Source of the DNA: a virus
DNA: 47,161 nt
Virus record (IMG/VR): IMGVR_UViG_3300046060_000019
Span: 1 to 47,161 of that record
Reading direction: 5' to 3' (one strand)
Made by a program: the position numbers and the translations under genes. The notes below the pieces were generated by a model. The model had not been told where the DNA came from, did not search any database, and saw only the letters and a list, made by a program, of their open reading frames with translations. Positions 1 to 47,161 of the stretch are shown piece after piece (position 1 is the first letter of the stretch; the number at the start of each line of letters is the position of its first letter).

Positions 1-55
1 ACTGTTCTAACTGTTCTTCCGGGTCGTCTTCGTCACCCCCCACCAGCATACCCTT
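1..55. repeat. Terminal direct repeat copy 1 (identical to 47107..47161); a circular-assembly overlap
   Basis: The first 55 nt (actgttctaactgttcttccggg...agcataccctt) recur exactly as the last 55 nt. An ORF reads in frame through the junction. Confidence 0.9.
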
Positions 56-448
56 GATTAGCGCCGCTAAGTCTTCGTCCTTCAGCGCGGACAGGTCGAA
101 GTCGTCCACGTCTGGGTCGCCTTTCGCGTCGGCGTCGGCCCAGTGAATAGCGTCCTTGTTAGTCTGTTCCGTGACGACATTCGGAACCACTTCGTCACGC
201 ATGAAGCGGTTTAGGGAAATGGACCCGTCTTCGTCCACCATGTCGTCAATATCAGCTTCACCCGGCCCGAACAGCCCAGACAGCCCCATGTCTTCCATTA
301 GGGCCATAAGACGGCCCGGTGGACGGTGATACACGGGAAGACGGAAGCCCATAATCGGAAGTTCAACGTCGCGGACTTCCGCCGTCTGTTCCTCGTACTC
401 GGTAGTGTCGGGAATATCGTACTGACTGGACGTGTCGTCGGTCGCCAT
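1..448 (-). CDS. Tail assembly chaperone-like protein, first 448 nt. The ORF continues over the circular junction and stops at 47099..47101 (151 aa in total).
   Basis: ATG at 448..446 (MATDDTSSQYDIPDTTEYEEQTAEV...), open to the window edge and therefore absent from the ORF track. The product is acidic. It is the last gene before the tape measure on the circle. A class A motif lies 35 nt upstream. Confidence 0.65.
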   Translation of the reverse strand, partial: MATDDTSSQYDIPDTTEYEEQTAEVRDVELPIMGFRLPVYHRPPGRLMALMEDMGLSGLFGPGEADIDDMVDEDGSISLNRFMRDEVVPNVVTEQTNKDAIHWADADAKGDPDVDDFDLSALKDEDLAALIKGMLVGGDEDDPEEQLEQ

Positions 449-483
449 ATGCCGAACAAGCCACCTGTTCCCCTTCAACGAGC

Positions 484-494
484 GTGACGCTGGA
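484..494 (-). promoter_or_regulatory. Class A promoter-proximal motif (GTCCAGCGTCACG variant)
   Basis: Plus strand reads gtgacgctgga. A 35-nt spacer leads to the ATG at 448. The leader is about 40 nt identical to the one at 39642..39690. Confidence 0.6.
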
Positions 495-507
495 CCACAG
501 ACCCCCT

Positions 508-867
508 TCAGACAGGGACGTGCTGGGCGGCGACCACCACGACGAACGCCACCGTGACGCCCAACACGGTGTATGCCGGTTCCCGAAGCGCGTCGCGGAA
601 GTGAAGCGTGTCGGCGTACTTCCGAAGGCCACGGCCCACCGAGTACGCCGCGCCCAGACCCACGAACGGAAGCCCAGCAACGAGCGCCTGAAGTTCAGCG
701 GGGGCGACCGACATGAACACGTCTGGGGCGATTACCGCGAGAACGCCGACGGCCAAGGCGTGCCACTCGGCGGGGTTGGACAGGAACGATACGTTCCAAA
801 CAGTCGCGTCGTCGCGTCCCGTCAGAAAGTGCGACCACTTCACGGGACCTTCGGAACCGTGGGTCAT
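508..867 (-). CDS. Small membrane protein (119 aa)
   Basis: C-terminal part of track ORF 508..1119, starting at the internal ATG 867 (MTHGSEGPVKW...). It has two or three hydrophobic segments. The upstream part of the track ORF runs over the hairpin cluster and a class A motif. Confidence 0.55.
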   Translation of the reverse strand: MTHGSEGPVKWSHFLTGRDDATVWNVSFLSNPAEWHALAVGVLAVIAPDVFMSVAPAELQALVAGLPFVGLGAAYSVGRGLRKYADTLHFRDALREPAYTVLGVTVAFVVVVAAQHVPV

Positions 868-902
868 AGCGGTGACACTCGGTCCGGGCGGCAAAACACG
901 GC

Positions 903-913
903 GTGACGCTGGA
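903..913 (-). promoter_or_regulatory. Class A promoter-proximal motif TTCCAGCGTCACG
   Basis: gtgacgctgga on the plus strand, with a 35-nt spacer to the ATG at 867. Confidence 0.6.
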
Positions 914-939
914 ACGGACAAGGACGGTGTACGGTACGC

Positions 940-975
940 GGGGATAGACTTATTACGTATGCTAAAAAACAGTAC
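940..975 (-). terminator. AT-rich patch with a T6 run (minus strand); a candidate archaeal terminator
   Basis: The minus strand reads CTGTTTTTTAGCATACGTAATAAGTC (T6 = plus 964..969), directly after the hairpin cluster and before the class A motif. Oligo-T is the usual archaeal termination signal. Confidence 0.4.
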
Positions 976-1002
976 CCGCACGCCGCTTATCGCCGTGCGT
1001 CG

Positions 1003-1135
1003 GCCCGAAGGGGCGACGCCGAAGGGGTTCACCCCCAAAGGGGGTGAATCCCCGAAGGGGGCCTTTGGCCCCCTTCGGGCGTCGTCCCGTAGGGCGACGC
1101 CACTCGGGGGGCCGTCCACGACGGCCCCATACCGT
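1003..1135. repeat. Cluster of four consecutive strong hairpins plus CCGAAGGGG iterons
   Basis: Hairpins at 1024..1053 (13 bp with one bulge), 1052..1078 (12 bp, TTT loop), 1078..1101 (10 bp) and 1108..1128 (9 bp). CCGAAGGGG occurs at 1005, 1019 and 1052, with an inverted copy at 1070. Confidence 0.8.
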
Positions 1136-1190
1136 TGACACTCGTTCTGGATAGGGCGGGAGGGAAAAACAAACAGCGGTGTTGTGTGGT

Positions 1191-1655
1191 CTATGCGAAC
1201 GCTGTCACGTCGGCAGCTAATAGACGTGCTTCGTCATTAGTGAAGGACACGACAGTCGGCTTCCCGCCTCGTTCGACAGCGTCTATTTCTTCCAGCCGGT
1301 CCAAATACTTCCGAAGCGTCCGCTTCGTCACGTTGGCGTACTCGGTCAGCACGTCGTATGTTACGCCGTTCGGGTCTTCAACGAGTGCGTGAAGGACACG
1401 AAGGCGGTTCCAGTCGTCCGCGAACGTCATTAGCCCCTGATACAGTTGCCCGTGTTCATGGCGTATTTGTTCCATGGTGAACAGGGCTTCCACGCGGCTG
1501 GGGTCGGCGTCGGCAACGGCGGAATCAACGGCGGGACTATCATGGGTGGCTAATCGGAAGGGTCCCTTCCGATTACCGCTCTGTCGGGCGATTAGGTCCG
1601 CGCCACTACTTAAAGAACTATCCGTTGGGCCGGCGGGCTGACGCTTGTCAGGCAT
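1191..1655 (-). CDS. Winged-helix DNA-binding protein (154 aa)
   Basis: Track ORF 1191..1679 trimmed to the ATG at 1655 (MPDKRQPAG...). The C-terminal VTYDVLTEYANVTKRTLRKYLDRLEEIDAVER pattern looks like an HTH/wHTH. Confidence 0.6.
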   Translation of the reverse strand: MPDKRQPAGPTDSSLSSGADLIARQSGNRKGPFRLATHDSPAVDSAVADADPSRVEALFTMEQIRHEHGQLYQGLMTFADDWNRLRVLHALVEDPNGVTYDVLTEYANVTKRTLRKYLDRLEEIDAVERGGKPTVVSFTNDEARLLAADVTAFA

Positions 1656-1684
1656 GGGCGTTTTGCTACAACGGACCACTTCAC

Positions 1685-1691
1685 ATAAATA
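1685..1691 (-). promoter_or_regulatory. TATA-box-like element TATTTAT
   Basis: The minus strand reads GAACTATTTATGTGAAG, centred about 33 nt upstream of the ATG at 1655. Confidence 0.4.
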
Positions 1692-1855
1692 GTTCTCGGG
1701 GCGTCTGACATTAGAACAGCGCCCATGGCCGTTTCTAACGCTGGTTTCCGCCGGGTATTCGTTAACAGCCCAGTGGAAGTGAACAGCGTCAGCCCATGTT
1801 CACCGCGTCACAAAGGCCCCATGGTCAGGGGTGAACGAGAAGACCGTCGTTCAGT

Positions 1856-1990
1856 TCAGCGGTCCGCGGGCCGCCCAGACGGATGGACAACGCCCTTCTT
1901 CATTTGGCCGTGTTCCAGACCGCCGTGATTACACCGGCTGTCGGGGTTGTAGCACTGAACGGGGTACGGCATGAAGGTTAGCCGCGACAT
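1856..1990 (-). CDS. Small hypothetical protein (44 aa, Cys/His-containing)
   Basis: ATG at 1990, 10 nt after the major tail gene stop (MSRLTFMPYPVQCYNPDSRCNHGG...). It is below the track size cut-off. Confidence 0.3.
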   Translation of the reverse strand: MSRLTFMPYPVQCYNPDSRCNHGGLEHGQMKKGVVHPSGRPADR

Positions 1991-2002
1991 GCGAACTATC
2001 CT

Positions 2003-3013
2003 TCAGTACGCCGAAGTCTGACCGTTCACCAGTGTTCCCTGAACGTCGTACCCGGCGCTCGGGTCCACCAGCGCCCGAAGTTCGACGTTTTCAGCGATTA
2101 GGTCCTGTTCGTTCAACTGGGCGTCGTGGGTGTTAATGGTACACCGGGGGGCGTCCAGTTCCAGCGAATACTGGGTGGACGTGTCAGCGATTGTCTCGGG
2201 GCTGACCCACTTCGCGTTCACGCCACCCTCGTACAGTTCGTCTTCCGGGCCGGTCGCCCCGGCGGACCCCCAGAACTTTTCCATGACGTTCGTGTTCTCG
2301 AAGTCCAGCGTGGCTTCAAACACTATCTCGCGGGTTCCGACGGTCATTTTCGCCGGGGTACGGCCCCCTCGCGTGTGCGGGGTCAGGTTGTTCGTGACAC
2401 TGACCGTCAGGTCCCGAAGGTCCACTGTTCGGTCGGTCCCGAACAGCGTGTACGTGGCGTCGTGGTACACCAGCGCCCGAAGGTTGTCGTAAGCCGGGGT
2501 TGACGCCGAGACAGAACCGTCCGGCTCTTTCGCGGGCATGTCCATGGACATGGACAGCCGCTCGCCGCTGGAATGGGACAGTTCCAGACTTTCGACGCCG
2601 ACACCCGTGTGGCGAACGGCGTCCACGTTCCCCAGCCCCAGTTCCACGGCCAACGATGGAAGTTTGTCGTCCGTGGTGAAGGTGTGGGTCCCGACTTCGT
2701 CCGTTCCGTCGCCGTCGGGGTCAGACGTGGTGACGCTCGTACTTCCGAACGCCGCCTTCAGTAACAGCCCTATCGCTTCGGGCGTTACCGGCATGTCCAG
2801 TGACCCGTCGTCGGTGAATTCCCCGGCCACCGCCGAGTGGGTGTCACGGCCCCGAGTCGTGGACAGGAAAATCGGGTTGTTATCACCCGAGAACCCGTCA
2901 CTGACGACGTTCAGGAATTCGGACGGGGAAGCCCCGTCGCCGTAACTGGATTCTTCGGCTATACCGGCATAGCCAAAGAACGACTGTCCGTCTTCACCGA
3001 TTGTTTGTGACAT
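2003..3013 (-). CDS. Major tail (tail tube) protein candidate
   Basis: 336-aa ORF located after the connector/terminator genes and before the chaperone and tape measure on the circle. Sequence style resembles siphovirus tube proteins (FGYAGIAEESSYG...). Confidence 0.55.
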   Translation of the reverse strand: MSQTIGEDGQSFFGYAGIAEESSYGDGASPSEFLNVVSDGFSGDNNPIFLSTTRGRDTHSAVAGEFTDDGSLDMPVTPEAIGLLLKAAFGSTSVTTSDPDGDGTDEVGTHTFTTDDKLPSLAVELGLGNVDAVRHTGVGVESLELSHSSGERLSMSMDMPAKEPDGSVSASTPAYDNLRALVYHDATYTLFGTDRTVDLRDLTVSVTNNLTPHTRGGRTPAKMTVGTREIVFEATLDFENTNVMEKFWGSAGATGPEDELYEGGVNAKWVSPETIADTSTQYSLELDAPRCTINTHDAQLNEQDLIAENVELRALVDPSAGYDVQGTLVNGQTSAY

Positions 3014-3423
3014 TAGTTATCACCCTCGTTGTTCCCGTCCGCGTCCGGGCCGTCCCGGTGGCTGGACTGGTGGCCGTCCAGCGCCTTCGTCGTTTCAAAC
3101 GCCTTTCCGCACTGTTCGCACGCCACGCCGAAGCCGAACAGGTTGTTTGTCCGAACCAGTTCGACCGCGACGGGAAGGACAACCGCGTTCCGGGGCGCGT
3201 CCCCGGATTTGACGGCTGTTTCCGTGGCGACCGGAAGGGGCTTGTGTGCGATACGTCCGTTACGCTGTTCTGTCGTGAAAATCAGGTTGAAGTCGTCCAC
3301 GGTAACGCTCGTGGACGCCCCCCGGAACTGGATAAACGACGGGACCGATTCACGGTCCACAACGTCTTCCAGCGGGGGTTCGCTGGTTGCCTGATTTTCC
3401 TCGTTCGTAAGGTCCCTGACCAT
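3013..3423 (-). CDS. Protein with a classical C2H2 zinc finger (136 aa)
   Basis: C-terminal CEQCGKAFETTKALDGHQSSH matches C-X2-C-X12-H-X3-H. There is a TAATG overlap with the tail tube gene. Confidence 0.7.
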   Translation of the reverse strand: MVRDLTNEENQATSEPPLEDVVDRESVPSFIQFRGASTSVTVDDFNLIFTTEQRNGRIAHKPLPVATETAVKSGDAPRNAVVLPVAVELVRTNNLFGFGVACEQCGKAFETTKALDGHQSSHRDGPDADGNNEGDN

Positions 3424-3446
3424 GGTTTTGTATAGTCGTATGTGGT

Positions 3447-3962
3447 TTATCGCGGCTTAATCCGCCGCGTGCGGACTTCAAACCCGACAGAACACCAGTG
3501 GACAACCGCGTCACCCCCGCCGCTGAAGCGGAAGTCCGGTTCCAGCCCGGACCACGTCACGTCTTCAGCGACGGGGTCAGTCCCGTCGGATTTGGTAAGG
3601 TTCCTGTTCGCTTCGACGTTGTCCACGACGGTGGAACATATTCTGACGACGTTTTCCAGTCCCCAGTCTCGGCTAAAGTTCCAGTCGAAGACCGCCGCGT
3701 CAACGCTGAAGGTGTCTGTCTGTTTCGCCACCGTGTCGGCTTCGCTGTCGTACCCCGAGAACACGGTGAACACCACGGGCGGCTTGTAGCTGTTTATCAG
3801 CGTGTCCCCGTCTACCATGCCCGTTTCGTGGAAGGTCACGTCTTCCAGCGATTCGCCGTCCGCTAAGTGGTTGTCCACGGCCACGTCGCGGAAGCGGCCC
3901 AGCACGGTGAACAGGTGTTCGGGGAACCCGGACAGGTCCGCCGGGTCGAATTCGGTGGTCAC
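3447..3962 (-). CDS. Tail terminator / tail completion candidate (171 aa)
   Basis: Call rests on position between the gp10-like gene and the tail tube gene. The product is acidic. Confidence 0.4.
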   Translation of the reverse strand: MTTEFDPADLSGFPEHLFTVLGRFRDVAVDNHLADGESLEDVTFHETGMVDGDTLINSYKPPVVFTVFSGYDSEADTVAKQTDTFSVDAAVFDWNFSRDWGLENVVRICSTVVDNVEANRNLTKSDGTDPVAEDVTWSGLEPDFRFSGGGDAVVHWCSVGFEVRTRRIKPR

Positions 3963-4225
3963 TCGGGGTCACCCCCGACGCCGTCTGTAACGCCGTCCAG
4001 CGCGTCGTCAGCGTCGTCAGCGGCTTCGCGGGCGTGACGGTAAATCACGAACGCGAACACCCAGACGACTGTAACGAGCGCCGCGAACGCCCCCCAGCGA
4101 ACCGTGGGGCCGCCCGCCACAACTGTTTCCACCGACTTCGTCCAGCCGAGTAACGGGACTGTCGGGTAATAGACAGCCTTCTTACCCAGATTAACCGCTC
4201 GTTCCCGTGGTGTGTTCCCTGACAT
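3959..4225 (-). CDS. Small membrane protein (88 aa)
   Basis: Track ORF 3959..4285 trimmed to the ATG at 4225 (TAACCATG junction). Contains the hydrophobic segment WGAFAALVTVVWVFAFVIY. Confidence 0.5.
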   Translation of the reverse strand: MSGNTPRERAVNLGKKAVYYPTVPLLGWTKSVETVVAGGPTVRWGAFAALVTVVWVFAFVIYRHAREAADDADDALDGVTDGVGGDPE

Positions 4226-4227
4226 GG

Positions 4228-4740
4228 TTATCTGAAAGCGTCGCGGACGGCGTCGCCCGCCACGTCTTCGACCGTGGTTTCCCACTGTTTCGTGGAACGG
4301 TCCACGAAACGGTCAGGGAACGATTCATGGCCGGACTGGAAGATGGATTCCCGAACGGCCCACCCAGCCTGTTCGTCACCGAGTTTCGCCCGCGCCCATT
4401 CCAGTATCGGACCGGGCGGTGGGCGTTCCTCGGTGTATGTCGGCGTTCTCGGCTGACCAACGATAGCGCGAACTAACAGCCACCCTTCGCGTGTTTGCTT
4501 GAACGGCTGGACCGTCTTTTTCTTCGACCGTCCTTCCGGCTTCGTGTCTATGCTGTCCCGAAGGCTGGGCGGGTTCTTCCCCGCGCCTTCGGGCGCTTCC
4601 CGCCGCATAGCACTTTCCGCGAGAACGGCCAAAGCGTTGGCGGCGTCCATGGCCCCGTCGTCCACGGCGTTTTCCCATGACTGAACAAGGGCGTTCGCCG
4701 CGTCAGCGTCCACGTCAATTTCAATTTCAGTGCTGGGCAT
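4228..4740 (-). CDS. HK97 gp10-like head-tail joining protein
   Basis: REAPEGAGKNPPSLRDSIDT resembles the gp10-family (A/E)P.(D)TG.LR.SI signature. It lies within the connector module. Confidence 0.55.
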   Translation of the reverse strand: MPSTEIEIDVDADAANALVQSWENAVDDGAMDAANALAVLAESAMRREAPEGAGKNPPSLRDSIDTKPEGRSKKKTVQPFKQTREGWLLVRAIVGQPRTPTYTEERPPPGPILEWARAKLGDEQAGWAVRESIFQSGHESFPDRFVDRSTKQWETTVEDVAGDAVRDAFR

Positions 4741-4748
4741 GGTGGCTG

Positions 4749-5177
4749 TTAGAATTCGTCTATCAACGCCCCGCTTCGGGCGTCCGTGTCGGTCGCTTTG
4801 CCTTCAGTTTCGGCTTCGCTGTCCGCCACGTCGCTGACGTTCGACCACTCGTTGAACTTCGTGTGGGCCTTGTCGTCGGCTGTCCGGGTCCGGTCAGTGG
4901 ACCCGTCGCCGCCGTTGAAGTTACGAGCGTAACTGAAGGTGGATTCGCTGACGGCTAACCACGCCGTCGCTTCCACTAATAGGTCGTGAAGGCTGGAAGC
5001 GTCGGGAAGGTCCGTCTTCCCTGTCTCGTTCTTCCACCACGACTGAACGCTGTTCGTGGCCCGTTCAATCGCCCCGTCAAAGTCCCGTTGGGAACCTTTG
5101 TCGGGGATTTTGATTAGGTCCTGAACGTCGTCGGTCAGACACCAGTGGTCGTCCGATAGGCTGGTTACTTCAGCCAT
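4749..5177 (-). CDS. Head-tail connector (gp6-like) candidate
   Basis: Track ORF 4749..5204 trimmed to the ATG at 5177 (ATGGCTGA overlap with the upstream stop). Call is by position. Confidence 0.4.
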   Translation of the reverse strand: MAEVTSLSDDHWCLTDDVQDLIKIPDKGSQRDFDGAIERATNSVQSWWKNETGKTDLPDASSLHDLLVEATAWLAVSESTFSYARNFNGGDGSTDRTRTADDKAHTKFNEWSNVSDVADSEAETEGKATDTDARSGALIDEF

Positions 5178-5511
5178 TTCGACCACCCAGCCGACCGTCG
5201 TCACTGAACAGCGCCGTTACCACTTCGCTGGGCGGGGCGACTTCCGCCCGTTTCCAGACGTAATACGCCCCTGTCGCTTCCAGCGTGACGAACAGGATAA
5301 TCGCCCAGATTTTCAGTGTCGCTATCGCGGCTTCACTGGGGTTCCACGCCGCCGAGAACACCATTATCAGGGCTGACCCAGCCACGAACAGCGCCGTGAC
5401 GTGTCCGGGGTGACAGCGTCGCGGATTGATTAACTGAAGGTACACGGCGGCGAATACGCCGAACATCCCAGCGAACGTACCGAACCAGTCAATCATTGTC
5501 GTCAGTTCCAT
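5170..5511 (-). CDS. Membrane protein (about 108-113 aa, 3-4 TM segments)
   Basis: Hydrophobic throughout (FGTFAGMFGVFAAVYLQLI..., IWAIILFVTLEATGAYYVW). An alternative start at 5496 gives an ATGATTGA overlap. Confidence 0.6.
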   Translation of the reverse strand: MELTTMIDWFGTFAGMFGVFAAVYLQLINPRRCHPGHVTALFVAGSALIMVFSAAWNPSEAAIATLKIWAIILFVTLEATGAYYVWKRAEVAPPSEVVTALFSDDGRLGGRNG

Positions 5512-5743
5512 GTTCGCTTTCCTCGTTGTCGTCGGACCCGGTTTCTATGCCGACGGACACCGGGAAATTCTCGGTTAGCATGTCCACGCCCAGCAGAATC
5601 CCGATTAGGAACAGTAGCAGTTCCACCCTGACGACGGTCAGGGGTAGTGCGGGTAGCCAAAAATGGGCTAACAGCGTGAACGTCGCCGCTAACCCACCGA
5701 CGGCTTTCGCCGCCTTTGTCCAGCGTATTCCGTTTGTATCCAT
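5489..5743 (-). CDS. Membrane protein (84 aa) with an acidic tail
   Basis: Two hydrophobic segments (GGLAATFTLLAHFWLPALPL, LLLFLIGILLGV) followed by GSDDNEESEHGTDDND. Confidence 0.6.
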   Translation of the reverse strand: MDTNGIRWTKAAKAVGGLAATFTLLAHFWLPALPLTVVRVELLLFLIGILLGVDMLTENFPVSVGIETGSDDNEESEHGTDDND

Positions 5744-5778
5744 GCGTGGTCATGCTCGTTTCCCCGGTGTCGTCCGGG

Positions 5779-5988
5779 TCACTCGGCGTTGTCACCCCGT
5801 TCGTCCAGCGCGTCTTTTACCGTCGTTCGGTCCCTGAAGTCCACTTCCGCGTCGCGGACTTCCGACAGGTGACCGTCGGCGTCCCCGGCCTGAATCGCGT
5901 TTACGACGGCTTCATAGCCGTCGTCGTCACGAACGAATCCGTCGGGGTCGAATTCATCCGGGGCGTCCCCGCCCTCGTTCAGTTTCCC
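5779..5988 (-). CDS. Start-less acidic ORF reachable by a -1 frameshift from 5979..6326 (about 66-codon extension)
   Basis: Slippery heptamer G GGA AAC (plus 5982..5988) abuts the 0-frame stop. The -1 frame reads KLNEGGDAPDEFDPDGFVRDDDGYEAV...DERGDNAE* and has no ATG, GTG or TTG near its 5' end. Confidence 0.5.
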   Translation of the reverse strand, partial: GKLNEGGDAPDEFDPDGFVRDDDGYEAVVNAIQAGDADGHLSEVRDAEVDFRDRTTVKDALDERGDNAE

Positions 5989-6326
5989 GAACCACCCCCG
6001 TCGTCGCCGTCGCCGTTCGTGTCGCTGTCGGTGGTGGCGTCCTCGCCGTTCGTGTCGCTGTCGGTGGTGGCGTCCTCGTCGTCCGTGTCGCCCACCAGTT
6101 CGTCCCGCGTCGGGCCGGACTGGTTGGTGTTGATAGCGGAAGACGGCTGTTCAGTCTCGCCGTCGTGGTCCTCGGGCGGGTCTTCCCACCCACGGGTCCG
6201 GTAGAACCGTTCCAGTTCCGCCGGAACCTCGTACATGCCGGGACCCGCATAGCGGGTGTCCGACTGGTAGTCCACGAATTCGGCGTCGTTCGGCCACTGA
6301 AGCGTGACCGTGGATTTTCCAGACAT
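5979..6326 (-). CDS. Acidic repeat protein downstream of the capsid gene (115 aa)
   Basis: Track ORF containing the duplicated 11-aa unit GEDATTDSDTN. Confidence 0.65.
   Translation of the reverse strand: MSGKSTVTLQWPNDAEFVDYQSDTRYAGPGMYEVPAELERFYRTRGWEDPPEDHDGETEQPSSAINTNQSGPTRDELVGDTDDEDATTDSDTNGEDATTDSDTNGDGDDGGGSGN
6011..6076. repeat. Perfect 33-bp tandem duplication (2 copies)
   Basis: cgccgttcgtgtcgctgtcggtggtggcgtcct occurs at 6011..6043 and again at 6044..6076. Confidence 0.85.
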
Positions 6327-6329
6327 GTT

Positions 6330-7445
6330 TTAAATATCCTGAATGACGACCCAGTTCTCGGGACGAACCATTTCCACGCCGAATTCTTGTGCGACCTTGT
6401 ACCACGTCTGGGGCGGGTCGTTTTCCCACCACGACTGGGTGATGAAGCCCATGGACGTATCCACGGACCAACTTCCAGTCGGTTCCTCGCCGCCGCGCTG
6501 AACGATGTTGTCCAGCCGGTCGGTCAGCACGGGCATACCCGCCGCTCGCGGGTCACCAGCGGTCCCGAACAGGATGTTCCGGCGCTGGGTCCCGGCGGAC
6601 ACGTCGTAGGGTTCCAGAATGTTGTCCTTCACCGCGTTCTCCCGGTCTTCCACGACGTTGTCGTTTTCGTCTATCGGCTCGCCGTTGTCGTTGGTCCTGA
6701 CAACCTTGGTGTAAACCTTCACCATGTTGTCAATCGGAAGCACGTTCGCCACCTGTTCTTCCGTAAGACCCTGAACCGCGACGCCGCTGAAGCGGTCTTC
6801 AAGGTCGTTGTTCTTTTTCAGGTCGGTGGCGACCGACGGCGGGGCGTAGGTGGTCGGCGCTGGAAGTTCGTCCAGCATGGTCCCCTCGGTGTCCACCAGT
6901 TCGTCGGCGTCGTGGAACACGTTCTGGGGGGTCGCGTTGGCGGTGTCGCTGAACGCCGTCGCGGGCTTCAGAACGTGGGTGGAATCCAGTGCGGGGTGGG
7001 CCGTCTGACCGTCTTGCCCAATGAACCCGTCCACGTCGTCCAGCCCGCGCCACCCGGCGACTTCCCGAGTGATACGAAGTTCCCGCTGAAGTTGGTCCAC
7101 ACAGTAGTTGAAGGCGTTCAGCAGGTCTTCGTCCGTGTTCACCTCGAAGTCCGCGCCGCGCTCGGGGCTTCGCTTCTTCTTGAAGGTGTCCACTGAATAC
7201 TGGTCTTTCGACAGGTCTTCAGTTTTCCCCGTCGGCGCTTCCGCCGACAGCGCCGTCTGTCGCATGGGAAGCGCCCCGCTGTTCATCCGGTAGTACGTTT
7301 CCTCGCTGTCCGTTAGGACAATCGTGGGGAGAATGTCACTGATGGACGGCCCACGGGTGTCCAGTTGGGACAGGTCCCGAACGATTTGATTCCGAACCGT
7401 TTCGGGCGACAGTTCGTCTGCCCGACTAAGTGTTAGTTCAGCCAT
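6330..7445 (-). CDS. Major capsid protein candidate (HK97 fold, lambda gpE-like arrangement)
   Basis: 371-aa ORF directly after the protease/scaffold and decoration-like genes. Size and position are typical for a capsid protein. Confidence 0.65.
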   Translation of the reverse strand: MAELTLSRADELSPETVRNQIVRDLSQLDTRGPSISDILPTIVLTDSEETYYRMNSGALPMRQTALSAEAPTGKTEDLSKDQYSVDTFKKKRSPERGADFEVNTDEDLLNAFNYCVDQLQRELRITREVAGWRGLDDVDGFIGQDGQTAHPALDSTHVLKPATAFSDTANATPQNVFHDADELVDTEGTMLDELPAPTTYAPPSVATDLKKNNDLEDRFSGVAVQGLTEEQVANVLPIDNMVKVYTKVVRTNDNGEPIDENDNVVEDRENAVKDNILEPYDVSAGTQRRNILFGTAGDPRAAGMPVLTDRLDNIVQRGGEEPTGSWSVDTSMGFITQSWWENDPPQTWYKVAQEFGVEMVRPENWVVIQDI

Positions 7446-7449
7446 GTGT

Positions 7450-7983
7450 TTATCGGATTAGTGCCACGGCCATGTCAGCCGCGTTGAACTCGGGAATGTC
7501 GGTGTCGAACACGACAGCGGTCGGGAACCCGTCGGTAATGTCCAGTTCCACGTCGGAACCGGCGTCCGTTTCCAGATTCCCGCTGTCGTCCACACCGAGA
7601 CTGTTCGTTATCGTTCCGCTGGAAGCGACGGGACCCGTGATAGCCGAGTACCCGCCGCCGTCCAGTGCGGTGACGTAATCCCCGATAGACGGGGTGTATC
7701 CGCTGTCGGCCATGACCGGAAGAACCGGCTTTGCGACCGCCATGGTCGCCTTTCCGACGTTGTCACCAGCGGCGTGGTCCGACTGGGCGGTGAAGCCCTC
7801 GGGGTCCGTTAGAAGAACCCCAATATCGTTTGCGCGACTGTTCACCTGTTGAACGAGCGGGTTCCGGTTGAAGGAACCCACCAGTTCCACGGCGTCGTTT
7901 TCCGTCGCCACGGTCCCGCTCGGGTCCGCTTCGACTTCGACGGTGTACGTGTCGCCGGGAACAGCGTAAAATTCGTCAGGCAT
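7450..7983 (-). CDS. Head decoration-like protein candidate
   Basis: 177 aa, located between the scaffold and capsid genes as in a lambda C-Nu3-D-E order. It is Gly/Ala/Asp-rich. Confidence 0.35.
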   Translation of the reverse strand: MPDEFYAVPGDTYTVEVEADPSGTVATENDAVELVGSFNRNPLVQQVNSRANDIGVLLTDPEGFTAQSDHAAGDNVGKATMAVAKPVLPVMADSGYTPSIGDYVTALDGGGYSAITGPVASSGTITNSLGVDDSGNLETDAGSDVELDITDGFPTAVVFDTDIPEFNAADMAVALIR

Positions 7984-7985
7984 GG

Positions 7986-9788
7986 TTACTGTTCAGCCTC
8001 GCCCCTGGCGGTGGCGGCCACGAACGCCCCAGCCGGGTTGTCCTCGGTTACGAAGTCCGCCGGGTCTTCGTCGTGCTTTTCAGCCATGAATTCCGCCGCG
8101 CTGTCGTGGTCAGACGAACGGAATTCCATTTTTTCGTCCAGCGTCATGGCGGACTCGGCGACCGCTTCCACGTCGTCGTCGCCCGCGCCGGACGACCCGC
8201 CGCCACCCGACACGCCGCCGTCAGCGCCGTCGCCGGAGGCGTGGGCCTTCCCGTACTCGGAACGCGCCTGTTCGCTTTCCAGAATTTCGGTCGCTCGCTG
8301 TCCGTCCATGGCCTGAAGTTCCGCCGGGGACTTCCCCGTCAGTTCTTCAGCCCGGTCGTCCACGGAATCGGCGTCCGTGTCGTACTTCGGAAGCGACGCT
8401 TCTTTCGCCGCCACGTCTTCCCGAAGGTCAGCGGTGTGTTCGTCAACGAGCGCCTGAACGCCGTCTTCAGCATTCAGGTCAACGTCGTGGAAGTCGGCCA
8501 ACGCTTCGGCGGCGTCGGCCTGTTCCGCGACGACTTCCGCTCGTTCTGTCAGTTCGTCCAGTTCAGCGTCTTCGTCCACGTCCACCCCAGCGGCGGACGC
8601 CACGGCCTGAAGGCGCTGAATCCGGTCGTCTTTGTGTTCGACCACTTCAGCCGCGCCTTCCAGCACGGCGTCGGGGTCGTCCACATCTTGAAGTTGATTT
8701 AGGTCCTTCATGTCTCGTTCTCGCGCTTGTTTCGCCATGGCCCGAAGGGACGACGTGTACGCCGTCGCCGGAGCCGTCGGGGACTGTTCAGCCAACGAAG
8801 CCGCTGTCTGAAGCGGCGGCATGGTCCCCGGCCCCGCGCCGGACACCGCCCCCGTCTTCACGAAGTCCACCTGTCGCACTGTCTCGGCGGTGACCACCAG
8901 CCGTTCCTTCCCGCCGGATTCTACCGTCTTCGGCCGACCGTCGTCGTTCGTATGAAGACGAAGGTCACCAACGATAGAATAGTCCTTAGCGGCCAACTGA
9001 CCGTTCTGGGCGGCGTCCACCGCCTTGTCGTTGGTCAGTTCGTAATCGGTCATAACGAGCGACCGCCCGTCTTCCGACAGGGCGAAGTCAGTCGCCTGAC
9101 CGACCGTAAGAAGGTCCAGTTCCGACGCAACGGGAACAGTGTCTTCGTGAAGGCTGTTCCCGTGGTCCATCCCGAGTTTCGGCGGCTCGCCCGCCTGAAT
9201 CCCGTCCGTCACGTTCTGGAACGTTCGCGGGATGGAATCTTCAGGAACGTGTACCGGCGTCGGTTGTCCGTTCAGATACAGCGTGTGGTCACCAGCCGCC
9301 CAGACAACGCCCGTCAGGTCGTCCACGCCGTCTGGGTTTGCCCCAGACACGGACGCCCTGAACGGGCTGTCAGCGCCGTCAGACGCCACCGCCGCCATAG
9401 CGGAAGCGTCGGCCACGTTGTCCCCGCTAATTTCCCACGACGACAGTGAATCTTCTCGGTGACCAACCATCCGGTTGGAACCTTCCGATTTAGGGACCCA
9501 CGCGGGGCCTTCGTCGTCGGGGTTCTCCCGATACACCATGATTAGGTACGCCGGGTTCTCGGTGGTCCCTTCCACGGTGAAGTCACCGTCAATCCGGTCG
9601 CTGAATGACCCGTCAGTGGTCACGTCAACCACGCGCCCCCGAACAGGGCCGCCGCTGGACCCCCAGCGGACGGTGTCACCGACCGAGAATTGGCTACCTT
9701 CAGCGACAAGGGACTGAAGGGCGTCCTCGACACCCTCGGCTGTCCCGCCCAGCGTCAGGCGTTCGACGTTCTGTATTGTTAGGTTCAC
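7986..9788 (-). CDS. Prohead protease (Mu gpI-like) fused to an acidic coiled-coil scaffold domain
   Basis: The central region (...PKLGMDHGNSLHE...KDYSIVGDLRL...VDFVKTGAVSG) resembles Mu-I type proteases. The C-terminal half is Ala/Glu/Asp-rich and helical. The start is GTG. Confidence 0.5.
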   Translation of the reverse strand: MNLTIQNVERLTLGGTAEGVEDALQSLVAEGSQFSVGDTVRWGSSGGPVRGRVVDVTTDGSFSDRIDGDFTVEGTTENPAYLIMVYRENPDDEGPAWVPKSEGSNRMVGHREDSLSSWEISGDNVADASAMAAVASDGADSPFRASVSGANPDGVDDLTGVVWAAGDHTLYLNGQPTPVHVPEDSIPRTFQNVTDGIQAGEPPKLGMDHGNSLHEDTVPVASELDLLTVGQATDFALSEDGRSLVMTDYELTNDKAVDAAQNGQLAAKDYSIVGDLRLHTNDDGRPKTVESGGKERLVVTAETVRQVDFVKTGAVSGAGPGTMPPLQTAASLAEQSPTAPATAYTSSLRAMAKQARERDMKDLNQLQDVDDPDAVLEGAAEVVEHKDDRIQRLQAVASAAGVDVDEDAELDELTERAEVVAEQADAAEALADFHDVDLNAEDGVQALVDEHTADLREDVAAKEASLPKYDTDADSVDDRAEELTGKSPAELQAMDGQRATEILESEQARSEYGKAHASGDGADGGVSGGGGSSGAGDDDVEAVAESAMTLDEKMEFRSSDHDSAAEFMAEKHDEDPADFVTEDNPAGAFVAATARGEAEQ

Positions 9789-9837
9789 GTTCAGTCCCCC
9801 GCACTAACCGATAGACAAACAGCCCCCATATACGACC

Positions 9838-9848
9838 GTGACGCTGGA
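9838..9848 (-). promoter_or_regulatory. Class A promoter-proximal motif
   Basis: gtgacgctgga, followed on the minus strand by GGTCGTATATGG (TATA-like). It lies 49 nt from the GTG at 9788. Confidence 0.55.
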
Positions 9849-9889
9849 AGTAATAGAACGTTAAAACGGCGTATGGGGCTGATAACTGA

Positions 9890-10405
9890 CTACTGAATCG
9901 CCACGTCCACGTCCACGCCCAGTTTCTCGGCGGCTGTCTGGATAGTTGCCGCCACATTCCGTTCGGCCTGTCGGTCGTCTTCCCGCGAGAACGACCGCTG
10001 TTTCCCTTCGTCAACGTGGTATATCTCCCGAAGGGTCAGCCCGCCGTGTTCGTATAGATAGAACGTCACCGCTTCCCTGAACGTCAGTCCTTCCGTCAGC
10101 AAATCGGATAACGTCGCTGTTTGGTGGCGTCGTACTTGTTCGACCGCCGTCCGACTGTTCGCGTTCCGTTCGACGTATTTCAGCACTTCCGCCAACGTCG
10201 GGTCGTCCGGGTCGTCCACGTACTCGGGGTCTTCCCGCTGAATCGCTTCAGCGGCGGCGTTGGCTATCTCGCGGCCACCCTTCGCTAAGTGCGGGCGCTT
10301 TCCGAACAGACGCGGCATACCGCCGTCAGCGCGTATTCGGTCGAACTTCGTCGTGTGTTTCGACCGGCGAGCTTCAATCGCCGATTTACCCTCGTCGGAC
10401 GACAT
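9890..10405 (-). CDS. HTH protein (sigma-70 region 4 / LuxR-like C-terminus)
   Basis: The segment LTEGLTFREAVTFYLYEHGGLTLREIYHV looks like a region-4 type HTH. Confidence 0.4.
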   Translation of the reverse strand: MSSDEGKSAIEARRSKHTTKFDRIRADGGMPRLFGKRPHLAKGGREIANAAAEAIQREDPEYVDDPDDPTLAEVLKYVERNANSRTAVEQVRRHQTATLSDLLTEGLTFREAVTFYLYEHGGLTLREIYHVDEGKQRSFSREDDRQAERNVAATIQTAAEKLGVDVDVAIQ

Positions 10406-11496
10406 TACGCTTCACCCTCCGGCTGACCTTCAGACACTCGTTGAAGCGCCGTCCGGTTCAGTTCTCGTTCCGGGTCCATGACCGACGGACGGTACTGTTC
10501 CGTGGACATGACTGTCTGAAGATAGTCGTCTGAAATGTCGTCCTCCGACACTACGGGGCGTTCGTCCCGGTTTAGCGTCGGACGAACACTGGACCGACAC
10601 CACGGGTGGTTTGGCGGAATCAGCCACGGCGTCTTCGTCACGTCGATAACGACCGGCGGGCCGTCGCACTCGCCCAGCCGACGGCATAGGTCCGACGTGA
10701 CGAAGTCACACACCGCGTCGTAAGTCAGAAACCGGAAGCCGTTGTTCAGATACCGCCGCGTCGCCGCGCTCGTATAGCCTTGTTGAATACTGTCATGGGC
10801 TATCAGTTCCGCCTTCGTCCGCTTCGTCTGACCGCCTACTCCGGCTTCTTTCCGAAGGTCGTTGTCGCCGTCGTCCAGCACGGCGGCCACCCTCGTTTCT
10901 ATATCCAGTTCGTCAGGGGACGGTGAACGAACCTGTTCGTTCTGGGCCAACCCCAGCCGTATCTGACGGGTCAGTTCGTCGCCTATCTCGTTTGCCAAAC
11001 TATCGTTGGCGTCGCCCACCGCTTCCGTTCCCGACAACAGCCCGGCGTCAACTTGTGTTATCGCCCGATTAAGCGACTGTTCCGCCGGGCTGAAGTCGCT
11101 GAAGTCGCCACGAATTTGTTCACCCAGTTCTGTCTGAATCCGGTCCATGGACGCCCTGACCGCCCGGCCCATGGTTTGCTGACGCCGTTGTTCCAACCAC
11201 CGAACAAGGTCGTTGGACAGTTCCGTGGCGGCCAACCGGGTGATAGCCTCGTTCAACCGCTGGGATTCCTGTTGTGAACGTCCGTACCGCTGGATATTGT
11301 TTTCCTGAAGAAACTGGTTGACTTCGTCTTTCAGTTCTCGTATGACCCGCCGCGCTCGTTGTCGCGCCCGGCGAAGGTCCGTAACGTTCCGACTGGACGC
11401 TGACCGGCGGTCAATGTCGTCGTCTTTGTTGTCTTCGTGGTCGCTTCCGTGAACGCGGGCGGTGGGGTGGAACCCACAATCTAAGCCGTCAGGCAT
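10405..11496 (-). CDS. Head morphogenesis protein (SPP1 gp7 / Mu F-like)
   Basis: PPNHPWCRSSVRP matches the HP.CRC-type signature of the MuF/gp7 family. It lies in the head module. Confidence 0.65.
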   Translation of the reverse strand: MPDGLDCGFHPTARVHGSDHEDNKDDDIDRRSASSRNVTDLRRARQRARRVIRELKDEVNQFLQENNIQRYGRSQQESQRLNEAITRLAATELSNDLVRWLEQRRQQTMGRAVRASMDRIQTELGEQIRGDFSDFSPAEQSLNRAITQVDAGLLSGTEAVGDANDSLANEIGDELTRQIRLGLAQNEQVRSPSPDELDIETRVAAVLDDGDNDLRKEAGVGGQTKRTKAELIAHDSIQQGYTSAATRRYLNNGFRFLTYDAVCDFVTSDLCRRLGECDGPPVVIDVTKTPWLIPPNHPWCRSSVRPTLNRDERPVVSEDDISDDYLQTVMSTEQYRPSVMDPERELNRTALQRVSEGQPEGEA

Positions 11497-11557
11497 ATCC
11501 TAACCACTGATTAAGAGACACTTAAGACATGCGTAAGACATGTGAAGGCTATCTGAA
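11497..11557 (-). promoter_or_regulatory. AT-rich intergenic promoter-like region
   Basis: The minus strand reads CTGAATAATTCAG (palindrome), then ATGTCTTA x2, then CTTAAG at -30..-25 from the ATG at 11496. Confidence 0.4.
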
Positions 11558-11830
11558 TTATTCAGCGTTGGCTTCAACGAGTGCGTGACCGGGCGCGACG
11601 GTCATAGCGATAGTGTCCAACAAGAAGTCGTCTGTCGGTTCCTCGTATCCTTCCAGCGAAGTGCTATCTTCGTCGTCCGGCGGGTCGCCGGTCATCATTC
11701 CCCGGTCTTCTACCCCGTTCAGGATTGAACGAAGACCGTTCCTATTCGGTTCCTTCACGTCGAAGCGGTACGGGTCCAGTCGGACTGTGGCGACGGTCGT
11801 TCCGTCGTCCCACGCTTTAATCTCGTACAT
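11558..11830 (-). CDS. Hypothetical acidic protein (90 aa)
   Basis: Track ORF with a TAATG overlap with the upstream gene. Confidence 0.55.
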   Translation of the reverse strand: MYEIKAWDDGTTVATVRLDPYRFDVKEPNRNGLRSILNGVEDRGMMTGDPPDDEDSTSLEGYEEPTDDFLLDTIAMTVAPGHALVEANAE

Positions 11831-14800
11831 TACTGAAAGTCACCCTCGTTGTATTTCTCGCGGACAACGTCTTCCGCCGTGTCCACGTCCCCAACACTCG
11901 GTACGTCAGGGATTCCATCAAACCGGAAGTCACGGCCCTCTTGTTCCAGAACGGTGTTCAGCGCCACCTTCATGTTCACCGGAATATCGTACACGTTCCG
12001 GTACGCTTCCAACAGGTCCGGGTGGCGGGTTACCAGCGTATAGGCGGCGTCAGCCATTTCACCGTTCGATATGTCTGACGTTGGCCGCATGACTTCGTGG
12101 ATACGGGACCACGTTTCGTGGGCCTGTTTCGCTGAATACCCGGAATCAATAGCATACTTCTTTCTTGTCTCTCGGTTCGCCCCGTGTTCGCGGGCCGCCG
12201 CCGCCTGTCTATACCACGCCTTGTTCACGTATTCCCCGAGATTCCGAACCGCTTCTTCGGGGCCGCTTGGGTCCATAGTCCCCAACCAGTCGTCAGCGTC
12301 CGCCGGGTTCTCTCGCCAATTGTCGGGCGTCCCGTTCCGCTTCCCTTCCACCCGGTCGTATGCGATAAACGGCGCGTCGCGGTCCCAACTGATAGCCGGG
12401 TCGTCGTGTGACGTTTGAAGCGTTCCTGAAACCTGACGCCCGGAACGGTCTTCCAGTACCACTTCGGCTTCCGTTTCCCCGAAGCGTTCTTCCGTGTCGC
12501 CCACGTCCGCTATCCGCCAATTACGAGGTTCACCACGGGACGGCGGTTCGTCCAGCCGTATCATGGTCCCTTCGTCCAGCGGAACGTCGTCGGTGGATTC
12601 AACACCGCTGAAGTTCCGTCCATCCAGTCCCGTCCCGACTTCGGCGTCCACGTCTTCTTTCCATTCGTCTAACTTGTAAGACGGCTGTTCGTATAGCGAC
12701 TTTCCGTCTTCAAAGTCGTCTGACCACGGCGGGGTCTTCAGCCCGTATTTCTGGGGAACCTCGTAATCCGGGCTGTTCCATGCGAAGTCCGGCATGGGGT
12801 GGGTTTTTCCGTCCATGTCGTTGGACCCGCCCTGAAAGCCATACACGTCCCCGACAGCGTGGCCCAGTTCGTGAATGATTGTGTTGTCTGTCTCGCCGTC
12901 GCTGACGCTGAAGTACGCCGTGTCAGGCTGAATCGTATTCACGTCGCTGACGGCGTGGGCGCGTCCCCGCCGCCCGACGCTCGTAAGCCGGGCCATGACC
13001 CGTTCGGCGTGTTCCTTGTCGTTGGACCGGGCTAAGTGCTGGGCGACCCGCTCTTTTACCTGTTCAAAGGTTTCTTCGTCCAGTTCGTCGTCGTTGTTCG
13101 CCGGGTCACCCGGCGCGTTCGGCGTAATGTCGTCCAATACGGACTTCAGGGTCCGCTTCCGTGCGGCTAACGCCGTGTCGTTGTCGCCCCAGTCGCCGTC
13201 AGGGATAGTTACGTCGGGAACGTCGCCCGGTTCATAGAACTTGTACCGCTCGTTCGCTATCCGGGCTGAAATATTCTGTTCGCGCCCGCTGTCGGACACC
13301 ACTTCCAGTTCCTTCCCTGTCACGGTGTCGTCGTACCCGGTGACTTCATACACGAACGGCGTCTGTCGGTCTTTGGCGATAAGCGTCCCTTCGGGAATGT
13401 CCTCGTTTTCGACGGCGTCCCGTGGTATCTTGCCTAAGACTTCGCCCCGAGTGACTTCCCGGCGTTCTTCGGGCGTTCCGTCCAGTTCCGTCAGGTCCGT
13501 GGTCCCCATGTCGTCCACGGTATAGAAGTCGTCGTCCGTCAGCGAAGACTCGGGGTCAAAGACGCCTCTAAACTCGTACACGCCGTTATCAGTGTCCGCC
13601 GGATAGTCAATAGTGAACTGTTCACCGTCGGGCGTAATCACCGTCATAGGACCCATGCCGCCGTCGTCAATTACTTCGCCACCTTCCAGTTCCATGGTCC
13701 GGGGCGAATTGAACCGGACATAGTCGCCTTCGTTGGGGCTAAGAATACCTTCCGTTCGCCATGTCCCGCCCTCGGGGTCGTTCACGTCGGGAATGTCGCC
13801 TTCGTCCGGCGCTGGGCCGCCCCCGCCGTCGTCGCCCACCGAGAGTAACCCCGTCGGCTGGTGGCTTCCGCTGTCGTTGGTGTTGAATCGGATTGTGTCG
13901 TCGCCGTCTTTCGGCTGGACTTCCATGACCGTCCCCGTCATGGACACCAGTTCGCCAATCTTCGGTTCCATGTCGGCCTGTTCGTCCCCATACGCGGCGG
14001 TTTTCTCGTACCGGATTAGGTCGCCTGTCTCGGCTTCGGACATGTAACTGGACGGTTCCCTGAAACGGTCGTCGTCGGGCGTGACGCTGTCCAGCGTCGG
14101 TTCGTCCGGCGTATCGCCACCTTGTGACGGAAGGTCGTCTATGCCGTCCACGTCGTACACGTCCACCGTGGAACGCGACTGTTCGTTGAACGTGAAGGTG
14201 GACCGCTCGCCGTCGGGCGTGCGAACTTCCACTGTCTCGCCGTCGGACCCCTTGTTCAGCACTTCAGCCGGGGACCCGCCGGGGCGTTGGAACACGTCGC
14301 CCTCGTTCAGTTCACCGAAGTCCTTCGGATTCGTCGGAACGTCGGCGTCCGACTGGGGGCTATCCATGCGTTTCTTCAGTTCGTCCACGCTGTCCACGTC
14401 GTCGGGGACGCCGTCAATCCTGATTCCGTCGTCAGATAGAACAGCGTCCATGTCTGGTTCGCCCGCTGTCTCGCCTAAGAACTGGACAAGCCGCCCAGTG
14501 GATTCCGAATTAATGTCTTCCAGCCCTATGTCCATGTCCCACGGGCGTTCAACGAAGCGTCCGTCCGGGCCACGCGGGTGAAGCGACGGGTTCCAGTCGG
14601 CGGCCACTTCGACAGTCCTGTTCAACGACTGGGCCAACGGCGGAAGTGACGCCGCTGTTCTCGCCTGTTCAACGAGACTGTTCATTTTCCAGCGGGCCAT
14701 GTCTTCCAGCATGGACCGAGTAATCCGGTCCGGGTCGTTTGGGACGCCGGGAATCATGCTGAAGCGCCCGCCCGCTCGTTGGCCGCCGCCTTCACGCCAT

Positions 14801-15156
14801 TCTTCGGTCCCCAGAACTTCGTCCTTCAGCGCCGCGCAAAAGCGGTTTGCCTTCCGTTCGGACCACCCTTCTTCGCCCATGAACTTCGCCTTACACGACG
14901 TGAACGACCCGCCCACCTTCGTCCAGACTTCCGCCACGGTCGAAGCGTCCCACCCGTCGGGAAGGCTTTTAAAACCAGTCTCGGGGTCGTCCACGCCGGG
15001 GACGTTCGCCGCCAACGTCCCTACCTGTTCCATGGTGGGTTCGCCCGGTGTCTCGGTCGCCGCGACAGCCGCATGGACCCGGTTCACCAGTTCCTTCCAG
15101 TAAACCAGTTGGTCGTCGTCCAGATTTTCGGGGGGTTGAAGCGCCACGTCAGTCAC
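11830..15156 (-). CDS. Giant head-module protein (1108 aa) with a zincin HExxH motif
   Basis: IIHELGHAV is encoded at 12859..12873. A GTGACTGA overlap joins it to the portal stop. The protein is very acidic and appears multi-domain. Confidence 0.7.
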   Translation of the reverse strand: MTDVALQPPENLDDDQLVYWKELVNRVHAAVAATETPGEPTMEQVGTLAANVPGVDDPETGFKSLPDGWDASTVAEVWTKVGGSFTSCKAKFMGEEGWSERKANRFCAALKDEVLGTEEWREGGGQRAGGRFSMIPGVPNDPDRITRSMLEDMARWKMNSLVEQARTAASLPPLAQSLNRTVEVAADWNPSLHPRGPDGRFVERPWDMDIGLEDINSESTGRLVQFLGETAGEPDMDAVLSDDGIRIDGVPDDVDSVDELKKRMDSPQSDADVPTNPKDFGELNEGDVFQRPGGSPAEVLNKGSDGETVEVRTPDGERSTFTFNEQSRSTVDVYDVDGIDDLPSQGGDTPDEPTLDSVTPDDDRFREPSSYMSEAETGDLIRYEKTAAYGDEQADMEPKIGELVSMTGTVMEVQPKDGDDTIRFNTNDSGSHQPTGLLSVGDDGGGGPAPDEGDIPDVNDPEGGTWRTEGILSPNEGDYVRFNSPRTMELEGGEVIDDGGMGPMTVITPDGEQFTIDYPADTDNGVYEFRGVFDPESSLTDDDFYTVDDMGTTDLTELDGTPEERREVTRGEVLGKIPRDAVENEDIPEGTLIAKDRQTPFVYEVTGYDDTVTGKELEVVSDSGREQNISARIANERYKFYEPGDVPDVTIPDGDWGDNDTALAARKRTLKSVLDDITPNAPGDPANNDDELDEETFEQVKERVAQHLARSNDKEHAERVMARLTSVGRRGRAHAVSDVNTIQPDTAYFSVSDGETDNTIIHELGHAVGDVYGFQGGSNDMDGKTHPMPDFAWNSPDYEVPQKYGLKTPPWSDDFEDGKSLYEQPSYKLDEWKEDVDAEVGTGLDGRNFSGVESTDDVPLDEGTMIRLDEPPSRGEPRNWRIADVGDTEERFGETEAEVVLEDRSGRQVSGTLQTSHDDPAISWDRDAPFIAYDRVEGKRNGTPDNWRENPADADDWLGTMDPSGPEEAVRNLGEYVNKAWYRQAAAAREHGANRETRKKYAIDSGYSAKQAHETWSRIHEVMRPTSDISNGEMADAAYTLVTRHPDLLEAYRNVYDIPVNMKVALNTVLEQEGRDFRFDGIPDVPSVGDVDTAEDVVREKYNEGDFQ

Positions 15157-16981
15157 CCCCAGCGAACAAGGCGGTCATTAGTTCGTCAGTTTCCATGGAC
15201 TGAACGTCGTCTGGAACGTCGTCAAACGGCGGCCCGTCACCCAACGCGGCGGCCCCTTCCGCTTCGTCGTCTTCGTTCGGGGAAGGCGGCTGTTGGTTCT
15301 CGTTGTCGTCGTTCAGCATGTCCCGCATGGACAGTTCGCGCTGGCCCGGCGGCGGGCCACCAGCGGGCGGTCCCTGTTGGGCGGGGTCGTCGGCCGGCTG
15401 TTCGTCTATGTCGAACCCTTCAATCCGGTTCAACGCCTGACGGACTTCTTTCGTCGTCAGCCCGGCTAACCCGGCGTGCTTCAGGGCGGTCAGAATCAGT
15501 TCCTCGTCTTCGGCTTCCAGTTTCGGAAGCGTGTGGTTGACGTTCCCCGACAGCCCGTGAATGTCTTTCTGAACGCGAGCGAAGCCGTCGAACACCGCGA
15601 GAACTTCCCGCCGCCACCCGCTGATTACGTTCAACAGCGTGCGAAATAGCGTGTCACGCGACAGTTCAGCGCCTTCCCGTAGTTCCATTAGGTCAATCGG
15701 GAACATTAGCCGGGCCGCTATGGACTTGTTATACGCCCGGATTTGGTCGGCCATGGCTTCCCCAGTCTCGGGAACTTCTATTTGGTCCACTTCCCAGTGG
15801 GACGGGATAGACATGATGAACCCGGACTGATAGTCTTCCAGCGTACTGAAGGCGTCCGATATACCTTCCCGCATGTGAAGTTCCAACTTCTTGATTGTCT
15901 CGCCGTCGTTCTCGGGGTCAGGAATGGTGTCGTGGTATTCCGATTCCGACAACCAGTCCGGCGGGTTTACCTTGATATACAGCCCGCCGACGGACGCTAT
16001 CTCGGCTTTTCGGGCCATAAGCCGCTGAAGAACCATTTTGTTCACGACAAGGTCCGCCACGGACTGAAGCGGGCGGGAACCGAATAGCGAAGCGTCAAAG
16101 ACGTGTTCACCCAGCGCCAACAGTTCTTCGTCGGTTGTCTTCCGCTCGGTTTCCCATGCGTCGGCGTCGTCGTCCACTATCAGTTTGTCGTATGTGACGC
16201 TGTCCTGAAGGTAGTATTCGCCCCCGTCTTCGGGGTCCCGATAGTAGGTCAGCGATTCCAGCGGAAGTTCCGCTAAGTCGGTGGACCGGACTACTGACCG
16301 GGCCGCCATGTAGTTCTGGGCCATGATGTTCCGAACCACGTCGCCGGGGTCAACGTGGGGAATGTCAGCGTCGTCGGCGTCGCCCTCGTATACGGACTGA
16401 AGATGTTCCGCTGTCCGAACGTCGGCGTCGCTATCGGGGTCTTCCGGTTCAACTTCCAGCCCAGCCTGACCGAGAATTAGCCCCACTTGACTGTTCAAAA
16501 TCGCCGGAATACGGTCGTCCGACTGAAGAATCCACTTCCCCACGCGCTCGTTGTAATCCACCCGGTTGTCCCGAAGTTTCTGGACCTTTTCGTCGTCTAT
16601 CCGGTCGAATTCCGACCGGACTTCATGGAAGTGGCCGCCCAACCGCGTTGTATCGGTTTCCGCTATCGGGTTGACCGTCGTTGACCCGCCGTTGTTGGCG
16701 TTGCCTTCAACAAGAACCGTCTGTTCGGCGGCGGCGTCAGTCAGACCGGCTTCTATGTTCTCGGGGTCCACGTCGGCGCTTTCGGGGATTCGGACAGCGA
16801 CTTCAGAACCCGCCGGGACGTGAAGTTCGTCGTCGCCGTCGCCCGCTTCCCCACCAACATGGACAACGTCGCTGTCCGTTTCTTCGTTTACGGTGGTGTC
16901 GGTATCGGGGTCCCCGTCGGCGTCGCCGCCCCGACGAAGGCGGCCCAGCGCCGACAGGAACGTGAAACCGCGAATATTCAT
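15149..16981 (-). CDS. Portal protein candidate
   Basis: 610-aa ORF immediately downstream of the large terminase. Size and position fit a portal, and the C-terminal tail is acidic. Confidence 0.65.
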   Translation of the reverse strand: MNIRGFTFLSALGRLRRGGDADGDPDTDTTVNEETDSDVVHVGGEAGDGDDELHVPAGSEVAVRIPESADVDPENIEAGLTDAAAEQTVLVEGNANNGGSTTVNPIAETDTTRLGGHFHEVRSEFDRIDDEKVQKLRDNRVDYNERVGKWILQSDDRIPAILNSQVGLILGQAGLEVEPEDPDSDADVRTAEHLQSVYEGDADDADIPHVDPGDVVRNIMAQNYMAARSVVRSTDLAELPLESLTYYRDPEDGGEYYLQDSVTYDKLIVDDDADAWETERKTTDEELLALGEHVFDASLFGSRPLQSVADLVVNKMVLQRLMARKAEIASVGGLYIKVNPPDWLSESEYHDTIPDPENDGETIKKLELHMREGISDAFSTLEDYQSGFIMSIPSHWEVDQIEVPETGEAMADQIRAYNKSIAARLMFPIDLMELREGAELSRDTLFRTLLNVISGWRREVLAVFDGFARVQKDIHGLSGNVNHTLPKLEAEDEELILTALKHAGLAGLTTKEVRQALNRIEGFDIDEQPADDPAQQGPPAGGPPPGQRELSMRDMLNDDNENQQPPSPNEDDEAEGAAALGDGPPFDDVPDDVQSMETDELMTALFAGGD

Positions 16982-17016
16982 ATCCGACAGAATCAGCCAC
17001 GTCCGCTTAACCGAAC

Positions 17017-17027
17017 GTGACGCTGGA
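17017..17027 (-). promoter_or_regulatory. Class A promoter-proximal motif
   Basis: gtgacgctgga, with a 35-nt spacer to the portal ATG at 16981. Confidence 0.6.
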
Positions 17028-17036
17028 ACAGTCAGC

Positions 17037-18893
17037 CTATCCGACTATGCCGCCAACGCTCGTTATATCGCCGCTCGTACTGGTTGGCCCGACCGTGGCC
17101 GCCACGTAAGCGTACAACAGGGCATAGAAGCCGTCGTCTTTCTGGTTCGTCCCGAACGTCGTGAAGTATTCCTTCTTTTTCCCGGTCTGTTCCGATTCTT
17201 TGAATTCCCGCTTTACCGCCGTCAGGTGGTTCGTCCAGTAATCTATAATCTCGCGGGTGTCCGGGTCGTCGTGGAACGGGATACTAATACCGTCCTTGTC
17301 CGTTCGACGGACTGGATAATCCACGTCGTCGGCGTGGCTGGTGTCGTCAAAGCCCTGTTCGTCGGGGAACAGCCGGACAATCCGGTTCGCCCACGGCGGC
17401 TGATACGCCTTCAGAACGCGGTCGTCCAGCGTCATGTACGGCCATTCCCCTGTCTCGCGGTCCACGGTCCCGAAGCGGTGACCGAGTACGAGCGACCCCC
17501 AGCCGTATTCCGGTATCTGGTTCGGGTTGGCGTCGCCGTTCTGGAACAGTCCGACGCCTTCCGACCCGTACCCCATGTCGAACACCGCCCGCCCCCTGTT
17601 GGGTATGCCGAACCTGACCATTAGGTCCGCTATTTCCCGACGGTCTTCGGCCCGTGTGTCGCCGTCAATCAGTTCGACGGTGTCCACGGTGACCCGTGTT
17701 GGAAACGTTTCGTCGCGCTCGTTGACGTGAAGGACGACGGCGATTGTGTCCGAGGATTCCCCGCCGCCGTGGTCCACGCCGAGAAAGTGCGGTTCGTCGT
17801 CCAGTCCCACCTGTCGAAGCGCCCGGTCATGGTCAGCGACCCGCTGAATCGCCTGTTCAGGTATGGGTTTGGCCGCCCCGGAATAGAAGCGGGCCAACCG
17901 ATACCGGACGAAGTCGCCTTCCGGCGTCGTCGGGCGGTCGTATTCCCGCATGATGTAATCCAGTTCGTGTCTCGGCGACACCAACTGACTGAAGTGATAG
18001 CCACGTCGGACAGCGCCGGGGTTGGTCGCCTTCCAGAACCCGTCAGAAAGAACAGTGGCCTTGTCCACCTGTTCGCCGCATTCTTTACAGTGACGTTCCC
18101 ACGTCTTCGGGTCCGTCCCCACCAGCCGAACACTGTCCAACGTCACTGTTTGTTCGTGGCCGCACTTGGGACACGGGAAGAACCATTCTCGTTGGTCAGA
18201 TTCCAACCAGTATTCGTGATAGACGGTCCCCTCGTAGTTCGGGGTCCCCGTCATTAGAATACGCTGATTCCCCTTGTCAACGGCGTTCTTGAAGTTCTCT
18301 ATCGCGGGGCGTGTCCACTGTTGAAGTTCGTCAGCGACGCCGACGTGTCCGTGATAGCCCTGTATCTGGTTCCCGTCGTTCCACGCGGACCGGGCTTCCA
18401 ACACGCTTCCGGGACCGTGCGGCGGGGACTGAAGGTCGTTCCGCTGAACGTTCACGTCGTTGGCGTCCAACAGCGCCTTCAGAAACGGCGGGTCCCCCCT
18501 CGACCCGTTCACCATGCGACGGACGACAGTTTTCTGGAACGTCCGTATCTGACGCATGCGCGGCGTCGCATAGATACAGTCCCGCATTTGCTCGGTCGTC
18601 CCGAAGAACCACTTCACTCGGGCCGACTGTTCGGTCTTCCCCAGCCCACGGGCGAACAGCCAAATGTGTTCTTCCGGGGCGTCGTCGTCAGCGACAGCCC
18701 GCATGGGCTGTTTCCAGAACCGGAAGTCACCCGAGTAATCCAGCGGGTCGCCGTCCAGTGTCGTCAGGTCTTCCGCCCACGCTACGGGGTCGCCCCCAAC
18801 CTGTTGGAACCGCTCGTAAGCGTCGCCGGACGCCGTCGTGGTTGCCTGAAGTTTTGCCTTCAGTCGGTCTTCGGGGTTCTGTTCCATAGACAT
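17037..18893 (-). CDS. terL: Terminase large subunit
   Basis: Walker A-like FARGLGKT, Walker B-like HVGVADE, a CPKCG...CKECG zinc-ribbon insert (as in GpA-type terminases), and an FLGVDHGGG nuclease-domain Asp. Confidence 0.85.
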   Translation of the reverse strand: MSMEQNPEDRLKAKLQATTTASGDAYERFQQVGGDPVAWAEDLTTLDGDPLDYSGDFRFWKQPMRAVADDDAPEEHIWLFARGLGKTEQSARVKWFFGTTEQMRDCIYATPRMRQIRTFQKTVVRRMVNGSRGDPPFLKALLDANDVNVQRNDLQSPPHGPGSVLEARSAWNDGNQIQGYHGHVGVADELQQWTRPAIENFKNAVDKGNQRILMTGTPNYEGTVYHEYWLESDQREWFFPCPKCGHEQTVTLDSVRLVGTDPKTWERHCKECGEQVDKATVLSDGFWKATNPGAVRRGYHFSQLVSPRHELDYIMREYDRPTTPEGDFVRYRLARFYSGAAKPIPEQAIQRVADHDRALRQVGLDDEPHFLGVDHGGGESSDTIAVVLHVNERDETFPTRVTVDTVELIDGDTRAEDRREIADLMVRFGIPNRGRAVFDMGYGSEGVGLFQNGDANPNQIPEYGWGSLVLGHRFGTVDRETGEWPYMTLDDRVLKAYQPPWANRIVRLFPDEQGFDDTSHADDVDYPVRRTDKDGISIPFHDDPDTREIIDYWTNHLTAVKREFKESEQTGKKKEYFTTFGTNQKDDGFYALLYAYVAATVGPTSTSGDITSVGGIVG

Positions 18894-18916
18894 GGCCGCT
18901 ATTCACTTGTTGGCTA

Positions 18917-19024
18917 TCACGGAAGGCTGAATCCCTTGTGACACGGGCGACATAGTGGTTCGCCGTCCTCGTTCCGATACGGAACGTCCGAGAGAAACGT
19001 TTGACAGTCTGAACAGTGTGGCAT
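18917..19024 (-). CDS. Mini zinc-ribbon protein (35 aa)
   Basis: MPHCSDCQTFLSDVPYRNEDGEPLCRPCHKGFSLP, with a TGACCATG junction to the upstream gene. Confidence 0.45.
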   Translation of the reverse strand: MPHCSDCQTFLSDVPYRNEDGEPLCRPCHKGFSLP

Positions 19025-19026
19025 GG

Positions 19027-19386
19027 TCAGCCCTCGTACTCGGGATAGGCGGGGCGCTCGTTTTGTTTGATTCCGAACACCCGTAGTTCGTCGCCGTCTT
19101 CAACGGTGGACAGGTCCCACGGGACCCAGTCGTCACGTCCGTCGGGCGGGTTCCAGTCGCCGCTGTCGTTCGTCCCCACGTTGGCTTTGCGAACAACAGC
19201 GTACTTGTCCGGTGTGTATGCGTGGCGGGCCGCTGTCCCACCGGGGACCTTCAGCGCCTTCGACCCGATTAGCGTCCGAACCTGTTTCAGAACGTCGTCC
19301 ACCGTGGCGTCAGGGCCGAAGTCGGCCTTCCGGCCCTGAATCCGCACTGTAATCCAGTCACTCGGGGTGTTGGGGGGGACAGACAT
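19027..19386 (-). CDS. Hypothetical protein (119 aa)
   Basis: Track ORF 19027..19416 trimmed to the ATG at 19386 (TAACCATG junction). Confidence 0.55.
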   Translation of the reverse strand: MSVPPNTPSDWITVRIQGRKADFGPDATVDDVLKQVRTLIGSKALKVPGGTAARHAYTPDKYAVVRKANVGTNDSGDWNPPDGRDDWVPWDLSTVEDGDELRVFGIKQNERPAYPEYEG

Positions 19387-19388
19387 GG

Positions 19389-19841
19389 TTAGTAGGGGAA
19401 GCCGCACTGTTCGCACTGGTGGCCGACGGCGTAATCCCCGGATAGTGGTTCCAGTTCCCCGCTGAACTTCACCCGCGTGAAGTTCCAGACGGGAATCTCG
19501 TTGTCGTGGTTACAGTTGGGACACGTCAGCGTCTTCGTCGGGACTTCCAGCGTGATTTGGGCGGTTACTTCCCGGTCGCCGTGTTTCAGACCCGTGGTCA
19601 CCTCGTTGAATCCCACGTCTTTGCCCGACCGGGACAGGTCCACACTGAACGCCCCGAAGTCGCTGACGGTCTTGGTCGTCCCGTCGGAAAGGGTTACCGT
19701 GGCGTTCAGGCAACCGCCCTGAATGTCGTGGTCGTCCGGTTCAACAGCGTCGTTGTCTGTATCTTCGTCGTCCATGGTGTCGTTCTCGCGGTTAGTCGGT
19801 CGAAGGTTCCAGCCCAGCCGGTCCAGTAGCAACCCCAGCAT
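19389..19841 (-). CDS. Zinc-ribbon protein (150 aa)
   Basis: Contains a CPNC...CEQC pair and an acidic N-terminus. Confidence 0.55.
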   Translation of the reverse strand: MLGLLLDRLGWNLRPTNRENDTMDDEDTDNDAVEPDDHDIQGGCLNATVTLSDGTTKTVSDFGAFSVDLSRSGKDVGFNEVTTGLKHGDREVTAQITLEVPTKTLTCPNCNHDNEIPVWNFTRVKFSGELEPLSGDYAVGHQCEQCGFPY

Positions 19842-19847
19842 GTGCTG

Positions 19848-20030
19848 TCAGTCGTCGCCCGTCCCTTTGGACCACAGTTCGTGTCCGGGGCGTCCGTCGT
19901 CCAGTTCGGACAGTTTGTCCCTGACAGCCGCTCGTATCGCTTCCGAACGGTTCGGGAATTCGCCGCGGTCAACGTGGCTGTCCAGTTCGTCCACTTGCCG
20001 TTCGGGAATCCGGAGGGTGACACGCTTCAT
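19848..20030 (-). CDS. Ribbon-helix-helix (CopG/MetJ-type) DNA-binding protein
   Basis: [38 protein letters not shown] is a textbook RHH pattern. The track ORF was trimmed to the ATG at 20030. Confidence 0.75.
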
Positions 20031-20188
20031 GCCGGACACCCCGCGTGGACAGGTTCGCCTCGCCACTCGGTCGCCCGGCCTTCAATCGGCGTCCGACACC
20101 AGAAACATATCAGAACGGTGGACGGGTCGAAACGCCGGGTATTCTTCCCCCCGTTCGACAGACGGCGCGTTTTCGGTTCTGGTGTCAT
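20027..20188 (-). CDS. Small Cys/His protein (53 aa)
   Basis: [14 protein letters not shown]...[10 protein letters not shown]...HAGCPA, with an ATGA overlap with the RHH gene. Confidence 0.45.
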
Positions 20189-20189
20189 G

Positions 20190-20822
20190 TCAGACTTCAC
20201 CATTTTCGTCGCCTTCCCACATGGCGTTCGCGCCGTCGGGGACGCCACCGCCGCCACCGGACGACGAAGGCCCGCCACTGATACCCTCGTACTTCAGTCC
20301 CAGCCGGACTTCTTTGGATACACTGTCCAGCGCATCCAGCGTCCCCACCTTCGGCTTTTCCACCATACAACGGTCCATGGCTTCGCCGGGGTCCATTCCC
20401 TGTTCTATCAGTTCTTCAGGGTCCCGTATCTGTTCTTCATAGAACACGCCGTCTTTCAGTAGGTGTTCCTGAAGTTCGTCGCGGATTACGGCGAGCGACG
20501 CTAACGCGGCGGCTTCAGACTTGTTCTCGGCTTTCCCGTGGTATTCGACGTAATAGTCTTCAAACAGCCCCAGATACGGTTCGCCCAGTTCCTTGAACCA
20601 TTCCAGACGCCGCTTTACGGACATGTGAAGCCCGGTGTCCACGGCGTTGAAGTTCCCTTCCGACGCCCCGCGCCCGTCGGGTTCGTCGTCGGGGCCGTCG
20701 GGCTGGTGGGACTTCAGCCAACACCGCCCGTTCTCGCCGTGCTTTGCGTGGGTGGGGTTCTGACAGGGACCGTTCGCCCCCTCGTACCCACAGTTGTCGG
20801 CGTCACCAGTGTTGTCAGGCAT
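20190..20822 (-). CDS. Terminase small subunit-like protein
   Basis: GNFNAVDTGLH resembles the GN.NA.KHG motif seen in many small terminases. The track ORF was trimmed to the ATG at 20822 (MPDNTGD), exactly 35 nt after a class A motif. Confidence 0.45.
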   Translation of the reverse strand: MPDNTGDADNCGYEGANGPCQNPTHAKHGENGRCWLKSHQPDGPDDEPDGRGASEGNFNAVDTGLHMSVKRRLEWFKELGEPYLGLFEDYYVEYHGKAENKSEAAALASLAVIRDELQEHLLKDGVFYEEQIRDPEELIEQGMDPGEAMDRCMVEKPKVGTLDALDSVSKEVRLGLKYEGISGGPSSSGGGGGVPDGANAMWEGDENGEV

Positions 20823-20857
20823 GTCAGACACTCGTATGCTGAACGACTTATCCCACC

Positions 20858-20868
20858 GTGACGCTGGA
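20858..20868 (-). promoter_or_regulatory. Class A promoter-proximal motif
   Basis: gtgacgctgga, followed on the minus strand by GGTGGGATAAGT. A 35-nt spacer leads to the ATG at 20822. Confidence 0.6.
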
Positions 20869-21209
20869 AGGTGGACGCCCCGCCCGGAACGCGCCGACGG
20901 CGACGGTGAACGAGCGAACAGCCACGTTGGACAGTCCGAATTTGTTTCCTGACACTCGGGACCGACCCCCGCCGGGTAGCGCGTCGCCACGGAATAGCCG
21001 GTTTGTGGGCGTGTCGCTGGGCGTCGTTGGTGAAAGTAGGAAAAGGCCCCGCCGGGCGTGTTATTCCCGGTGGGGCGTGGTCACGAAGGGTCCGTGACGG
21101 GACGGTGGGGGACACCCGTGGTCGCCTTCCCACCCACTCGGTCCATGGTGGACCTATCGGCTTTTAGCCGATATGCGGGGTCACCAGACTTCCACGGCGT
21201 TACGTCCCA

Positions 21210-21325
21210 TGCGCCCGTCGGGAATTGAACCCGGTTAGGCCACCTTCCCACGGTCCAGACAGCACGCGACGGCTTCCCCATGGGTCACCGTCCGCTTATC
21301 TGGGCCGCGTTCGGTCCACGGGCGC
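21210..21325 (-). ncRNA. tRNA-like RNA, 116 nt
   Basis: The 5' GCGCCCG pairs perfectly with the 3' CGGGCGC. A T-arm CCGGG-TTCAATT-CCCGA precedes the 3' strand, with discriminator A. I could not fold the D and anticodon parts into a cloverleaf. Confidence 0.4.
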
Positions 21326-21429
21326 TGGTAAAAGGTGGGGGTAGTGGGGGATAGATGTTCGGGACGTGTCCCGTGACGCGGGCCGGTCCTCGTATCGCCA
21401 CGGTCGCCGCGTCAGCGCCGTGGACCGGA

Positions 21430-21593
21430 AGCCGCCGGACGGACTTGAACCGTCGGACATGCCTACATGTCGGCGGAGTGGGCAGGGCCGCCGGGCCGTC
21501 TATCGGCGTCAGGTCCCGGCGTCAGCCCGTGGGGTCGTCCTACCCAGACGACAACGACGTTCGTGTTCGACAGGCTGGATTCCAGACAGCGGC
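21430..21593 (-). ncRNA. tRNA-like RNA, 164 nt
   Basis: The 5' GCCGCTG pairs with the 3' CGGCGGC (one G-U). The T-arm GACGG-TTCAAGT-CCGTC is perfect. Internal hairpins are GTCGTC-TGGGTAG-GACGAC and GACATG-TAGG-CATGTC. Confidence 0.4.
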
Positions 21594-21738
21594 CATGCTG
21601 TCGGTCGTCAGGCCGGTGTTACGAGCGGGGGTCACCCCAGTTCGGCCCGCTGGGGTGGGCTATTCCCGTGGTGATAATCAACTGGTGGTCGTCCATGCGG
21701 TACGTGACTGGTTACCACTCGGGAACTATTGAACGACC

Positions 21739-21749
21739 GTGACGCTGGA
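21739..21749 (-). promoter_or_regulatory. Class A promoter-proximal motif
   Basis: gtgacgctgga lies 5 nt after the stop at 21754. It is followed by GGTCGTTCAATAG and only a 25-codon ORF (21696..21619) before the non-coding region. Confidence 0.55.
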
Positions 21750-21753
21750 AGTT

Positions 21754-21921
21754 TCAGTGGTGGTGACGGACGGCGATTCCAACCAGTACGACCACGGCCA
21801 CGACGCCCAGTACCGTCAGGGCGTTCCGTGCGGCCCACTGGACGGCTAAGATTACGCCGCCTATCCAGACGGCCACCAGTACCAACAGCGCCACCAGCGT
21901 GGCGTCCAGTACGTCAGACAT
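21754..21921 (-). CDS. Small membrane protein (55 aa)
   Basis: MSDVLDATLVALLVLVAVWIGGVILAVQWAARNALTVLGVVAVVVLVGIAVRHHH, with an ATGTCTGA overlap with the upstream stop. It is below the track cut-off. Confidence 0.5.
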   Translation of the reverse strand: MSDVLDATLVALLVLVAVWIGGVILAVQWAARNALTVLGVVAVVVLVGIAVRHHH

Positions 21922-22324
21922 GGTGGGACACGTTCAGGTTCCACCCATTCTTCATTACTCGGTCCACGACGCCTAACAGCGACTTCCGTTCCACGTTGAA
22001 CGTCACGGCGAACGTCGCGGGGGGCTTCGGCGGGTCACCCTCGTTGGGTTCGTCAGCCGCGACGGTCACCGAATAGGCGGCCACGCACGGTTCGCCGTCC
22101 GTTGTCTCGGTGGCGTTCAGTACGGCGTACTGGTGTTTCAGCGTGTCCCGTTGTTCAGTGTGGACCCAGTATAACGGTCCCGCGTCGGCGTCGTCCAGCG
22201 TCGTGAACAGGAATTCACCCTTCCGGTCCACCTCGTTCCCCGACCGTTGGGAACGGTAATACACTTTCAGGTCGTCGCCCGGTTCCAGCCGGGACAGGTC
22301 CGGCGGGTCGTCAGTCGTCGGCAT
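21914..22324 (-). CDS. Hypothetical protein (about 136 aa)
   Basis: Track ORF 21914..22330; the ATG at 22324 is preferred over the GTG at 22330. Confidence 0.55.
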   Translation of the reverse strand: MPTTDDPPDLSRLEPGDDLKVYYRSQRSGNEVDRKGEFLFTTLDDADAGPLYWVHTEQRDTLKHQYAVLNATETTDGEPCVAAYSVTVAADEPNEGDPPKPPATFAVTFNVERKSLLGVVDRVMKNGWNLNVSHHV

Positions 22325-22673
22325 GGTCACTGTTCAGTTCTTTCCACGCTTGTACCCGGAAATCGGGGTCTTCCAGTGGCGACAGGTCCACGAGTTCGTA
22401 CCTGTAACCTTCGGGAAGAACGCTGTCAGTCGGGTCGTTGTGTTTTCCTATGAACGCGGCTTGAACAGACGAGTCGAAGTTTTTAGCGTGGTGTTTTGCT
22501 ATCGGAGCGTGCGTGACAGCGACCAACAGCCACGAATAGCCCATGTGATACGCCGCCAACGCTTCCAACGCCGTCCGGCGCTCGTAATCGGTACGAAGGG
22601 CGTCGGCCGCGTTGTTGACGACTGATTCCAATACCGGCGTGTCCCTGAAAGCGTCGTCTGGAATGTCAATCAT
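22311..22673 (-). CDS. Hypothetical protein (120 aa)
   Basis: Track ORF with an ATGATTGA overlap with the upstream gene. Confidence 0.55.
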   Translation of the reverse strand: MIDIPDDAFRDTPVLESVVNNAADALRTDYERRTALEALAAYHMGYSWLLVAVTHAPIAKHHAKNFDSSVQAAFIGKHNDPTDSVLPEGYRYELVDLSPLEDPDFRVQAWKELNSDHADD

Positions 22674-23217
22674 GGTCGGTGTTCGTTCTGTCTCGGCTGG
22701 TGTCCCAAGTCCCCACCAGCGTGTCCACGGGGTCGCTGTCCAGCCCGTCCCACACTTCCAGTTCGTGTGTGAACCCGTCCAGAACGTCTTTCAGTCGGGA
22801 TTTGTCGCTTCGGTCAACGTCGTTCATGCCCGGCGCGACTTCGTTCAGATACCGTTCCAGATTGTCATACGCTTCAGCGGCGGCGTCGTCGGACATGAAC
22901 ACGTTGGTGAACCGGACCGGGTAGTCGCCCAGTTCCGCCACCAGCGCGTCCATGAACAGGGCGAAGTCGCCTTGTTCGACGCGCCGTAGGTATGGTATCC
23001 GTATCTCGCCGCTTCCGGGCGCGACGGCGACAACGGCGTGAACGGACAGCATACGAGCGTGGACGCACTTCGACGTGTCCGGGTGAACGGGTAGCCGCTT
23101 GACGGATTCCAGCGGGTTGGCGGGCTTTTCGTCCGCCGGGAACCAGTCGGATTCCGGCGCTTGAATCAGTTCCAGTTCGGTTGGTCGCTCGTTCGGTAAT
23201 GGTGGTTCTCGTACCAT
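22666..23217 (-). CDS. Hypothetical protein (183 aa)
   Basis: Track ORF, acidic, with a TAACCATG junction. Confidence 0.55.
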   Translation of the reverse strand: MVREPPLPNERPTELELIQAPESDWFPADEKPANPLESVKRLPVHPDTSKCVHARMLSVHAVVAVAPGSGEIRIPYLRRVEQGDFALFMDALVAELGDYPVRFTNVFMSDDAAAEAYDNLERYLNEVAPGMNDVDRSDKSRLKDVLDGFTHELEVWDGLDSDPVDTLVGTWDTSRDRTNTDHD

Positions 23218-23219
23218 GG

Positions 23220-23426
23220 TTAGACAAACACCCCGTATAGGAACAGGGTGACCCCGGCGGCCATGAACACGTCCGCGAAGACGGAATATACTCGTTCCTG
23301 AACGAATCCACCGGCGTGGTGGTGTCGGACTGGGTGTTCAGTCCAGCCGCGCCAAAAGACGCCGAACACGAACACGGCGACGCCCCACTCGGCGGGGCCG
23401 CCGGGTATGCTTACAGTGGGTATCAC
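23220..23426 (-). CDS. Small membrane protein (68 aa, GTG start)
   Basis: The hydrophobic C-terminal part of track ORF 23220..23561. The Arg-rich N-terminal part of that ORF overlaps a better acidic ORF in another frame. Confidence 0.4.
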   Translation of the reverse strand: MIPTVSIPGGPAEWGVAVFVFGVFWRGWTEHPVRHHHAGGFVQERVYSVFADVFMAAGVTLFLYGVFV

Positions 23427-23428
23427 GG

Positions 23429-23596
23429 CTACTGTTCGTCGTCCGGGTTCTTCCGAACGGTTACCTCGTACACGTCGCCGTCGCGCCGGAACACGTCGGT
23501 CCCTTCGTCGCCGTCCTCGGCGTCTTCGTACCCGCCGGGGCCGGCGATTGATTCCAGCCACGCCGTACTGGGGGCGTGGGGATTCCCGTTAAACAT
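23429..23596 (-). CDS. Small acidic protein (55 aa)
   Basis: MFNGNPHAPSTAWLESIAGPGGYEDAEDGDEGTDVFRRDGDVYEVTVRKNPDDEQ, with an ATGTTTAA overlap with the upstream stop. Confidence 0.45.
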   Translation of the reverse strand: MFNGNPHAPSTAWLESIAGPGGYEDAEDGDEGTDVFRRDGDVYEVTVRKNPDDEQ

Positions 23597-23858
23597 GGGA
23601 TTCACCCGGATTCCGGGGTCCGAAGTTGAACTGGACGCCGTCGAACTGGACCGCTTCGTCGTCGTACACCAGCCCGCATGGGACGCCGTGTTTCACCAGC
23701 GTCAGGGCCATGCGGCGGGCCAATCGGGGACAGTGGGCGTTCATGCCGCTGACCCACACCTGTCCGTCTTCGACGGCGTACACGCGGTCGCCGTGTACGT
23801 CGTCCAGTAGGTCTTCCACTCGGTTCTTCAGGTCGTTCGCGTCGTTTTCGTTGAACAT
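23589..23858 (-). CDS. Hypothetical protein (89 aa)
   Basis: Track ORF. Confidence 0.55.
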   Translation of the reverse strand: MFNENDANDLKNRVEDLLDDVHGDRVYAVEDGQVWVSGMNAHCPRLARRMALTLVKHGVPCGLVYDDEAVQFDGVQFNFGPRNPGESHV

Positions 23859-23867
23859 GGTCGTTGT

Positions 23868-24080
23868 TCAGTATCCCGGTGGATTCGGGCCGCGTGGTTC
23901 AGTGTGTTCGCGCTGTTCCAGATACCTGTCCATACAGACTGACGAGCAAATATAATCCGTCGTCACGCCGTCTGGGACGGGCCGCCTGAACGTAAAGTAC
24001 GGCGCTTCGCTCGTATCCACGGCGGGAAGGTTCATGTCGAAGGTGTACCCGCATACGTCGCACTGTTTGATTACCGGCAT
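23868..24080 (-). CDS. Small Cys-containing protein (70 aa)
   Basis: Track ORF trimmed to the ATG at 24080 (MPVIKQCDVCGYTF...CSSVC), with a TGACCATG junction. Confidence 0.5.
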   Translation of the reverse strand: MPVIKQCDVCGYTFDMNLPAVDTSEAPYFTFRRPVPDGVTTDYICSSVCMDRYLEQREHTEPRGPNPPGY

Positions 24081-24082
24081 GG

Positions 24083-24325
24083 TCAGACGGTCACCCGTGG
24101 GTCGTCGCCGCTCGTACTGAACACCAGCCGTCCCTGTTCGTCGTTCCAGCGGTGGGTGTATCCGGCTTTCAGCGCCCGGCGCGTCACGTCGTTCGTGTCG
24201 TGCCACGTCGGGGCGTCAGTCGTCAGCCACACCGTCTGATAGCCATCGCGGGTGAAGTCGTCCAGTTGGACAACGTCGCTGTTCTTCACCCAGTCCACGA
24301 AGTCCCGGCGTCCAGACCGTGTCAT
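24083..24325 (-). CDS. Hypothetical protein (80 aa)
   Basis: Track ORF 24083..24541 trimmed to the ATG at 24325 (ATGA overlap). Confidence 0.5.
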   Translation of the reverse strand: MTRSGRRDFVDWVKNSDVVQLDDFTRDGYQTVWLTTDAPTWHDTNDVTRRALKAGYTHRWNDEQGRLVFSTSGDDPRVTV

Positions 24326-24534
24326 TCCTTCCACGCCGCCGGAATCACGGCCTGAATCGCTGTCGCTATCTGGGTCGCTTCGTCCGGGGCTTTCAGTTCC
24401 ACCCGGCCGCCGCGTGGACCCTTCAGTATCACTTGTTCGCCGTGTCGTTCCACCGTAATCAGGCGGTGGTTGTCTTGAATCGTTACTGTCGCGTCGGCTG
24501 TTCGTGTGCTGTCGTTGGGTGTCATGGTTGTCAC
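24322..24534 (-). CDS. Hypothetical protein (70 aa)
   Basis: Track ORF. Confidence 0.5.
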   Translation of the reverse strand: MTTMTPNDSTRTADATVTIQDNHRLITVERHGEQVILKGPRGGRVELKAPDEATQIATAIQAVIPAAWKE

Positions 24535-24571
24535 TCGGCATGGTAGAATAGCGAGGGTGGTCGTTCAGCGG

Positions 24572-24841
24572 TCAGTTCGTCAGTTCGTCCACGGCGTTCC
24601 TGAACCGGCGCTGTTCGTCTGGGTCAGGAAAGTAGTATTCGCCGCGTGTCAGGTTCAGTTCCAGCCACTTCAGCGTCAGCGTCCGGTTCTGGATTGGTCC
24701 GTCCGGAGTGTCGTTCGGTTTCTCGGGAACCAGCGTGACTTCGTCGTTACCGGCGGGTTCCATGCTGAAGGGGATTCCGTCGCTCGTTGACTTCAGTGTG
24801 ATTCCGCGTATCCGTTCGGTGGGGGGCGTCTGTTCGGTCAT
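24572..24841 (-). CDS. Hypothetical protein (89 aa)
   Basis: Track ORF trimmed to the ATG at 24841 (ATGA overlap with the upstream stop). Confidence 0.5.
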   Translation of the reverse strand: MTEQTPPTERIRGITLKSTSDGIPFSMEPAGNDEVTLVPEKPNDTPDGPIQNRTLTLKWLELNLTRGEYYFPDPDEQRRFRNAVDELTN

Positions 24842-25350
24842 TTCTCGGTCCACCCTCGGCTGTCCTCGTTGGTGTCCATGGCGGATATGAACTGTTGAAG
24901 TTCGCTCTTGTTCATGGCGCGGGCCGTCTGGTGGTCCGGCGCGTACTGAACGGCGTCCAGATAGTCCAATAGCGCGTCAGCGGGGTGGTCCGCCCGGTCG
25001 TCGTCGTCCGGGTCGGTCGGGTGGTCCTCGTATGCCGAGATAGCGTCCCGAACCACCTGTTCCAGTAGTTCGCGCTTGGGTGGAACCCCCGGCTTCAGTC
25101 GGGCAGGCTTCAGGTAGAATTCACCTGTGAACCACGCATGAAGGCTGTTCAGGATACGCTTCGTGACGGCGTGTCTCGGCGGCCGGTGACCGGTCCGCTG
25201 GGCCAACTTCGCCCGTAACTCGGCGTTGGTCATTTCGCTGACGGACTTCGACATGTCGAGCGTCCGGCTGGTGGCCGTCCGCCACTCGGTACTGTCGTCT
25301 TCGTCGGGCTGTTCGTCGGGGTTCTCGGTGGGTTCGGTGTCGGTTGACAT
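24838..25350 (-). CDS. Hypothetical protein (170 aa)
   Basis: Track ORF with an acidic N-terminus. Confidence 0.55.
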   Translation of the reverse strand: MSTDTEPTENPDEQPDEDDSTEWRTATSRTLDMSKSVSEMTNAELRAKLAQRTGHRPPRHAVTKRILNSLHAWFTGEFYLKPARLKPGVPPKRELLEQVVRDAISAYEDHPTDPDDDDRADHPADALLDYLDAVQYAPDHQTARAMNKSELQQFISAMDTNEDSRGWTEK

Positions 25351-25355
25351 GGTTG

Positions 25356-25781
25356 TTACTCGGCGTCAGGTAGGTCCGCACGGGTGAACGTCACGGCCAC
25401 GTCGTCGTGACCGTCGCGGTGGTCGGGTACGTCGGCGGCGGGGACGACTTCACCGCACGCCCCGCACTCGTATTCATAGCCGGCGACTTCGTCCGGGCGT
25501 TGGGACAGTTCTTCTTTGTCCACGCCCAGCGCGTCTAAGACGTTGTCCAGCCGCTCGTTGTATAGTTTAACGACTTTGTCAGCGTCGGCGTCGGCGTCGG
25601 TGTAACAGCCGTGACAGACCGTTCCGAAGCCGTCAGCGTCGTCCATGGTATCGACGGCGACCATGTTCGCGCTGTCGTCGTCGTAAACGATTAGGACGAC
25701 GTGGGACCGCGTCGGTCTGGAACAGACAAGGCAGTTGTCCATTTCCGCTTTGCTTTGTAGGTGGTCAGCGAAATTTGTCAT
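25356..25781 (-). CDS. Zinc-finger protein (141 aa)
   Basis: Cys pairs CLVC...CHGC and CGAC. Confidence 0.55.
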   Translation of the reverse strand: MTNFADHLQSKAEMDNCLVCSRPTRSHVVLIVYDDDSANMVAVDTMDDADGFGTVCHGCYTDADADADKVVKLYNERLDNVLDALGVDKEELSQRPDEVAGYEYECGACGEVVPAADVPDHRDGHDDVAVTFTRADLPDAE

Positions 25782-25783
25782 TA

Positions 25784-25981
25784 TCAGTATCTCGTTAGTG
25801 TCTGTCGGTTATACAGCGTCACCGCCGCCGAAATGGTCACTAAGGCCATGAACGCGGATATGGCGGTCCAGACGACCCCCGTCGGGTCAGGCGTCAGGAT
25901 TCCGATAGCGGCGGCGGACAGGGCCACCAGTCCGAAGACGGCGATTACGCCGAACGTGGTGAATAGGTGGAACAGCGACAT
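25784..25981 (-). CDS. Small membrane protein (65 aa, 2 TM segments)
   Basis: FGVIAVFGLVALSAAAIGIL and WTAISAFMALVTISAAVTL. Confidence 0.55.
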   Translation of the reverse strand: MSLFHLFTTFGVIAVFGLVALSAAAIGILTPDPTGVVWTAISAFMALVTISAAVTLYNRQTLTRY

Positions 25982-25983
25982 GG

Positions 25984-26412
25984 TCAGGCGTCCGCCCAGT
26001 CCCGAAGGTCACCGTGGCGTCGCCGGGGTTCGTCGCGCCCGTCCATGTATGGCCTGAAGTCAGCGCCCCAGACTTTCGGAACGCGAAGCCACTGTTCGCC
26101 CCGCGCCTTCCGGTCGTCGCGGATTGTCCCTTCCCGGTCCCGTTCGGTGAAGGTACTCGGGTCGAACACCAGAAAGTCTTCGCGGACCCGGATTAACAGC
26201 ATGGCGTCGGCGTCCCGCGCTCGTTCCACCAGTTTTCGCATGGCGCTAATGTCGCCGTTCTTGTGGGTTTGGCTGACGGCGCTGACATAGAAGACTTCGC
26301 CGGGCTGGGGTTCGACCTTGAAGGCGTACTTCCCTTCACCGTCTTCATACCACGCTGTAATCCGCGTTCGTCGGGACTTGAACCACTCGGCGGTGTCTCG
26401 TAACAGCCCCAC
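25984..26412 (-). CDS. Hypothetical protein (142 aa)
   Basis: Track ORF with a GTG start. I recognised no motif. Confidence 0.5.
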   Translation of the reverse strand: MGLLRDTAEWFKSRRTRITAWYEDGEGKYAFKVEPQPGEVFYVSAVSQTHKNGDISAMRKLVERARDADAMLLIRVREDFLVFDPSTFTERDREGTIRDDRKARGEQWLRVPKVWGADFRPYMDGRDEPRRRHGDLRDWADA

Positions 26413-26415
26413 GGG

Positions 26416-26595
26416 TCAGTCACCCCGTCGCGGGTCCCGTTCGCCGGGACCCATGCGGCCCTTCATGGCCGCTCGTTTCTGTTTCCGAAGGTGGTCGGTG
26501 ATTTTCCTGTTCTCGTAGTGTCGGCCCACCAGATAGGCCAACACCGTTCCGATTCCCCAGACGACCGTCACGGCGAACAGGGCGGTCTTACGCAT
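26416..26595 (-). CDS. Small membrane protein (59 aa)
   Basis: MRKTALFAVTVVWGIGTVLAYLVGRHYENRK... It is just below the track cut-off. Confidence 0.45.
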   Translation of the reverse strand: MRKTALFAVTVVWGIGTVLAYLVGRHYENRKITDHLRKQKRAAMKGRMGPGERDPRRGD

Positions 26596-26693
26596 GGTCG
26601 CCCCGCTCGTTCGTGCGGACGGTCAGTTTCGGTGAACGCTTGTCATACATGTGTGTGCGTGTCAGGCGTGTATCTCGGTGTTCAAGGGCTACC

Positions 26694-26704
26694 GTGACGC
26701 TGGA
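26694..26704 (-). promoter_or_regulatory. Class A promoter-proximal motif
   Basis: gtgacgctgga lies 2 nt after the stop at 26706. The next ATGs are at 26650 (19-codon ORF) and 26595. Confidence 0.5.
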
Positions 26705-26705
26705 A

Positions 26706-26972
26706 CTATTCGGCGTCGTCACTCGGGAAGTCCGCGGATTGTCGTTCGCGGACGGCCCGCTTCAGGTCGTCCAGACTGTCGTAATCACCACGGTTCAGGT
26801 GGTATTCCAGCACGTCGTCGGGCGCTTCGTTGTCCAGAAAGTCCAACAGGGCGGCGTTCGCCCCGGACTTCACGGCCCCGTGTTCGTCGTCCAGCATGTC
26901 GCGGACGACGCCGGTAAACAGGTTGTTCAGGTCTCGGTCCGGTCGAAGGTGTCCAGTCTCGTTATCGGGCAT
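26706..26972 (-). CDS. Hypothetical acidic protein (88 aa)
   Basis: Track ORF. Confidence 0.55.
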   Translation of the reverse strand: MPDNETGHLRPDRDLNNLFTGVVRDMLDDEHGAVKSGANAALLDFLDNEAPDDVLEYHLNRGDYDSLDDLKRAVRERQSADFPSDDAE

Positions 26973-26998
26973 GGTGGTTGTTCAGTTGTTCGTGGCCG

Positions 26999-27787
26999 TT
27001 ACAGGTCGTCACTGGGGTCGAAGTCGCCCAGTTCGCCGTCGTCTAAGTCGGCCACGTCGTCCGGGCCGCCGTCTTCCGGCGGGTCCGGCGGGTCGTCGTG
27101 GTCGCCTTCACTTTCACTGTCCGCTTTCGGGCCGTCCGTACCCTGAAAGTCAGTCGAAGCGCCGCCGCCGAGTTCTTCCACGGCCTCGGCGTCCGTTAGT
27201 TGCATATGCGGCCCGTCGCTGTCGTCCAGTGTCACGTCGTCGTGGAAGTCGTCAGCGAACGATTCTGACGCTTCCCGTGCGGAACGGATAACGTCGGTGT
27301 TGATTCCCGCCCGTGTCGCCGCCTGTTCCAGCGCGTCTTCGTCCAGCGGCGTGTCGGCGTCGGTTAGGGCTATGTCGAACAGATATTCCAGTGTCTCGGC
27401 TTGAACCGCTTCGCGGGGGGACCACTGGGGGCTGTCGTCCACCGGGTCCGCCCGGTCATGGCGAAGCGGAATCAGCCGGGATTCCGGTACTGGATAGCGG
27501 TTCTTCGGGTCGTTCAGTCCGTCCCGATTCACCGGATTGTCCGTTAGGTACACGCATTGATACATGGTGTCGTCGGGCGTCGCACCTACCAGCGCGTTCT
27601 TGAAGTATTCCAGTTGGCCTTTCTCGCCGCCGGCCCGTCGGTCGTCGTACTCGGCGACGCTGTCGGCTAATCGCTGGACCACCAGCACGCGAGCGAAGCC
27701 TTTCTGTCCAACGTCGAACGCGACGCCGGGACAGCGAACGGTCAGGTCGAACGATTCCGCTTCGTCGTTTCGGGTGTGTTCCGGCAT
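26999..27787 (-). CDS. Hypothetical protein with a hyper-acidic C-terminal tail (262 aa); weak ssDNA-binding candidate
   Basis: Track ORF trimmed to the ATG at 27787. It ends ...DDVADLDDGELGDFDPSDDL, reminiscent of the acidic tails of SSB or T7 gp2.5. Confidence 0.55.
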   Translation of the reverse strand: MPEHTRNDEAESFDLTVRCPGVAFDVGQKGFARVLVVQRLADSVAEYDDRRAGGEKGQLEYFKNALVGATPDDTMYQCVYLTDNPVNRDGLNDPKNRYPVPESRLIPLRHDRADPVDDSPQWSPREAVQAETLEYLFDIALTDADTPLDEDALEQAATRAGINTDVIRSAREASESFADDFHDDVTLDDSDGPHMQLTDAEAVEELGGGASTDFQGTDGPKADSESEGDHDDPPDPPEDGGPDDVADLDDGELGDFDPSDDL

Positions 27788-27803
27788 GTTGTCGAACCTC
27801 TTT

Positions 27804-27990
27804 GACACCGTTCCGGTCCCGGTGTCGGGGACACCGCCCCGCCGACGGCGACGTGGTCCTGATTACTGGGGTAATCACGGACAACCACCAGCGTGGTTGC
27901 CTCGGTGAACAACTTTCGTTGTTTCACGTCGCCGTCCGGCGGTTTAGCGGTCTATAAACTGTATGGCGCTATACGAATTCGGGACCCGGA
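27804..27990 (-). promoter_or_regulatory. Structured leader or intergenic region with four hairpins and TATA-like boxes
   Basis: Hairpins at 27804..27826 (class B type GACACCG/CGGTGTC), 27860..27877, 27882..27899 and 27907..27924. TATA-like TTTATAG and GTATAGC lie at about 27951..27976. Confidence 0.55.
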
Positions 27991-28167
27991 CTATCCGCTG
28001 TCTTCCAGCGGCTTCGTCCGGGTGTTCGCCACAGCGGATACCGAGAACCGGACGCCGTGTTTTGCTCGTTCCACGTCGTCCAGCCCGTCCACGGTGAAGC
28101 CCGCGTCTTCCAGCACGCTGACGGCTTCCTTGACGGAATCCATGTCGTGTTCGGTGATTCCCGGCAT
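27991..28167 (-). CDS. Small hypothetical protein (58 aa)
   Basis: MPGITEHDMDSVKEAVSVLEDAGFTVDG..., with a TGACCATG junction. Confidence 0.5.
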   Translation of the reverse strand: MPGITEHDMDSVKEAVSVLEDAGFTVDGLDDVERAKHGVRFSVSAVANTRTKPLEDSG

Positions 28168-28169
28168 GG

Positions 28170-28310
28170 TCACGGTTCCAGTTCGGCGGCGGTCGCCGGG
28201 CCGGGGTTTTCCGCTTCGTCTTCGTCCGTTTTGTTCGCGGCGTACCCGAAGAAGTAGCCGAATATGAACACGAACAGTGTCCAGACGGCTAAGGTGAATT
28301 CGCCCAGCAT
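28170..28310 (-). CDS. Small membrane protein (46 aa)
   Basis: MLGEFTLAVWTLFVFIFGYFFGYAANKTDEDEAENPG... The ATG lies 2 nt after the PCNA stop. Confidence 0.4.
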   Translation of the reverse strand: MLGEFTLAVWTLFVFIFGYFFGYAANKTDEDEAENPGPATAAELEP

Positions 28311-28312
28311 GG

Positions 28313-29251
28313 CTATTGGTCGGTGATTCTCGGCGCGAGCATGAACACGCCACGGATTCCATATTCCTCGTTGAAGAACTGGAACACCGCCGGGAACTCG
28401 TCGCCCCAGCGAACAGTGACGTTGTCCATACGAGCGGACTTCAGCGCCTTCGCTATATTACGAAGGTAGTCCATGCTGAACAGGGACGACTGACCACGGA
28501 TTTTTTCGGTCAGCCCGTCGCCGTCGTAATCCTGTTCGTACCCGTTCAGGAACCGGACGGTGTCGGTAACAGTGTCGCCCTCGGCATGGAACTGAAACCC
28601 GTCGTCGTTCTCGGGGTCCGACCGGACCGCGACGTGGTCAGCCGTGGACTTCAGTTGTCCAACAGCGTCCTTCATGGCCTTTGCACTTTCTGGGTGTCCG
28701 ACATTCCGAAGGTTCAGCCCCGGAAGGTCCGGTTCCTGTCGGATACTGTCGGGGTCTATCAGGTTCATTAGGCTGACGCGCTGGGTGGCCTGACTGGACC
28801 GCGTGATTACTGTTTCCAGCCGTCGAAGGTCGTCCCCGTACCGCACTGAAACGGGGTCGCCGTCGTCGTCCACGCCGGACCCAGCCATACGAGCGTATCG
28901 GACGTTTTTCTGAAGACGGCCCAGATTCACGCCCAGCGTTTCACCAGCGCCGTCCACGTCCCACGACCCGAAGCCGCCGCCCTTGGCGGGAAGTGTCACG
29001 TCCACGAAGGCGACGCTCGCCGGGTCCACCGCCCGAATATGTAGCCCGTCCACTATGCTGTCGTCGCCCCACTCGGCTGTTTCTCGTTCCCCGACAACCA
29101 GTTTCGCTTCGTCCACCAGCGCGTAAGGGAGTCGAAGGAACAGCCGTAGCGGGGTCGCCCGAACGTCGAAGGTCAGCGTCGGGTCGGCCACGCGGTTCAG
29201 CGGGTTCGGTTCGTCGTCTGTCGGTTTCTCGGTTTGGTTTGTCGTCGCCAT
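28313..29251 (-). CDS. pcna: PCNA-like sliding clamp
   Basis: 312 aa with a two-domain PCNA-style pattern (LHIRAVDPASVAFVDV..., LGVNLGRLQK, SLMNLIDPDSI, C-terminal FMLAPRI). A class A motif lies 35 nt upstream. Confidence 0.75.
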   Translation of the reverse strand: MATTNQTEKPTDDEPNPLNRVADPTLTFDVRATPLRLFLRLPYALVDEAKLVVGERETAEWGDDSIVDGLHIRAVDPASVAFVDVTLPAKGGGFGSWDVDGAGETLGVNLGRLQKNVRYARMAGSGVDDDGDPVSVRYGDDLRRLETVITRSSQATQRVSLMNLIDPDSIRQEPDLPGLNLRNVGHPESAKAMKDAVGQLKSTADHVAVRSDPENDDGFQFHAEGDTVTDTVRFLNGYEQDYDGDGLTEKIRGQSSLFSMDYLRNIAKALKSARMDNVTVRWGDEFPAVFQFFNEEYGIRGVFMLAPRITDQ

Positions 29252-29286
29252 GTGTGCTTACAGAATCAGGATTGTGATTATCTCGC

Positions 29287-29297
29287 GTGACGCTGGA
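29287..29297 (-). promoter_or_regulatory. Class A promoter-proximal motif
   Basis: gtgacgctgga. On the minus strand ATAAT follows at -30..-26 from the ATG at 29251. Confidence 0.65.
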
Positions 29298-29308
29298 ACC
29301 GCCCAGCG

Positions 29309-29593
29309 TCAGTTCTCGGCGCTGTCGTGGCTGAACAGGAAGTCCTTCAGGTCGTCGGAACAGTCAGGGCAAATGTCGCCCTTCCAGTCGTCCACGACGT
29401 GCGGCTTGTTCTCGCCCACATAATCGGTCAGGGCGACGTGGGTACGGTCGGCCCCGGCGTCGCCTTTCTTCGGTGGTAGTTCGTCGTCCGACCGGATTTT
29501 GATGAATCCGCCACACCGGACGCACTCTTTACCGACTTCCAGTTGGTCAGGGTCCAGTTCTTCGCCGTCTTCAGTTCGGTATTTCCGTGTCAT
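29309..29593 (-). CDS. Zinc-ribbon protein (94 aa)
   Basis: CVRCGG...CPDC. Confidence 0.55.
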   Translation of the reverse strand: MTRKYRTEDGEELDPDQLEVGKECVRCGGFIKIRSDDELPPKKGDAGADRTHVALTDYVGENKPHVVDDWKGDICPDCSDDLKDFLFSHDSAEN

Positions 29594-29595
29594 GG

Positions 29596-30051
29596 TCAGT
29601 ATGTGTCGTCGGCGGTCAGGGCGCGAACGCGGTCGTCCACGCGCTGTTCCACGTCGGCGGTGTCGGGGTAGCCGTCCACCCGTCGAAGGGTCGCCCCCAC
29701 GACGGTATCAACGAGCGTGTCGCGTTCCATGTCGCCTGTCTCGTACTGTTCAAGAAGCCCGCTATGGGCTTCCAGTGCGGTGTCCACGTCGTCGTACCAC
29801 GGCGGGCCGTCGGCGGCGTCGCCGTCCAGTAGGTCCGAATAGACGACTTCCCTGACTTGTGGCGTCGGGACGTTCAGTTCCGCCGCTATCTCGGGAATAT
29901 CTACTTCGGGAACGGTCGCTTCCACGCTGACCTTCACCGGATATTCGGCGGGCGAGCGGTCGGATTTGGACGGCTTTGTTTTCCGAAAACGAACGTCGTC
30001 GTCCCGCCAATTGATTATCAGCCACCCGGTGTACGTCTTTTTCTTCGCCAT
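29596..30051 (-). CDS. Hypothetical protein (151 aa)
   Basis: Track ORF 29596..30351 trimmed to the ATG at 30051 (MAKKKTYTGW...). The Arg-rich N-terminal part overlaps the real gene 30054..30341. Confidence 0.55.
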   Translation of the reverse strand: MAKKKTYTGWLIINWRDDDVRFRKTKPSKSDRSPAEYPVKVSVEATVPEVDIPEIAAELNVPTPQVREVVYSDLLDGDAADGPPWYDDVDTALEAHSGLLEQYETGDMERDTLVDTVVGATLRRVDGYPDTADVEQRVDDRVRALTADDTY

Positions 30052-30053
30052 GG

Positions 30054-30341
30054 TCACATGTCCCCCATGATTGTGACGACGGTCAGGAACCAGACGACGG
30101 CGGCCACGACGCCAAAGGCCACCAGTGAAACGAGCGCCCGGACGTACACCGCCCAGTCGCCCAGCGGAATCGGCGGGGCGAACAGGAATACGGCCACGGC
30201 CCCGAGAAGGCCCCCGACGACGGCGAGGGTCCCGCCGTACTTCGCCCGCGTGAACCCGACGGACGGGTCCGACATGTCGTCGCTGTCGTCGTCCAGCAGA
30301 GACGGGCGGTCCGTGCTGGGGAAGTCGCTGTCTCGGTCCAT
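30054..30341 (-). CDS. Membrane protein (95 aa, 2-3 TM segments)
   Basis: GTLAVVGGLLGAVAVFLFAPPI and ALVSLVAFGVVAAVVWFLTVV. Confidence 0.55.
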   Translation of the reverse strand: MDRDSDFPSTDRPSLLDDDSDDMSDPSVGFTRAKYGGTLAVVGGLLGAVAVFLFAPPIPLGDWAVYVRALVSLVAFGVVAAVVWFLTVVTIMGDM

Positions 30342-30817
30342 TAGGCGTCACCCCCGTTATCGGGGAACAGTGCGTTCAGCCCGCGGTCCCCGCCGTCGGT
30401 CGCCACGCCGTCCAGTCCGTCCACGGCGTTGGCCCACTCGTTCAGGTATTCCCGAATCTCGCGGCGGCCCCGCTGGGTTAGCCCGTACTCGTTGGTCCGG
30501 CGGTCCAGTTCGGACTTCGCTACCAGCCCCATGTCGGACAGCGTGTTCATGTTCGGATACAGTCGTCCGTGGTGGACTTCGCTGTATCCGGCTTCGTCTT
30601 CCAGCCATTCCAGCACTTCCAGCCCGTTCGGGCCGCGTTCGTCGGTGGTCAGTGCGGCTATCGCTCGTAGTTGGTCCCGTTGGAACCCGGTCAGGTCGTA
30701 CATGTTCGTTGTTAGTTCCTGAATTCGTTCGTTCAGTTGTTCGCGCTGTTCATCCGGCGTGTCAGGGTCGTCCCGTCCTTCTTTCAGTTGGTCCAGTATC
30801 CGTGAAGCGTGGGTCAT
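30341..30817 (-). CDS. PadR-like winged-helix transcription regulator
   Basis: GRLYPNMNTLSDMGLVAKSELDRRTNEYGLTQRG matches the PadR-type recognition helix and wing pattern. Confidence 0.65.
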   Translation of the reverse strand: MTHASRILDQLKEGRDDPDTPDEQREQLNERIQELTTNMYDLTGFQRDQLRAIAALTTDERGPNGLEVLEWLEDEAGYSEVHHGRLYPNMNTLSDMGLVAKSELDRRTNEYGLTQRGRREIREYLNEWANAVDGLDGVATDGGDRGLNALFPDNGGDA

Positions 30818-30822
30818 GGTCG

Positions 30823-31038
30823 CTATTCACCGCCGGGAAGGGTGTCTTCCAGCGACCCGTCTATGACGGCTTCTATGCTGTCCACGCCGTCCGCTCGTAT
30901 TCGGTGAACGTCGCCGCCCGCCATGCGGACGACAACGTACCCTTCACCGTCGTCGCCTACATAGAATCCCGCGTGGGACGCTTGTGACCGATACGACTTC
31001 ACCGGGGACACGTCGTCCATGTCCACGTCGTCGGCCAT
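30823..31038 (-). CDS. Hypothetical protein (71 aa)
   Basis: Track ORF. Confidence 0.5.
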   Translation of the reverse strand: MADDVDMDDVSPVKSYRSQASHAGFYVGDDGEGYVVVRMAGGDVHRIRADGVDSIEAVIDGSLEDTLPGGE

Positions 31039-31040
31039 GG

Positions 31041-32507
31041 TCAGGTGTCCCCCCCGTTGACGGCGTCCAGAATCGCTTCGTTCAGTTCGTCCCCGCTGGG
31101 CTGGGCGGACACTGTCGCGTCCACGTCAGCGGCCAACGCTTTCCGCTCGTTGTAATCTGACGGTAGGGCGTCGGCGTCCAGTTCGTTCAGCGTGTCGGCG
31201 TCCACCACGTCGCCCCAGTCGTGGGGAAGAACGTCGTCCACGGGCGTGGCGGCTTCCACGTCGCGCCCGTCTTTGTCGCTGGGGACGACCGTCGCGGCGT
31301 CGTCCGGGTCGCTGTCGGCGGGGTCCACCGCCGCCGCTTCCAGACGCTCTATCAGGTCAGCCCGGTTAGGGTTGCCGTCCACGGAAACGTCGGACGCTTC
31401 CGCCAACGAGTGAAGGGCGGTCGTATCCAGTTCTTGAAGCCGTTCCACACGGCTGTCGTTAGCGCCGTCATACGGCGCGTCAGTGGATTCTTCGTCGTCC
31501 GTGGACGCTGGGTCGTACCCGTCGGCGTCGGCGGCCACGTCGCCCACGCTTCCGCCGTGGCCGGGCGTCAGGGTTTCAGCGACTTCGGTTAGGGCGTCGG
31601 TCGTCTTCCGGGCTATCTCGGGGTCGTTTAGCGACCCGTCGAAGTCGTCCAGCCGGTCGTCCACTTCGTCTTCGGGGACGGGTTCGCCCACGTCCACTAT
31701 GTCCAGTTGCCCGGTGTCTTCGTACTGTCGCGCCCACTTCGGAATGTCGTCGTCCGACGGGGCGGTCCAGACGACCCGCGTCAGGTACGAGTACCCGATA
31801 ACGCCGGGGACCGTCTTTACCGGTTTGTCGGCGTCGTCTTCGCCCAGCCGGTTGTCGTCGTCCATGTAGTTGACACGGACGTTCTCGGTCTTGGCGTCGC
31901 CGTCGTCGTCGGTGACGGCCACCTGTTCGCCGTCGTCCTCGGTGGTCACCGGCTGTTCGTACACCCGGAACGCCGTCGGGTGAATCAGGAACACCCGCGT
32001 GTTCATGGGGTTGATAGCGGGCGGCCCCTGTCGCTTCGACACCGGGATTCCCTTCGACAGCCCGAACCGCTGGGATTCCGTGACGAAGTCTTCCGGGTCG
32101 TCGTAGTACGTTTCCCCGACCCACATTAGTAGGTCCTCGGCGTATGCCGTGGTGATAGCGCCCCAGTGGTTCCCGTCTTCGGAGCCGTCCAGCCGGTCCC
32201 ATAGGTCCTGAAGGTCGTCTTCGTTCGGCTGGGTCGTTACGTCGTCACCCAGCGACCGCTGGAACCCCAGTCCGTCGAACTGTTGGTACGAGCGAAGCGT
32301 TCCTTCTTTGTAGGGAATCGGCGGGTCGAACGTCACGAAGGCGGGAATGTCGCCGCCACGGACGGGGTCAGTTCGGATGTACCCTTTTTCTTCTTCCAGA
32401 TAGCCACACCCGCGTTCTGGGTTGGGTAGTAGTTCCCGCCCAGTCTCGGGGTCGGCTTTCGGTTCGTAATCCAGTTGGTCGCCAAAGTTCGGGTTTTGTT
32501 CGGTCAT
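31041..32507 (-). CDS. Large early-region protein of unknown function (488 aa) with a hyper-acidic C-terminal half
   Basis: Track ORF trimmed to the ATG at 32507 (MTEQNPNFGD...). The N-terminal globular part contains RGCGYLEEEKGYIR and FDPPIPYKEG. I saw no Walker motif. Confidence 0.6.
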   Translation of the reverse strand: MTEQNPNFGDQLDYEPKADPETGRELLPNPERGCGYLEEEKGYIRTDPVRGGDIPAFVTFDPPIPYKEGTLRSYQQFDGLGFQRSLGDDVTTQPNEDDLQDLWDRLDGSEDGNHWGAITTAYAEDLLMWVGETYYDDPEDFVTESQRFGLSKGIPVSKRQGPPAINPMNTRVFLIHPTAFRVYEQPVTTEDDGEQVAVTDDDGDAKTENVRVNYMDDDNRLGEDDADKPVKTVPGVIGYSYLTRVVWTAPSDDDIPKWARQYEDTGQLDIVDVGEPVPEDEVDDRLDDFDGSLNDPEIARKTTDALTEVAETLTPGHGGSVGDVAADADGYDPASTDDEESTDAPYDGANDSRVERLQELDTTALHSLAEASDVSVDGNPNRADLIERLEAAAVDPADSDPDDAATVVPSDKDGRDVEAATPVDDVLPHDWGDVVDADTLNELDADALPSDYNERKALAADVDATVSAQPSGDELNEAILDAVNGGDT

Positions 32508-32515
32508 GGCCGGTA

Positions 32516-32824
32516 TTAGTTGTCGTCGGTCGCTTGTATCTCGTTCCGCCGGACAGGCTCGGCGTCGTCCAGCGGATACGCCTTGAACTTCCGCTGGGCG
32601 GCTTTGTCGGCGTCCGGGTCCAGCGCGTCTTCGGCTAACCCCGCACGCACTTCCCATGAACCACCGTATCGGTCACCCAGTTCGGTGACCGTGTCAACGG
32701 CCCGCCGGACGGCTTCGGGCGGGTCCCTCGCGGGGACCGCCGTCGCCACGACGGATTCCATGGGGCCTTGGTCGGCGTTCGGGGAGTGGGTGACCGTCAC
32801 CGTCCAGTCGCGGCTGTCAGGCAT
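32516..32824 (-). CDS. Hypothetical protein (102 aa)
   Basis: Track ORF starting MPDSRD; its start overlaps the upstream stop (ATGCCTGA). Confidence 0.55.
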   Translation of the reverse strand: MPDSRDWTVTVTHSPNADQGPMESVVATAVPARDPPEAVRRAVDTVTELGDRYGGSWEVRAGLAEDALDPDADKAAQRKFKAYPLDDAEPVRRNEIQATDDN

Positions 32825-32936
32825 GGGTCACCGCCGTCACGCGGACGCCCCGTCGGGCGTATTCTTCGGCTTTGTTGCTATCTGTCGTCTGAAACCGTCG
32901 TTCTGAGCTGTAAACCCGGTAGGTCGTTCTCGCCAT
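32817..32936 (-). CDS. Small basic protein (39 aa)
   Basis: MARTTYRVYSSERRFQTTDSNKAEEYARRGVRVTAVTHA. It is preceded by a class B leader. Confidence 0.35.
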   Translation of the reverse strand: MARTTYRVYSSERRFQTTDSNKAEEYARRGVRVTAVTHA

Positions 32937-32940
32937 AGTT

Positions 32941-32995
32941 CTGTCAGGCAACACCGTTTACACCCGGCGTCGAGGTGACCGCCCCGTCACTGAAC
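32941..32995 (-). promoter_or_regulatory. Class B conserved leader (GTGACGGGGCGGT box plus ACGCCG...CGGTGT hairpin)
   Basis: The minus strand reads GTGACGGGGCGGTCACCTCGACGCCGGGTGTAAACGGTGTTGCCTGACAGAACT then ATG. Confidence 0.55.
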
Positions 32996-33026
32996 AAGAG
33001 CTGTTCAGGGACGGTGTGACGGAAAA

Positions 33027-33200
33027 CGGACAGGGCGGGATTTGAACCCGCGAAGCGACTTCCCCGGCGCTTCCGAAGGACACAAGGACAGTGTTGTCCC
33101 GGCGGGGGTGTCCGCCGGTCCCTCGTACCACGTCCCCGGTTCCGCCGCCAAAGCCCGTTGATGAAAACGGGCCGCCTTGTCCAGACTCGGCCACCTGTCC
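33027..33200 (-). tRNA. Oversized tRNA-like gene (174 nt), possibly an intron-containing class II tRNA
   Basis: Acceptor GGACAGG/CCTGTCC (7 bp, perfect). D-arm GCC-GAGTCTGGACAA-GGC. T-arm GCGGG-TTCAAAT-CCCGC. Discriminator G followed by TTTT. About 90 extra nt carry internal hairpins. Confidence 0.5.
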
Positions 33201-33228
33201 ACGGTGAAACGAACAGCGGCGTTGGCCG

Positions 33229-33504
33229 CTATTCGTCTTCGTCGTCGCGCTCGGGAATCACCATGTCGGTGTCGTCGGCGTCAGGTGGCGGCTGTTCGTC
33301 CTTCAGGTCGTCGTAATCCTTTCGGTGGCGGTCCCGCTCGTACTCGGCTATGTCCACGGCGTCGGCGTCGCCCATAGGACAGTCGGCTTCGTGGTCGTCC
33401 TCGTTGGCTATCAGCCGGTCGCACTCGGGACACGACGGCGGGTCCGGTTCGTTCCATGGGGCGTTCGGGTCGCCGGGACCCGTCCCCGGTGGGTATCCGC
33501 CCAT
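33229..33504 (-). CDS. Acidic zinc-binding protein (91 aa)
   Basis: CPECD...HEADCP. Confidence 0.55.
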   Translation of the reverse strand: MGGYPPGTGPGDPNAPWNEPDPPSCPECDRLIANEDDHEADCPMGDADAVDIAEYERDRHRKDYDDLKDEQPPPDADDTDMVIPERDDEDE

Positions 33505-33506
33505 GG

Positions 33507-33857
33507 TCAGGCGTCACCCTGTTCGGACGGCTTCAGCACGTCGGGACGGACTTCGTGGCCCACTATCTCGCCGTCACCACGGACGACAAGGTGACCGACG
33601 TGGGTGGTCGTCCCCGACTTCAGTCTTCGGCGGTCAACCTTCGGCCCAAAGTGTTCTTCCACGTACTCGGTCCACTTGTCGCTGTCAATCCCAAACACGG
33701 CCCCGAGCGACCACCCCGCCGTGTCTTCATGTCGCGGGTGGTCGTACCAGTTGACCTTCCGGGTGACCGTTTCGTCGTCGTCCATGTCGGATAGCGTCGG
33801 AAGGCCCGCCATGGTCCCGGTCACGTCTTCGGCCAACCGTTCGGCGTCGTCGGTCAT
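33507..33857 (-). CDS. Hypothetical protein (116 aa)
   Basis: Track ORF with a TGACCATG junction. Confidence 0.55.
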   Translation of the reverse strand: MTDDAERLAEDVTGTMAGLPTLSDMDDDETVTRKVNWYDHPRHEDTAGWSLGAVFGIDSDKWTEYVEEHFGPKVDRRRLKSGTTTHVGHLVVRGDGEIVGHEVRPDVLKPSEQGDA

Positions 33858-33859
33858 GG

Positions 33860-34273
33860 TCAGTTCCCGTTTTCGTGCGGGTTCGGGGCCGGGTCCAGTT
33901 CGCCCGATACGAGCATTTCAACGAAGTCGTCCATCGTAAACCAGCCGTTCAGCGGGTTCAGCGGGTGTCCTTCGTCGGGGTGAATCCCGTCGGGGTACAC
34001 CAGTGCGACTTCGCCGTCACCAAAGCCGTCGTCGTCCCGATAGTCGCTGTTCGGGCGGTAGCTGACGCCGTCGAACAGGAACACGTCGCCGTCGTACCGG
34101 AAGAACGTCTTCCCGGCTTCCATGGTCACTGTCGCGCCGGTCCGGTCTGACGACGGGCCGGGCGTGGTGATTGTTCGGTAACTGTTCGGCTGTTCGGCGT
34201 GGTCAGTGGTGACGCGAAGTTGAATCTTGTTTCCAAGAATTCCGACCACGTCACCGGGGTTGTGGTCAACCAT
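33860..34273 (-). CDS. Hypothetical protein (137 aa)
   Basis: Track ORF, preceded by a class B leader. Confidence 0.55.
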   Translation of the reverse strand: MVDHNPGDVVGILGNKIQLRVTTDHAEQPNSYRTITTPGPSSDRTGATVTMEAGKTFFRYDGDVFLFDGVSYRPNSDYRDDDGFGDGEVALVYPDGIHPDEGHPLNPLNGWFTMDDFVEMLVSGELDPAPNPHENGN

Positions 34274-34281
34274 AGGTCGTT

Positions 34282-34335
34282 CAACACCGTTTGCGCCCGG
34301 TGTCAGGGCGACCGTCCCGCCACGAACGAGCGTGA
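34282..34335 (-). promoter_or_regulatory. Class B conserved leader
   Basis: The minus strand reads TTCACGCTCGTTCGTGGCGGGACGGTCGCCCTGACACCGGGCGCAAACGGTGTTGAACGACCT then ATG. Confidence 0.55.
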
Positions 34336-34371
34336 AGCCCGCCGTGACGGTTAGACGGATAACGCCGCTGT

Positions 34372-34503
34372 TCAGTCCTTCGACTGGGCCACGCCGTCAA
34401 AGGTGTTGACTGAACAGCCGCCGTTCGGACACGTTACGTCAGTGTCACCATAGTCGGCGTGAAGCGCCGTCTGACAGTTAGGACAGTAGGTCAGCACTGT
34501 CAC
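34372..34503 (-). CDS. Mini zinc-ribbon protein (43 aa, GTG start)
   Basis: (M)TVLTYCPNCQTALHADYGDTDVTCPNGGCSVNTFDGVAQSKD, with a GTGA overlap with the upstream stop. Confidence 0.4.
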   Translation of the reverse strand: MTVLTYCPNCQTALHADYGDTDVTCPNGGCSVNTFDGVAQSKD

Positions 34504-34625
34504 CAGCCCCGTGGACCCTTCCCGTCCATGGCGGCGTCCGCACGTTCATGGTCACGGAACCGCGGCGCGGGGTTGTTCTTCGCCTGTTCGTTAGCCGTCG
34601 GAACGTCGTTAGTCTCGTTGGTCAT
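34500..34625 (-). CDS. Small hypothetical protein (41 aa)
   Basis: MTNETNDVPTANEQAKNNPAPRFRDHERADAAMDGKGPRGW, with an ATGA overlap with the upstream stop. Confidence 0.35.
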   Translation of the reverse strand: MTNETNDVPTANEQAKNNPAPRFRDHERADAAMDGKGPRGW

Positions 34626-34945
34626 GGTCGGCGGCGGTTGAAGAACTGAAGGTCAAACCCGAAGTGGGGTTCCACCGTCCAGTTCTCGTTTCTGAAGCCG
34701 GTGACTTCCGGGTCGCTGACGCGCCCCAGTTCGCCCGTGAACAGGCTTTCGCCGCCGGTCAGGTGAACAGCCCACTTGTACGGGCCGCCTTCCCATGCGA
34801 CGCCCCACGCGCCGTTCTCGCGGGGATTGTCTTCGGGCCGGTACAAGTGGGCGTCGGCGTCCAGTTCTTCGGTCAGGTACTTGTGAAGGCGTTTCGCCGC
34901 GCTCGCCGCTGTCTCGTATTCGCTTAGGTCCAGTGGGTCGGACAT
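34622..34945 (-). CDS. Hypothetical protein (107 aa)
   Basis: Track ORF. Confidence 0.55.
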   Translation of the reverse strand: MSDPLDLSEYETAASAAKRLHKYLTEELDADAHLYRPEDNPRENGAWGVAWEGGPYKWAVHLTGGESLFTGELGRVSDPEVTGFRNENWTVEPHFGFDLQFFNRRRP

Positions 34946-35046
34946 GGGCAGTGTCGAAGGGGCGCTTCAAGGTCGTACTCGTTTAGGTCGTCGCGTTGCT
35001 GGAAGGGTTCGTCAACGGCGTCGGGGTAAGTCTCGTTGTCGTACAT
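34924..35046 (-). CDS. Small acidic protein (40 aa)
   Basis: MYDNETYPDAVDEPFQQRDDLNEYDLEAPL... It fills an otherwise empty 106-nt gap and overlaps the next gene by 22 nt. Confidence 0.3.
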   Translation of the reverse strand: MYDNETYPDAVDEPFQQRDDLNEYDLEAPLRHCPCPTHWT

Positions 35047-35051
35047 GCGAA

Positions 35052-35441
35052 TCACCGAACAAGTCGGTACGTCAGCCGGGGAAGTTCGTCGTCGTCCAGT
35101 TCGTCAGCGTCCATGTCGTTGTCCAGTTCACCGGATTCCAGAACGTTCACCTTCAGTCCAGCGTGTCCAGCGATAGCGGACACGTCGGTGGGAATTGAAC
35201 GCTTCCCGGGTTCCTGAACCACGGTGACGGCGTACAGAACGCCGTCTTCGTTCTGGAACACCGGGGTCAATTCTATGGATTCAATCGGCCCCATAGACCC
35301 GCCTTTCTCGTTCAGAATGGCGTTTCGTGCGGCCACCAGCCCAATTTCAGGCTGGAATTCGTCGGGGAAACTGTCTCGGTCGGTTCGCGCTTCGTTGACG
35401 TACTGTTCAAATTCGTCGGCTTCGACAGTATGCGATAGCAT
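35052..35441 (-). CDS. Hypothetical acidic protein (129 aa), the first gene after the large non-coding region
   Basis: Track ORF 35052..35750 trimmed to the ATG at 35441 (MLSHTVEADEF...). The basic N-terminal part of the track ORF lies in the structured non-coding DNA. Confidence 0.55.
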   Translation of the reverse strand: MLSHTVEADEFEQYVNEARTDRDSFPDEFQPEIGLVAARNAILNEKGGSMGPIESIELTPVFQNEDGVLYAVTVVQEPGKRSIPTDVSAIAGHAGLKVNVLESGELDNDMDADELDDDELPRLTYRLVR

Positions 35442-35474
35442 GGCTGTTTCTCGGCGCTGACGTGGCCGCTGACG

Positions 35475-35530
35475 GACACCAGTTGTCCATGGTGTCAGTG
35501 GAACCGTCCCGTCACGAAACGAGCATGGAC
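35475..35530 (-). promoter_or_regulatory. Class B conserved leader
   Basis: The minus strand reads CATGCTCGTTTCGTGACGGGACGGTTCCACTGACACCATGGACAACTGGTGTC (7-bp hairpin GACACCA/TGGTGTC). Confidence 0.5.
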
Positions 35531-36373
35531 GCCGTTCGTCCAGTGGCCCATGTCGTGACGGTTTGACGGTAGAATGAACTAACGCACGCGACGCTTCCCG
35601 ATTCAGGGCGTTGTCCTTTCGGGAAGCGAACGGCCCAGTCGCCTGTAACAGCGTGAAGGCCATTCCACGACACCGGGTGAAGTTCCGCCTTTCGTGGGCG
35701 TTCCACTTCGACCGGACCCGACGGTCCGCGCTGGGGGTGGCGTCAGTCACCGTGCGGGGGCGCTGTCCCGCGTCGGCGTCGTTTCTCTCGTCGCCGCGTG
35801 GCCCCGTTCGACTGGGGTGTGAACCACGCGGCTGGACTGGTGTCCCCCGTCACCCGCTCGCGCCGAAGCGCGTCGGTACACTGGGGTGTCTCGGGGCGTG
35901 ACGCCCGAAGGAACCAGCGGGACCGCCTGTCGTCGCCCCCGAGTGGTCGAACGGCCCAGCATGGCCGTGGGTCCCGCACTCGGGGGAACCGCCGTGAATT
36001 GTGGCCGCACGGCGGAACGGGGGCGAACAGGTGAACGCTCGTCAGGCAGGGGGCGCGTCAGCGCCCCGATACATGACACCCTTTCGAGAGTAGCCACTTA
36101 TATCTTTCCCAATTGTTCCACTGGGCGTATTAGGGTTAGTCACAAGAGCGGATTACCGGCCCGTTCCACCGACCGGCGTATGACAGGCGAAAGCGGTTAG
36201 GCGGTGAATAATCCGCCGTTCAGCGTCTTAGTAACCTAATAATCAAGTGCCACCGGGCCGTCGAACCCAGTGCGGGCGGCGGCGGTGAACGCTTGTCAGG
36301 CAACACCTTTCGTCCCGTGAACGCGGACGAACTCTTGCCGCCACCCCCAATTCAGAATCAGACAGCGACCGCG
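35531..36373. other. ~840-nt non-coding, highly structured control region (candidate origin and/or large ncRNA)
   Basis: There is no acidic ORF. Tetraloop-capped GC helices lie at 35859..35872, 35593..35627, 36050..36067 and 36200..36217. An 18-mer repeat occurs at 36031 and 36285. An AT-rich core at 36085..36250 carries an ORB-like box. Confidence 0.6.
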
Positions 36374-38098
36374 TCAGACAATCCTGACGTTCTCGTATGT
36401 CTCGCCGTTCTCGGCGGACACATTCACTGTCCCGTCGTCGTTGACCGCCGTGACTTCGCCCACGACCGGGTCAAACCCACCCACGACATTAGAACCGCCG
36501 CTGGTGGCGGAATTTCGGCGCTGGATAATCTGATTCACCGCCGCCTGTCCGATAGATTCCGTGGCCGTCGGACGTTTGGTCCCGAATTCCACGTTCGTCT
36601 TCGCTTCGTCCGGGGCCACCTGATATTCCACTTTCTGAACAGTGAAGGTGTTGTCCGTCACTTTTTGCGGAATCCCGCGGCTGGGGTAATATATTTCAGC
36701 CCGGTCGCCGGGGCGAACGTCCATTATTCCGGCGACTGGGGCGGTTCCGCTGACGCTCGTTCGGTACGCCTTATCAAATACGTCATGGGCGACAGCCAAC
36801 GCCTGATACCAACCCGTAATCTGGGGGTCCGACACACTGGTGGCGCGAAGGTCTATTTCGTCTATGTCGTTGATTCCCCCAGCGAGACTATCCTTCCACT
36901 TCCATGTGTATTTGTCACTGGTATCGGTGGGGAACACCCCTTTTTCATGGGGATTTTCGTAGCCCCACATAGTGTAAACAGACCCGTTATACGCCCATGT
37001 CCAGACATTCACGCCGCCCTGACCGGAAACCTGAACGTAGTTCTTCACGCCGTCTATATTCCGCTTCGCTATCGGTCGGATTACATTCTGACCTTCAGTG
37101 AATGTGTACCGACTGGGTTTGCGGGTCTGTTCCGGGCGAACAACGAGCGTGTCCGTGCTATCCCTGACGAAGTATTCCCACGGCGTCCCCCCGTCCAGCG
37201 ATTGAATATAAGAGATAATACGGTTAAGAAAGTCCCGGGTAGAATAATCCTGTTGGGCGCTGAAGTTCCAGTCGTTCTCTACATAATTGTATATATTAGC
37301 CGATAGCGCCACAGTCGCGGACCCGGTCAGGTCAGGAACGTTCGTGTTGATACTGTTCACTTCCGCCCACAACTGATTCCCACCAGACAGCGCCAAATTC
37401 ACGGCGTTGGTCCCGTAAGCTTCAACAGGGCCGTCACCCGGTGGAAGGTCCAGTGACGCTTTGACAGTGTTTCCGTCAGCGTCCGCCCCGGTTATATCCA
37501 GCGTGTACGTCGCGCCCGTGTTGTTCTCGTAACCGTCAATCCGAAGCTCGGCCTGTTTCCCCCGGTTGTCGTTGACAGTTTCGTGTTGGTCGAAGGTATC
37601 AGAATTTGCGTCGAAGCGTCCGTAGTGGGAAACGGTGACCATTCCGAAGTCGGTTGCTTCCGAGAACAGGCCGTATTCGGCCTTTGCGGCGTCAGCGTCA
37701 TACGAGATACCCCGGATTTTGGACGGTCCCGTGTCCACGACGCCGTCAATAACGTCCCAAATGTTGTCTTCGTTGTACCGCCCCACCACCGTGCTGTCGT
37801 CCAGACGGCCTTCAGGCGTCCGTGCGTCCAGCGTGACGACGGGTTCCGTGTCGTCGTCGTCCACGTCGTCCACGAAGCCGCTGAATACCACGGTGTCGTT
37901 TCCGTCGGTCAGCGTCACGTCTATGTCCGCTTGTTCTTCCAGCGCGTGCGGGCGCTGACTGGTATCCAGTTTGACGGTGACGCTGTTCGGGTTTCCTTGT
38001 TCTCGCGTGTACGTTATTTCAATTACGTCACCAGAAACGTCGCCTTCAGGGCTGACGGTGACAGTCCAGTCAACCGAGTACGCTTGTGTGGCGGACAT
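36374..38098 (-). CDS. Tail tip / baseplate protein candidate (574 aa)
   Basis: It is the last gene of the tail module. The N-terminal pattern (VDWTVTVSPEGDVSGDVIEITY...VVFSGFVDDVD) resembles hub or Tal-type N-domains. Confidence 0.45.
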   Translation of the reverse strand: MSATQAYSVDWTVTVSPEGDVSGDVIEITYTREQGNPNSVTVKLDTSQRPHALEEQADIDVTLTDGNDTVVFSGFVDDVDDDDTEPVVTLDARTPEGRLDDSTVVGRYNEDNIWDVIDGVVDTGPSKIRGISYDADAAKAEYGLFSEATDFGMVTVSHYGRFDANSDTFDQHETVNDNRGKQAELRIDGYENNTGATYTLDITGADADGNTVKASLDLPPGDGPVEAYGTNAVNLALSGGNQLWAEVNSINTNVPDLTGSATVALSANIYNYVENDWNFSAQQDYSTRDFLNRIISYIQSLDGGTPWEYFVRDSTDTLVVRPEQTRKPSRYTFTEGQNVIRPIAKRNIDGVKNYVQVSGQGGVNVWTWAYNGSVYTMWGYENPHEKGVFPTDTSDKYTWKWKDSLAGGINDIDEIDLRATSVSDPQITGWYQALAVAHDVFDKAYRTSVSGTAPVAGIMDVRPGDRAEIYYPSRGIPQKVTDNTFTVQKVEYQVAPDEAKTNVEFGTKRPTATESIGQAAVNQIIQRRNSATSGGSNVVGGFDPVVGEVTAVNDDGTVNVSAENGETYENVRIV

Positions 38099-38121
38099 GG
38101 TGGTTGTTCAGTCCCCAGCGT

Positions 38122-38910
38122 TCAGGTCATACTAAGCGTCCACGTCACCTGAAGTTCCTGACTGGACGTTTTATCTATCGTTGGCGACACTACTGTTCGG
38201 TTCAGCATATCGCCGTCCACGGCGGCGGTGGGCGGAACGTTGAACAGTCCGGCTTCGGCGATACTGACGTTAGCCTGACCCGTTCCGAAAGACCACTGTC
38301 CGGTAATTTCGACGGCGCTTTCGTCACGGGTATAGAACCCGCTGTCAAGCCCGATACGAGTGTCTTCAGCCAACAGGTTAGTTTGGCTATCGCTGACGCT
38401 CGTTCCGTCAGTACCGACGGCCAACCATTCCCACGGATACCCGTAGTAAGATAAGTCAACAGCCACGTTGTCCGTTCCGCTGGTCGGGGCGCTGTCGAAG
38501 TAAAGGACCCCGTCGAAGTAGTTCACGGCGTAATCCGCGGGAACTGATTGTGACGTACCGCCCACGGTCACGTCGGTGACCTCGCGGATAGGGTGATATG
38601 GGTGGGGAATGTCAAACTGGGTCTTTGACCCGTCACCGCTGAAGGTGACTGTTTGACTGTCAGCGATTCCACCAACGTACTGAAGTAAAGCGTTCTCGCC
38701 TTCGTCCACCGTCGTGTTCAGGCTGACACGCCGGTCCACGTCGCCCGTGCGGGCGTCAGTAAGAACGAAGGTGAATTCACCTCGCCATTTGTCGGAACCG
38801 CCCAGCACGTCGTGGAAACCGTTCTGGGCCTGTTCCTGAAGCCGCTTCCGCTTGTTCTGGATTCCGTTCAGTGCGTTCTGAATCGCCGTCGGTGAAAGTT
38901 CTCGTTCCAT
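38122..38910 (-). CDS. Tail fibre / baseplate component (262 aa)
   Basis: Call is by position in the distal tail module. Confidence 0.4.
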   Translation of the reverse strand: MERELSPTAIQNALNGIQNKRKRLQEQAQNGFHDVLGGSDKWRGEFTFVLTDARTGDVDRRVSLNTTVDEGENALLQYVGGIADSQTVTFSGDGSKTQFDIPHPYHPIREVTDVTVGGTSQSVPADYAVNYFDGVLYFDSAPTSGTDNVAVDLSYYGYPWEWLAVGTDGTSVSDSQTNLLAEDTRIGLDSGFYTRDESAVEITGQWSFGTGQANVSIAEAGLFNVPPTAAVDGDMLNRTVVSPTIDKTSSQELQVTWTLSMT

Positions 38911-38915
38911 GATTA

Positions 38916-39641
38916 TTACTTCCCTGTGGCCTGAAACAGAAAGTCCGCCGTTGACCCGGATGAACCGGCATTATTTATTCGCGCTTCCACGGTGAAGCCG
39001 TCCACCGTGACGTTCGTCGTTCGTATCCACGCGAAGGCCACGGACGTGTCAGACAGCGTGTTCAGCGTCGCCACGACGCTATCAGCCTTCCGTGGGTACG
39101 AGTGGTCGAAAGTATGGTCAACCGTAACGACGCCCGTTACGTCCGTGGCAACCGTACTCGTTGTCCCCGTTTTCTGCCCGGTAATGCTTTCGTAAGAGTG
39201 TTCTTCGGAAAACGCGACGTATTTTCGGAAGTCCTCGGTCCCGGTCACCCCGGACCCGTCGGTGGTCACCTCCCATATTTTCATTACGTACTGACCGGAC
39301 GGTGTGGTCCCGTCTGACGTATATTCAATAGCGGCGTTGTCCGTCCTCGCGTCGTCCACCACTATGAAAATCTCGTTCGTCGTTGACCCGTCCAACGTAA
39401 GGGTCGTCGTGGCGTCCGACCGGACAAAGTGGCCGCCGAAGAATCCGTCCCCAGCCGCCACGTCCACGTCGTAACTGGACCCGGACGTGGTAATGTCGAA
39501 ATGGCCGTCGTGGTACGGGGCGACCACGAAGTCAGCCATACGGTCACCGAGCGAGTGTAATAGACGGTGAAGTTCGCTGTCCAGCGCCGATTCTTCGCTG
39601 AACCCCGACGCTGACCCAGTGGGGTGGACGGTGAACGCCAT
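38916..39641 (-). CDS. Tail fibre / baseplate component (241 aa)
   Basis: Track ORF 38916..39653 (TTG start) trimmed to the ATG at 39641, which lies 36 nt after a class A motif. Confidence 0.45.
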   Translation of the reverse strand: MAFTVHPTGSASGFSEESALDSELHRLLHSLGDRMADFVVAPYHDGHFDITTSGSSYDVDVAAGDGFFGGHFVRSDATTTLTLDGSTTNEIFIVVDDARTDNAAIEYTSDGTTPSGQYVMKIWEVTTDGSGVTGTEDFRKYVAFSEEHSYESITGQKTGTTSTVATDVTGVVTVDHTFDHSYPRKADSVVATLNTLSDTSVAFAWIRTTNVTVDGFTVEARINNAGSSGSTADFLFQATGK

Positions 39642-39677
39642 TACGACGGACAAGCCACCTGTTCCCCTTCAACGAGT

Positions 39678-39688
39678 GTGACGCTGGA
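39678..39688 (-). promoter_or_regulatory. Class A promoter-proximal motif (inside the tail module)
   Basis: gtgacgctgga. The downstream leader is nearly identical to the one at 449..494. Confidence 0.6.
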
Positions 39689-39698
39689 AGCGAAGGGG

Positions 39699-40961
39699 TC
39701 AGCGGTTGTTCACGACACGAACCGATAGACCCGAATACTCGTTAGACAGCCCACCAGTGAAAAACCCGATATGGTCCGTGGACGACCCGGATACGCTAAT
39801 CACCACGTCGGCCCCGACGGGAAGTGTCCACGCCGCGCCGTCCGTGTTTTCGTCAGTCCATTCGTTTGACATACCGCTGGAACTGTAACTGTCGGCGATA
39901 GCGTTTGCGTCGTCCTTCACTACGTACCCGCCGTGGCTACCGGCCTTGAAGTTGAACGACACGCTCGCGTCATACGCAAACCCTTCGCCACCCTGTCCAG
40001 TCTCGCCGTCGTCGTGGGTAATCGCTATATCAACCGATTCAGTTCCGGGGTCAACAACCGTGACACTTGTCGCCAACGTAATCAGATTCGGGTGGTGGGC
40101 CTCGGCGTCATAATAGTCGTACCATGAAGACGTGCCGCTGACAGATAGCGGGGTTATCTCTTTCAGCCCTTCACCCCAGTCCGCGAGAATCTCGGCGTTT
40201 GTCCACTTCACCGTCACGGGTTGGGACGTACCACTAACCCCGGTTCCAAATTCAGTGATTCTTACATAATAGTCCACTTCAGCCGGATAGTCAAACGTTC
40301 GGTCCAGCGTGAACGTATTCGACCCACCAGCTGACAAGGTTGCTGTTTGTTCTGATAGCAGTTGGTCGCTGTCGTTGAAGAATTCCATCTTCACGTCCAC
40401 TGCGGTGGACCCGGGGTTTTCCACCGGCATGGACAGCGTCGTTGCCTCGGTGGGCTTCAGCACATACGGGGACGCCGTTAGAAGACCGGGGCGGACGTTC
40501 ATCCACGTCACTGGAACGACATTAGACTGACTTGCTTGATAGTTGAACGTCCCGGCGTTATCCTTCGTCACGGTCTGGGTGTATTTCACCGTGGAAGCCC
40601 GCTGTATGGTCTTTGTTTCTTCGGCGAACTGATTCTGGTTCTCGCGCCACGGGACGGTGAAGTCGTAGGAATCAGTTTCGTCAGTGTTCGTCACCGGAAG
40701 TTCCAGCGTGACAGTGTCGCCCGCGAATAACAGTTGTTCAGACGGGTTCAGTTCCCCCAGACGAATGTACGAGGGGACGCCTCCGGGGGCCTGACACAAG
40801 TCTTCGGCCACCATGACGACGTTCTGACCCTGTTTCACTCGGGACGGGCCGCGCCCAGATTCCTTGTCGTGGACCACCACGTTGTCGCCCGATTTAACAG
40901 ACGTATCTGACAGGGCTAATTCTTCGCTGACAAGTATTGTTTCTTCACCCTGTTGGACCAT
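39699..40961 (-). CDS. Adhesin-like tail protein with CARDB-like beta-sandwich repeats (420 aa)
   Basis: Segments such as AGDTVTLELPVTNTDETDSYDF and ATTLSMPVENPGSTAVDVKMEFF resemble CARDB-type modules. Confidence 0.4.
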   Translation of the reverse strand: MVQQGEETILVSEELALSDTSVKSGDNVVVHDKESGRGPSRVKQGQNVVMVAEDLCQAPGGVPSYIRLGELNPSEQLLFAGDTVTLELPVTNTDETDSYDFTVPWRENQNQFAEETKTIQRASTVKYTQTVTKDNAGTFNYQASQSNVVPVTWMNVRPGLLTASPYVLKPTEATTLSMPVENPGSTAVDVKMEFFNDSDQLLSEQTATLSAGGSNTFTLDRTFDYPAEVDYYVRITEFGTGVSGTSQPVTVKWTNAEILADWGEGLKEITPLSVSGTSSWYDYYDAEAHHPNLITLATSVTVVDPGTESVDIAITHDDGETGQGGEGFAYDASVSFNFKAGSHGGYVVKDDANAIADSYSSSGMSNEWTDENTDGAAWTLPVGADVVISVSGSSTDHIGFFTGGLSNEYSGLSVRVVNNR

Positions 40962-40964
40962 TGA

Positions 40965-43900
40965 TTACTGTCCGTATTTAGTCGTCACACCGCCACCCTC
41001 GTACTCGTTTCCGCTTCGGTCATACTTCCCACCGAATATCAGCCATCCAGTGTTAATGTTTTGGTCCGAGTCGCCACCGCCACCCCCAGCCACAAGGTCA
41101 GCGGAATTGAACAGCGGACTTGTCGTCGCGTCGCCCGTGGACATTCTAATGTCCAGCGCGAACCGGGCCGAAGATTGTGATAACCCAGTGACGTTGTAAG
41201 GGCCGCCGGACCCGTCCAGTGTGATAGGGTCGCTCGTTTCGTCCACTGTCCCGTCGCCGTTTACGTCCGACTGGACGCTGACGGTGATTGTCTCGCCGTT
41301 AGGCTGGGCAACCGTATTTTTCAGCGACAGGGACGACGGGTCCCGGTCAGAACTGAAGGACTTCCAGTCTGTCGTCAGGTCACCGTCAGTCACGTAAAGC
41401 AACTGGTTGGCCGGGTCCGTCACGGCGATACTGTCACCTTGCCACGCTCGGAATTCGGTTATTTTACCCTTGAAGGGAACATCCCCCTTTGGGTCGTCAA
41501 ACAGTCCAAACGGGTCGGAGCCGGTGTCGTGACCGTCTGATACTGACGCCGTGTATTTAGACCCGTTAATCCACGCGACGTACTGGTTGTTCACTTCCCA
41601 CCGCATGTATATATGGTGATACTGTCCAGTAGACAGCGGCGGCCCCATGTCGGCGTTGTTCCCAAAGGTAGCGAAATTGAATACACCGTTCTGGTTCCGA
41701 TTCACAAAACAGGTCCACATGCCGTTCTGTTCAAACACCTTTTGATTCGTGGAATCGTCTGTAAGGTAGAACCAGACTTCCGCTTCAATATAGGAATTCC
41801 CGGTGTTGAATATGGAGCCGTAATTCACCGTGGACCCGGTTGTCCCGTCGTTAGAGATTGATTCGGCGAATCGGGGTCCGGGGGCGGTTTCCCAAGATAG
41901 GTTAGACTCTTTCGTCCCATCGTTCCCATTACCTGAAACGTCGTACACTGTGGACCCAGAACCGGCATAAAACCGGGAAAACACCATGGGATTTTCTTGC
42001 GTGTTCTGTTGCCCCAGCCGGACGCTTGTTTCGTCGCGTTCTGGTTCGTGTTCGACCCCGGATTGGGATTGACTATTGTTCCAGTCCGCCGCTGTCCCCC
42101 ACTCGCTCGTTTCTTCGGTTCCGCCGCCTTTACTCGCGGTCCCGCCGTCATTCACACTGACTGATTCCGTCAGCGACGCTTGTCCAAATGCGGGAAGTAA
42201 GTCAGTGTCGTCTATGTCGGCTATTGAATCCTGAAGCGCGGCGAAGCCTTTCCAGTTCAGCGACCCGCCCGCGTCGGAGAGAGTCAGCGAACCAGCCGAG
42301 AATGTGGGAAAGTCCGGCGACCCCGCTTTCAGTTCCGGGGCGATTCTGAAGTCCGTGTGTCCTTGCGACCACGATAGACCGTACTCGGTCGCCCCGTCCA
42401 GCGGGACCTTGTACCGTTCTTCGTCGCTCGTGCCGGGGCTTCCGACAACGTCCAGCGTGATTGACCCACCGTTCAACGAATAGGTTAGGTTCGTCAGGTT
42501 AGGACTAACAGGCTCGTTGTACGTTCTGGACGCCGTGGTCAGGGACCCCGGAAGCGTAAGGGTAATATCTTCAAACCACATTTCCATGCTGGCGTCCCGC
42601 CACTGTTCGGCGTTCTGGTTTTCTATCCAGATTTGTTCCACGTCCTTGCCGTGTTTTAGGTCGCCGGACCCTGTGGCCGTTGACCCCGACTGAAGGTCTT
42701 CAAAGTCATACGAGTACGCTTCGGCGGCCCAGTCAAATATCAGTGTAAATCGGACCCAGCGGTTGTAACCGTCGGCGTTGTATATTTGACGGAACGAGGC
42801 GGCGTCGTCTATTTGCCACTCGGGGTTGTCGGTCCCCACGCCAATTTCCACGTTCCCGTCAGAATTCACCAGCCGGATTCCGCCGCCCGTCGAATTACTC
42901 GTTTCTTGCCAATAGAATTGAAACACCGCGGGTTCAGCGCCGCCGCTGAAGCCGGGCGGGGTCCGGGCCGCTTGATAGGCGTCAGTTAGTCCATTATCGG
43001 TGTATCCAGCCCACGACCCGTTGAACGTGCGGTCCTGAACCGCCTGAAAACTGTTGACGGTCCATTCCGCCACGTCGCCGTCTTCAAAGCCGTCGCTGAA
43101 CGGGTCCAGTTGGATTATGTCACTCGGGTGTTTTACCCGCGTTTCGGCCACGGCGTTATCCCAGTCTGACGCCGCCCCCCAGTCTCGCGTGGGGACGCTA
43201 CTGGTGTACCCGTCGTCTATATCTACCGCGTCGGCCAACGCCATGATACGAGCGAATTCAAAGGCGGTGTCGTCAATTACGAAGTCGTCAGAAAAGACAA
43301 GGTCGCTGTCTGACGTGTCCTTCTCGCCTATCAGTTTGTCTCGGTGGTCCGTGCTGTCGGTGATACTGTCGTCGTCGGTGACAAATTCCCATAGCGGGAT
43401 ACAGTCGGCCGGGAACCCCGACTGGTTTACCTTTACCGTCCCCTCGCCGTCGGCGTCGGTGTCCGTGACGAAGACGTAATTCGTGTCGTTAGCGGACAAG
43501 GTGACTGTTGTATCAGGGAAGGACACGTATTTGTCGTTCAACGACCCTGTCCCGGCGCTGATAGTGACGTTCAGCCCGCTGGTATCCTTTGACCCGGCGT
43601 CGTCGTCGCTGACGTATGTCCCGGTGTCTTTCACCCCGTGGTCTATGAAGGAACTGACTTCCCCAATCCCGCCTTCAGGGTCGGATACGATTAGCAAATC
43701 CAGCGAATACTGGAACAGTCCCTTCAGATAGTCCGGGGCGTTCTCGTTGTTCCGAACGGACAAGTCGGCTATTAGCGCCCACCCGTTCTGGAATTCGGCG
43801 TCCAGATACGACAGTTCGTTAGACCGGGCCTTGTCCCATAGCGCCGTCTGACCCGCGCCGTCAGTGTTTCCGTCTATGGTGACCTTTGTCACCAGCCCGG

Positions 43901-44420
43901 CGTTGTCCACGGACTGACTGATACCCTGAAGACGGTCCACAGTGTTCGTCTGTCGCTCGTAATTTTCTTCGACCGATTCCGGGTCATATCCGAAGTCAAA
44001 TCCGCCGAGTTTGAACGTGTTCCCGGTCGTCGGCGTCGCGTGGGGCGGGTACGCCGTGTCGTTGGTATAGACGCGGTTCACAGTAAGTATGAACCGATAG
44101 TAGCCCAGTTCGTCAGCCTGACGGAACGGGTCGTCTTCTATGATACAGTCGCCGCTAAAGAACGGGTCAAAGTCCACATGGACTTCCCCGCCCTGAATCG
44201 CTATTTCCTGAAGGTCTTCCAGTTCTTGAAGGTCGTTTTGCTCGTTCAGGGACAACTGCCCTTCAACTTCAAACTGAAGTTCTTGTTGGCCGGATTGATA
44301 GAACTGGGCCAACCCCTTCTGGTAGTGGGGAACAGGCGTATTCCCCAGTGTTAGATGTTTCCGGTACTTCTCGGGTGGGTTGTCAAACTCGTATCCACCG
44401 ATAGTCAGACTGTATGCCAT
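40965..44420 (-). CDS. Distal tail protein (Dit-like N-terminus) extended by a LamG/concanavalin-like domain (1151 aa)
   Basis: It sits directly after the tape measure gene. The C-terminal region VYDVSGNGNDGT...ITEFRAWQG is typical of Laminin_G_3-type lectin folds. Confidence 0.55.
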   Translation of the reverse strand: MAYSLTIGGYEFDNPPEKYRKHLTLGNTPVPHYQKGLAQFYQSGQQELQFEVEGQLSLNEQNDLQELEDLQEIAIQGGEVHVDFDPFFSGDCIIEDDPFRQADELGYYRFILTVNRVYTNDTAYPPHATPTTGNTFKLGGFDFGYDPESVEENYERQTNTVDRLQGISQSVDNAGLVTKVTIDGNTDGAGQTALWDKARSNELSYLDAEFQNGWALIADLSVRNNENAPDYLKGLFQYSLDLLIVSDPEGGIGEVSSFIDHGVKDTGTYVSDDDAGSKDTSGLNVTISAGTGSLNDKYVSFPDTTVTLSANDTNYVFVTDTDADGEGTVKVNQSGFPADCIPLWEFVTDDDSITDSTDHRDKLIGEKDTSDSDLVFSDDFVIDDTAFEFARIMALADAVDIDDGYTSSVPTRDWGAASDWDNAVAETRVKHPSDIIQLDPFSDGFEDGDVAEWTVNSFQAVQDRTFNGSWAGYTDNGLTDAYQAARTPPGFSGGAEPAVFQFYWQETSNSTGGGIRLVNSDGNVEIGVGTDNPEWQIDDAASFRQIYNADGYNRWVRFTLIFDWAAEAYSYDFEDLQSGSTATGSGDLKHGKDVEQIWIENQNAEQWRDASMEMWFEDITLTLPGSLTTASRTYNEPVSPNLTNLTYSLNGGSITLDVVGSPGTSDEERYKVPLDGATEYGLSWSQGHTDFRIAPELKAGSPDFPTFSAGSLTLSDAGGSLNWKGFAALQDSIADIDDTDLLPAFGQASLTESVSVNDGGTASKGGGTEETSEWGTAADWNNSQSQSGVEHEPERDETSVRLGQQNTQENPMVFSRFYAGSGSTVYDVSGNGNDGTKESNLSWETAPGPRFAESISNDGTTGSTVNYGSIFNTGNSYIEAEVWFYLTDDSTNQKVFEQNGMWTCFVNRNQNGVFNFATFGNNADMGPPLSTGQYHHIYMRWEVNNQYVAWINGSKYTASVSDGHDTGSDPFGLFDDPKGDVPFKGKITEFRAWQGDSIAVTDPANQLLYVTDGDLTTDWKSFSSDRDPSSLSLKNTVAQPNGETITVSVQSDVNGDGTVDETSDPITLDGSGGPYNVTGLSQSSARFALDIRMSTGDATTSPLFNSADLVAGGGGGDSDQNINTGWLIFGGKYDRSGNEYEGGGVTTKYGQ

Positions 44421-44423
44421 GGA

Positions 44424-46736
44424 TTACCTGTTTGAGCCGTACTGTTGTCTCGTTTCTCGTTGTAGCTGTTCCGCCGCCCGTCGGGACCACTGATACGGGT
44501 TGTTCTGAACGTCCCCGCTTGCGTCAACGGATACATTCACGCCGCCCTGAATCACTTGTTGGGACTGTTCCTGACGCCGCTGTTGGATAGCGGCGGTGTC
44601 GGTGGACCGCGTTTCCGCCTGAACAGCGTTATTATCCAGCGAAACCGTGTCCAGTGTCCCCACGTCCGGGGCGTCCACGCCGGGTATTTCGCTGACGGAA
44701 TCGGCCACGTCGTCCAGCGTGGACAGAAACTCGTTCAGGGCCGTGACCACCGAGTTAATCAGTCCTTCGACGGCGCTGGAAGCGATACTGGAAATGGCGT
44801 TGAAGACGCTGACAAACGTGTTGTAAACGGCGTTCAGTTTGGATTCCACCAGCGCCAACAGCCACGTCAGCCCCCGGATAGCGGCGTTTGGGACTGTCTC
44901 GGTGAAGAACGTCACCAACTGGGCAGACAGGAAAGACAACCCGGACATGACGAACGCGGGAATATCGTTCGTGAAGAACTTCAGGAACGCCGCGCCGAGA
45001 CTTTCCAGCCCCGACACGACAGCCCCCCACGTATTTCCAAAGGCGTCCGCGAATACCCCCATGACTTCCATGAAAGCGTCCGCCGCGCCCTGAAGGTCAC
45101 CTTTTACCAGTTCACCGATAGCGGCCCCAACTCCGGCGATTAGCGGGAACAGCCCCAGCGTCAGGACCGAGATTAAGGTTAACAAGTGACTTGTCAGTTC
45201 CGACCCCAGCATATCCCCGAGTGCGGCCCCAGCGTCACCGACAGCGCCCATGATGCCTGTTATCTGTAACAACCGGACCACGACGCCGCCGATAGCGGCT
45301 CCAAGTGCAACCGCCCCGGCCACAACCGCCGCCGTGGACCCGGCGAGCGTGGACAGCGCCCCAGACAGCCACGTCGTCGCGTTCGCCAACGCCCCAGTGA
45401 CGGTGGACGCTGAGGTGAAATGCGTGATTAGTGACGACAAATTCGCCAATATTCCGCTTCCAGTCAAGAACATCAAGATACTGGACAGGGCGGACGCCAA
45501 CTTCACCAAGACAGGCGCGAGAACCAAACCCGCGACTGTGATTCCCTGAAGGGTCCCCGGCATGTCGTTTACCGTTTCCATGAACCCCGTAGCCGCTCGT
45601 ATCAGCGCCGTCAGTGCGGGAAGGACCACCTTCGCCGCGGTGGTCCCGAATTCCAACAGCACTGGGGCCATATCAATCAGGGCGTCCAGTAGGTTCCTGA
45701 ATTCAGGTTCTAACTCGGTGACGGACTGGAATATGGCGTCCATGGCCCCCGGTCCTTCCGACATTAGGAACCCGAAGAATTCCCGCGCCAACGGTAGGGC
45801 GTTGCGGGCTAAGTCGAACATGAATCCTGTTAATGCCGGTAGGACTTCCATCATAGCGGCCCCGAATTCACGGAGGGCGTCGCGGAACTGCTCGGTCCCC
45901 CCGACGGCGTCTATCATACGCCGAACGAGCGTCGGAATGGCGTTCAGCGCGTCTTCAATTAGCGGGATGAACTGTTCCCCAAACTGACTGATAATCGGGA
46001 CAAGCTCGTCCTTTAGGTCGGACACCGCGTTCTTCAGCGCCCCGCCCGCCGTCGTCGCTTCTTCCAGTCGCTTCTTTTTCTTCCGAAGTTGGTCCAGCCG
46101 GGCCTGTTCCTGTTTATTCAAGGAGCCTGTTTGTTCTTTCAGGCTTTCGTACTGGGCTATCAGCCGTTCCGTCTGGGCCAATTCTTCTTTGTTCTGTTTG
46201 GCCTTTTTCTGACCGAACGCGAGGACACCTGACCCAACGATAGCCCCGAACGCGCCCGCAAGTGCGGCGGCCCCGGCGGTCAGGGCGACCAACAGCGCCG
46301 ATAACGGGGCCAATACCGTAAGCAACGTCAGTATCGCCGGTATTAGCGACAGTTGTGTGGTGACAGACCACTGGCGGAACGAGAGGTTCGCGCCGCTTGC
46401 CGACGCCGCCAACGCGGTCAGCGCCCCGGAAGCGATACTGGACTGGGTCGTCGTTTCACCAAGTTCGTCATTGAATTGGTCCATGGCTGTCTGGGCGTAC
46501 AATCCCGTCCGAGCCACGTCGCCCACGTCGTCTTCCAGTTCGTCCAGTGCGGACTGAAGAATCATGGACTGGGTGGTAGCTTCCCCGAATTCGTCCGATA
46601 GTTGGTCCAACGCCGTCTGACCTATCGCCGCGTCGTCGGACAGCCCAGTAATTTCGTCGCCGACTTCGTCAATAGACTGTTCCGCCGATTCAGTCAGCGC
46701 GTTGATTATGACCCGGACGGTCGCTGATTCAGCCAT
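44424..46736 (-). CDS. Tape measure protein
   Basis: 770 aa, Ala/Leu/Gly-rich, with long helical and hydrophobic stretches. It follows the chaperone pair and precedes Dit. Confidence 0.8.
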   Translation of the reverse strand: MAESATVRVIINALTESAEQSIDEVGDEITGLSDDAAIGQTALDQLSDEFGEATTQSMILQSALDELEDDVGDVARTGLYAQTAMDQFNDELGETTTQSSIASGALTALAASASGANLSFRQWSVTTQLSLIPAILTLLTVLAPLSALLVALTAGAAALAGAFGAIVGSGVLAFGQKKAKQNKEELAQTERLIAQYESLKEQTGSLNKQEQARLDQLRKKKKRLEEATTAGGALKNAVSDLKDELVPIISQFGEQFIPLIEDALNAIPTLVRRMIDAVGGTEQFRDALREFGAAMMEVLPALTGFMFDLARNALPLAREFFGFLMSEGPGAMDAIFQSVTELEPEFRNLLDALIDMAPVLLEFGTTAAKVVLPALTALIRAATGFMETVNDMPGTLQGITVAGLVLAPVLVKLASALSSILMFLTGSGILANLSSLITHFTSASTVTGALANATTWLSGALSTLAGSTAAVVAGAVALGAAIGGVVVRLLQITGIMGAVGDAGAALGDMLGSELTSHLLTLISVLTLGLFPLIAGVGAAIGELVKGDLQGAADAFMEVMGVFADAFGNTWGAVVSGLESLGAAFLKFFTNDIPAFVMSGLSFLSAQLVTFFTETVPNAAIRGLTWLLALVESKLNAVYNTFVSVFNAISSIASSAVEGLINSVVTALNEFLSTLDDVADSVSEIPGVDAPDVGTLDTVSLDNNAVQAETRSTDTAAIQQRRQEQSQQVIQGGVNVSVDASGDVQNNPYQWSRRAAEQLQRETRQQYGSNR

Positions 46737-46737
46737 G

Positions 46738-47106
46738 TTAGTTGTTCAGTTCAGTGTCCGCCTGTTCCCGCTTGTCCCGTAGTTCGCCCAGTCGTTCCAG
46801 TTGACCTTCCGGCGACGGCGTCTGTTGGCCCGCCTGTTCCATGGATTCCCGAAGTTTTGCCCGGCTTTCCTGACTATCGTGAAGGTTGTCCTTTTGCTGG
46901 GGCGACGCCGCCCCCGCCGTCGTCGCGCCCTGTTCGGCCTGTTCTTTTTGCTCGTTCTGGAATTTGACCGTCGCTTGTCGGACCGCCGCGTCGGTCCAGA
47001 ACGCTTCCAGCGCCGTCTGGTGTTGTAACCCCAGTATTTCATGTGGACGCTCGCCGTATTTCTCGCCTATCAGCCCGGCCTGAATCGCTATCGGGTTGTC
47101 AACGAA
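46738..47106 (-). CDS. Start-less ORF in the +1 frame of the chaperone gene (candidate frameshift extension, 122 codons)
   Basis: Reads FVDNPIAIQAGLIGEKYGERPHEILGLQ...DKREQADTELNN* with no ATG, GTG or TTG near the 5' end. It overlaps the chaperone stop (47099..47101) and ends 1 nt before the tape measure ATG. Confidence 0.5.
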   Translation of the reverse strand, partial: FVDNPIAIQAGLIGEKYGERPHEILGLQHQTALEAFWTDAAVRQATVKFQNEQKEQAEQGATTAGAASPQQKDNLHDSQESRAKLRESMEQAGQQTPSPEGQLERLGELRDKREQADTELNN

Positions 47107-47161
47107 ACTGTTCTAACTGTTCTTCCGGGTCGTCTTCGTCACCCCCCACCAGCATACCCTT
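47099..47161 (-). CDS. C-terminal end of the chaperone ORF begun at 448 (continuation across the circular junction)
   Basis: Reads ...KGMLVGGDEDDPEEQLEQFR*. Positions 47107..47161 duplicate 1..55. Confidence 0.6.
   Translation of the reverse strand, partial: KGMLVGGDEDDPEEQLEQFR
47107..47161. repeat. Terminal direct repeat copy 2 (identical to 1..55)
   Basis: Exact 55-nt identity with the window start. Confidence 0.9.

Follow-up and report, generated by a model that had tools for sequence, protein, structure and literature searches.

Several virus and host systems are known in which a short DNA element recurs upstream of transcription units or between genes. T4 MotA boxes and the Mu C and P2 Ogr sites are late or middle phage promoter elements, read by phage activators and acting with bacterial sigma-70. 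In archaea, upstream activating sites with known activators occur in host regulons, namely the GvpE site of Halobacterium gvp, the Ptr2 sites and the TFB-RF1 site (Pyrococcus). The stoperators of cluster A mycobacteriophages (L5, Bxb1) block elongation when bound by the immunity repressor of the temperate phage. For the halovirus HGTV-1, as far as the article citing that work relates it, a conserved motif found before ORFs comprises a TATA-like box and an inverted repeat and was compared with T4 promoter stem-loops (cited in PMC3950731). The closest precedent for the element described here is found in HF2 and other Haloferacalesvirus members, whose class I and II intergenic repeats were shown to carry promoters (Russ, Pfeiffer and Dyall-Smith 2021, PMC8707807). 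Class I repeats include a conserved 'alpha' block, located upstream of the BRE, for which a role as a common regulatory motif was suggested (PMC8707807).

The window studied here is a whole viral DNA stretch of 47,161 nt. A search of the entire window found seven exact copies of the 13-mer TTCCAGCGTCACG, all on the minus strand, against a chance expectation of 0.01 copies from 100 dinucleotide shuffles. A sequence-only reading had reported the 13-mer at nine sites. The nine sites stand, but two of them carry one mismatch, at the edge of the motif, that was not mentioned. The invariant core of the nine copies is the 11-mer TCCAGCGTCAC, and the positions then given were those of its first base, one base to the right of the 13-mer (Table 1). 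The motif 12-mer is the commonest 12-mer of the whole genome. All nine copies fall within the 7.2% of the genome that is intergenic in our gene map; the probability that nine random sites are all intergenic and on one strand is about 2e-13. The claim of nine intergenic copies in one orientation is thus confirmed against both shuffled sequence and gene interiors. Matches with three mismatches are also in excess (73 versus 25 expected). They lie mostly on the antisense strand within genes, which fits codon-usage repeats of the GTCGTCCAG type, and an A/T-rich box was absent after every minus-strand copy with two or three mismatches that was inspected.

Table 1. Coordinates in the window of the nine predicted promoters and of the putative non-coding unit.
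Feature	Position	Strand	13-mer	TATA-like heptamer	Start codon	Remarks
Predicted promoter 1	446..495	minus	483-495 (GTCCAGCGTCACG, one mismatch)	GTTGAAG 473-479	ATG 448	
Predicted promoter 2	865..914	minus	902-914 (exact)	TGTTTTG 892-898	ATG 867	119-aa gene 508-867
Predicted promoter 3	9786..9849	minus	9837-9849 (exact)	GTATATG 9827-9833	GTG 9788	48-nt spacer
Predicted promoter 4	16979..17028	minus	17016-17028 (exact)	GGTTAAG 17006-17012	ATG 16981	
Predicted promoter 5	20820..20869	minus	20857-20869 (exact)	GGATAAG 20847-20853	ATG 20822	
Predicted promoter 6	21704..21750	minus	21738-21750 (exact)	GTTCAAT 21728-21734		Ahead of the putative non-coding unit
Predicted promoter 7	26648..26705	minus	26693-26705 (exact)	CTTGAAC ~26680-26686 (shifted)	ATG 26650	20 codons; next ATG 26595
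Predicted promoter 8	29249..29298	minus	29286-29298 (exact)	GATAATC 29276-29282	ATG 29251	PCNA-like gene
Predicted promoter 9	39639..39689	minus	39677-39689 (TTCCAGCGTCACA, one mismatch)	GTTGAAG 39667-39673	ATG 39641	
Putative non-coding unit	21041..21703	minus				~660 nt
Conserved hairpin and T-run	21041..21076	minus				GCCCCACCGGGaataacacGCCCGGCGGGGCCTTTT; likely 3' end of the non-coding unit

The gap between motif and ATG is 34 nt at five sites (483, 902, 17016, 20857 and 29286) and 35 nt at 39677. Counted to the A of the ATG, the distance is 35 nt at five sites and 36 nt at one, which equals the spacer of 35-36 nt reported earlier for these six sites. At the other three sites the gap is 41 nt (21738, followed by no real ORF), 42 nt (26693, followed by a 20-codon ORF) and 48 nt (9837, with a GTG start). 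The A/T-rich boxes listed in the sequence-only reading are heptamers that follow 3 nt past the motif, at -31 to -25 relative to the ATG; further A/T enrichment is seen at -11/-10. The same layout was found at 25 sites of seven related genomes, from which a position profile was built. It gives about 2 bits at 10 of the 12 core positions and 1.5-1.8 bits at the other two, with 0.1-0.3 bits over the 10 positions upstream of the core. The A/T fraction is 0.8, 0.7, 1.0 and 1.0 at -29 to -26, and 0.7 and 0.8 at -11 and -10. The geometry proposed earlier, with a TATA-like box at about -30 to -25 and the 13-mer at -47 to -35, therefore holds; the 13-mer reaches into the expected BRE with its last three bases and otherwise lies upstream of it. 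A promoter-like site without the motif, in the gap 11497-11557 upstream of a MuF-like gene, also has 24 nt between heptamer and ATG. From its sequence features, the layout is of the haloarchaeal leaderless promoter type, and the promoter-element reading withstood every sequence-level test run. The spacing agrees with positions mapped on HF2 promoters, where the TATA box starts at -26 and the BRE covers -33 to -37 (PMC8707807).

The predicted promoters precede genes of virion assembly in several cases. The gene behind promoter 1 spans the circular junction, is the orthologue of HHTV-1 gp33 and has the position of the tail-assembly chaperone, upstream of the tape measure. Promoter 9, which resembles promoter 1 throughout (91% identity over 47 nt), precedes the orthologue of gp38, in the tail-fibre module. 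Promoter 3 serves a 600-aa orthologue of gp19, first in a head-to-tail operon with the major capsid protein (6330-7445). At promoter 4 the motif lies 8 nt past the TerL stop codon and the gene in the portal position is the orthologue of gp12; the gene behind promoter 5, in the terS position, is the orthologue of gp1 and the first of a packaging operon that includes the RHH gene and TerL. The motif of promoter 7 abuts the stop codon of the upstream gene and precedes 14 small genes, down to 21754. HHTV-1 is a cultured virus, and its clade is the Madisaviridae.

The earlier suggestion that one unit is non-coding is borne out at promoter 6. No conserved ORF was found in the region downstream, where small ORFs are broken by single-base indels relative to the metagenomic relative L130. 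The region contains two T-arm-like GGTTCAAnTCC modules, and the homologous region of another relative, L129, has a real tRNA-Gly. From these comparisons, the copy at 21738 belongs to a predicted RNA gene that ends in a conserved hairpin and T-run.

In metagenomic relatives with a TerL 63-86% identical, TTCCAGCGTCAC is unchanged and its flanks carry no information. In L128, L129, L130, L131 and L141 the motif 12-mer follows TerL and precedes both terS and the non-coding region, although the flanks have diverged. L126 and L127 have two outward-facing copies 22 nt apart, at 34 nt and 41 nt from their respective ATGs; as judged from the pair in L126, motif orientation follows gene orientation. L125 has two copies of TTCCACCGTCACG and one of TTCCACTGTCACC, with the usual spacing at two of three sites; the three copies are altered together, which reads as a concerted change. 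L125 and L131 come from one sample (ERR11420198) and bear different motif variants. In the HHTV-1 clade (TerL 48% identity), AATCCAGCGTGATG is followed by GTTTATG with unchanged spacing. The clade motif can be written AATCCAGCG[T/G]GATG, then GTTTATG, 34-35 nt from the ATG, and its copies precede orthologues of five of the nine window genes (terS, portal, gp19, tail chaperone and fibre module). The motif is thus kept in relatives and, as a variant, in the HHTV-1 clade; the element, taken at first to be specific to this virus, is specific to a virus family or clade instead. Of the proposed units, the non-coding RNA and the morphogenesis operons are conserved among relatives, but the PCNA copy and the copy at 26693 were found only in some relatives.

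Like the 13-mer, the HF2 repeats are virus-specific, exclusively intergenic and oriented with the downstream genes. They have a TATA box at the standard haloarchaeal distance, their sequence and genome position are conserved in related viruses, and the 'alpha' block occupies a position upstream of the BRE equivalent to that of the 13-mer. The HF2 repeats are, however, 58 or 29 bp long, A/T-rich and conserved through the TATA box and initiation region (PMC8707807), whereas at the present sites invariance is confined to a G+C-rich 11-13-mer upstream of the BRE, with variable TATA and initiator regions. In sequence the 13-mer does not resemble the HF2 motifs CTAAAGACTTAGAA and TCTTTAAGTC (PMC8707807). 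The viruses with the 13-mer belong to another family (HHTV-1-related siphoviruses), its conservation reaches to far more divergent viruses (TerL 48%), where the variants are clade-specific, and promoter activity, shown for the HF2 repeats (PMC8707807), is predicted for the 13-mer sites. The HGTV-1 motif is likewise repeated, promoter-like and upstream of many genes in a haloarchaeal tailed virus but, in the account given by the citing article, includes an inverted repeat (PMC3950731); the nine sites have no common stem-loop. With the GvpE, Ptr2 and TFB-RF1 sites the 13-mer shares a specific element just upstream of a weak BRE/TATA at a fixed TATA distance, and the expected action, recruitment of TFB or TBP; unlike them it precedes viral operons, and the likeness meant is one of layout. 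The T4 MotA, Mu C and P2 Ogr sites are also short conserved elements at a fixed position upstream of a weak core promoter, common to operons of one temporal class, mainly morphogenesis. Here the machinery is archaeal (TBP/TFB) and no homologous protein was found; the analogy is one of logic only.

We consider it fairly probable that a single class of archaeal promoters in a haloarchaeal siphovirus family has the 13-mer as its conserved upstream element, and that this class is used by the present virus, its metagenomic relatives and the HHTV-1 (Madisaviridae) clade. Such a promoter would comprise TCCAGCGTCAC at about -46 to -36, three to five variable bases at the BRE position, a weak TATA-like box (GTTnAAG or GTTTATG type) at -31 to -25 and A/T-rich -11/-10 positions, with leaderless transcription starting at or adjoining the ATG. 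TFB and TBP contact the BRE and TATA only. Since the invariant bases extend about 10 bp beyond these contacts and the BRE position varies, the element is most likely bound by a dedicated regulator, a separate sequence-specific factor. A Pfam scan shows that the window encodes PadR (E=1e-11), RHH (E=6e-9) and HTH_11 proteins. The HTH (1191-1655), RHH (19848-20030) and PadR (30341-30817) proteins had been put forward as candidate readers, but no homologue of any was detected in HHTV-1, and none is therefore an obvious common reader. The RHH gene is missing from its usual place in L126, though the L126 motif is identical. A transcription factor common to all motif-bearing viruses was looked for and not found; of the two most conserved non-structural proteins, one resembles a Hjc-type nuclease when modelled.

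Because the 3' end of the 13-mer overlaps the BRE, the geometry is as compatible with a repressor blocking TFB as with an activator. A viral DNA-binding protein such as the PadR-like or RHH protein would then occupy the 13-mer, keep TFB from the BRE/TATA and silence the morphogenesis promoters at an early stage of infection, or during a carrier or lysogenic state, a reading to which we give a minor share of the probability. The window encodes both proteins. L141 has a copy just 11 nt ahead of the PadR start codon, a misfit with a simple leaderless promoter for that gene; at this place two copies, set back to back, make up a perfect palindrome, GACGCTGGAA-G-TTCCAGCGTC, which looks like an operator through which a dimer regulates its own gene. 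In L140, the PadR gene is preceded by a degenerate copy. Stoperators too are asymmetric, 13 bp long and repeated many times in short gaps between genes, in one orientation to transcription, but they have no fixed core-promoter distance, whereas the 13-mer is locked to a TATA-like box and a start codon. An integrase is encoded by one relative, L129; none was seen in the window by Pfam scans covering about two-thirds of predicted proteins, and a TerL profile found no provirus, and hence no sign of lysogeny for the present virus, among 185,579 species genomes. HHTV-1 has the motif family with no detectable PadR or RHH, scattered single half-sites are poor targets for dimeric proteins of these types, and the region upstream of the BRE, to which archaeal activators bind, contains most of the invariant bases.

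That the motif is an extended or atypical BRE, read directly by a host TFB (or TBP) paralogue with no extra factor, appears less likely still. The virus would thereby channel its transcription via one host initiation-factor variant, and in haloarchaea both TFB and TBP occur as multiple paralogues. The motif stands next to the TATA-like box with its 3' end on the BRE position, and the motif-bearing viruses share no transcription factor that we could find. However, in the archaeal TFB-TBP-DNA complexes known, the contacts of TFB take in only ~6-7 bp upstream of the TATA box, whereas the invariant bases extend ~16 bp upstream and it is the variable ones that directly adjoin the box. The different variants of L125 and L131 would also be easier to understand if each virus encodes its own reader. 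We regard as very improbable a signal in the upstream transcript (terminator, processing site or structured element) or a PeSL-type recombination module, even if several copies stand immediately past a stop codon and the 47-nt duplication of promoters 1 and 9 is as expected of mobile promoter cassettes. The nine sites share no RNA structure (folding z-scores of -0.6 to +1.0 at eight sites and -2.8 at one) and no common pairing partner for the motif. The motif has no T-run, possible terminator T-runs being separate, at 969, 1169 and 21044; the outward pair of L126 has no upstream gene to terminate, and the fixed distances to the ATG and the A/T box would be left unexplained.

Under the favoured reading, as an upstream element of one promoter class, the 13-mer would be bound by a factor that sits beside TFB and switches on otherwise weak promoters, as a middle/late-gene activator. 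In HF2, mutation of the upstream 'alpha' motif left basal promoter activity unchanged (PMC8707807), so the 13-mer may be regulatory and not necessary. The controlled set would include the packaging, portal, head-tail, tail-chaperone/tape-measure and fibre operons and the non-coding RNA and, in the present virus, additionally the PCNA gene and the block of small middle genes. Given that distant relatives such as HHTV-1 retain it at corresponding genes, the 13-mer is very probably a control element common to the main, mostly late, promoters of the virus.

The 13-mer TTCCAGCGTCACG occurs as seven exact copies in the window, against 0.01 expected, and as two further copies that each carry one edge-position mismatch. 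The nine have the 11-mer TCCAGCGTCAC as invariant core, and no other 12-mer of this genome is as common as the motif. All nine copies are on the coding strand, within the intergenic 7.2% of the genome. The nine intergenic copies of uniform orientation described in the sequence-only reading are thereby confirmed, as is their excess over shuffled or genic sequence, none of them being genic. The positions reported there pointed to the right sites but fell one base to the right of the 13-mer, at the start of the 11-mer. Five sites have a spacer of 34 nt from motif to ATG and a sixth has 35 nt, in keeping with the fixed distance to start codons that had been claimed; the spacer is 41, 42 and 48 nt at the remaining three. 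An A/T-rich heptamer begins 3 nt past the motif everywhere except at the 26693 site, where the distance is about 6 nt, as expected from the hexamer previously placed 3-6 nt after the motif. At most sites of related viruses the 13-mer also ends 3 nt before the heptamer. The promoters of the tail-chaperone unit (448-494) and of the fibre unit (39642-39688) are 91% identical over the 47 nt from 13-mer to start codon, which reflects either promoter duplication or tight co-regulation of two tail operons.

The first and the last 55 nt of the window are identical (1-55 = 47107-47161). The contig is therefore circular or carries a terminal redundancy, its unit measuring 47,106 bp, and the gene with its ATG at 448 spans the junction. 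The G+C content is 60% and the minus strand holds every credible gene. The large terminase (TerL, 17037-18893) is 48% identical to TerL of Haloarcula hispanica tailed virus 1 (HHTV-1, Madisaviridae), the sole related isolate found among GenBank phages in this comparison. A megablast search with 24 kb of the window against GenBank phages gave no match. Relatives were therefore gathered through TerL homologues, and also through one conserved middle gene. At the protein level, synteny with HHTV-1 extends over the structural module, from the gene in terS position through the fibre genes. Judging from this synteny and from the TerL identity, the window is from an uncultured haloarchaeal siphovirus distantly related to HHTV-1. 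A TerL profile searched against one genome per prokaryotic species found no provirus, so no host is assigned. Gene 5979-6326 contains perfect or near-perfect tandem repeats of a 33-nt unit at 6005-6074. ORF 46746-47042 (minus strand), located between the gene in tail-chaperone position and the tape measure gene, has a 98-residue product for which the predicted pI is 12 and the net charge +35, in contrast with the otherwise acidic proteome. Its frame or gene call may be wrong, for example if it is a frameshifted chaperone extension.

A profile was derived from 25 sites in seven genomes of the window's clade, with TerL proteins 63-86% identical. In TTCCAGCGTCAC, 10 of the 12 positions carry about 2 bits each and the other two 1.5-1.8 bits. 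The 10 positions upstream carry 0.1-0.3 bits, and those between the 13-mer and the A/T box 0.4-0.6 bits with no A-rich consensus. The A/T fraction is 0.8, 0.7, 1.0 and 1.0 at spacer positions 6-9, corresponding to -29 to -26 from the ATG, and it is 1.0 over -29 to -26 in 13 sites of the HHTV-1 clade. A second, moderate enrichment is seen at -11 and -10 (0.7 and 0.8, versus 0.3-0.6 over the 14 positions from -25 to -12; 25 sites). In haloarchaeal leaderless promoters, the TATA box is centred about 27-28 nt before the start and an A/T dinucleotide, called WW, is found at -10/-11. In the mapped promoters of halovirus HF2, the TATA box starts at -26 and the BRE extends from -33 to -37 (PMC8707807). 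The geometry of the 13-mer sites agrees with these TATA and BRE positions. The TATA-like boxes are weak variants (GTTGAAG, GGATAAG) rather than TTTAWA, and the 13-mer promoters have no recognisable canonical purine-rich BRE. The A/T peak and the second rise support the proposed TATA-like box at about -30 to -25 and its leaderless geometry. From the 34-35-nt spacing at six window sites and at most sites in relatives, we infer a leaderless start at the start codon or within a few bases of it. Upstream of the MuF-like gene, a promoter-like site that has no 13-mer also shows 24 nt from heptamer to ATG. The geometry is thus a property of the core promoter, to which the 13-mer is added. Signals of other kinds are found in other intergenic gaps, among them a canonical TTTATAG box (27949-27961) shared with the relative L140, so the 13-mer marks one promoter class among several.

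A motif repeated between genes could also be a 3'-end or RNA signal, and three observations argue for a promoter instead. In the relatives L126 and L127, two copies 22 nt apart face outward. The first copy precedes by 34 nt the ATG of a gene encoded on the strand opposite its neighbours, and the second is 41 nt from the start of its own gene; in L126 the orientation of the motif thus follows the gene. The copy at 21738 is followed by a region without any conserved ORF. Finally, folding of the nine sites reveals no common RNA structure (z-scores from -0.6 to +1.0, with one site at -2.8) and no stem-loop or inverted repeat joined to the promoter that all nine would share. The RNA-structure reading was rejected on this ground. 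The motif has no T-run, and the T-runs able to act as terminators stand elsewhere. Sequence and comparative evidence thus speak well for the promoter reading put forward earlier, and the element is very probably promoter-associated.

The element had also been called virus-specific, which does not hold. In HHTV-1 and eight metagenomic members of its clade, the motif reads (G)AATCCAGCG[T/G]GATG followed by GTTTATG and is 34-35 nt from the start codon at most sites. In HHTV-1, it precedes gp1 and gp12 (in terS and portal position, respectively), gp19, gp33 (in tail-chaperone position) and gp38. Of the nine window genes located behind the motif, five are orthologous to these; gp10 of HHTV-1 is likewise preceded by it. 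The motif therefore spans family-level divergence, with the clade-specific variants TTCCAGCGTCACG, TTCCACCGTCACG and AATCCAGCGTGATG. L125, a relative with 68% TerL identity, has TTCCACCGTCACG twice and TTCCACTGTCACC once, the same position being altered at all three sites; L131, from the same sample, retains TTCCAGCGTCACC. A scan of IMG/VR with TTCCAGCGTCACGNTNG returned only single chance matches among the matches listed. One locus with two matches, L040, was discarded: they are inside unrelated sequence and have no A/T box. Within the window's clade, L128-L131 and L141 retain three copies: one after TerL, one before terS and one before the non-coding unit. The post-TerL copy is also kept in L125 and L126, and the copy before terS in L126. 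The copy before the PCNA gene is absent from L128 and L140, and that at 26693 is found in L140 and L141 and not in L128 or L131. As the three copies retained by L128-L131 and L141 are also the most widespread among relatives, the conserved role of the element is at the morphogenesis operons and at the RNA unit.

Archaeal TFB and TBP, in solved complexes, contact the TATA box and about 6-7 bp upstream. In the 13-mer promoters, the invariant bases span about -46 to -36 and the bases at the BRE position, beside the A/T box, are variable. Contacts of TFB and TBP leave invariance out to -46 unexplained. A separate sequence-specific factor bound beside TFB is the best explanation for it. When archaeal factors bind directly upstream of the BRE, they mostly activate, and do so by recruitment (GvpE, Ptr2, TFB-RF1); for this reason we favor a middle/late activator site, at which a factor upstream of the BRE would switch on the weak 13-mer promoters. 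This explanation taken as a whole is somewhat probable, and for the direction of the effect, activation, the chances are nearly balanced. A repressor bound to the 13-mer and blocking TFB is a possible alternative. The last three bases of the 13-mer overlap the BRE, as would suit such a block. Moreover, in the relative L141 (1-43), two copies placed back to back form a perfect palindrome, GACGCTGGAA-G-TTCCAGCGTC, in the terminal part of an ORF that lies upstream of a gene of the PadR family. Only 11 nt separate this palindrome from the PadR start codon, a further hint of a repressor. The arrangement suggests that the PadR-family protein may autoregulate in the window's clade. In L140, a degenerate copy, TTTCAGCGTCACA, is found about 85 nt upstream of the PadR gene. 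Returning to the activator site, a broader version is conceivable, though rather doubtful: an activator made early and encoded by the virus would bind the 11-13-mer next to TFB and form with it a family-wide middle/late switch, turning on a tRNA-like non-coding RNA together with all morphogenesis operons. Co-evolution of site and reader would then give rise to the variants of each clade. We know of no system made of a late-gene activator and an upstream site that has been defined for any archaeal head-tailed virus.

Three proteins of the window had been proposed to bind the element, an RHH protein (19848-20030, E=6e-9), a PadR-like protein (30341-30817, E=1e-11) and an HTH protein (1191-1655, a weak match to HTH_11). 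None stands out as the common reader, because none has a homologue in HHTV-1 according to Pfam, a dedicated RHH profile and phmmer. For RHH, the profile, an HMM built from six orthologues, has no match in HHTV-1 or in the other loci of its clade. The RHH gene is also missing between terS and TerL in L126, where the motif is identical. RHH was therefore rejected, and PadR and HTH_11 are not supported. The window and HHTV-1 have seven non-structural proteins in common, in which no DNA-binding domain could be recognized. The most conserved and least acidic of them, encoded at 25984-26412 (minus strand), has 142 residues, is conserved in all clades (17 metagenomic homologues with 57-89% identity) and, unlike most of this very acidic proteome, is nearly neutral in charge. 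Its AlphaFold model (pLDDT 82) has Hjc/RecU Holliday-junction resolvases as best PDB matches (TM about 0.5), and the predicted fold points to a nuclease rather than a transcription factor. The HHTV-1 orthologue, gp64, adjoins a gene annotated as Holliday junction resolvase. The model of 26999-27787 was unusable (pLDDT 49), and searches of PDB sequences with 26999-27787 and 31041-32657 found no match. No candidate reader common to all motif-bearing genomes was found. Either each clade has its own unrecognized reader or a host protein reads the element. Concerted clade-specific changes and the presence of two variants in a single sample make us lean slightly towards a virus-encoded reader.

The proposal that one of the units is non-coding agrees with the comparison of relatives. 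The region behind the 21738 copy ends with a conserved hairpin followed by a T-run (21041-21076). The homologous region is free of called genes in L128, L129 and L131, and L141 aligns throughout; in L130, the sole call is a minus-strand ORF that we regard as spurious. The region contains a conserved block, ACCGTCCCGTCACG, at 21093-21106, and in the window two T-arm-like GGTTCAAnTCC modules at about 21451 and 21231. ARAGORN calls these modules only if long introns are allowed, as weak tRNA-like predictions. Searches of the unit with Rfam and ARAGORN gave no family and no standard tRNA. At the homologous place, L129 has a real tRNA-Gly(GCC). The region may correspond to processed tRNA-like RNAs or to a former attP site. 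Pfam scans of about two-thirds of the predicted proteins of the window found no integrase; L129 has one. Elsewhere in the window, a tRNA-like gene (33027-33200, minus strand) has intact acceptor, D and T arms, about 100 nt inserted at the place of the anticodon/variable region, and TTTT following. It scores 34.6 bits with the Rfam tRNA model (gathering score 29) under permissive filters and is missed by standard ARAGORN and by the default Rfam scan. The overlapping ORF 32958-33194 is probably spurious.

Location of the conserved non-coding region and of further intergenic repeats
Feature	Position	Strand	Location or remark
Conserved non-coding region	window 21041-21703	-	between two 13-mer promoters
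Conserved non-coding region in relatives	L128 7882-8510; L129 1529-2615; L130 388-1200; L131 6578-7484; L141 9050-9801		
Second repeat family	27804-27841; 32950-32986; 34283-34320	-	10-25 nt before early-region start codons, genes without 13-mer
Exact short repeat GACAAGCGTTCACCG, twice	26630-26644; 36283-36297	-	early-region gaps
Exact short repeat GGTGTTGCCTGACA, twice	32942-32955; 36294-36307	-	early-region gaps

The repeats of the second intergenic family read CGGGGCGGTnnCCnnGACnCCGGGnnnnAACGGTGTY and include a short hairpin. This family is conserved in relatives, being also found upstream of the homologue of 26999-27787 in L140 and L141; it could act as an operator or as an RNA element of the 5' leader. 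One copy of the short repeats is located just downstream of promoter 7, and related TGTTCAC words occur in other gaps. The HTH_11-like gene is preceded by a gap of 200 nt that holds an inverted repeat, GTGAACA-N11-TGTTCAC (1779-1804, minus strand), resembling an operator for a dimeric regulator. Finally, 915-1190 (minus strand) is a gene-free stretch of 276 nt with three consecutive G+C-rich hairpins (1078-1101, 1057-1073 and 1024-1053), flanked by runs of five (1169) and six (969) T residues, after which comes an A/T-rich patch. This stretch could serve as terminator cluster, origin of replication or packaging site.

The element belongs with the promoter-associated intergenic repeats of haloarchaeal tailed viruses. 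Its closest precedent is provided by the intergenic repeats of HF2, which were shown to carry promoters, are conserved in sequence and position within the genus, and include, upstream of the BRE, an 'alpha' block whose regulatory role was left open (PMC8707807). As in HF2, the window motif is exclusively intergenic, is oriented with the downstream gene and is kept in sequence and relative genome position among related viruses. By inspection, it bears no resemblance to the HF2 alpha, beta and gamma motifs as quoted in PMC8707807 and hence represents a different repeat family. HGTV-1 has a repeated TATA-plus-inverted-repeat motif, as cited in PMC3950731. Compared with the repeats of HF2 and HGTV-1, the window element is unrelated in sequence, is conserved only in a short G+C-rich block upstream of the BRE and spans family-level divergence, with variants. 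Unlike the HGTV-1 motif and T4 PeSL, it has no stem-loop. Like stoperators, the site is short, asymmetric, present in many copies and in one orientation relative to transcription. It also resembles the sites of GvpE, Ptr2 and TFB-RF1, as a specific element directly upstream of BRE/TATA at a fixed distance. Literature searches on the motif strings, on HHTV-1 promoters and on Madisaviridae gave no earlier description of the motif; the original HHTV-1 genome paper (PMC3737338) might mention the repeat.

The element is unusually well defined and conserved. Short and sharply delimited, it marks operon starts across a whole virus lineage and has natural variants that changed in concert. To our knowledge, hardly any work has addressed how archaeal tailed viruses control their transcription over time, HF2 being the one tested precedent. 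In uncultured relatives, the motif can be used to annotate operon boundaries and start codons, and it draws attention to a conserved non-coding RNA unit in which gene callers place spurious ORFs. With a cultured member of the lineage, HHTV-1, growing on Haloarcula hispanica, the question of which protein reads the element is directly testable.

Follow-up and report, generated by a model that had tools for sequence, protein, structure and literature searches.

A probable -1 programmed ribosomal frameshift in the gene that follows the major capsid gene of a group of haloarchaeal viruses

Background

The only -1 ribosomal frameshift demonstrated experimentally in archaea is that of the alpha-L-fucosidase gene fucA1 of Sulfolobus solfataricus, where the shift takes place at A_AAA_AAT and only the full-length product is functional (PMC8211752). 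Cases in archaeal viruses are all predicted, and all of them lie in tail-chaperone genes (PMC8211752, PMC5009743). They concern the tail assembly chaperone g/gt genes of the haloarchaeal siphoviruses HCTV-1, HCTV-2, HCTV-5, HVTV-1 and Hardycor1, for which the -1 frameshift was predicted by comparative genomics only, with G_GGA_AAC as the shift site of HCTV-1 (PMC5009743). In bacteriophages, frameshifting also provides head proteins with C-terminal extensions, as in gene 10A/10B of T7/T3, in Lactobacillus phage A2, and in Listeria phages A118/A500 and PSA (+1 for the latter), and related phages decode the same extension in frame (PMC5009743).

Here we analyse a heptamer of this kind in a viral DNA of 47,161 nucleotides (IMG/VR record IMGVR_UViG_3300046060_000019, positions 1 to 47,161, hereafter the window). 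An earlier note on this DNA, made from the sequence alone, had proposed a -1 programmed frameshift at this site, while adding that frameshifting is rarely documented in archaea; on this last point the reviews agree, giving only fucA1 as proven. Our analysis supports the proposal, by an invariant heptamer, a start-less -1 frame under selection, and orthologues consisting of a single open reading frame (ORF). The site represents a known kind of frameshift in a new gene context: its position is unreported for archaeal viruses in the literature searched, and these searches returned no report of a frameshift in the head module of an archaeal virus.

Results

A split gene downstream of the capsid gene

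The features of the locus are collected in Table 1. Around the capsid gene and ORF1, every gene of the window is encoded by the minus strand. The capsid gene closes with its own TAA, and ORF1 starts 3 bases later, with an ATG at 6326. As described in the earlier note, ORF1 ends with TCG GGA AAC TGA, so that a heptamer of the X_XXY_YYZ type is placed against the stop codon, and the -1 frame is open beyond it; this observation is confirmed. In the -1 frame the site reads GGG AAA CTG AAC GAG..., and the frame stays open for 67 codons past AAA (about 66 had been counted), up to a TGA at 5781..5779. The extension peptide, LNEGGDAPDEF...DERGDNAE, contains 33% Asp plus Glu, and its GC content at the three codon positions (0.81/0.37/0.75) is like that of the capsid gene (0.64/0.41/0.77), which agrees with the acidity and the GC-rich third positions reported before. 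The roughly 200 nt of the head module that were said to be otherwise unused are found as well: without the extension, an uncalled gap of 235 nt (5744..5978) is left, and a corresponding gap of about 230 nt was left by the gene callers in each of the relatives. The 200-nt extension having escaped all gene callers, the conserved domain that it encodes (C-domain) is systematically missing from the catalogued proteins of these viruses.

Table 1. Position of the split gene, its candidate recoding signals and related genes in the window
Feature	Position	Strand	Remarks
Major capsid protein gene, 371 aa	6330..7445	minus	Match to phrog_1005, major head protein, E 8e-13; directly upstream of the split gene
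ORF1, 0 frame, 115 aa	5979..6326	minus	N-domain of ~50 aa, folded, then disordered acidic linker; 3' end GGT GGT TCG GGA AAC TGA
Shine-Dalgarno-like GGGGGTGGT	5991..5999	minus	Form GGNGGTGRN among relatives; 2 nt from the heptamer, on its 5' side; GGTG in 11/11 genomes
Slippery heptamer G_GGA_AAC	5982..5988	minus	Proposed -1 shift site; X_XXY_YYZ phase with ORF1
0-frame UGA stop	5979..5981	minus	Abuts the heptamer; terminates the short product; TGA invariant in 11/11 genomes
-1-frame extension, 67 codons (LNEGG...DNAE) + TGA	5779..5982	minus	End of the linker and helical C-domain of ~50 aa; homologous to the C-terminal half of HHTV-1 gp22
Small GC hairpin CG.GGGCG-GGGA-CGCCC.CG	5959..5977	minus	Candidate 3' stimulator; outer pairs +4 nt, core +7 nt from the heptamer
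Two further hairpins	5896..5958	minus	Within the coding part of the extension; stems fall on the codons of a repeated peptide motif, DEF..DEF
Tail tube gene (tube-like)	2003..3013		Several genes downstream of the split gene
Tape-measure gene	44424..46736		Far from the split gene

By itself, the heptamer is not beyond chance. GGGAAAC is present 11 times in the window, for 14.3 +/- 3.6 copies expected; it is not enriched, and copy number was dropped as evidence for frameshifting. In-frame X_XXY_YYZ sites (Y = A/T) are 9 among the approximately 51 ORFs of the window, and 5982..5988 is the sole one of the genome whose -1 frame outruns the 0-frame stop. The significance of the site comes from its phase, its position and its conservation.

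Conservation of the site among relatives

Protein database searches yielded homologues of ORF1 (P0001-P0017). Of the 69 family members found in a large protein collection (see below), 13 end, like ORF1, with Ser/Thr-Gly-Asn-stop. Contigs were obtained for 10 of these 13, giving, together with the window, a set of 11 distinct genomes. They were assembled independently, in different projects, from JGI, ENA and Logan samples; loci L002-L030 stem from hypersaline samples such as JGI 3300046055 and SRR18572991. The protein database, together with its contigs, was the source of all members of this frameshift group, and all are metagenomic. Scans of genome contigs and metagenome contigs with protein patterns detected no relatives. 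A degenerate DNA pattern of the C-domain had no match in genomes, one match in metagenomes (locus L020, which carries a different N-domain), and in viral contigs it retrieved mainly the known loci similar to that of the Haloarcula virus HHTV-1 (see below), plus L022.

The segment CGGGAAACTGA is identical in all 11 genomes. The codon that precedes GGA is TCG or ACG, with its third-position G always kept, and the third positions of ggA and aaC are invariant too. Three further homologues, known by protein sequence alone, also have the SGN C-terminus, and the position of the ORF1 stop does not vary at all among the 14 proteins. The background is diverged. Capsid proteins of the group are 77 to 95% identical; in the six genomes with complete capsid genes, invariance in this gene amounts to 29% of fourfold-degenerate sites and 66% of twofold codons; and the linker that flanks the motif on either side is almost unalignable among relatives. 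By our own calculation, even if the spacer were conserved as strongly as the folded domains, the chance of all its seven bases being invariant would be about 0.004. The invariance of tcG, ggA, aaC and TGA against such a diverged background shows a constraint at the nucleotide level.

Selection on the -1 frame

The -1 frame is open for 62 to 69 codons in all 11 genomes and encodes in the relatives the conserved peptide F(D/N)PxxFVRxxxGYEAVVxAIQAGDADGHLSEVRxAEVDFRDRTSVKNALDERG. When the extension is read in this frame, the proportion of variable columns at codon positions 1, 2 and 3 is 0.34, 0.38 and 0.81. Its dN/dS is about 0.35, for 0.39 in the N-domain, and its indels, which start right after the TGA, are multiples of three. 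Variation at third positions, a dN/dS of about 0.35 and indels in threes together indicate that the extension is translated, and that it is under purifying selection. The comparison with relatives that the earlier note had called for, on whether the heptamer is conserved together with a start-less downstream frame, is therefore positive: GGGAAAC TGA is identical in 11 genomes, and the -1 frame is selected.

Such a pattern bears on the simplest explanation, namely that no recoding takes place, the interruption being due to a sequencing or assembly indel, or the C-terminal half being the unexpressed remnant of a decaying pseudogene. The window taken alone would be compatible with this; relatives with a single ORF do exist, and a 1-nt indel would give the same picture. 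However, an identical frame structure is found in 11 independent assemblies from different projects, and the out-of-frame half keeps its dN/dS of about 0.35, its third-position variation and an intact ORF despite about 50% divergence at fourfold sites. Selection on the extension excludes a sequencing error as well as a dead pseudogene. The 1-nt error that the earlier note had envisaged is also excluded because the arrangement is common to the independent JGI, ENA and Logan assemblies. We consider that the absence of recoding is effectively refuted, with a negligible chance of being correct.

Orthologues encoded by a single ORF

Among deposited phage genomes, the sole match was HHTV-1, a Haloarcula siphovirus of the family Madisaviridae, whose major capsid gene (gene 21) has 64.7% nucleotide identity with that of the window. 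Its gp22 (AGM11278.1, annotated as hypothetical) is encoded after the capsid gene by one ORF of 138 amino acids, which can be aligned with the first as well as the second half of the split gene (BLASTP E 1e-15). This orthologue occupies the same position and has the same succession of N-domain, acidic linker and C-domain; unlike the split gene, it is uninterrupted, with neither heptamer nor internal stop. A profile search of a large protein collection brought the family to 69 members, and about 50 homologues are single ORFs of 120 to 170 amino acids with the same three parts. Homology of both domains, together with synteny, places the window protein in this gp22-like family of the head module.

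One single-ORF relative, L012, is particularly close to the frameshift group: the C-terminus of its capsid protein is 70 to 82% identical to those of the group, while identity within the group is 74 to 96%. It encodes 152 amino acids, and where the heptamer would be expected it reads GGT GAC AGT TCG TCC GGC GAC. The gene of L012 being fused, the two halves thus act as one polypeptide in close relatives. At a larger scale, five or more small N-domains of unrelated sequence precede the C-domain in other proteins, and the N-domain is found with other C-terminal domains. With such varied partners, the two domains behave as independent modules.

The AlphaFold2 model of the window protein, built with 52 homologues, agrees with this division. 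Residues 1-50 (N-domain) form four strands and a helix with a pLDDT of about 90, and residues 125-180 (C-domain) are helical with a pLDDT of 85 to 90. Between them, from about residue 55 to 121, the acidic linker is predicted to be disordered, with a pLDDT below 50 for most of 58-121. The shift site corresponds to residue 115, in this disordered linker between two confidently modelled domains and just before the C-domain. No significant match for the protein was obtained in Pfam, PHROGs, a PDB sequence profile search, or Foldseek searches against PDB and BFVD. By analogy with the phage head proteins to which frameshifting adds a domain, we suggest, with low confidence, that the N-domain might anchor the protein in the head module, only a fraction of the copies bearing the tethered C-domain.

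Access to the -1 frame

How could ribosomes gain access to the extension? In the window, the -1 frame is devoid of ATG, GTG and TTG over a stretch that starts 54 codons before the heptamer and reaches codon 48 after it. The lack of such codons near the 5' end of this frame, pointed out in the earlier note, was found in all 11 genomes: there is none upstream of codon 22-28, a position within the conserved domain, and the first one is met at codon 22 to 48. Moreover, 6 of the 11 genomes, including the window, have a -1-frame TGA two codons upstream of GGG, which confines entry to 11 nt, TTCGGGAAACT.

A CUG overlaps the 0-frame UGA, and a first scenario is that of a gene fission followed by translational coupling. 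A separate C-domain of about 66 amino acids would be made by initiation or reinitiation at this CUG, in the 4-nt CUGA overlap, owing either to termination at UGA or to the Shine-Dalgarno-like GGNGGTG. Coupled genes overlap as AUGA or GUGA, which CUGA resembles. The Shine-Dalgarno-like motif is kept in all 11 genomes, 8 to 9 nt upstream of CUG, and genuine start sites of the genome have G(A/G)GGGTGA 5 to 9 nt upstream of ATG or GTG; the spacing is thus within, or at the edge of, the range in use. The motif could be either a 5' stimulator of frameshifting or the ribosome-binding site of a CUG start. In addition, both domains occur independently with other partners, and so can work separately. 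However, ATG, GTG and TTG are all missing at the position of CUG in the 11 DNA-verified members, even though a single change of C to A, G or T would create a start, at the cost of no more than the final residue of a hypervariable linker. Initiation at CUG also leaves unexplained the invariant GGGAAA, the preceding third-position G and the exact position of the ORF1 stop (P ~0.004 for the spacer), and in the closest relatives the two halves form one covalent chain. As to CUG starts in haloarchaea, our literature searches were uninformative, no documenting paper being found. We regard this scenario as improbable, and the comparative data suggest that slippage, rather than initiation, is very probably the way into the -1 frame. 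Transcriptional slippage was also considered; it is unlikely because the runs of identical bases are only three long.

RNA structure around the heptamer

In canonical -1 frameshifting, a stimulatory RNA structure is expected 5-9 nt past the heptamer. The GC hairpin at 5977..5959 has a predicted energy of -12.8 kcal/mol and a z-score of -2.7 (RNAfold). An inverted repeat, CGGGG-ACG-CCCCG, begins 10 nt past the heptamer, as the earlier note had indicated; RNAfold favours the overlapping GGGCG-GGGA-CGCCC stem with its two outer pairs. The presence of a hairpin therefore stands, but not its general conservation: an equivalent (G)GGCG-N4-CGCC(C) is found in 9 of the 11 genomes, being absent or weak in L011 and L030, and covariation is lacking. 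Over the 90 nt downstream of the heptamer, the window adopts a three-hairpin fold of -43 kcal/mol (z = -4.45). For the same region, z-scores range from -5 to -0.2 across genomes, with only -0.2 to -1.4 in L011, L028, L029 and L030, and RNAalifold detected no compensatory pair change among the 11 sequences. As the three-hairpin fold is lost in divergent members and shows no covariation, we make no claim of a conserved 3' stimulatory structure. The two hairpins located further inside the extension may be incidental. Searches of the window for Rfam families and tRNAs found none, and in particular no viral tRNA-Asn or tRNA-Gly.

Discussion

A model for the production of two proteins

Taken together, the comparative data make it likely that a programmed -1 ribosomal frameshift yields two forms of the protein, both with the N-domain and the acidic linker, and with or without the helical C-domain. 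In the proposed mechanism, a ribosome on G_GGA_AAC would hold tRNA-Gly at GGA in the P site and tRNA-Asn at AAC in the A site. The majority of ribosomes would read on to the adjacent UGA and release the 115-aa product, consisting of N-domain and linker. In a minority of them, the two tRNAs would slip back in tandem, tRNA-Gly pairing with GGG instead of GGA and tRNA-Asn with AAA instead of AAC, and translation would resume with CUG AAC GAG.... Slipped ribosomes would add 67 residues, giving a product of 182 aa that includes the C-domain. Two forms of one head-module protein would in this way be made at a fixed ratio, where relatives of the HHTV-1 type make the long form only.

The adjacent and invariant UGA may slow down the ribosome and stimulate slippage, as a 'shifty stop', a role suggested by the recoding literature; a stimulatory effect of a stop codon placed beside a shift site was reportedly described by Weiss et al. 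in 1987. The upstream Shine-Dalgarno-like GGNGGTG and the small 3' hairpin are possible stimulators as well.

Tandem slippage retains the 0-frame Asn, so that the main junction is expected to be ...GGGSGN-LNEGG, within the predicted peptide DGGGSGNLNEGG. In the junction given by the earlier note, ...GGGSGK-LNEGG, the LNEGG side is correct, but Asn is likelier than Lys, which would be incorporated only if the A site were empty during the shift. This leads to a variant of the frameshift model in which a single tRNA slips. Either peptidyl-tRNA-Asn would move from AAC to AAA while UGA, which is decoded slowly, waits in the A site, in which case only A_AAC_UGA would matter, or the A site would be empty when tRNA-Gly slips, with Lys and the junction peptide DGGGSGKLNEGG as the outcome. 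In keeping with such a variant, UGA adjoins the heptamer in every relative, a strong conserved 3' structure is absent, and shift sites adjacent to stops are well known. Yet the first G of the heptamer, which is the fourfold-degenerate third position of TCG or ACG, and the following GG are invariant too, an indication that both codons re-pair. Considered jointly, these single-tRNA events have a rather low probability, and we favour the tandem slip.

Several observations do not fit the frameshift model easily. After slippage, tRNA-Asn would face AAA with a wobble mismatch, and A_AAC shifts poorly in E. coli. GGNGGTG is nearer to the shift site than the dnaX optimum of about 10 nt, and its distance of 8 to 9 nt to CUG suits initiation as well. 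Finally, the 3' structure is inconsistently conserved, with its z-scores of -5 to -0.2 and no compensatory changes.

A more specific proposal can be made, which we put forward tentatively as it is, in our estimate, somewhat less likely to hold than to fail. The signal could be a minimal one, made of a eukaryote-type G_GGA_AAC set against UGA and of a pairing between GGNGGUG and the 3' end of 16S rRNA, with no 3' pseudoknot. It would set the ratio between the forms of a head-associated protein, with and without the tethered helical domain, and would be the first programmed frameshift of an archaeal virus outside tail-chaperone genes. If true, -1 frameshifting on haloarchaeal ribosomes could be studied genetically with this locus as a model that is both compact and conserved. 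The site is short and could be moved to a Haloferax reporter, which would address shifting on A_AAC by archaeal ribosomes in the manner of eukaryotic ones, as well as the contributions of the adjacent stop and of the anti-Shine-Dalgarno sequence.

Comparison with known frameshifts

With fucA1 the split gene shares an archaeal -1 shift on a heptamer, and full-length orthologues that are single ORFs in relatives. It differs in that fucA1 is a cellular enzyme of a crenarchaeon for which the shift is demonstrated, whereas the site of the window is viral, haloarchaeal and predicted. E. coli dnaX (tau/gamma) has a Shine-Dalgarno sequence 10 nt upstream, a strong and essential 3' hairpin, and a shifted product that is the shorter one. 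The possible succession of Shine-Dalgarno-like element, heptamer and hairpin, and the two products per gene, are alike in the window. There, however, the Shine-Dalgarno-like element is at 2 to 6 nt instead of 10, the hairpin is weak and not conserved, and the shifted product would be the longer one.

The C-terminal extensions of phage head proteins are similar in that a minority of ribosomes shifts near the 3' end of a gene of the head module, and the phages that decode the extension in frame parallel the single ORFs of the HHTV-1 type. Those systems are bacterial and lie inside the major capsid gene, whereas here the gene is a small and separate one, in an archaeal virus. In the T7 10A/10B type, the shift is within the capsid gene; ORF1 is distinct from it and has no similarity to capsid proteins. 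The added domain also differs, being often Ig-like in phages and, in the window, a small bundle of helices for which no fold match was detected.

The haloarchaeal tail chaperones are close in mechanism, with an X_XXY_YYZ site (G_GGA_AAC in HCTV-1 just as in the window, and G_GGA_AAT predicted in Hardycor1), and with a protein of the structural module that would exist in a short form and in one lengthened at its C-terminus. They belong to an unrelated protein family, whereas the gene of the window directly follows the capsid gene, with the heptamer abutting the 0-frame stop. The site adds a second, independent gene context to the frameshifts of archaeal viruses, with unusually clean comparative support: an invariant core of 11 nt, an entry window of 11 nt, and split and fused versions of the gene among close relatives. 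The G/GT frameshift of tail assembly chaperones, as it is said to have been defined by Xu, Hendrix and Duda in 2004, concerns a pair located between the major tail protein and tape-measure genes. The split gene is not located there, and the earlier statement that it is away from the usual tail-chaperone position is borne out by the place of the tape-measure gene (Table 1). A separate candidate chaperone pair is present at about 448 to 46746, spanning the junction of the circular assembly.

Modular organization of the putatively frameshifted gene

Judged by the company it keeps among homologous proteins, the predicted helical C-domain encoded in the -1 extension is a mobile module. It carries the pattern FVxxxxxxVxxAIxxGxADGHLxxVxxAE...R..V..A and follows at least five unrelated small N-domains (see table), always with an acidic linker before it; one such protein, P0087, is located on a 9.4-Mb contig. 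The N-domain of ORF1, the reading frame that ends at the proposed shift site, is in turn paired with other C-terminal domains in the database proteins P0060, P0061 (from a Haloterrigena genome), P0063-65 and P0068.

Within ORF1, the acidic linker contains a tandem duplication that encodes the peptide EDATTDSDTNG twice. It is missing in the closest relative, L002, and illustrates how rapidly the linker changes around the invariant proposed shift site.

Surroundings of the shift region

Immediately beyond the stop codon of the -1 extension lies an inverted repeat, which is not followed by a T-run and is kept in most relatives, at the same place in loci L002-L011. A second GGGAAAC, retained among the relatives in L002 only, overlaps this repeat in the window. 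The antisense ORF that overlaps the shift region is most likely no gene but a shadow ORF, of the sort that GC-rich coding DNA typically contains.

The putatively frameshifted gene is followed immediately by genes for two small predicted membrane proteins, one of which matches the PHROG holin family phrog_27838 (E 5e-8); the relatives keep this pair (84-aa and ~111-aa genes). On the other side of the capsid gene, the 600-aa protein has an Hva1_TUDOR match (PF11160, E 8e-7, above cut-off) at residues 37-83, and a long acidic region after it, an unusual arrangement in a head-module protein.

Features of the window and of related sequences
Feature	Position	Strand	Remark
C-domain with other N-domains	L020 (metagenome locus) 4437..4477; proteins P0062, P0066, P0067, P0069, P0071-P0076, P0080, P0083, P0086, P0087		
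Inverted repeat CCCGG-ACGACA-CCGGG	5760..5778	minus	3' of -1 extension stop
Second GGGAAAC	5764..5758	minus	intergenic
33-nt tandem duplication, GAGGACGCCACCACCGACAGCGACACGAACGGC x2	6012..6077	minus	exact
Antisense ORF, 162 codons	5716..6204	plus	GC3 0.82
Two small predicted membrane proteins	5170..5511 and 5489..5743	minus	head/neck module
600-aa protein	7986..9788	minus	two genes upstream of capsid gene
Terminal direct repeat	1..55 and 47107..47161		exact
Acidic ORF (MATDDTSS...EEQLEQFR)	~448..1, then 47161..47099	minus	just upstream of tape-measure gene (44424..46736)
Next ORF	listed 46746..47112, open ~47112 to 46740	minus	+1 frame

Genome ends and a candidate tail-chaperone pair

Because its first 55 bases recur exactly at its end, the window is an assembly of circular (or circularly permuted) form; its unit measures 47,106 bp and is probably a complete viral genome. 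An acidic ORF runs across this junction and ends in CAG TTT CGT TGA (47107..47099), overlapping the next ORF by only ~14 nt. From the window sequence, the two look like a candidate tail-chaperone G/GT pair, joined by a putative +1 shift at UUU_CGU_UGA; a tail-chaperone +1 shift is likewise predicted in HSTV-2.

Follow-up and report, generated by a model that had tools for sequence, protein, structure and literature searches.

The stretch of DNA analysed here (47,161 nt, referred to as the window) is the ~47 kb genome of a haloarchaeal tailed virus with a G+C content of ~60%, in which all convincing genes lie on the minus strand and encode acidic products. Apart from the gene for the large terminase subunit (TerL), genes for a tape measure protein, a tail tube protein, a Mu-F-like head protein and a PadR regulator can be recognised, together with a PCNA-like match that is weak and sub-threshold. 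The nearest described virus, Haloarcula hispanica tailed virus 1 (HHTV-1, Madisaviridae), is distant kin, with a terminase identity of 48%. The largest gene-free gap of the genome, the non-coding stretch 21753-20823, sits between two copies of a motif designated class A (Table 1) and holds what we call the unit, with the TerS-like and TerL genes directly downstream. The 210-aa product of the TerS-like gene resembles, by its position and motifs, a small terminase subunit, and its conservation behind the unit extends to all relatives. When 40 viral ORFs were scanned with Pfam, no RNA-related or integrase domains emerged, and because no integrase domain is found among these ORFs, a reading of the gap as an attP site is without support.

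Table 1. Features of the gene-free unit and its neighbourhood, with positions in the window
Feature	Position	Strand	Remarks
Class A promoter motif TTCCAGCGTCACGGT	21750-21736	-	Opens the unit (putative promoter); same in all relatives
TATA-like TCAATAGTT	21732-21724	-	Just after the upstream class A motif
5' domain	21703-21477	-	RNAalifold (window, L010, L059): 55 pairs, 11 compensated
25-codon ORF	21696-21619	-	From ORF list; start codon region inside conserved long-range helix
46-nt mini-tRNA (t-element-like)	21476-21431	-	Covariation; fold z-score -2.85
57-nt pseudoknot domain	21430-21374	-	Directly after the mini-tRNA; in all 7 relatives
Small hairpin CGGGAC-AC-GUCCCG, then C-rich linker ending UUUU (21333-21330)	21373-21326	-	Sequence reading
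116-nt tRNA-like insert (module 2)	21325-21210	-	Fold z-score -4.25
3' domain	21209-21107	-	RNAalifold: 34 pairs, 4 compensated
Inverted class B box ACCGUCCCGUCACG	21106-21093	-	First 9 nt (ACCGUCCCG) invariant in all 8 relatives
GC-rich hairpin, A-rich loop AAUAACACG, then UUUU	21076-21041	-	Predicted transcript end
Second class A motif	20869-20855	-	Ahead of the TerS-like gene
TerS-like gene, 210-aa product	20822-20190	-	ATG 20822; directly downstream of the unit
Large terminase gene (TerL)	17037-18893	-	phrog_675, E 6.5e-65

Coding capacity and promoter motifs of the gap

The original prediction had described the gap as free of acidic ORFs and as containing, after its upstream class A motif, a 25-codon ORF. 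Both observations hold. The ORFs of the gap have pI values of 10.9-12, compared with a median of 4.38 for real genes, and the G+C content is flat over the three codon positions (0.68/0.62/0.68), whereas in the adjacent genes it drops to ~0.4 at position 2; by these sequence measures the gap lacks coding capacity. The 25-codon ORF keeps its length in one relative only (L010) and is missing or changed in L059, L007, L008 and L006; because its conservation does not extend past L010 and a helix buries its start, a translated peptide was rejected, and the ORF is probably not a gene. A protein gene disrupted by errors was likewise rejected: the gap ORFs of L010 and L059 run antisense, have pI values of 11.4-11.5 and do not conserve their frame, and insertions and deletions between the relatives are not multiples of three. 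An ordinary protein gene at this place in homologues, which the original prediction had named as the finding that would speak against it, was not found.

Nine good copies of the class A motif exist, each of them on the minus strand, and a search allowing ≤3 mismatches gave 18 matches where 3.1 were expected. For six of the nine copies, an ATG stands exactly 46 nt after the motif start, a spacing with which the motif fits a promoter for leaderless (haloarchaeal) mRNAs. The motif, to which the original prediction had drawn attention, is real. Applied to the unit, the spacing rule predicts a transcript start near 21703, and the second class A motif is predicted to drive the TerS-like gene. A sigma-70/intrinsic-terminator scanner, which is unsuited to archaea, missed the 9-nt-loop hairpin.

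Relatives were recovered from metagenomes with the terminase and the 210-aa product as protein queries. In seven contigs, a gene-free unit in syntenic position, flanked by two class A motifs, precedes a TerS-like gene; six copies are full (L006, L007, L008, L010, L052 and L059) and one is partial (L051), and the length of the unit ranges from ~690 to 1100 nt. The unit is absent from HHTV-1 and from contigs with 48% terminase identity. Searches for further copies returned no real relatives from phage and plasmid collections (DNA search), nothing real from IMG/VR (pseudoknot pattern and TerS profile), 37 chance matches and none with a class A motif from metagenome contigs (pattern), and, from species-representative genomes, nothing real with the TerL profile and three bacterial chance matches with the pattern. 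Literature searches brought up no comparable non-coding RNA described from an archaeal tailed virus. The comparisons below are based on 7-8 related sequences, and some compensations may be single events common to sister lineages.

The mini-tRNA and the adjoining pseudoknot

The T-loop consensus GGTTCRANTCC occurs four times in the window, compared with 0.5 expected, and always on the minus strand, the matches including 21441-21451 and 21221-21231; the fourth, at 26374-26384, is a chance match in a coding region and has no stem. The strings quoted in the original prediction are all present, namely the acceptor pairs and T-arms, the hairpin 21152-21173, the GC hairpin with its T-run near 21040 and the inverted class B box. 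The 164-nt tRNA-like module 1 (21593-21430) that was assembled from some of them was rejected, as it shows no covariation, has a z-score of -0.95 against shuffles and uses its 5' strand in a local hairpin: GCCGCTG (21593-21587) pairs at five of seven positions in L010 and at none in L059, and belongs to the 3' half of the conserved hairpin GACAGC/GCUGUC. The real element is 46 nt long, its acceptor 5' strand being CCGCCG at 21476-21471, and the hairpin CTGG-AAT-CCAG, previously taken as a substitute for a D-arm, falls outside it.

This mini-tRNA consists of the acceptor CCGCCG/CGGCGG, a 16-nt spacer hairpin with AGGCA, the T-arm GACGG-UUCAAGU-CCGUC and one unpaired C. Its length and layout are identical in the window, L010, L059 and L052; the stems of these three relatives differ in sequence from those of the window and are Watson-Crick at all positions. 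Across relatives, the acceptor measures 6-7 bp (CCCCGA/UCGGGG, GCCCCC/GGGGGC, GGCCCCG/CGGGGCC), the spacer, 14-16 nt long, forms a small hairpin and includes the conserved AGGC, and the T-arm is canonical (T-stems CCCGG/CCGGG, GGCGG/CCGCC). At the same position in L006, L007 and L008 the canonical T-loop is missing: in L007 the topology is retained but the hairpin has no T-loop, in L008 a simple 8-bp hairpin is all that is present, and in L006 two hairpins are arranged in another way, so that in these three a processing role would need a looser substrate. The stacking of an acceptor stem on a T-arm-like hairpin that characterises t-elements is found in the window, L010, L059 and L052, and so is their direct abutment on a neighbouring RNA, with 0-1 nt separating the acceptor 3' strand from the start of the pseudoknot (2 nt in L007). 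Compared with the Rfam family mascRNA-menRNA (RF01684), the element scored 17.8 bits (E=1.8, at 21431-21477) against a gathering score of 42.5, and its likeness to mascRNA is a resemblance of layout only.

The pseudoknot domain, a feature that the original prediction had missed, reads in the order U-UCCGG(P1)-U-CCACGG(P2)-CGC-UGACGCGG(PK)-CGA-CCGUGG(P2')-11-nt linker-CCGGC(P1')-CCGCGUCA(PK'), with the helices P1 (UCCGG/CCGGA), P2 (CCACGG/CCGUGG) and PK, the last comprising 8 bp between the P2 loop and the segment immediately after P1. Its length is 57-63 nt across relatives. Among seven sequences, P1, P2 and PK each carry compensatory two-sided changes; for example, PK is formed by UGACACGG/CCGUGUCA in L010, UGGCGCGG/CCGCGCCA in L059, GACGCUG/CAGCGUC in L007 and GACCCGUG/CACGGGUC in L008. 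In a MAFFT alignment, 95.5% of the cells in the pseudoknot helices are paired, compared with 27-40% when the partners are slid. Six pairs are altered on both sides, a count lowered by L008, which is one column out of register in the alignment, and the covariation score is 0.296, compared with 0.132 in shuffles (0/500). A covariance model built from the domain located a single copy in each relative and no copy in HHTV-1 or elsewhere. No Rfam 15 family matched the pseudoknot at gathering thresholds, and at E≤10 there were only chance-level matches (twister-sister, 15.7 bits vs 34). The check with Rfam and covariation that accompanied the original prediction gave covariation in several helices and no Rfam family above threshold. 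On these comparisons, the pseudoknot is a new, previously undescribed motif that lacks an Rfam family, and it is the most conserved feature of the unit.

The pseudoknot helices are nearly all Watson-Crick, and the strand is accordingly not identified by the pseudoknot alone.

The accessory slot and the remaining domains

Downstream of the pseudoknot lies a slot whose content varies. In the window it holds module 2, which the original prediction had recognised as a second tRNA-like element. Its perfect 7-bp acceptor (GCGCCCG/CGGGCGC), T-arm (CCGGG-UUCAAUU-CCCGA) and stable fold stand, and with the acceptor stem and T-arm it has the stem arrangement of a t-element; however, the T-stem has one C.A mismatch, and the module is specific to the window genome among the relatives compared rather than a conserved part of the unit. 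A long irregular hairpin takes the place where D and anticodon arms would be. In L008 and L051 the slot carries a true tRNA-Glu(UUC) whose intron, at position 37/38, is a textbook hBHBh' case, in L007 an odd 82-nt tRNA-Gly-like gene, and in L010, L052, L006 and L059 it is empty; the slot tRNAs of the relatives lie on the same strand as the unit. Module 2 is therefore an accessory filling of a tRNA slot whose content varies. A search of IMG/VR with its acceptor/T-arm pattern retrieved only an unrelated bacterial-phage tRNA-Leu and one unclassified element.

By the tests applied, module 2 is not a tRNA. Standard ARAGORN finds no tRNA gene, and no RF00005 match lies within 20500-22000 even at E≤10 (Rfam gathering score 29 bits), while the positive controls pass, with 48.9 bits for L008:6970-7103 and 34.6 bits for the window element 33027-33200. 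A tRNA with a single intron was rejected by brute-force deletion followed by ARAGORN, which gave a tRNA in 0/2945 variants of module 2 and 1/2945 of the 164-nt module 1, compared with 650/2945 for the element at 33027. An intron of the bulge-helix-bulge (BHB) type was rejected too: the candidates in the unit are at background (20 vs 12.4 in shuffles) and none restores a tRNA, module 2 contains no BHB motif, and the controls L008 and L051 yield one perfect hBHBh' motif each. ARAGORN in intron mode was discarded as evidence, its relaxed threshold calling 35 'tRNAs' in the window, mostly noise. The ARAGORN tmRNA search found nothing, and a tmRNA identity was dismissed on the grounds that the T-arm stands before the pseudoknot, not after it, and that a long-range 5' acceptor strand is not conserved.

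The 5' domain comprises the local hairpin GACAGC/GCUGUC (21602-21585), a hairpin at 21520-21490 with the conserved loop CUGACGCCGAUA, and a long-range closing helix GACGAC (21693-21688)/GUCGUC (21552-21547), which is compensated in L059 (GUGACC/GGUCAC). Between pseudoknot and slot, the small hairpin and C-rich tract are common to L010, and T-runs occur at the same position in relatives; the UUUU at its end may be a weak internal terminator, in which case the unit might split into two transcripts. The 3' domain, also found in L010 and L007, is closed by GGGAC/GUCCC and CCGUGG/CCACGG and encloses the hairpin UAUCGGC/GCCGAUA (21173-21152) and a variable hairpin; three of its pairs are G.U on the minus strand, and the opposite strand would have A.C mismatches. 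The terminator hairpin, whose A-rich loop is conserved in most relatives, has 98.8% of cells paired among eight sequences and compensation in five of ten pairs, with a covariation score of 0.543 compared with 0.120 in shuffles (0/500), and its G.U and U.G pairs exist on the minus strand only. The folding energy of the whole transcript is mildly better than that of shuffles (z -1.9), and the opposite strand is similar (z -2.6). At the level of sequence comparison, the folds of the unit's RNA domains are established.

Over its 14 nt, the inverted class B box matches exactly the reverse complement of a box that lies ahead of a gene (35516-35503), and it is nearly complementary to 34324-34311 and 32991-32978, where the internal differences are G.U-compatible. 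Three early-region genes are preceded by class B boxes complementary to ACCGUCCCG. Against the remainder of the genome, the unit has 20 antisense 12-mers, compared with 5.1 in shuffles (maximum 23), and the excess is not clear, the class B box excepted. The version of the 3' box in L006 is ACCGUCCCGCCGCG.

Predicted transcription and proposed processing of the unit

We favour, with slightly better than even confidence, the reading that the region is a virus gene for a long structured non-coding RNA, made as a promoter-to-terminator precursor that host RNase P and tRNase Z would cleave at its tRNA-like elements. As predicted from the motifs, transcription would start at the class A promoter (~21703) and end at the GC hairpin and U-run, giving ~660 nt with the order branched 5' domain, mini-tRNA, pseudoknot, accessory slot (here the 116-nt insert), 3' domain and terminator hairpin. 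Host RNase P and tRNase Z would recognise the acceptor/T-arm stacks, and the precursor would be cleaved at the mini-tRNA and at the tRNA or tRNA-like element of the slot. Cleavage would free the pseudoknot RNA, giving it a defined 5' end (UUCCGG...), and separate the other domains; the effector parts are likely the conserved pseudoknot and the invariant ACCGUCCCG box. We infer the promoter, the terminator and all cleavages of this transcript. The dedicated non-coding transcript with tRNA-like and other structured RNAs that the original prediction had proposed is supported by synteny, promoter spacing, the covarying terminator and compensated helices. Its observations were largely correct, with one element mis-sized and the main conserved feature, the pseudoknot, overlooked; its interpretation is partly supported.

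According to the published descriptions, the t-elements of Haloferax volcanii are tRNA-like, lie upstream of 5S rRNA and are cut by RNase P and tRNase Z, whereby they set the 5' end of 5S rRNA and release an RNA placed between two of them (Hölzle 2008 and 2012, as cited in PMC4326828 and PMC4946936). The placement of the mini-tRNA against the pseudoknot and of tRNAs in the slot fits this logic. Among the roles listed in the original prediction, that of a processing signal finds in these elements, as described, its closest experimental precedent (PMC4326828). The parallel, drawn from those descriptions and not from sequence, extends to the haloarchaeal host group and to a tRNA-like fold directly against another RNA; unlike the described elements, the present one is viral, lies within a long non-coding RNA, lacks the T-loop in three relatives and would be cleaved as deduced by analogy.

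In MALAT1/mascRNA and the TMERs of murine gammaherpesvirus 68, a tRNA-like unit within a longer non-coding RNA lets tRNA-processing enzymes set adjacent ends, and the TMER (tRNA-miRNA) transcripts are also viral. The unit shares with them the small tRNA-like element inside a longer non-coding transcript; however, they are eukaryotic, and here a pseudoknot adjoins the element in place of a triple helix or pre-miRNA. Phages offer further examples in which one transcript combines tRNAs, or tRNA-like folds, with small stable RNAs: in the tRNA cluster of phage T4, with its stable 'species 1 and 2' RNAs, tRNA-processing enzymes release small stable RNAs, and the C4 antisense RNA of phages P1/P7 is matured by RNase P and acts by base pairing. 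In contrast to the unit, these have bacterial hosts, and they bear no sequence or structural similarity to it. An antisense role of the unit is only suggested by the complementarity of its class B box to 35516-35503.

An alternative to processing is a single particle, one large unprocessed RNA of ~660 nt in which the T-loop and acceptor parts serve as tertiary-contact modules (compare RNase P RNA, tmRNA and YrlA). With only 1-2 nt between them, the acceptor helix and P1 could stack, the pseudoknot is kept in L006 and L008 where plain hairpins replace the mini-tRNA, and every domain lies between one promoter motif and one terminator. Yet the element of the window, L010, L059 and L052 keeps the features read by enzymes (5-bp T-stem, UUCRANU loop, acceptor flush with the T-stem), and the true slot tRNAs need excision anyway; we regard such a particle as unlikely. 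It is improbable that the unit is a decaying island of viral tRNA genes, with functionless pseudo-tRNAs as modules and a promoter and leader as the remainder, since compensatory changes, which decay would not produce, maintain the mini-tRNA and pseudoknot, and module 2 keeps its perfect acceptor and stable fold. Decay would agree with the different true tRNAs in the slot of L008, L051 and L007, the empty slot of four relatives, the confinement of module 2 to the window genome and the report of pseudo-tRNA genes in the halovirus HGTV-1 (PMC13532342). The unit resembles the tRNA genes and pseudo-tRNAs of haloarchaeal tailed viruses, such as HGTV-1 with its one intron-bearing tRNA and several tRNA pseudogenes, in having true tRNAs in the slot of relatives, one with a canonical bulge-helix-bulge intron, and differs in that the two modules of the window fail every tRNA test and the core of mini-tRNA and pseudoknot is no tRNA gene.

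The position of the unit directly upstream of the terminase genes invites two further readings. A DNA-level element, be it a pac/cos packaging site, an origin or clustered binding sites for regulators, could account for the recurrent GTCAC-containing boxes, the inverted class B box and the nearly exclusive Watson-Crick pairing of the helices. Two-sided changes in interleaved helices would, however, be senseless in duplex DNA, the G.U pairs of the terminator hairpin and 3' domain exist on one strand only, the T-loop motifs and tRNAs are strand-specific, and the spacer 21040-20870 is still free for a pac site, which makes a DNA element very unlikely. Structured RNA followed by a terminator-like hairpin just ahead of late packaging genes also recalls a cis-acting leader governing read-through into them, like the 6S leader of lambda pR'-tR' or the put RNA of HK022; this is highly improbable, as a second class A promoter with the 46-nt ATG spacing sits between the terminator and the TerS-like gene, which therefore needs no read-through. 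As for a decoy of host tRNA-targeting factors, one of the roles in the original prediction, the mimicry of acceptor and T-arm is real, but neither module has an anticodon or D arm, leaving little for anticodon nucleases or synthetases to recognise, and no partner protein is identifiable in the genome; a decoy is extremely improbable. Interleaved compensated helices, strand-specific G.U pairs, promoter spacing and the covarying terminator together argue for a structured minus-strand RNA rather than a DNA site or a broken gene, and we treat the class B box complementarity and the adjacency to packaging genes as leads only.

On the favoured reading of a processed transcript, a speculative and rather improbable extension is that the mini-tRNA and pseudoknot form the core of a new class of functional RNA in archaeal viruses, in which the mini-tRNA would recruit a host tRNA enzyme and the freed pseudoknot would act by one of three routes: in trans on viral gene expression (e.g. 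through the ACCGUCCCG box against class B boxes), as an RNA cofactor of the packaging machinery (compare phi29 pRNA), or as a small ribozyme or ligand sensor.

The case of module 1 cautions that oversized 'tRNA-like' elements drawn from end complementarity alone can err by >100 nt. The comparative evidence suggests a viral non-coding transcript punctuated by tRNA-like elements and carrying an undescribed pseudoknot motif. A multi-domain RNA maintained by compensatory evolution through a virus lineage is a concrete experimental target, and the unit reveals a variable slot in which viruses exchange true, intron-bearing and degenerate tRNAs. If the proposed processing is true, it would extend to a virus the haloarchaeal t-element principle, in which tRNA enzymes serve as general makers of RNA ends.

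A tRNA-derived gene in the window, and tRNA and tRNA-like genes in relatives

The gene at 33027-33200 scores above the Rfam tRNA threshold, with a good acceptor stem, class II-like D arm and T arm, while its anticodon and variable region are replaced by approximately 100 nt. A possible anticodon arm is GCCCGU-UUUCAUCA-ACGGGC, with a loop of 8 nt. ARAGORN called a tRNA from 650 of 2945 single-deletion variants of the gene, and the bulge-helix-bulge motif is degenerate at best.

Among the metagenomic contigs of related viruses, L008 and L051 carry viral tRNA-Glu(UUC) genes whose introns, 59 and 66 nt long, lie at position 37/38 and are each flanked by a perfect bulge-helix-bulge motif (helix CUUU/GAAG, bulges CGA and ACA/CAA). 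The two genes have almost identical exons but differ in intron sequence. The tRNA-Gly(GCC)-like gene of a third contig, L007, is accepted by ARAGORN, and a comparison with the Rfam tRNA model gave no match at E≤1.

In the pseudoknot domain of the ncRNA unit, the linker is a run of 10–11 C residues in the closest relative (L059:2249-2263, L058:106-119) and mixed, purine-rich sequence in the other relatives. The C run may be an artefact of assembly; alternatively, it may represent a hypervariable homopolymer.

Coordinates of the features in the window and in related contigs
Feature	Location	Strand	Properties
tRNA-derived gene	window 33027-33200	-	Rfam tRNA 34.6 bits (threshold 29)
tRNA-Glu(UUC), intron-bearing, viral	L008:6970-7103; L051:1-130		
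tRNA-Gly(GCC)-like gene	L007:2054-2135		82 nt; anticodon stem 8 bp, loop 9 nt
Conserved protein	window 20190-20822	-	200-220 aa; homologues P0031-P0056; directly downstream of ncRNA unit
Spacer	window 20870-21040	-	170 nt; between terminator hairpin and next promoter
Class B box CGTGRCGGGRCGGT	window 35516-35503, 34324-34311, 32991-32978, about 27841; L006 (contig) about 4690	- (sense, window)	
Class A motif TCCAGCGTCAC	window 39688, 29297, 26704, 21749, 20868, 17027, 9848, 913, 494	-	nine sites

The protein downstream of the ncRNA unit

The conserved protein and its homologues share a C..C..C motif at the N-terminus and one or two copies of a GAPxGNxNA repeat. The protein has no match in Pfam; its position makes it the probable small terminase subunit.

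A homologue of this 210-aa protein also occurs on L060, a JGI contig of 45.6 kb, in cellular haloarchaeal surroundings, where it adjoins a tyrosine integrase and an Eco57I-type methylase. Neither a terminase nor the ncRNA unit lies near it, which suggests that the locus is a small integrated element or satellite.

Spacer and promoter-like motifs

Within the spacer, the blocks CACCCGGCGGGG, ACAAATTCnGAC and GGCTGTTC are kept in relatives, and the region may act as a regulatory or packaging site. The class B box, followed 4–6 nt further on by CYGACRCC, lies immediately upstream of early-region genes and could represent a second promoter or operator class; an exact inverted copy is found inside the ncRNA unit (21106-21093). 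In six of the nine window copies, the distance from the class A motif to the ATG is fixed at 46 nt, and a TATA-like element lies between the two. The motif appears to serve as the general promoter of this virus lineage and recurs in relatives with terminase identities as low as 63% (contig L012).

Follow-up and report, generated by a model that had tools for sequence, protein, structure and literature searches.

The minus strand of the 47,161-nt DNA of a haloarchaeal virus (the window, meaning the whole stretch analysed) carries four copies of a composite element, a box followed by (C)TGACACC and a hairpin, upstream of the ATGs at 35441, 34273, 32936 and 27787. Are these elements DNA signals, or parts of a structured RNA? 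The copies reported in the initial annotation were all present, with the loops and boxes it quoted. The box pattern GRCGGGRCGGT occurs six times in the window against an expectation of 0.67, and none of 100 shuffles reached six. A descriptor composed of the box end and the pseudoknot described below recovered all four copies, while mononucleotide shuffles averaged 0.35 hits. We also used a covariance model, R2, trained on 25 copies that all came from other viruses, the window contributing none. Searching the window unfiltered, R2 returned exactly the four copies (36.5–52.7 bits; E-values of 1.3e-10 to 7e-7); the next-best match (19.4 bits, E 0.006) lies within a coding region. Two shorter copies that had been counted in the family fall outside it: 35839..35853 gave no covariance-model match, and the inverted one, 21094..21116 on the plus strand, gave 13 bits (E about 0.2 to 1). 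The box-like sequence at the latter is conserved in the relatives L055 and L057, so it is not without meaning, though it falls short of a full element.

The box GTGRCGGGRCGGT does not stand as an independent sequence box. In the structural model it supplies the 3′ side of a long helix. Its partner, ACCGTC-AAA-CCGTCAC, lies 13–90 nt upstream, outside the part previously described, and would pair with it around a bulge of 3 nt, with a U opposite each of the two R positions (A/G). An outer helix, P0 (ACCGTC with GRCGGT), set off from the inner helix P1 by the 3-nt A-rich bulge, may form. The hairpin is present as described, but it is only half of a predicted H-type pseudoknot, of which it forms stem 2: the 5-nt linker after the box pairs in the model with the 5′ half of the loop, and this pairing covaries. 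Stem 1 has 4–5 bp, the loop after it 0–2 nt, stem 2 6–8 bp and the A-rich third loop 4–6 nt. The parts of the four copies are as follows.

35555..35570, minus strand: copy 1 upstream strand, ACCGTC (P0 5′), AAA (bulge, candidate start site), CCGTCAC (P1 5′ base); paired with the box in the MFE fold
35516..35554, minus strand: copy 1 P1 interior, irregular hairpin containing CATGCTCGTT
35503..35515, minus strand: copy 1 box, GTGACGG then GACGGT, predicted 3′ strands of P1 and P0
35475..35502, minus strand: copy 1 predicted pseudoknot, S1a TCCA, L1 CT, S2a GACACCA, S1b TGGA, L3 CAAC, S2b TGGTGTC
35439..35474, minus strand: copy 1 spacer of 33 nt with two CGTCAGCG motifs, and ATG of a 129-aa ORF
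34344..34359, minus strand: copy 2 upstream strand, TCCGTC, TAA, CCGTCAC
34324..34343, minus strand: copy 2 P1 interior, containing TTCACGCTCGTT
34311..34323, minus strand: copy 2 box, GTGGCGG then GACGGT; the G faces U
34282..34310, minus strand: copy 2 predicted pseudoknot, S1a CGCCC, S2a TGACACC, S1b GGGCG, L3 CAAAC, S2b GGTGTTG
34271..34281, minus strand: copy 2 spacer of 8 nt, and ATG of a 137-aa ORF
33008..33023, minus strand: copy 3 upstream strand, TCCGTC, ACA, CCGTCCC; begins 3 nt past the end of a tRNA gene
32991..33007, minus strand: copy 3 P1 interior, hairpin TGAACA gctct TGTTCA
32978..32990, minus strand: copy 3 box, GTGACGG then GGCGGT
32949..32977, minus strand: copy 3 predicted pseudoknot, S1a CACC, L1 T, S2a CGACGCCG (holds the G-U), S1b GGTG, L3 TAAA, S2b CGGTGTTG
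32934..32948, minus strand: copy 3 spacer of 12 nt, and ATG of a 39-aa arginine-rich ORF
27952..27974, minus strand: promoter-like motif directly upstream of copy 4, GTATAGCG-N8-TTTATAG, conserved in L054–L057 and also in L058, which has no element
27936..27951, minus strand: copy 4 upstream strand, ACCGCT, AAA, CCGCCGG
27846..27935, minus strand: copy 4 P1 interior, 11-bp closing stem round three hairpins (7–9-bp stems, 4-nt loops), a four-way junction; z-score −5.9
27833..27845, minus strand: copy 4 box, TCGGCGG then GGCGGT
27804..27832, minus strand: copy 4 predicted pseudoknot, S1a GTCCC, L1 C, S2a GACACC, S1b GGGAC, L3 CGGAAC, S2b GGTGTC
27785..27803, minus strand: copy 4 spacer with Shine-Dalgarno-like GAGGT, and ATG of a 262-aa ORF

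The G-U pair noted earlier in one copy is real (copy 3, GACGCCG/CGGTGTT), and the orthologous copies L054:3043 and L056:31 have it too. A proposed link to the other motif class of the window, class A, through a shared TCACGCTCGTT context applies to two of the four copies (exact in copy 2, one mismatch in copy 1) and not to the other two; the context sits inside the variable P1 stem.

Unconstrained folding yielded P0, bulge and P1 in all four window copies and in 22 of 29 copies overall, and the sense strand outdid the antisense strand in 25 of the 29 (mean 3.5 kcal/mol). Non-Watson-Crick pairs in P0 and P1 comprise 34 G-U against 9 A-C. The base of P1 is constant within a genome, its tip very variable, and between lineages the base changes in a compensatory manner: CCGTCAC/GTGACGG in the window, TTCCACC/GGTGGAA in HHTV-1 and TCCCG/CGGGA in L003. 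The P0 core (CCG/CGG) is invariant and therefore has no support from covariation.

Comparison with related viruses showed that the element is present there with its fold kept, giving 30 copies from 11 viral contigs. In the pseudoknot, 86.9% of the cells in this alignment are paired, as opposed to 69.4% in shuffles, and the covariation score is 0.529 versus 0.218; none of 500 shuffles reached 0.529, and slid controls stayed at or below 0.17. Two-sided changes are found in four of the five stem-1 pairs and five of the six stem-2 pairs, and leaving out the window copies did not alter the covariation result. Stem 2 varies even among the copies of one genome (GGCGCTG, GACGCTG, GCGGCG and TGGCGCCG in L059; five different stems in L004), so that no single dimeric DNA-binding protein could read them all. 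In the pseudoknot stems it is structure, not sequence, that is conserved. Selection on RNA structure, as suggested in the initial annotation, is thus borne out by the covariation of both stems across relatives, and the copies and helices, with their conservation and covariation, are matters of observation. The two stems could also represent alternative hairpins that do not form together.

The cultured virus HHTV-1 has four copies of the same architecture but different sequence. Copies precede orthologous genes in the window, L054–L057, L059 and HHTV-1, and the gene blocks between copies differ among relatives. The juxtaposition of tRNA gene and element seen at copy 3 is also found in L054 and L059, and L060 has part of the element tandemly duplicated. 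The box and stem 2 of L005 (48% G+C) are nearly those of the window, and no recognised protein encoded in its 7 kb is common to the window. A search of Rfam matched no family, even at permissive E-values.

Where do the elements lie relative to transcription? T-rich tracts precede them, and the signals that look like a promoter are AT-rich and stand upstream of the element, outside the box, with peaks at −26/−25 and −11 to −6 relative to the bulge. In most copies the bulge obeys the initiator rule of a pyrimidine at −1 and a purine at +1. In virus HF2, TATA was measured about 26 nt upstream of the start site of its repeats (PMC8707807); if such spacing from the GTATAGCG box applies here, the candidate start site would coincide with the AAA bulge. 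Transcripts would then lack the 5′ strand of P0, whose conservation would have to be explained at the DNA level. L058 keeps CTATAGCG-N8-TTTATCGA only 10 nt from the ATG, with no element (nearly leaderless), and in relatives the element comes after this same promoter-like motif. The reading that fits best is therefore that of a transcribed leader, inserted between the promoter and the start codon. The class A motif of the window, a palindrome with a TATA-like motif some 27 nt ahead of the ATG, points to leaderless genes. The pseudoknot ends 8–22 nt from the AUG in most copies and 33–44 nt in some; a GAGGU Shine-Dalgarno-like motif often lies between them, and about half of the copies have no such motif.

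The explanation that we favour, with slightly better than even confidence, is a cis-acting structured 5′ leader RNA that would control how non-structural gene blocks are translated or how stable their messages are, probably by way of a binding factor specific to the virus. Each copy would be a 75–150-nt module between the promoter and the first start codon of such a block, transcribed as part of the mRNA leader and acting in cis at the ribosome-binding region. The 5′-proximal stem would protect the message, and the pseudoknot, abutting the ribosome landing site, would set the translation level of the first cistron. A trans factor, probably virus-encoded, would recognise the base of the stem together with the bulge, which do not vary within a genome and differ between virus lineages, and switch the whole message class together. 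The early region yielded no recognisable RNA-binding protein, and the near-identical box and stem 2 of L005, with no recognised protein in common, fit a host factor that is conserved better than one specific to the virus. Among the roles offered in the initial annotation, a separately regulated (early?) promoter, a 5′-UTR class or a translational operator, the latter two still fit best; for "early" timing and any promoter role of the element, we can only infer.

Pseudoknotted translational operators are found in the leaders of phage T4 gene 32 and of the E. coli rpsO (S15) and alpha (S4) operons; they are single-copy, bacterial and autoregulatory, the bound protein being encoded downstream. 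The present element resembles them in placing an H-type pseudoknot in a 5′ leader near the ribosome-binding site, where it could be a protein-binding switch for the first cistron, but it differs in having four to five copies per genome, before unrelated genes of an archaeal virus, and an extra bulged stem. Compact H-type pseudoknots with A-rich loops near the ribosome-binding site are also typical of several small riboswitch classes, and the window pseudoknots share this geometry. A riboswitch binding a small ligand or ion is nevertheless very improbable: four or five copies per genome stand before unrelated genes whose function is unknown, it is the helices, not the variable loops or the junctions, that hold the conserved nucleotides, and no Rfam riboswitch matched.

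A DNA-level promoter/operator cassette, akin to the promoter-carrying repeats of HF2 or the PeSLs (promoter-early stem-loops) of T4-type phages, is unlikely but carries some weight. ACCGTC-AAA-CCGTC would span the start site, the box would offer a second, inverted site to the transcription factor that binds there, such as the PadR-like protein at 30341–30817, and the hairpins would be incidental, or cruciforms or recombination sites. The AT-rich peaks fit the haloarchaeal TATA and −10/−11 WW layout, the bulge usually satisfies the initiator rule, the pentamer CCGTC occurs four times per element (two direct, two inverted), pairing of the invariant P0 core is unproven, and the PadR-family gene adjoins PCNA in the window and relatives; HRTV-25 has repeats with inverted arms flanking a TATA-like motif. 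HF2's two sets of intergenic repeats, class I and class II (29–58 bp, AT-rich), are experimentally shown promoters with the start site inside the repeat, one class preceding early/middle and the other morphogenesis genes (Russ, Pfeiffer and Dyall-Smith 2021; PMC8707807). Like the class A and class B motifs of the window, they form two distinct conserved classes in the intergenic gaps of a haloarchaeal tailed virus, with positions conserved among relatives and a virus-encoded reading factor proposed (PMC8707807). However, the window lacks their motifs, neither RNA structure nor covariation was reported for them (PMC8707807), and the present element is GC-rich, 75–150 nt long, defined by covarying helices and a pseudoknot, and can be missing where the promoter motif is kept, as in L058. 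PeSLs and the TATA plus inverted-repeat motif of HGTV-1 are likewise repeated composites of a sequence block and a stem-loop before small, variable early genes (PMC4122927, PMC2839356; HGTV-1 as summarised in PMC3950731), and the differing gene blocks and the L060 duplication would similarly fit recombination at repeats. A PeSL, however, combines a terminator-like stem-loop with an early promoter of the bacterial sigma-70 type, and acts at the level of the DNA or as a terminator (PMC4122927, PMC2839356), whereas the present stem-loop lies downstream of the promoter-like motif, has no T-run after it and is part of the predicted pseudoknot. Against a duplex read by protein, stem 1, stem 2 and distal P1 differ within a genome yet stay complementary, in keeping with a folded single strand as the target of selection; the sense strand is favoured and G-U exceeds A-C, and the supposed two sites are 13 to 90 nt apart with always self-complementary sequence between them.

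Somewhat less likely still is an RNA end-protection or processing module, in which long transcripts would be cut at sites such as the adjacent tRNA's 3′ end, and the stem and pseudoknot would block 5′-to-3′ exonucleolytic decay, like a 5′-terminal stabiliser or exonuclease-resistant RNA. Copy 3 begins 3 nt past a tRNA gene, as in L054 and L059, P1 would be 0–3 nt away from the predicted 5′ end, folding is very stable, and long halovirus transcripts are processed to shorter RNAs in HF2 and phiH1 (PMC8707807). But a tRNA precedes only one of the four window copies, and neither the lineage-level sequence conservation of stem base and bulge nor the need for a pseudoknot beside the stem is explained. 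Such a role is compatible with the leader RNA that we favour and does not exclude it.

More doubtful than either is control of transcription elongation, in which the nascent leader, alone or with a viral protein, would modify the host RNA polymerase for read-through of downstream T-rich terminators throughout each gene block. It would be an archaeal-virus analogue of lambda nut, which consists of boxA and boxB, or of the put RNAs of HK022. As first described, the element did resemble these, with a box and hairpin just past early promoters in several copies; each copy heads a same-strand gene block in the replication/regulation region, a structured RNA lies just past putative promoters, and T-rich tracts lie upstream. 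The lineage-specific stem bases recall the N/nut specificity of lambdoid phages. Unlike nut and put, however, the box is predicted to be paired, not single-stranded, and the hairpin loop is unconserved and part of the pseudoknot. No N-like antiterminator protein was recognised, the host uses an archaeal RNA polymerase, for which we know of no cis-RNA antitermination system, and the tight AUG spacing favours translation over elongation.

Taken together, the sequence comparisons suggest that the four elements are a previously undescribed family of RNAs with a putative regulatory function. Because the fold is kept while the sequence changes in relatives, including HHTV-1, this would be a regulatory RNA family that can be tested by experiment.

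The window is a complete genome of a haloarchaeal tailed virus, with an acidic proteome, a G+C content of 61% and nearly all of its genes on the minus strand. Because its first and last 55 bases are identical (1–55 and 47107–47161), the contig is circular or circularly permuted, and its unit measures 47,106 bp. The closest record by large terminase is Haloarcula hispanica tailed virus 1 (HHTV-1, Madisaviridae; 48% identity); a nucleotide similarity search of the element region against the phage collection gave no match. The leader element described here is found in the non-structural module, which includes the following genes:

28313–29251, PCNA
30341–30817, PadR-like regulator

The initial annotation had reported a conserved box, the sequence (C)TGACACC and a hairpin on the minus strand before the ATGs at 35441, 34273, 32936 and 27787 (copies 1–4, respectively), and all four full copies proved to be real and correctly placed. 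The box pattern occurs six times in the window, compared with 0.67 expected. To avoid circularity, we scanned the window, without filters, with a covariance model (R2) built from 25 copies that all come from other viruses. The four copies were recovered at 36.5–52.7 bits (E 1.3e-10 to 7e-7), and the next-best match, at 19.4 bits, was a glycine-rich coding stretch. The TCACGCTCGTT context that the family was said to share with another motif of this genome, class A, is present at copies 1 and 2 but not at copies 3 and 4.

The occurrence of the element in relatives, on which the initial annotation had made its proposal depend, was borne out. A pattern scan of IMG/VR revealed it in four further halovirus-like contigs (L003–L006), and seven metagenomic contigs (L054–L060) were reached through homologues of the window PCNA (48–84% identity). 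The latter have a gene order in common with the window and, L058 excepted, carry the element upstream of the orthologous genes. HHTV-1 has four copies (at 35087, 36153, 37727 and 40364), the same in architecture and different in sequence. Broader searches added little: the pattern CCGTCWAACCGTCAC matched 45 loci in IMG/VR, L004 alone being related; a metagenome pattern scan gave at least 120 loci, and among the matches listed only the contig L258 had the full architecture. A box-plus-hairpin pattern run against 185,000 reference genomes yielded, among the matches listed, only chance ones in high-GC bacteria, and two haloarchaeal MAG matches to this pattern lie within coding sequence and are not elements. 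Nucleotide similarity searches with the copy 4 element against phages and with a consensus-like element against plasmids returned only high-GC bacterial noise, and an IMG/VR single-protein search with a 262-aa gene product found no relatives. Contig L060 has one box followed by three tandem pseudoknot units (1490–1600; tcccc-GACACCG-gggaa..-CGGTGTC), which suggests slippage or recombination inside the element. Several contigs (L054, L056 and L060) start or end within an element, probably through assembly breaking at the repeat.

The box is present as a sequence, but it is not an independent motif, since its bases are predicted to pair with an upstream segment. ACCGTC-AAA-CCGTCAC or a near variant is located 13–90 nt upstream of every box; its CCGTCAC forms helix P1 with the initial seven bases of the box (GTGRCGG), and its ACCGTC would form helix P0 with the last six (GRCGGT), leaving a 3-nt bulge on the upstream strand (AAA, TAA, ACA, ATA or AGA; GAA in HHTV-1). 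Both R positions of the original consensus face a U, which explains their A/G degeneracy. Across 25 copies, the P0 pairs comprise 120 Watson-Crick, 21 G-U, 2 A-C and 7 other combinations, and the P1 pairs 142, 13, 7 and 13, respectively. The interior of P1 is self-complementary in all copies and unrelated from one to another; its smallest form is a 5-nt loop and its largest, in window copy 4, a 90-nt junction of three hairpins. P0, bulge and P1 appear in the unconstrained minimum-free-energy fold of all four window copies (z-scores −2.3 to −5.9) and of 22 of the 29 copies overall. Both strands at the base of P1 differ between lineages (CCGTCAC/GTGACGG in the window, TTCCACC/GGTGGAA in HHTV-1, TCCCGaCACG/CGTGaCGGGA in L003). 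The core of P0, CCG/CGG, is invariant, so that P0 remains a putative helix, at most compatible with pairing.

The hairpin was likewise reinterpreted: its stem is real (S2 below), but it does not stand alone. In essentially all copies, the 4–5-nt linker between box and hairpin is complementary to the first 4–5 nt of the hairpin loop, making the hairpin one half of a pseudoknot.

Complementary linker/loop segments
Window, four copies: TCCA/TGGA, CGCCC/GGGCG, CACC/GGTG, GTCCC/GGGAC
Relatives: GACCC/GGGTC, CCCCC/GGGGG, CCGGC/GCCGG, TCCC/GGGA, CCCG/CGGG, CGGCC/GGCCG
HHTV-1: TCGGC/GCCGA, CTGCC/GGCAG, ATCCC/GGGAT

The segments follow the order S1a-L1-S2a-S1b-L3-S2b, the classical H-type geometry, with an L1 of 0–2 nt, an S2 of 6–8 bp, an L2 of 0–1 nt, an S1 of 3–5 bp and an A-rich L3 of 4–7 nt that mostly ends in AC. 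In H-type pseudoknots, a short L1 can cross the deep groove of a 6–7-bp S2, and crossing a 4–5-bp S1 takes 3 nt or more of L3. With two supported helices and loop lengths that fit coaxial stems, the element is a predicted member of the H-type class. S1 and S2 (GACACC/GGTGTC) have no nucleotide in common; the sequence would fit their coexistence as well as their alternation.

S2 is constant among the close relatives of the window, and in L059 it is replaced by unrelated complementary stems (GGCGCTG, GACGCTG, GCGGCG and TGGCGCCG), as it is in L004 (five different stems) and HHTV-1. We evaluated covariation quantitatively in 30 copies. The paired cells amounted to 86.9%, compared with 69.4% in shuffles, and the covariation score was 0.529, compared with 0.218; none of the 500 shuffles reached the observed score, and sliding the partners by 1–3 columns reduced it to 0.05–0.17. 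Changes on both sides were seen at four of the five pairs of S1 and five of the six pairs of S2. A repeat without the window copies gave the same picture (85.6% paired, score 0.506, 0/500 shuffles). Thus the alignment across related viruses upholds the earlier proposal of selection on RNA structure, for S1 and S2 alike.

Because no one protein reads different palindromes in one genome, the conserved entity is a folded single strand; a palindrome for a dimeric regulator was rejected, as the stems vary among the copies of a single genome. Of 29 copies, 25 have a more stable fold on the sense strand than on the complementary one (mean difference 3.5 kcal/mol), and G-U outnumbers A-C in P0/P1 by 34 to 9, both counts including orthologous copies that are not independent. 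The wobble noted initially in stem 2 of copy 3 is indeed G-U on the sense strand, and it recurs in the orthologues of this copy. Fold preference, G-U excess and this wobble agree in pointing to a sense-strand RNA.

A contribution at the DNA level has to be weighed against this background. GTATAGCG-N8-TTTATAG lies upstream of copy 4 and its orthologues, abutting ACCGTC. The same motif occurs in L058 (2140–2210) as CTATAGCG-N8-TTTATCGA, followed after 10 nt by the ATG of the gene orthologous to 26999–27787, and the element was not found anywhere in the 9.8 kb of L058 (PCNA 60% identical). Because L058 has the motif without the element, the element behaves as an insert between promoter and start codon; L058 would be nearly leaderless, whereas the element-bearing relatives would be leadered. 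The TATA-to-start distance measured for the HF2 repeats, in which the start falls within the repeat, is ~26 nt (PMC8707807). This spacing would put the start ~30–32 nt after the G of GTATAG in L058 and the element-bearing genomes alike, which in the latter would be the AAA bulge. In the 28 copies with enough flank, AT content peaks at −26/−25 and at −11 to −6 from the first bulge base, and a pyrimidine/purine step is found at −1/+1 of the bulge, a pattern that fits the haloarchaeal promoter layout; a canonical TATA is seen only at copy 4 and its orthologues. With a start at the bulge, the RNA would have P1 at its extreme 5′ terminus, and transcription would not cover the 5′ strand of P0. This putative start is the chief uncertainty on P0 and the chief support for a partial role at the DNA level, and it is plausible that the ACCGTC-AAA segment contributes there as DNA.

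A tRNA gene precedes copy 3:

33027–33200, minus strand, tRNA gene with an insert of ~100 nt (intron or oversized arm), ending 3 nt before copy 3

It was missed by ARAGORN and the Rfam default filters and scored 34.6 bits (gathering score 29) in a permissive scan; a tRNA 3′ end likewise abuts the element in L054 (~3010–3030) and L059 (~350–375). The argument that the gap between this tRNA and copy 3 is too short for a promoter was dropped, because the T-loop TTCAAAT (−29 to −23 from the bulge) could serve as a TATA box.

On the downstream side, most copies leave 8–22 nt between the end of the pseudoknot and the AUG; window copy 1 leaves 33 nt, and the distance in L003 and L004 reaches 44 nt. 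A Shine-Dalgarno-like GAGGT follows the pseudoknot by 2–5 nt in about half of the copies, and those without GAGGT have the AUG within 8–15 nt of the pseudoknot. Three HHTV-1 copies have an extra hairpin with a conserved loop, (t/a)CGATAC, between pseudoknot and start codon (36195–36225, 37765–37802 and 35123–35155), and TCGATAC also precedes other HHTV-1 start codons.

Class A consists of TTCCAGCGTCACG, with a palindromic core, and then a TATA-like motif ~27 nt before the ATG; its HHTV-1 equivalent is ATCCAGCGTGATGCTGGTTTATG. This layout suggests a class of leaderless promoters that serve the PCNA, portal and tail genes.

29252–29300, minus strand, class A motif
16982–17030, minus strand, class A motif
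39642–39690, minus strand, class A motif
448–494, minus strand, class A motif

Two shorter copies of the element had been proposed in large non-coding regions, and neither held up: 35839–35853 gave no model match, and 21094–21116 scored only 13 bits. These regions have the following features:

20980–21420, non-coding, strongly conserved with L055 (~9300–9720); also holds the hairpin TATCGGC-TTTTA-GCCGATA and a 110-nt window insert with the tRNA 3′-end-like CCGGGTTCAATTCCCGACGGGCGCA (minus strand)
21094–21116, plus strand, box copy then GGGG-GACACC; on the gene-sense strand, perfect complementarity to the box over 13 nt
35571–36373, large non-coding region upstream of copy 1, with several GC-rich hairpins and no covariance-model match
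35839–35853, partial box GTGACGGGGGACACC

The region at 20980–21420 could be a non-coding RNA, a replication origin or an attachment site, and that at 35571–36373 may have a control function or be where early transcription begins.

We compared the element with known systems. Rfam 15 gave no match to it at gathering thresholds, and at permissive E-values the window region and five relatives remained without a match to the element, the neighbouring tRNA alone being scored. It is not described in the halovirus literature searched, a scope outside which the original HHTV-1 genome paper falls. Nearest to it among published systems are the intergenic repeats of HF2, which carry promoters and fall into classes I and II (PMC8707807), along with the T4-type PeSL cassettes and the TATA/inverted-repeat motif of HGTV-1 (PMC4122927, PMC3950731). 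Like HF2 with its two repeat classes, the window has a second class, class A, beside the element. However, the HF2 alpha/beta/gamma motifs (TCTTTAAGTC, CGTCTNNTAGAG) have 0 and 2 near-matches in the window, which is chance level and non-intergenic. PeSL combines a terminator-like stem-loop with a sigma-70 early promoter, whereas here the host is archaeal, no T-run follows the stem-loops and these lie downstream of the AT-rich motif. Neither the HF2 repeats nor the PeSL/HGTV-1 motifs are defined by covarying RNA helices, as the element is. HRTV-25 (NC_062759) has a different intergenic repeat before many genes, CTTCCCGAGTTTGAAA-ATACATGAAACCG...GCGGCGGGAAG, with inverted arms TTCCCG/CGGGAA around a TATA-like motif and a sequence unrelated to the element (for example in the gaps 56–135, 3977–4047, 6530–6602 and 14283–14364).

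The closest functional analogues are pseudoknotted translational operators (the T4 gene 32, S15 and S4 leaders) and the lambda nut and HK022 put RNAs; we assign the element to neither group. Lambda nut has a single-stranded boxA and a boxB with a conserved loop, whereas the box of the element is paired upstream and its loops vary and pair with the linker. An L7Ae-binding kink-turn was rejected, the 3-nt bulge being followed by C-G, C-G (window family) or U-A, U-A (HHTV-1) rather than by tandem sheared G-A, and so was the archaeal bulge-helix-bulge splicing motif, which has a 3-nt bulge in each strand, opposite each other across a 4-bp helix, compared with one bulge between helices of 5–6 bp and at least 7 bp. 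A riboswitch, for which a ligand pocket of conserved unpaired nucleotides and genes sharing a pathway would be expected, does not agree with conservation in the helices, variable loops and downstream genes that have no relation to one another and no known function. An intrinsic terminator was rejected because neither strand has a T-run after the stems; a self-cleaving ribozyme was rejected for want of an Rfam match and core motifs. Against a replication priming signal, the copies occur within 8 kb only and invariably just before start codons.

Taken together, the element is a real, multi-copy and structurally conserved leader, richer in anatomy than first described. As judged from sequence comparison, it most likely serves to control blocks of non-structural genes post-transcriptionally (translation, stability or both), and a factor reading the conserved bulged stem would mediate this. 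Pfam and PHROGs searches with ~20 early proteins identified solely PCNA, the PadR-like protein and families of unknown function, and found no RNA-binding candidate among them. The first ORF after copy 3 (32817–32936, minus strand) specifies an arginine-rich peptide of 39 aa, MARTTYRVYSSERRFQTTDSNKAEEYARRGVRVTAVTHA, which could bind nucleic acids and stands out against the acidic remainder of the proteome. L057 has an orthologue (55% identity); in L054 and L056, none follows the equivalent copies immediately.

A bolder interpretation, which we regard as improbable, would make this the first case of an archaeal virus using a cis-acting RNA to commandeer the host expression machinery directly, either through an IRES-like pseudoknot that recruits or positions ribosomes, replacing leaderless or Shine-Dalgarno initiation in haloarchaea, or through a nut/put-like RNA by which the archaeal RNA polymerase is reprogrammed; in both versions the switch would be a viral protein, specific to the lineage, that reads the bulged stem. 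Known examples of structured cis-regulatory RNAs are very scarce in Archaea, and we know of none from archaeal viruses, where discussion of gene regulation has centred mainly on promoters and antisense RNA. The present multi-copy leader, with clear covariation for both bulged stem and pseudoknot, is kept from metagenomic viruses to HHTV-1. As HHTV-1 is cultured, the predictions are directly testable, with Haloarcula hispanica and HHTV-1 as the experimental route. The pseudoknot, at the usual position of the Shine-Dalgarno helix, offers a handle on how haloarchaea initiate on leadered mRNAs without Shine-Dalgarno sequences, and the contrast between the leadered relatives and the leaderless L058 is a natural, ready-made experiment.

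Follow-up and report, generated by a model that had tools for sequence, protein, structure and literature searches.

Class II tRNAs (tRNA-Ser and tRNA-Leu; Rfam family RF00005) carry an extra arm between the anticodon stem and the T-stem, which in natural molecules is roughly 13-25 nt long. Haloarchaeal tRNA-Trp has an intron of about 100 nt that contains a C/D-box guide. tmRNA combines tRNA-like ends with a large structured interior, and to our knowledge SmpB is absent from archaea. A few viruses, as well as long non-coding RNAs of mammals, provide known cases of non-decoding RNAs with a tRNA shape–for example, the mascRNA of MALAT1, the tRNA-miRNA RNAs of murine gammaherpesvirus 68, and stable RNAs C and D of phage T4. 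Such modules borrow RNase P and tRNase Z; MALAT1 and NEAT1 are treated in PMC12941219. In halovirus HF2, a low-scoring tRNA-like gene (HrrHF2_450) was read as attP; its sequence corresponds to the 3' portion of a tRNA gene of the host, and it adjoins an integrase gene (PMC8707807).

Here we analyze a tRNA-like gene in a viral DNA of 47,161 nt from a salt-lake community (IMG/VR record IMGVR_UViG_3300046060_000019; the whole stretch is called the window below). Like class II tRNAs, the element has a 7-bp acceptor stem, U8, a canonical T-arm, G18G19, a 3-bp D-stem with flanks of the G13/A22 type, and an extra arm between the anticodon stem and the T-stem; its discriminator is G, as in tRNA-Ser. 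Unlike them, its extra arm is 96 nt long and branched, its anticodon loop has 8-10 nt instead of 7, and it is rejected by ARAGORN in default mode. With the mascRNA, gammaherpesvirus 68 and T4 modules it would share a non-decoding tRNA shape that borrows RNase P and tRNase Z and, as in the viral examples, a location among or beside genuine tRNA genes. The functional RNA of those modules lies beside the tRNA-like unit, whereas the candidate functional part here is embedded at the variable loop. In the literature that we searched, no account turned up of a conserved cloverleaf with a variable loop enlarged to a three-way-junction domain of 96 nt.

An earlier note on this DNA had recognized, by eye, perfect terminal pairing of GGACAGG with CCTGTCC on the minus strand, a TG resembling U8/G9, a D-arm of class II style, a T-arm, a discriminator G and a TTTT run. 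All of these are present (Table 1); the TTTT run is not kept in homologues. Up to the 96-nt insert the element reads GGACAGG-TG-GCC-GAGTCTGGACAA-GGC-G-GCCCG-TTTTCATCAA-CGGGC-TTT, and from there on it reads (96 nt)-TC-GCGGG-TTCAAAT-CCCGC-CCTGTCC-G, followed by TTTT. Nucleotides for the tertiary contacts of tRNA are found at U8, A14, G18G19, G15/C48, G53-C61 and, in the T-loop, T54/A58.

Table 1. Features of the tRNA-like gene and its flanks (window positions)
Feature	Position	Strand	Basis or remark
Whole tRNA-shaped RNA gene, 174 nt, G1 to discriminator G	33027..33200	-	sequence, Rfam, covariance model R1
Acceptor stem, 5' strand GGACAGG	33194..33200	-	pairs with CCTGTCC 33034-33028, perfect 7 bp
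TG at positions 8-9, right after acceptor 5' strand		-	sequence
D-arm, class II style, GCC-GAGTCTGGACAA-GGC, 3-bp stem, 12-nt loop with A14 and G18G19	33174..33191	-	
Anticodon-arm equivalent, stem GCCCG/CGGGC, 10-nt loop TTTTCATCAA	33153..33172	-	
96-nt branched arm at variable-loop position	33054..33149	-	independent folds and covariation
Hairpin A, CGGCGG-ACACCC-CCGCCG	33100..33117	-	alignments; most conserved motif of the arm
Hairpin B, GGACA-ACAC-TGTCC	33086..33099	-	compensatory changes in 4/5 pairs
T-arm GCGGG-TTCAAAT-CCCGC	33035..33051	-	sequence
Acceptor 3' strand CCTGTCC and discriminator G (33027); CCA not encoded	33027..33034	-	
TTTT run after discriminator	33026-33023	-	
Inverted repeat CCGTCAC...GTGACGG, directly 3' of RNA gene	32974..33022	-	kept in L004, L005, L008, L009, L011
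attP-like core GCGACGACGAAGACGAATAG, end of 91-aa ORF, 28 nt upstream of RNA gene	33229..33248	-	matches host GCGACGACACCGACGAATAG

The earlier note had proposed an Infernal scan and an ARAGORN search as checks. In the first, limited to positions 32900-33330 (431 nt), the Rfam tRNA model (RF00005), whose gathering score is 29, reached 34.6 bits (E = 1e-5); the match spans the element from end to end, with the anticodon arm left unpaired in the Rfam alignment. A gathering-threshold Rfam search of the whole window reported no family, and the second check came out against a standard tRNA: ARAGORN in default mode found none anywhere in the window. We also scanned for a 5-bp T-stem with a TTCRANN loop and G53/C61, a 7-bp acceptor stem within 230 nt, and T8. 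This strict scan found 2 sites in the window, compared to a mean of 0.007 in 300 first-order Markov random sequences. The tRNA-like element at 33200-33027 (minus strand) is confirmed as real and not a chance match. The strength of the case rests on comparison with homologues, because the z-score of its minimum free energy is only -2.6.

By searching a large protein collection we found 26 relatives of the 488-aa protein whose gene lies downstream of the element. Six homologues of the element (171-174 nt) occur in related contigs from hypersaline metagenomes, all of them adjoining the same 488-aa gene: five copies of 172-174 nt at the same position in contigs L004, L005, L006, L008 and L009 (80-98% identity), and a more distant sixth copy of 171 nt in L011. 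This gives seven sequences in total, from about four lineages. The element is dispensable, because a close relative (L053; 69% protein identity) lacks the entire intergenic cassette. In distant IMG/VR relatives, the neighborhood of the homologous gene contains either ordinary genes for tRNA-Gln and tRNA-Leu or no more than a remnant of a T-arm. Four DNA pattern scans of IMG/VR returned just ordinary tRNAs, tandem tRNA pairs or nothing, and two protein-based scans of IMG/VR returned only such distant relatives. A motif scan of 185,579 species genomes and JGI metagenomes gave no further members and only two chance matches; with an empty host site that lacks the element, this led us to reject an origin from a host gene.

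We built a covariance model (R1) from six of the sequences and then used it to align L011. R1 gives 208 bits for the window element, 174-209 bits for five homologues, and 49 bits (E about 1e-8) for L011; it also matches tRNA-Leu(UAA) genes of distant viral relatives at 26-32 bits. In a ten-helix consensus, 95.4% of cells are paired and 23 of the 53 pairs have changes on both sides, as counted in seven sequences on an alignment fitted to R1 itself. None of 500 shuffles reached the observed values of pairing and covariation, and when each 3' partner was slid by 1-3 columns as a control, at most 6 pairs had changes on both sides (compared to 23). With just MAFFT and RNAalifold, 8 pairs were already compensatory. 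Each of the ten helices has support in the R1 alignment.

One refutation named in the earlier note was that covariance models and RNA-seq show the terminal pairing to be unused; covariance upholds this pairing, as 100% of acceptor-stem cells are paired and three of the seven pairs are compensatory. The discriminator, which is unpaired, is G in 7/7 sequences. The D-arm is invariant in the window-type sequences, save for the GG lost from the D-loop of L005, which is the sole exception to the retention of the D- and T-arm tertiary nucleotides expected of a decoding tRNA (U8, A14, G18G19, G53-C61 and TTCRANY). A C-G pair of the T-arm is replaced by T-A in L008 and L009, and covariation is seen in four of the five pairs of the anticodon-type stem. 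In L011 the arm layout is unchanged, although the acceptor and anticodon stems differ and the D-stem has 4 bp. The homologues differ by indels of 1-2 nt, and the ORFs that overlap the element are arginine-rich and have their frames broken by these indels, so we rejected protein coding.

The roughly 90 extra internal nucleotides remarked on in the earlier note correspond to the 96-nt arm, a conserved structural domain that covaries. Both RNAalifold, run on six sequences, and separate energy folds of the window element and of its homologues in L008, L009 and L011 place it as the variable region of a cloverleaf, and the four separate folds agree on the architecture. From base to tip, the arm consists of the helix GGCGGC/GTCGCT, a GGAA/GGAA internal loop, the helices CCGG/CCGG and CGT/GCG, a purine-rich internal loop, an 8-bp helix CGAGGGAC/GTCCTTCG, and two terminal hairpins. 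Helices 4-9, which belong to the arm, are 88-98% paired and have compensatory changes in 13 pairs. The hairpin-A motif, GGCGG-AMACMC-CC(G/T)(C/T)C, is present in 7/7 sequences, even in L011 with its different tRNA body. All four interior hairpins listed in the earlier note exist, and three of them are backed by covariation among homologues. The fourth, GAAGCG/CGCTTC, can pair in every homologue but never varies, and it is mutually exclusive with the basal helix GGCGGC/GTCGCT, which is preferred by every independent energy fold and has one compensatory change.

No other Rfam family is recognizable in the arm (best E = 0.09, with all matches far under their thresholds). We rejected pairing of hairpin A with the GGGTGT of the downstream leader, a match that is lost in L008 without compensation, and also mimicry of a CRISPR repeat, for which local alignment to a Haloferax I-B repeat was not significant.

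In a decoding tRNA, the anticodon stem would have 5 bp and its loop 7 nt, among them U33 and purine 37. Four sequences instead have the 10-nt anticodon-type loop TTTTCATCAA; the loops of L008 and L009 are GTAATCAC and CAAATCAC, with 8 nt each, and L011 has the 9-nt loop ACCCATGAG, where 7 nt is reached only if an A-G pair closes the loop. AT(C/G)A is the only part common to these loops; U33 and purine 37 are not conserved. The earlier note had been unable to place a standard 7-nt loop by eye. Because its anticodon loop is of the wrong size, and of variable size, the element should not read codons. We then removed every segment of 1-124 nt, one at a time, and rescanned the products with ARAGORN. 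The commonest calls were a four-base anticodon tcat in the window type, aatc or a two-base at in L008 and L009, and Met(cat) in L011 only; no single excision gives a canonical anticodon shared by all homologues.

We estimate a probability of roughly 55% that the element is a virus-encoded, non-decoding RNA derived from a class II tRNA, with the arm as its functional part. In this it fits the second half of the earlier note's dual reading, an intron-bearing viral tRNA or a tRNA mimic, since the acceptor stem, D-arm, T-arm and elbow nucleotides are kept without a standard anticodon loop. The element retains the parts of the tRNA L-shape (7-bp acceptor stem, discriminator, D/T elbow contacts and canonical T-loop), and because these ends and the elbow are kept, it would most likely be cut from a longer transcript by the RNase P and tRNase Z of the host, with CCA then added by the CCA-adding enzyme. 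The source transcript could begin in the upstream viral genes or, in an integrated provirus, in the host rps19e-rpl39e operon. The anticodon loop should be unable to read a codon, and the variable loop has grown into the conserved three-way-junction arm. Displayed on a stable tRNA body, the arm would probably be the working part, and its action could consist in binding or titrating a partner, either a protein or a nucleic acid.

We consider three other readings–a charged mimic, an intron, and a role at the DNA level in attachment–as minority alternatives to a non-decoding RNA. The best of them, although improbable, is that the element is an aminoacylatable tRNA mimic, most likely for serine, whose charged form acts in or on translation, for example through its expanded anticodon loop or by occupying SerRS or an elongation factor. 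The D-arm GGCCGAG...AAGGC is of class II type, the extra arm is at the class II position, and ARAGORN can be brought to a four-base 'anticodon' by shortening the arm. Against this, the arm is branched and exceeds natural extra arms in length about fivefold, and the sequence and length of the loop are not conserved (tcat, aatc, at and cat). We know of no tRNA that decodes with a 9- or 10-nt anticodon loop. For serine identity, the variable arm and G73 count most and the anticodon does not matter, and G30-C40 is another determinant (PMC9976931); the element has G73 and an extra arm, but its pair 30-40 is C30-G40. With this determinant missing, charging is only a possibility.

Slightly less probable is a pre-tRNA with one or more non-canonical introns, from which a splicing endonuclease of broad specificity, belonging to a DPANN-type host, would make a decoding tRNA. 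The element is similar in length to the intron-bearing pre-tRNAs of haloarchaea, and it shares with archaeal pre-tRNAs that have bulge-helix-bulge (BHB) introns a structured internal segment and a halophile setting. The probable host is Nanohaloarchaeota-like, and endonucleases of broad specificity are reported elsewhere in its superphylum, namely the (alpha-beta)2 type in Nanoarchaeum and the epsilon2 type in Micrarchaeum (PMC5829648). For HGTV-1, one intron-bearing viral tRNA has been reported (PMC13532342). In intron mode, ARAGORN calls Glu(ttc) with a 94-nt intron in four of our sequences, and shortening the arm of L011 yields tRNA-Met(cat). However, the same mode calls Asp(atc) in L009 and nothing in L008 and L011, so that the calls disagree; the arm is a structured domain with covariation; and excising it still leaves loops of 8-10 nt in the window type. 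The insert is at the variable loop and not at 37/38, its removal gives no canonical tRNA, and C or D boxes are absent. The earlier note saw no BHB intron by eye, and a loose BHB scan of the seven sequences agrees, as no motif is common to L008, L011 and the window type. At its base, the arm combines an internal loop of 4x4 with a 3-nt bulge located on the same strand side, which is not BHB geometry. No consistent intron solution, canonical or non-canonical, came out of the ARAGORN intron mode, the loose BHB scan and the deletion scan, and the intron half of the dual reading is not supported.

A tmRNA, which the tRNA-like ends and large structured interior might suggest, was rejected because the ARAGORN tmRNA search was negative and the third acceptor pair is A3-U70 and not G3-U70; unlike tmRNA, the element keeps its D-stem and anticodon stem, and on reading the sequence we found no tag reading frame with a stop inside the domain.

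All the genes in the window are on the minus strand, and they include those for a large terminase, a Mu-F-like protein, a tail tube protein, a PCNA (about 32% identical to the PCNAs of phiH and PhiCh1) and a PadR regulator. No nucleotide match to the window was found in a phage collection. The RNA gene lies between a 91-aa ORF (33229-33504) and the conserved inverted repeat, which we infer to be a terminator or an operator. Past this repeat come a TAAAC box, a 39-aa ORF (32936-32817), a 102-aa ORF and the 488-aa ORF (31041-32507).

Several features of this neighborhood are worth recording in their own right. The 39-aa ORF (MARTTYRVYSSERRFQTTDSNKAEEYARRGVRVTAVTHA; minus strand) is conserved in L004, L005, L008 and L053 and falls under the usual ORF cut-offs; the TAAAC box is about 24 nt upstream of its ATG, and its stop codon overlaps the start of the next gene. 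The inverted repeat contains CGTCAC motifs, and a repeated TTCCAGCGTCACGGT motif flanks a non-coding stretch at 20.8-21.8 kb (at about 21755 and about 20870, minus strand); both the repeat and the TTCCAGCGTCACGGT motifs may be operators or terminators. The 488-aa protein (minus strand) is conserved in HRTV-25 (gp77), HHTV-1 (gp52) and many uncultured relatives, and the genes for these relatives are always near tRNA or tRNA-like genes. It has no match in Pfam, in PHROGs, in a PDB sequence search, or in a Foldseek search with its AlphaFold model. That model has a mean pLDDT of 68, and its N-terminal 290 residues, mostly at pLDDT 80-94, match no fold in the PDB.

One of the related contigs, L004, appears to join the virus to a host chromosome. 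It contains rps19e, a PF01984 gene and a 57-aa gene, and then switches to the viral sequence that precedes the RNA gene. We read the 57-aa gene as rpl39e from its sequence and position, without a family match; the switch occurs directly after its stop codon. The first 1093 nt of L004 are 99.5% identical to contig L054, which represents an empty site: there, rpl31e begins 12 nt after rpl39e, with no tRNA-like gene between them. The host sequence GCGACGACACCGACGAATAG lies at the end of rpl39e, and the core common to host and virus at the crossover is GCGACGAC-NNN-GACGAATAG (L004 1073-1093; L054 5826-5846; window 33229-33248). Because host DNA switches to viral DNA at a core in common with the empty site, L004 seems to capture the left junction between a provirus and its Nanohaloarchaeota-like host. 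The nearest named relatives of its S19e protein are from Candidatus Nanohaloarchaea (65% identity); most of the matches are unnamed, and there are no Halobacteria among the named ones. The haloarchaeal setting assumed in the earlier note thus needs adjusting for the host, as this contig joins the virus to a Nanohaloarchaeota-like chromosome. The RNA gene of L004 starts 28 nt into the provirus and points the same way as the host operon. These sequences suggest that the virus is temperate and tailed, has a Nanohaloarchaeota-like host, and integrates within an operon for ribosomal proteins.

The start of the gene is 28 nt from the crossover, and this favors a role at the DNA level, in which the segment would belong to an integration module or to the arm of attP, or would be a tRNA gene in decay that was captured close to the attachment site. 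The absence of the entire cassette from L053 would also fit, as would the precedent of HF2, another virus of halophilic archaea with a low-scoring tRNA-like gene near a recombination site. We nevertheless consider this reading unlikely, to about the same degree as the intron. The crossover falls on GACGAATAGC, within the 3' end of the host gene rpl39e, upstream of the tRNA-like gene and not inside it, and the empty host site has no such gene, whereas the HF2 element matches a host tRNA gene. HF2 has an adjacent integrase gene, but we recognized no integrase among 18 window proteins (those around the RNA and the larger of the 51 ORFs; Pfam or PHROGs) or in the fold search with the 488-aa protein. 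Compensatory changes in all ten helices indicate selection on RNA pairing, and the nucleotides for tRNA tertiary contacts are retained. The RNA has no significant complementarity to either att site, and a bridge-RNA-like pairing with attP/attB was rejected, as the longest matches were 6 nt and not above those of shuffled sequences.

We also noticed other tRNA-like genes, in the window and elsewhere. An ORF-free stretch of the window (20822-21770) encodes two more RNAs with tRNA-like ends, one of 164 nt (21593-21430, minus strand) and one of 116 nt (21325-21210, minus strand). Both have a 7-8-bp acceptor stem and a canonical T-arm, with no standard anticodon arm, and both are missed by ARAGORN in default mode. 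The 164-nt RNA has a CGGCGG...CCGCCG hairpin followed by a second hairpin, resembling the tip of the large arm, and the 116-nt RNA has a fold z-score of -4.25. Directly 3' of the homologues in L004 (1297-1410) and L009 (2888-2999) is a second tRNA-like gene of about 112 nt, absent from the window; it consists of an acceptor stem in which one pair is compensatory, two hairpins (one long, one small) and a T-arm, and its fold z-score is -3.9. The cultured virus HRTV-25 (Halorubrum tailed virus 25) has an unannotated 105-nt tRNA-like gene of class II type (L014 7403-7507, which is MZ334521.1 45899-46003; 25 bits with R1) and a 70-nt tRNA-Tyr(gta)-like gene (L014 7212-7281, which is MZ334521.1 46125-46194); the opposite strands of these genes are annotated as the hypothetical CDSs gp68 and gp69. 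In L042 (IMGVR_UViG_3300028304_000060), a 172-nt RNA with tRNA-like ends (5257-5428) comes directly after genes for tRNA-Gln(ttg) and tRNA-Leu(taa), an arrangement that suggests shared processing of the tRNA type. Its acceptor stem is CGGGAAA/TTTCCCG, its T-arm is CGCGG-TTCGAAT-CCGCG and its discriminator is G, and its interior is unrelated to the arm described here. Two low-GC IMG/VR contigs have a 122-nt Leu-like tRNA with about 40 extra internal bases (L058 6495-6616 and L062 444-565, both minus strand); it is unrelated to the element family and may be an intron-bearing phage tRNA.

A broader proposal, to which we give little weight, is that viruses of halophilic (nano)archaea use tRNA bodies as natural scaffolds that carry functional RNA domains, and that in lysogens the RNA would be transcribed from the host rps19e-rpl39e operon, matured as a tRNA and possibly charged, and would act on translation, tRNA surveillance or viral immunity. 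The element family occurs in viruses that apparently integrate into a Nanohaloarchaeota-like host, a group for which very few viruses have been characterized. The presence of similar unannotated elements in the cultured virus HRTV-25 makes the idea testable at the bench. A class of viral RNA genes escapes the standard tRNA finders and may be hidden under spurious ORFs in annotations.
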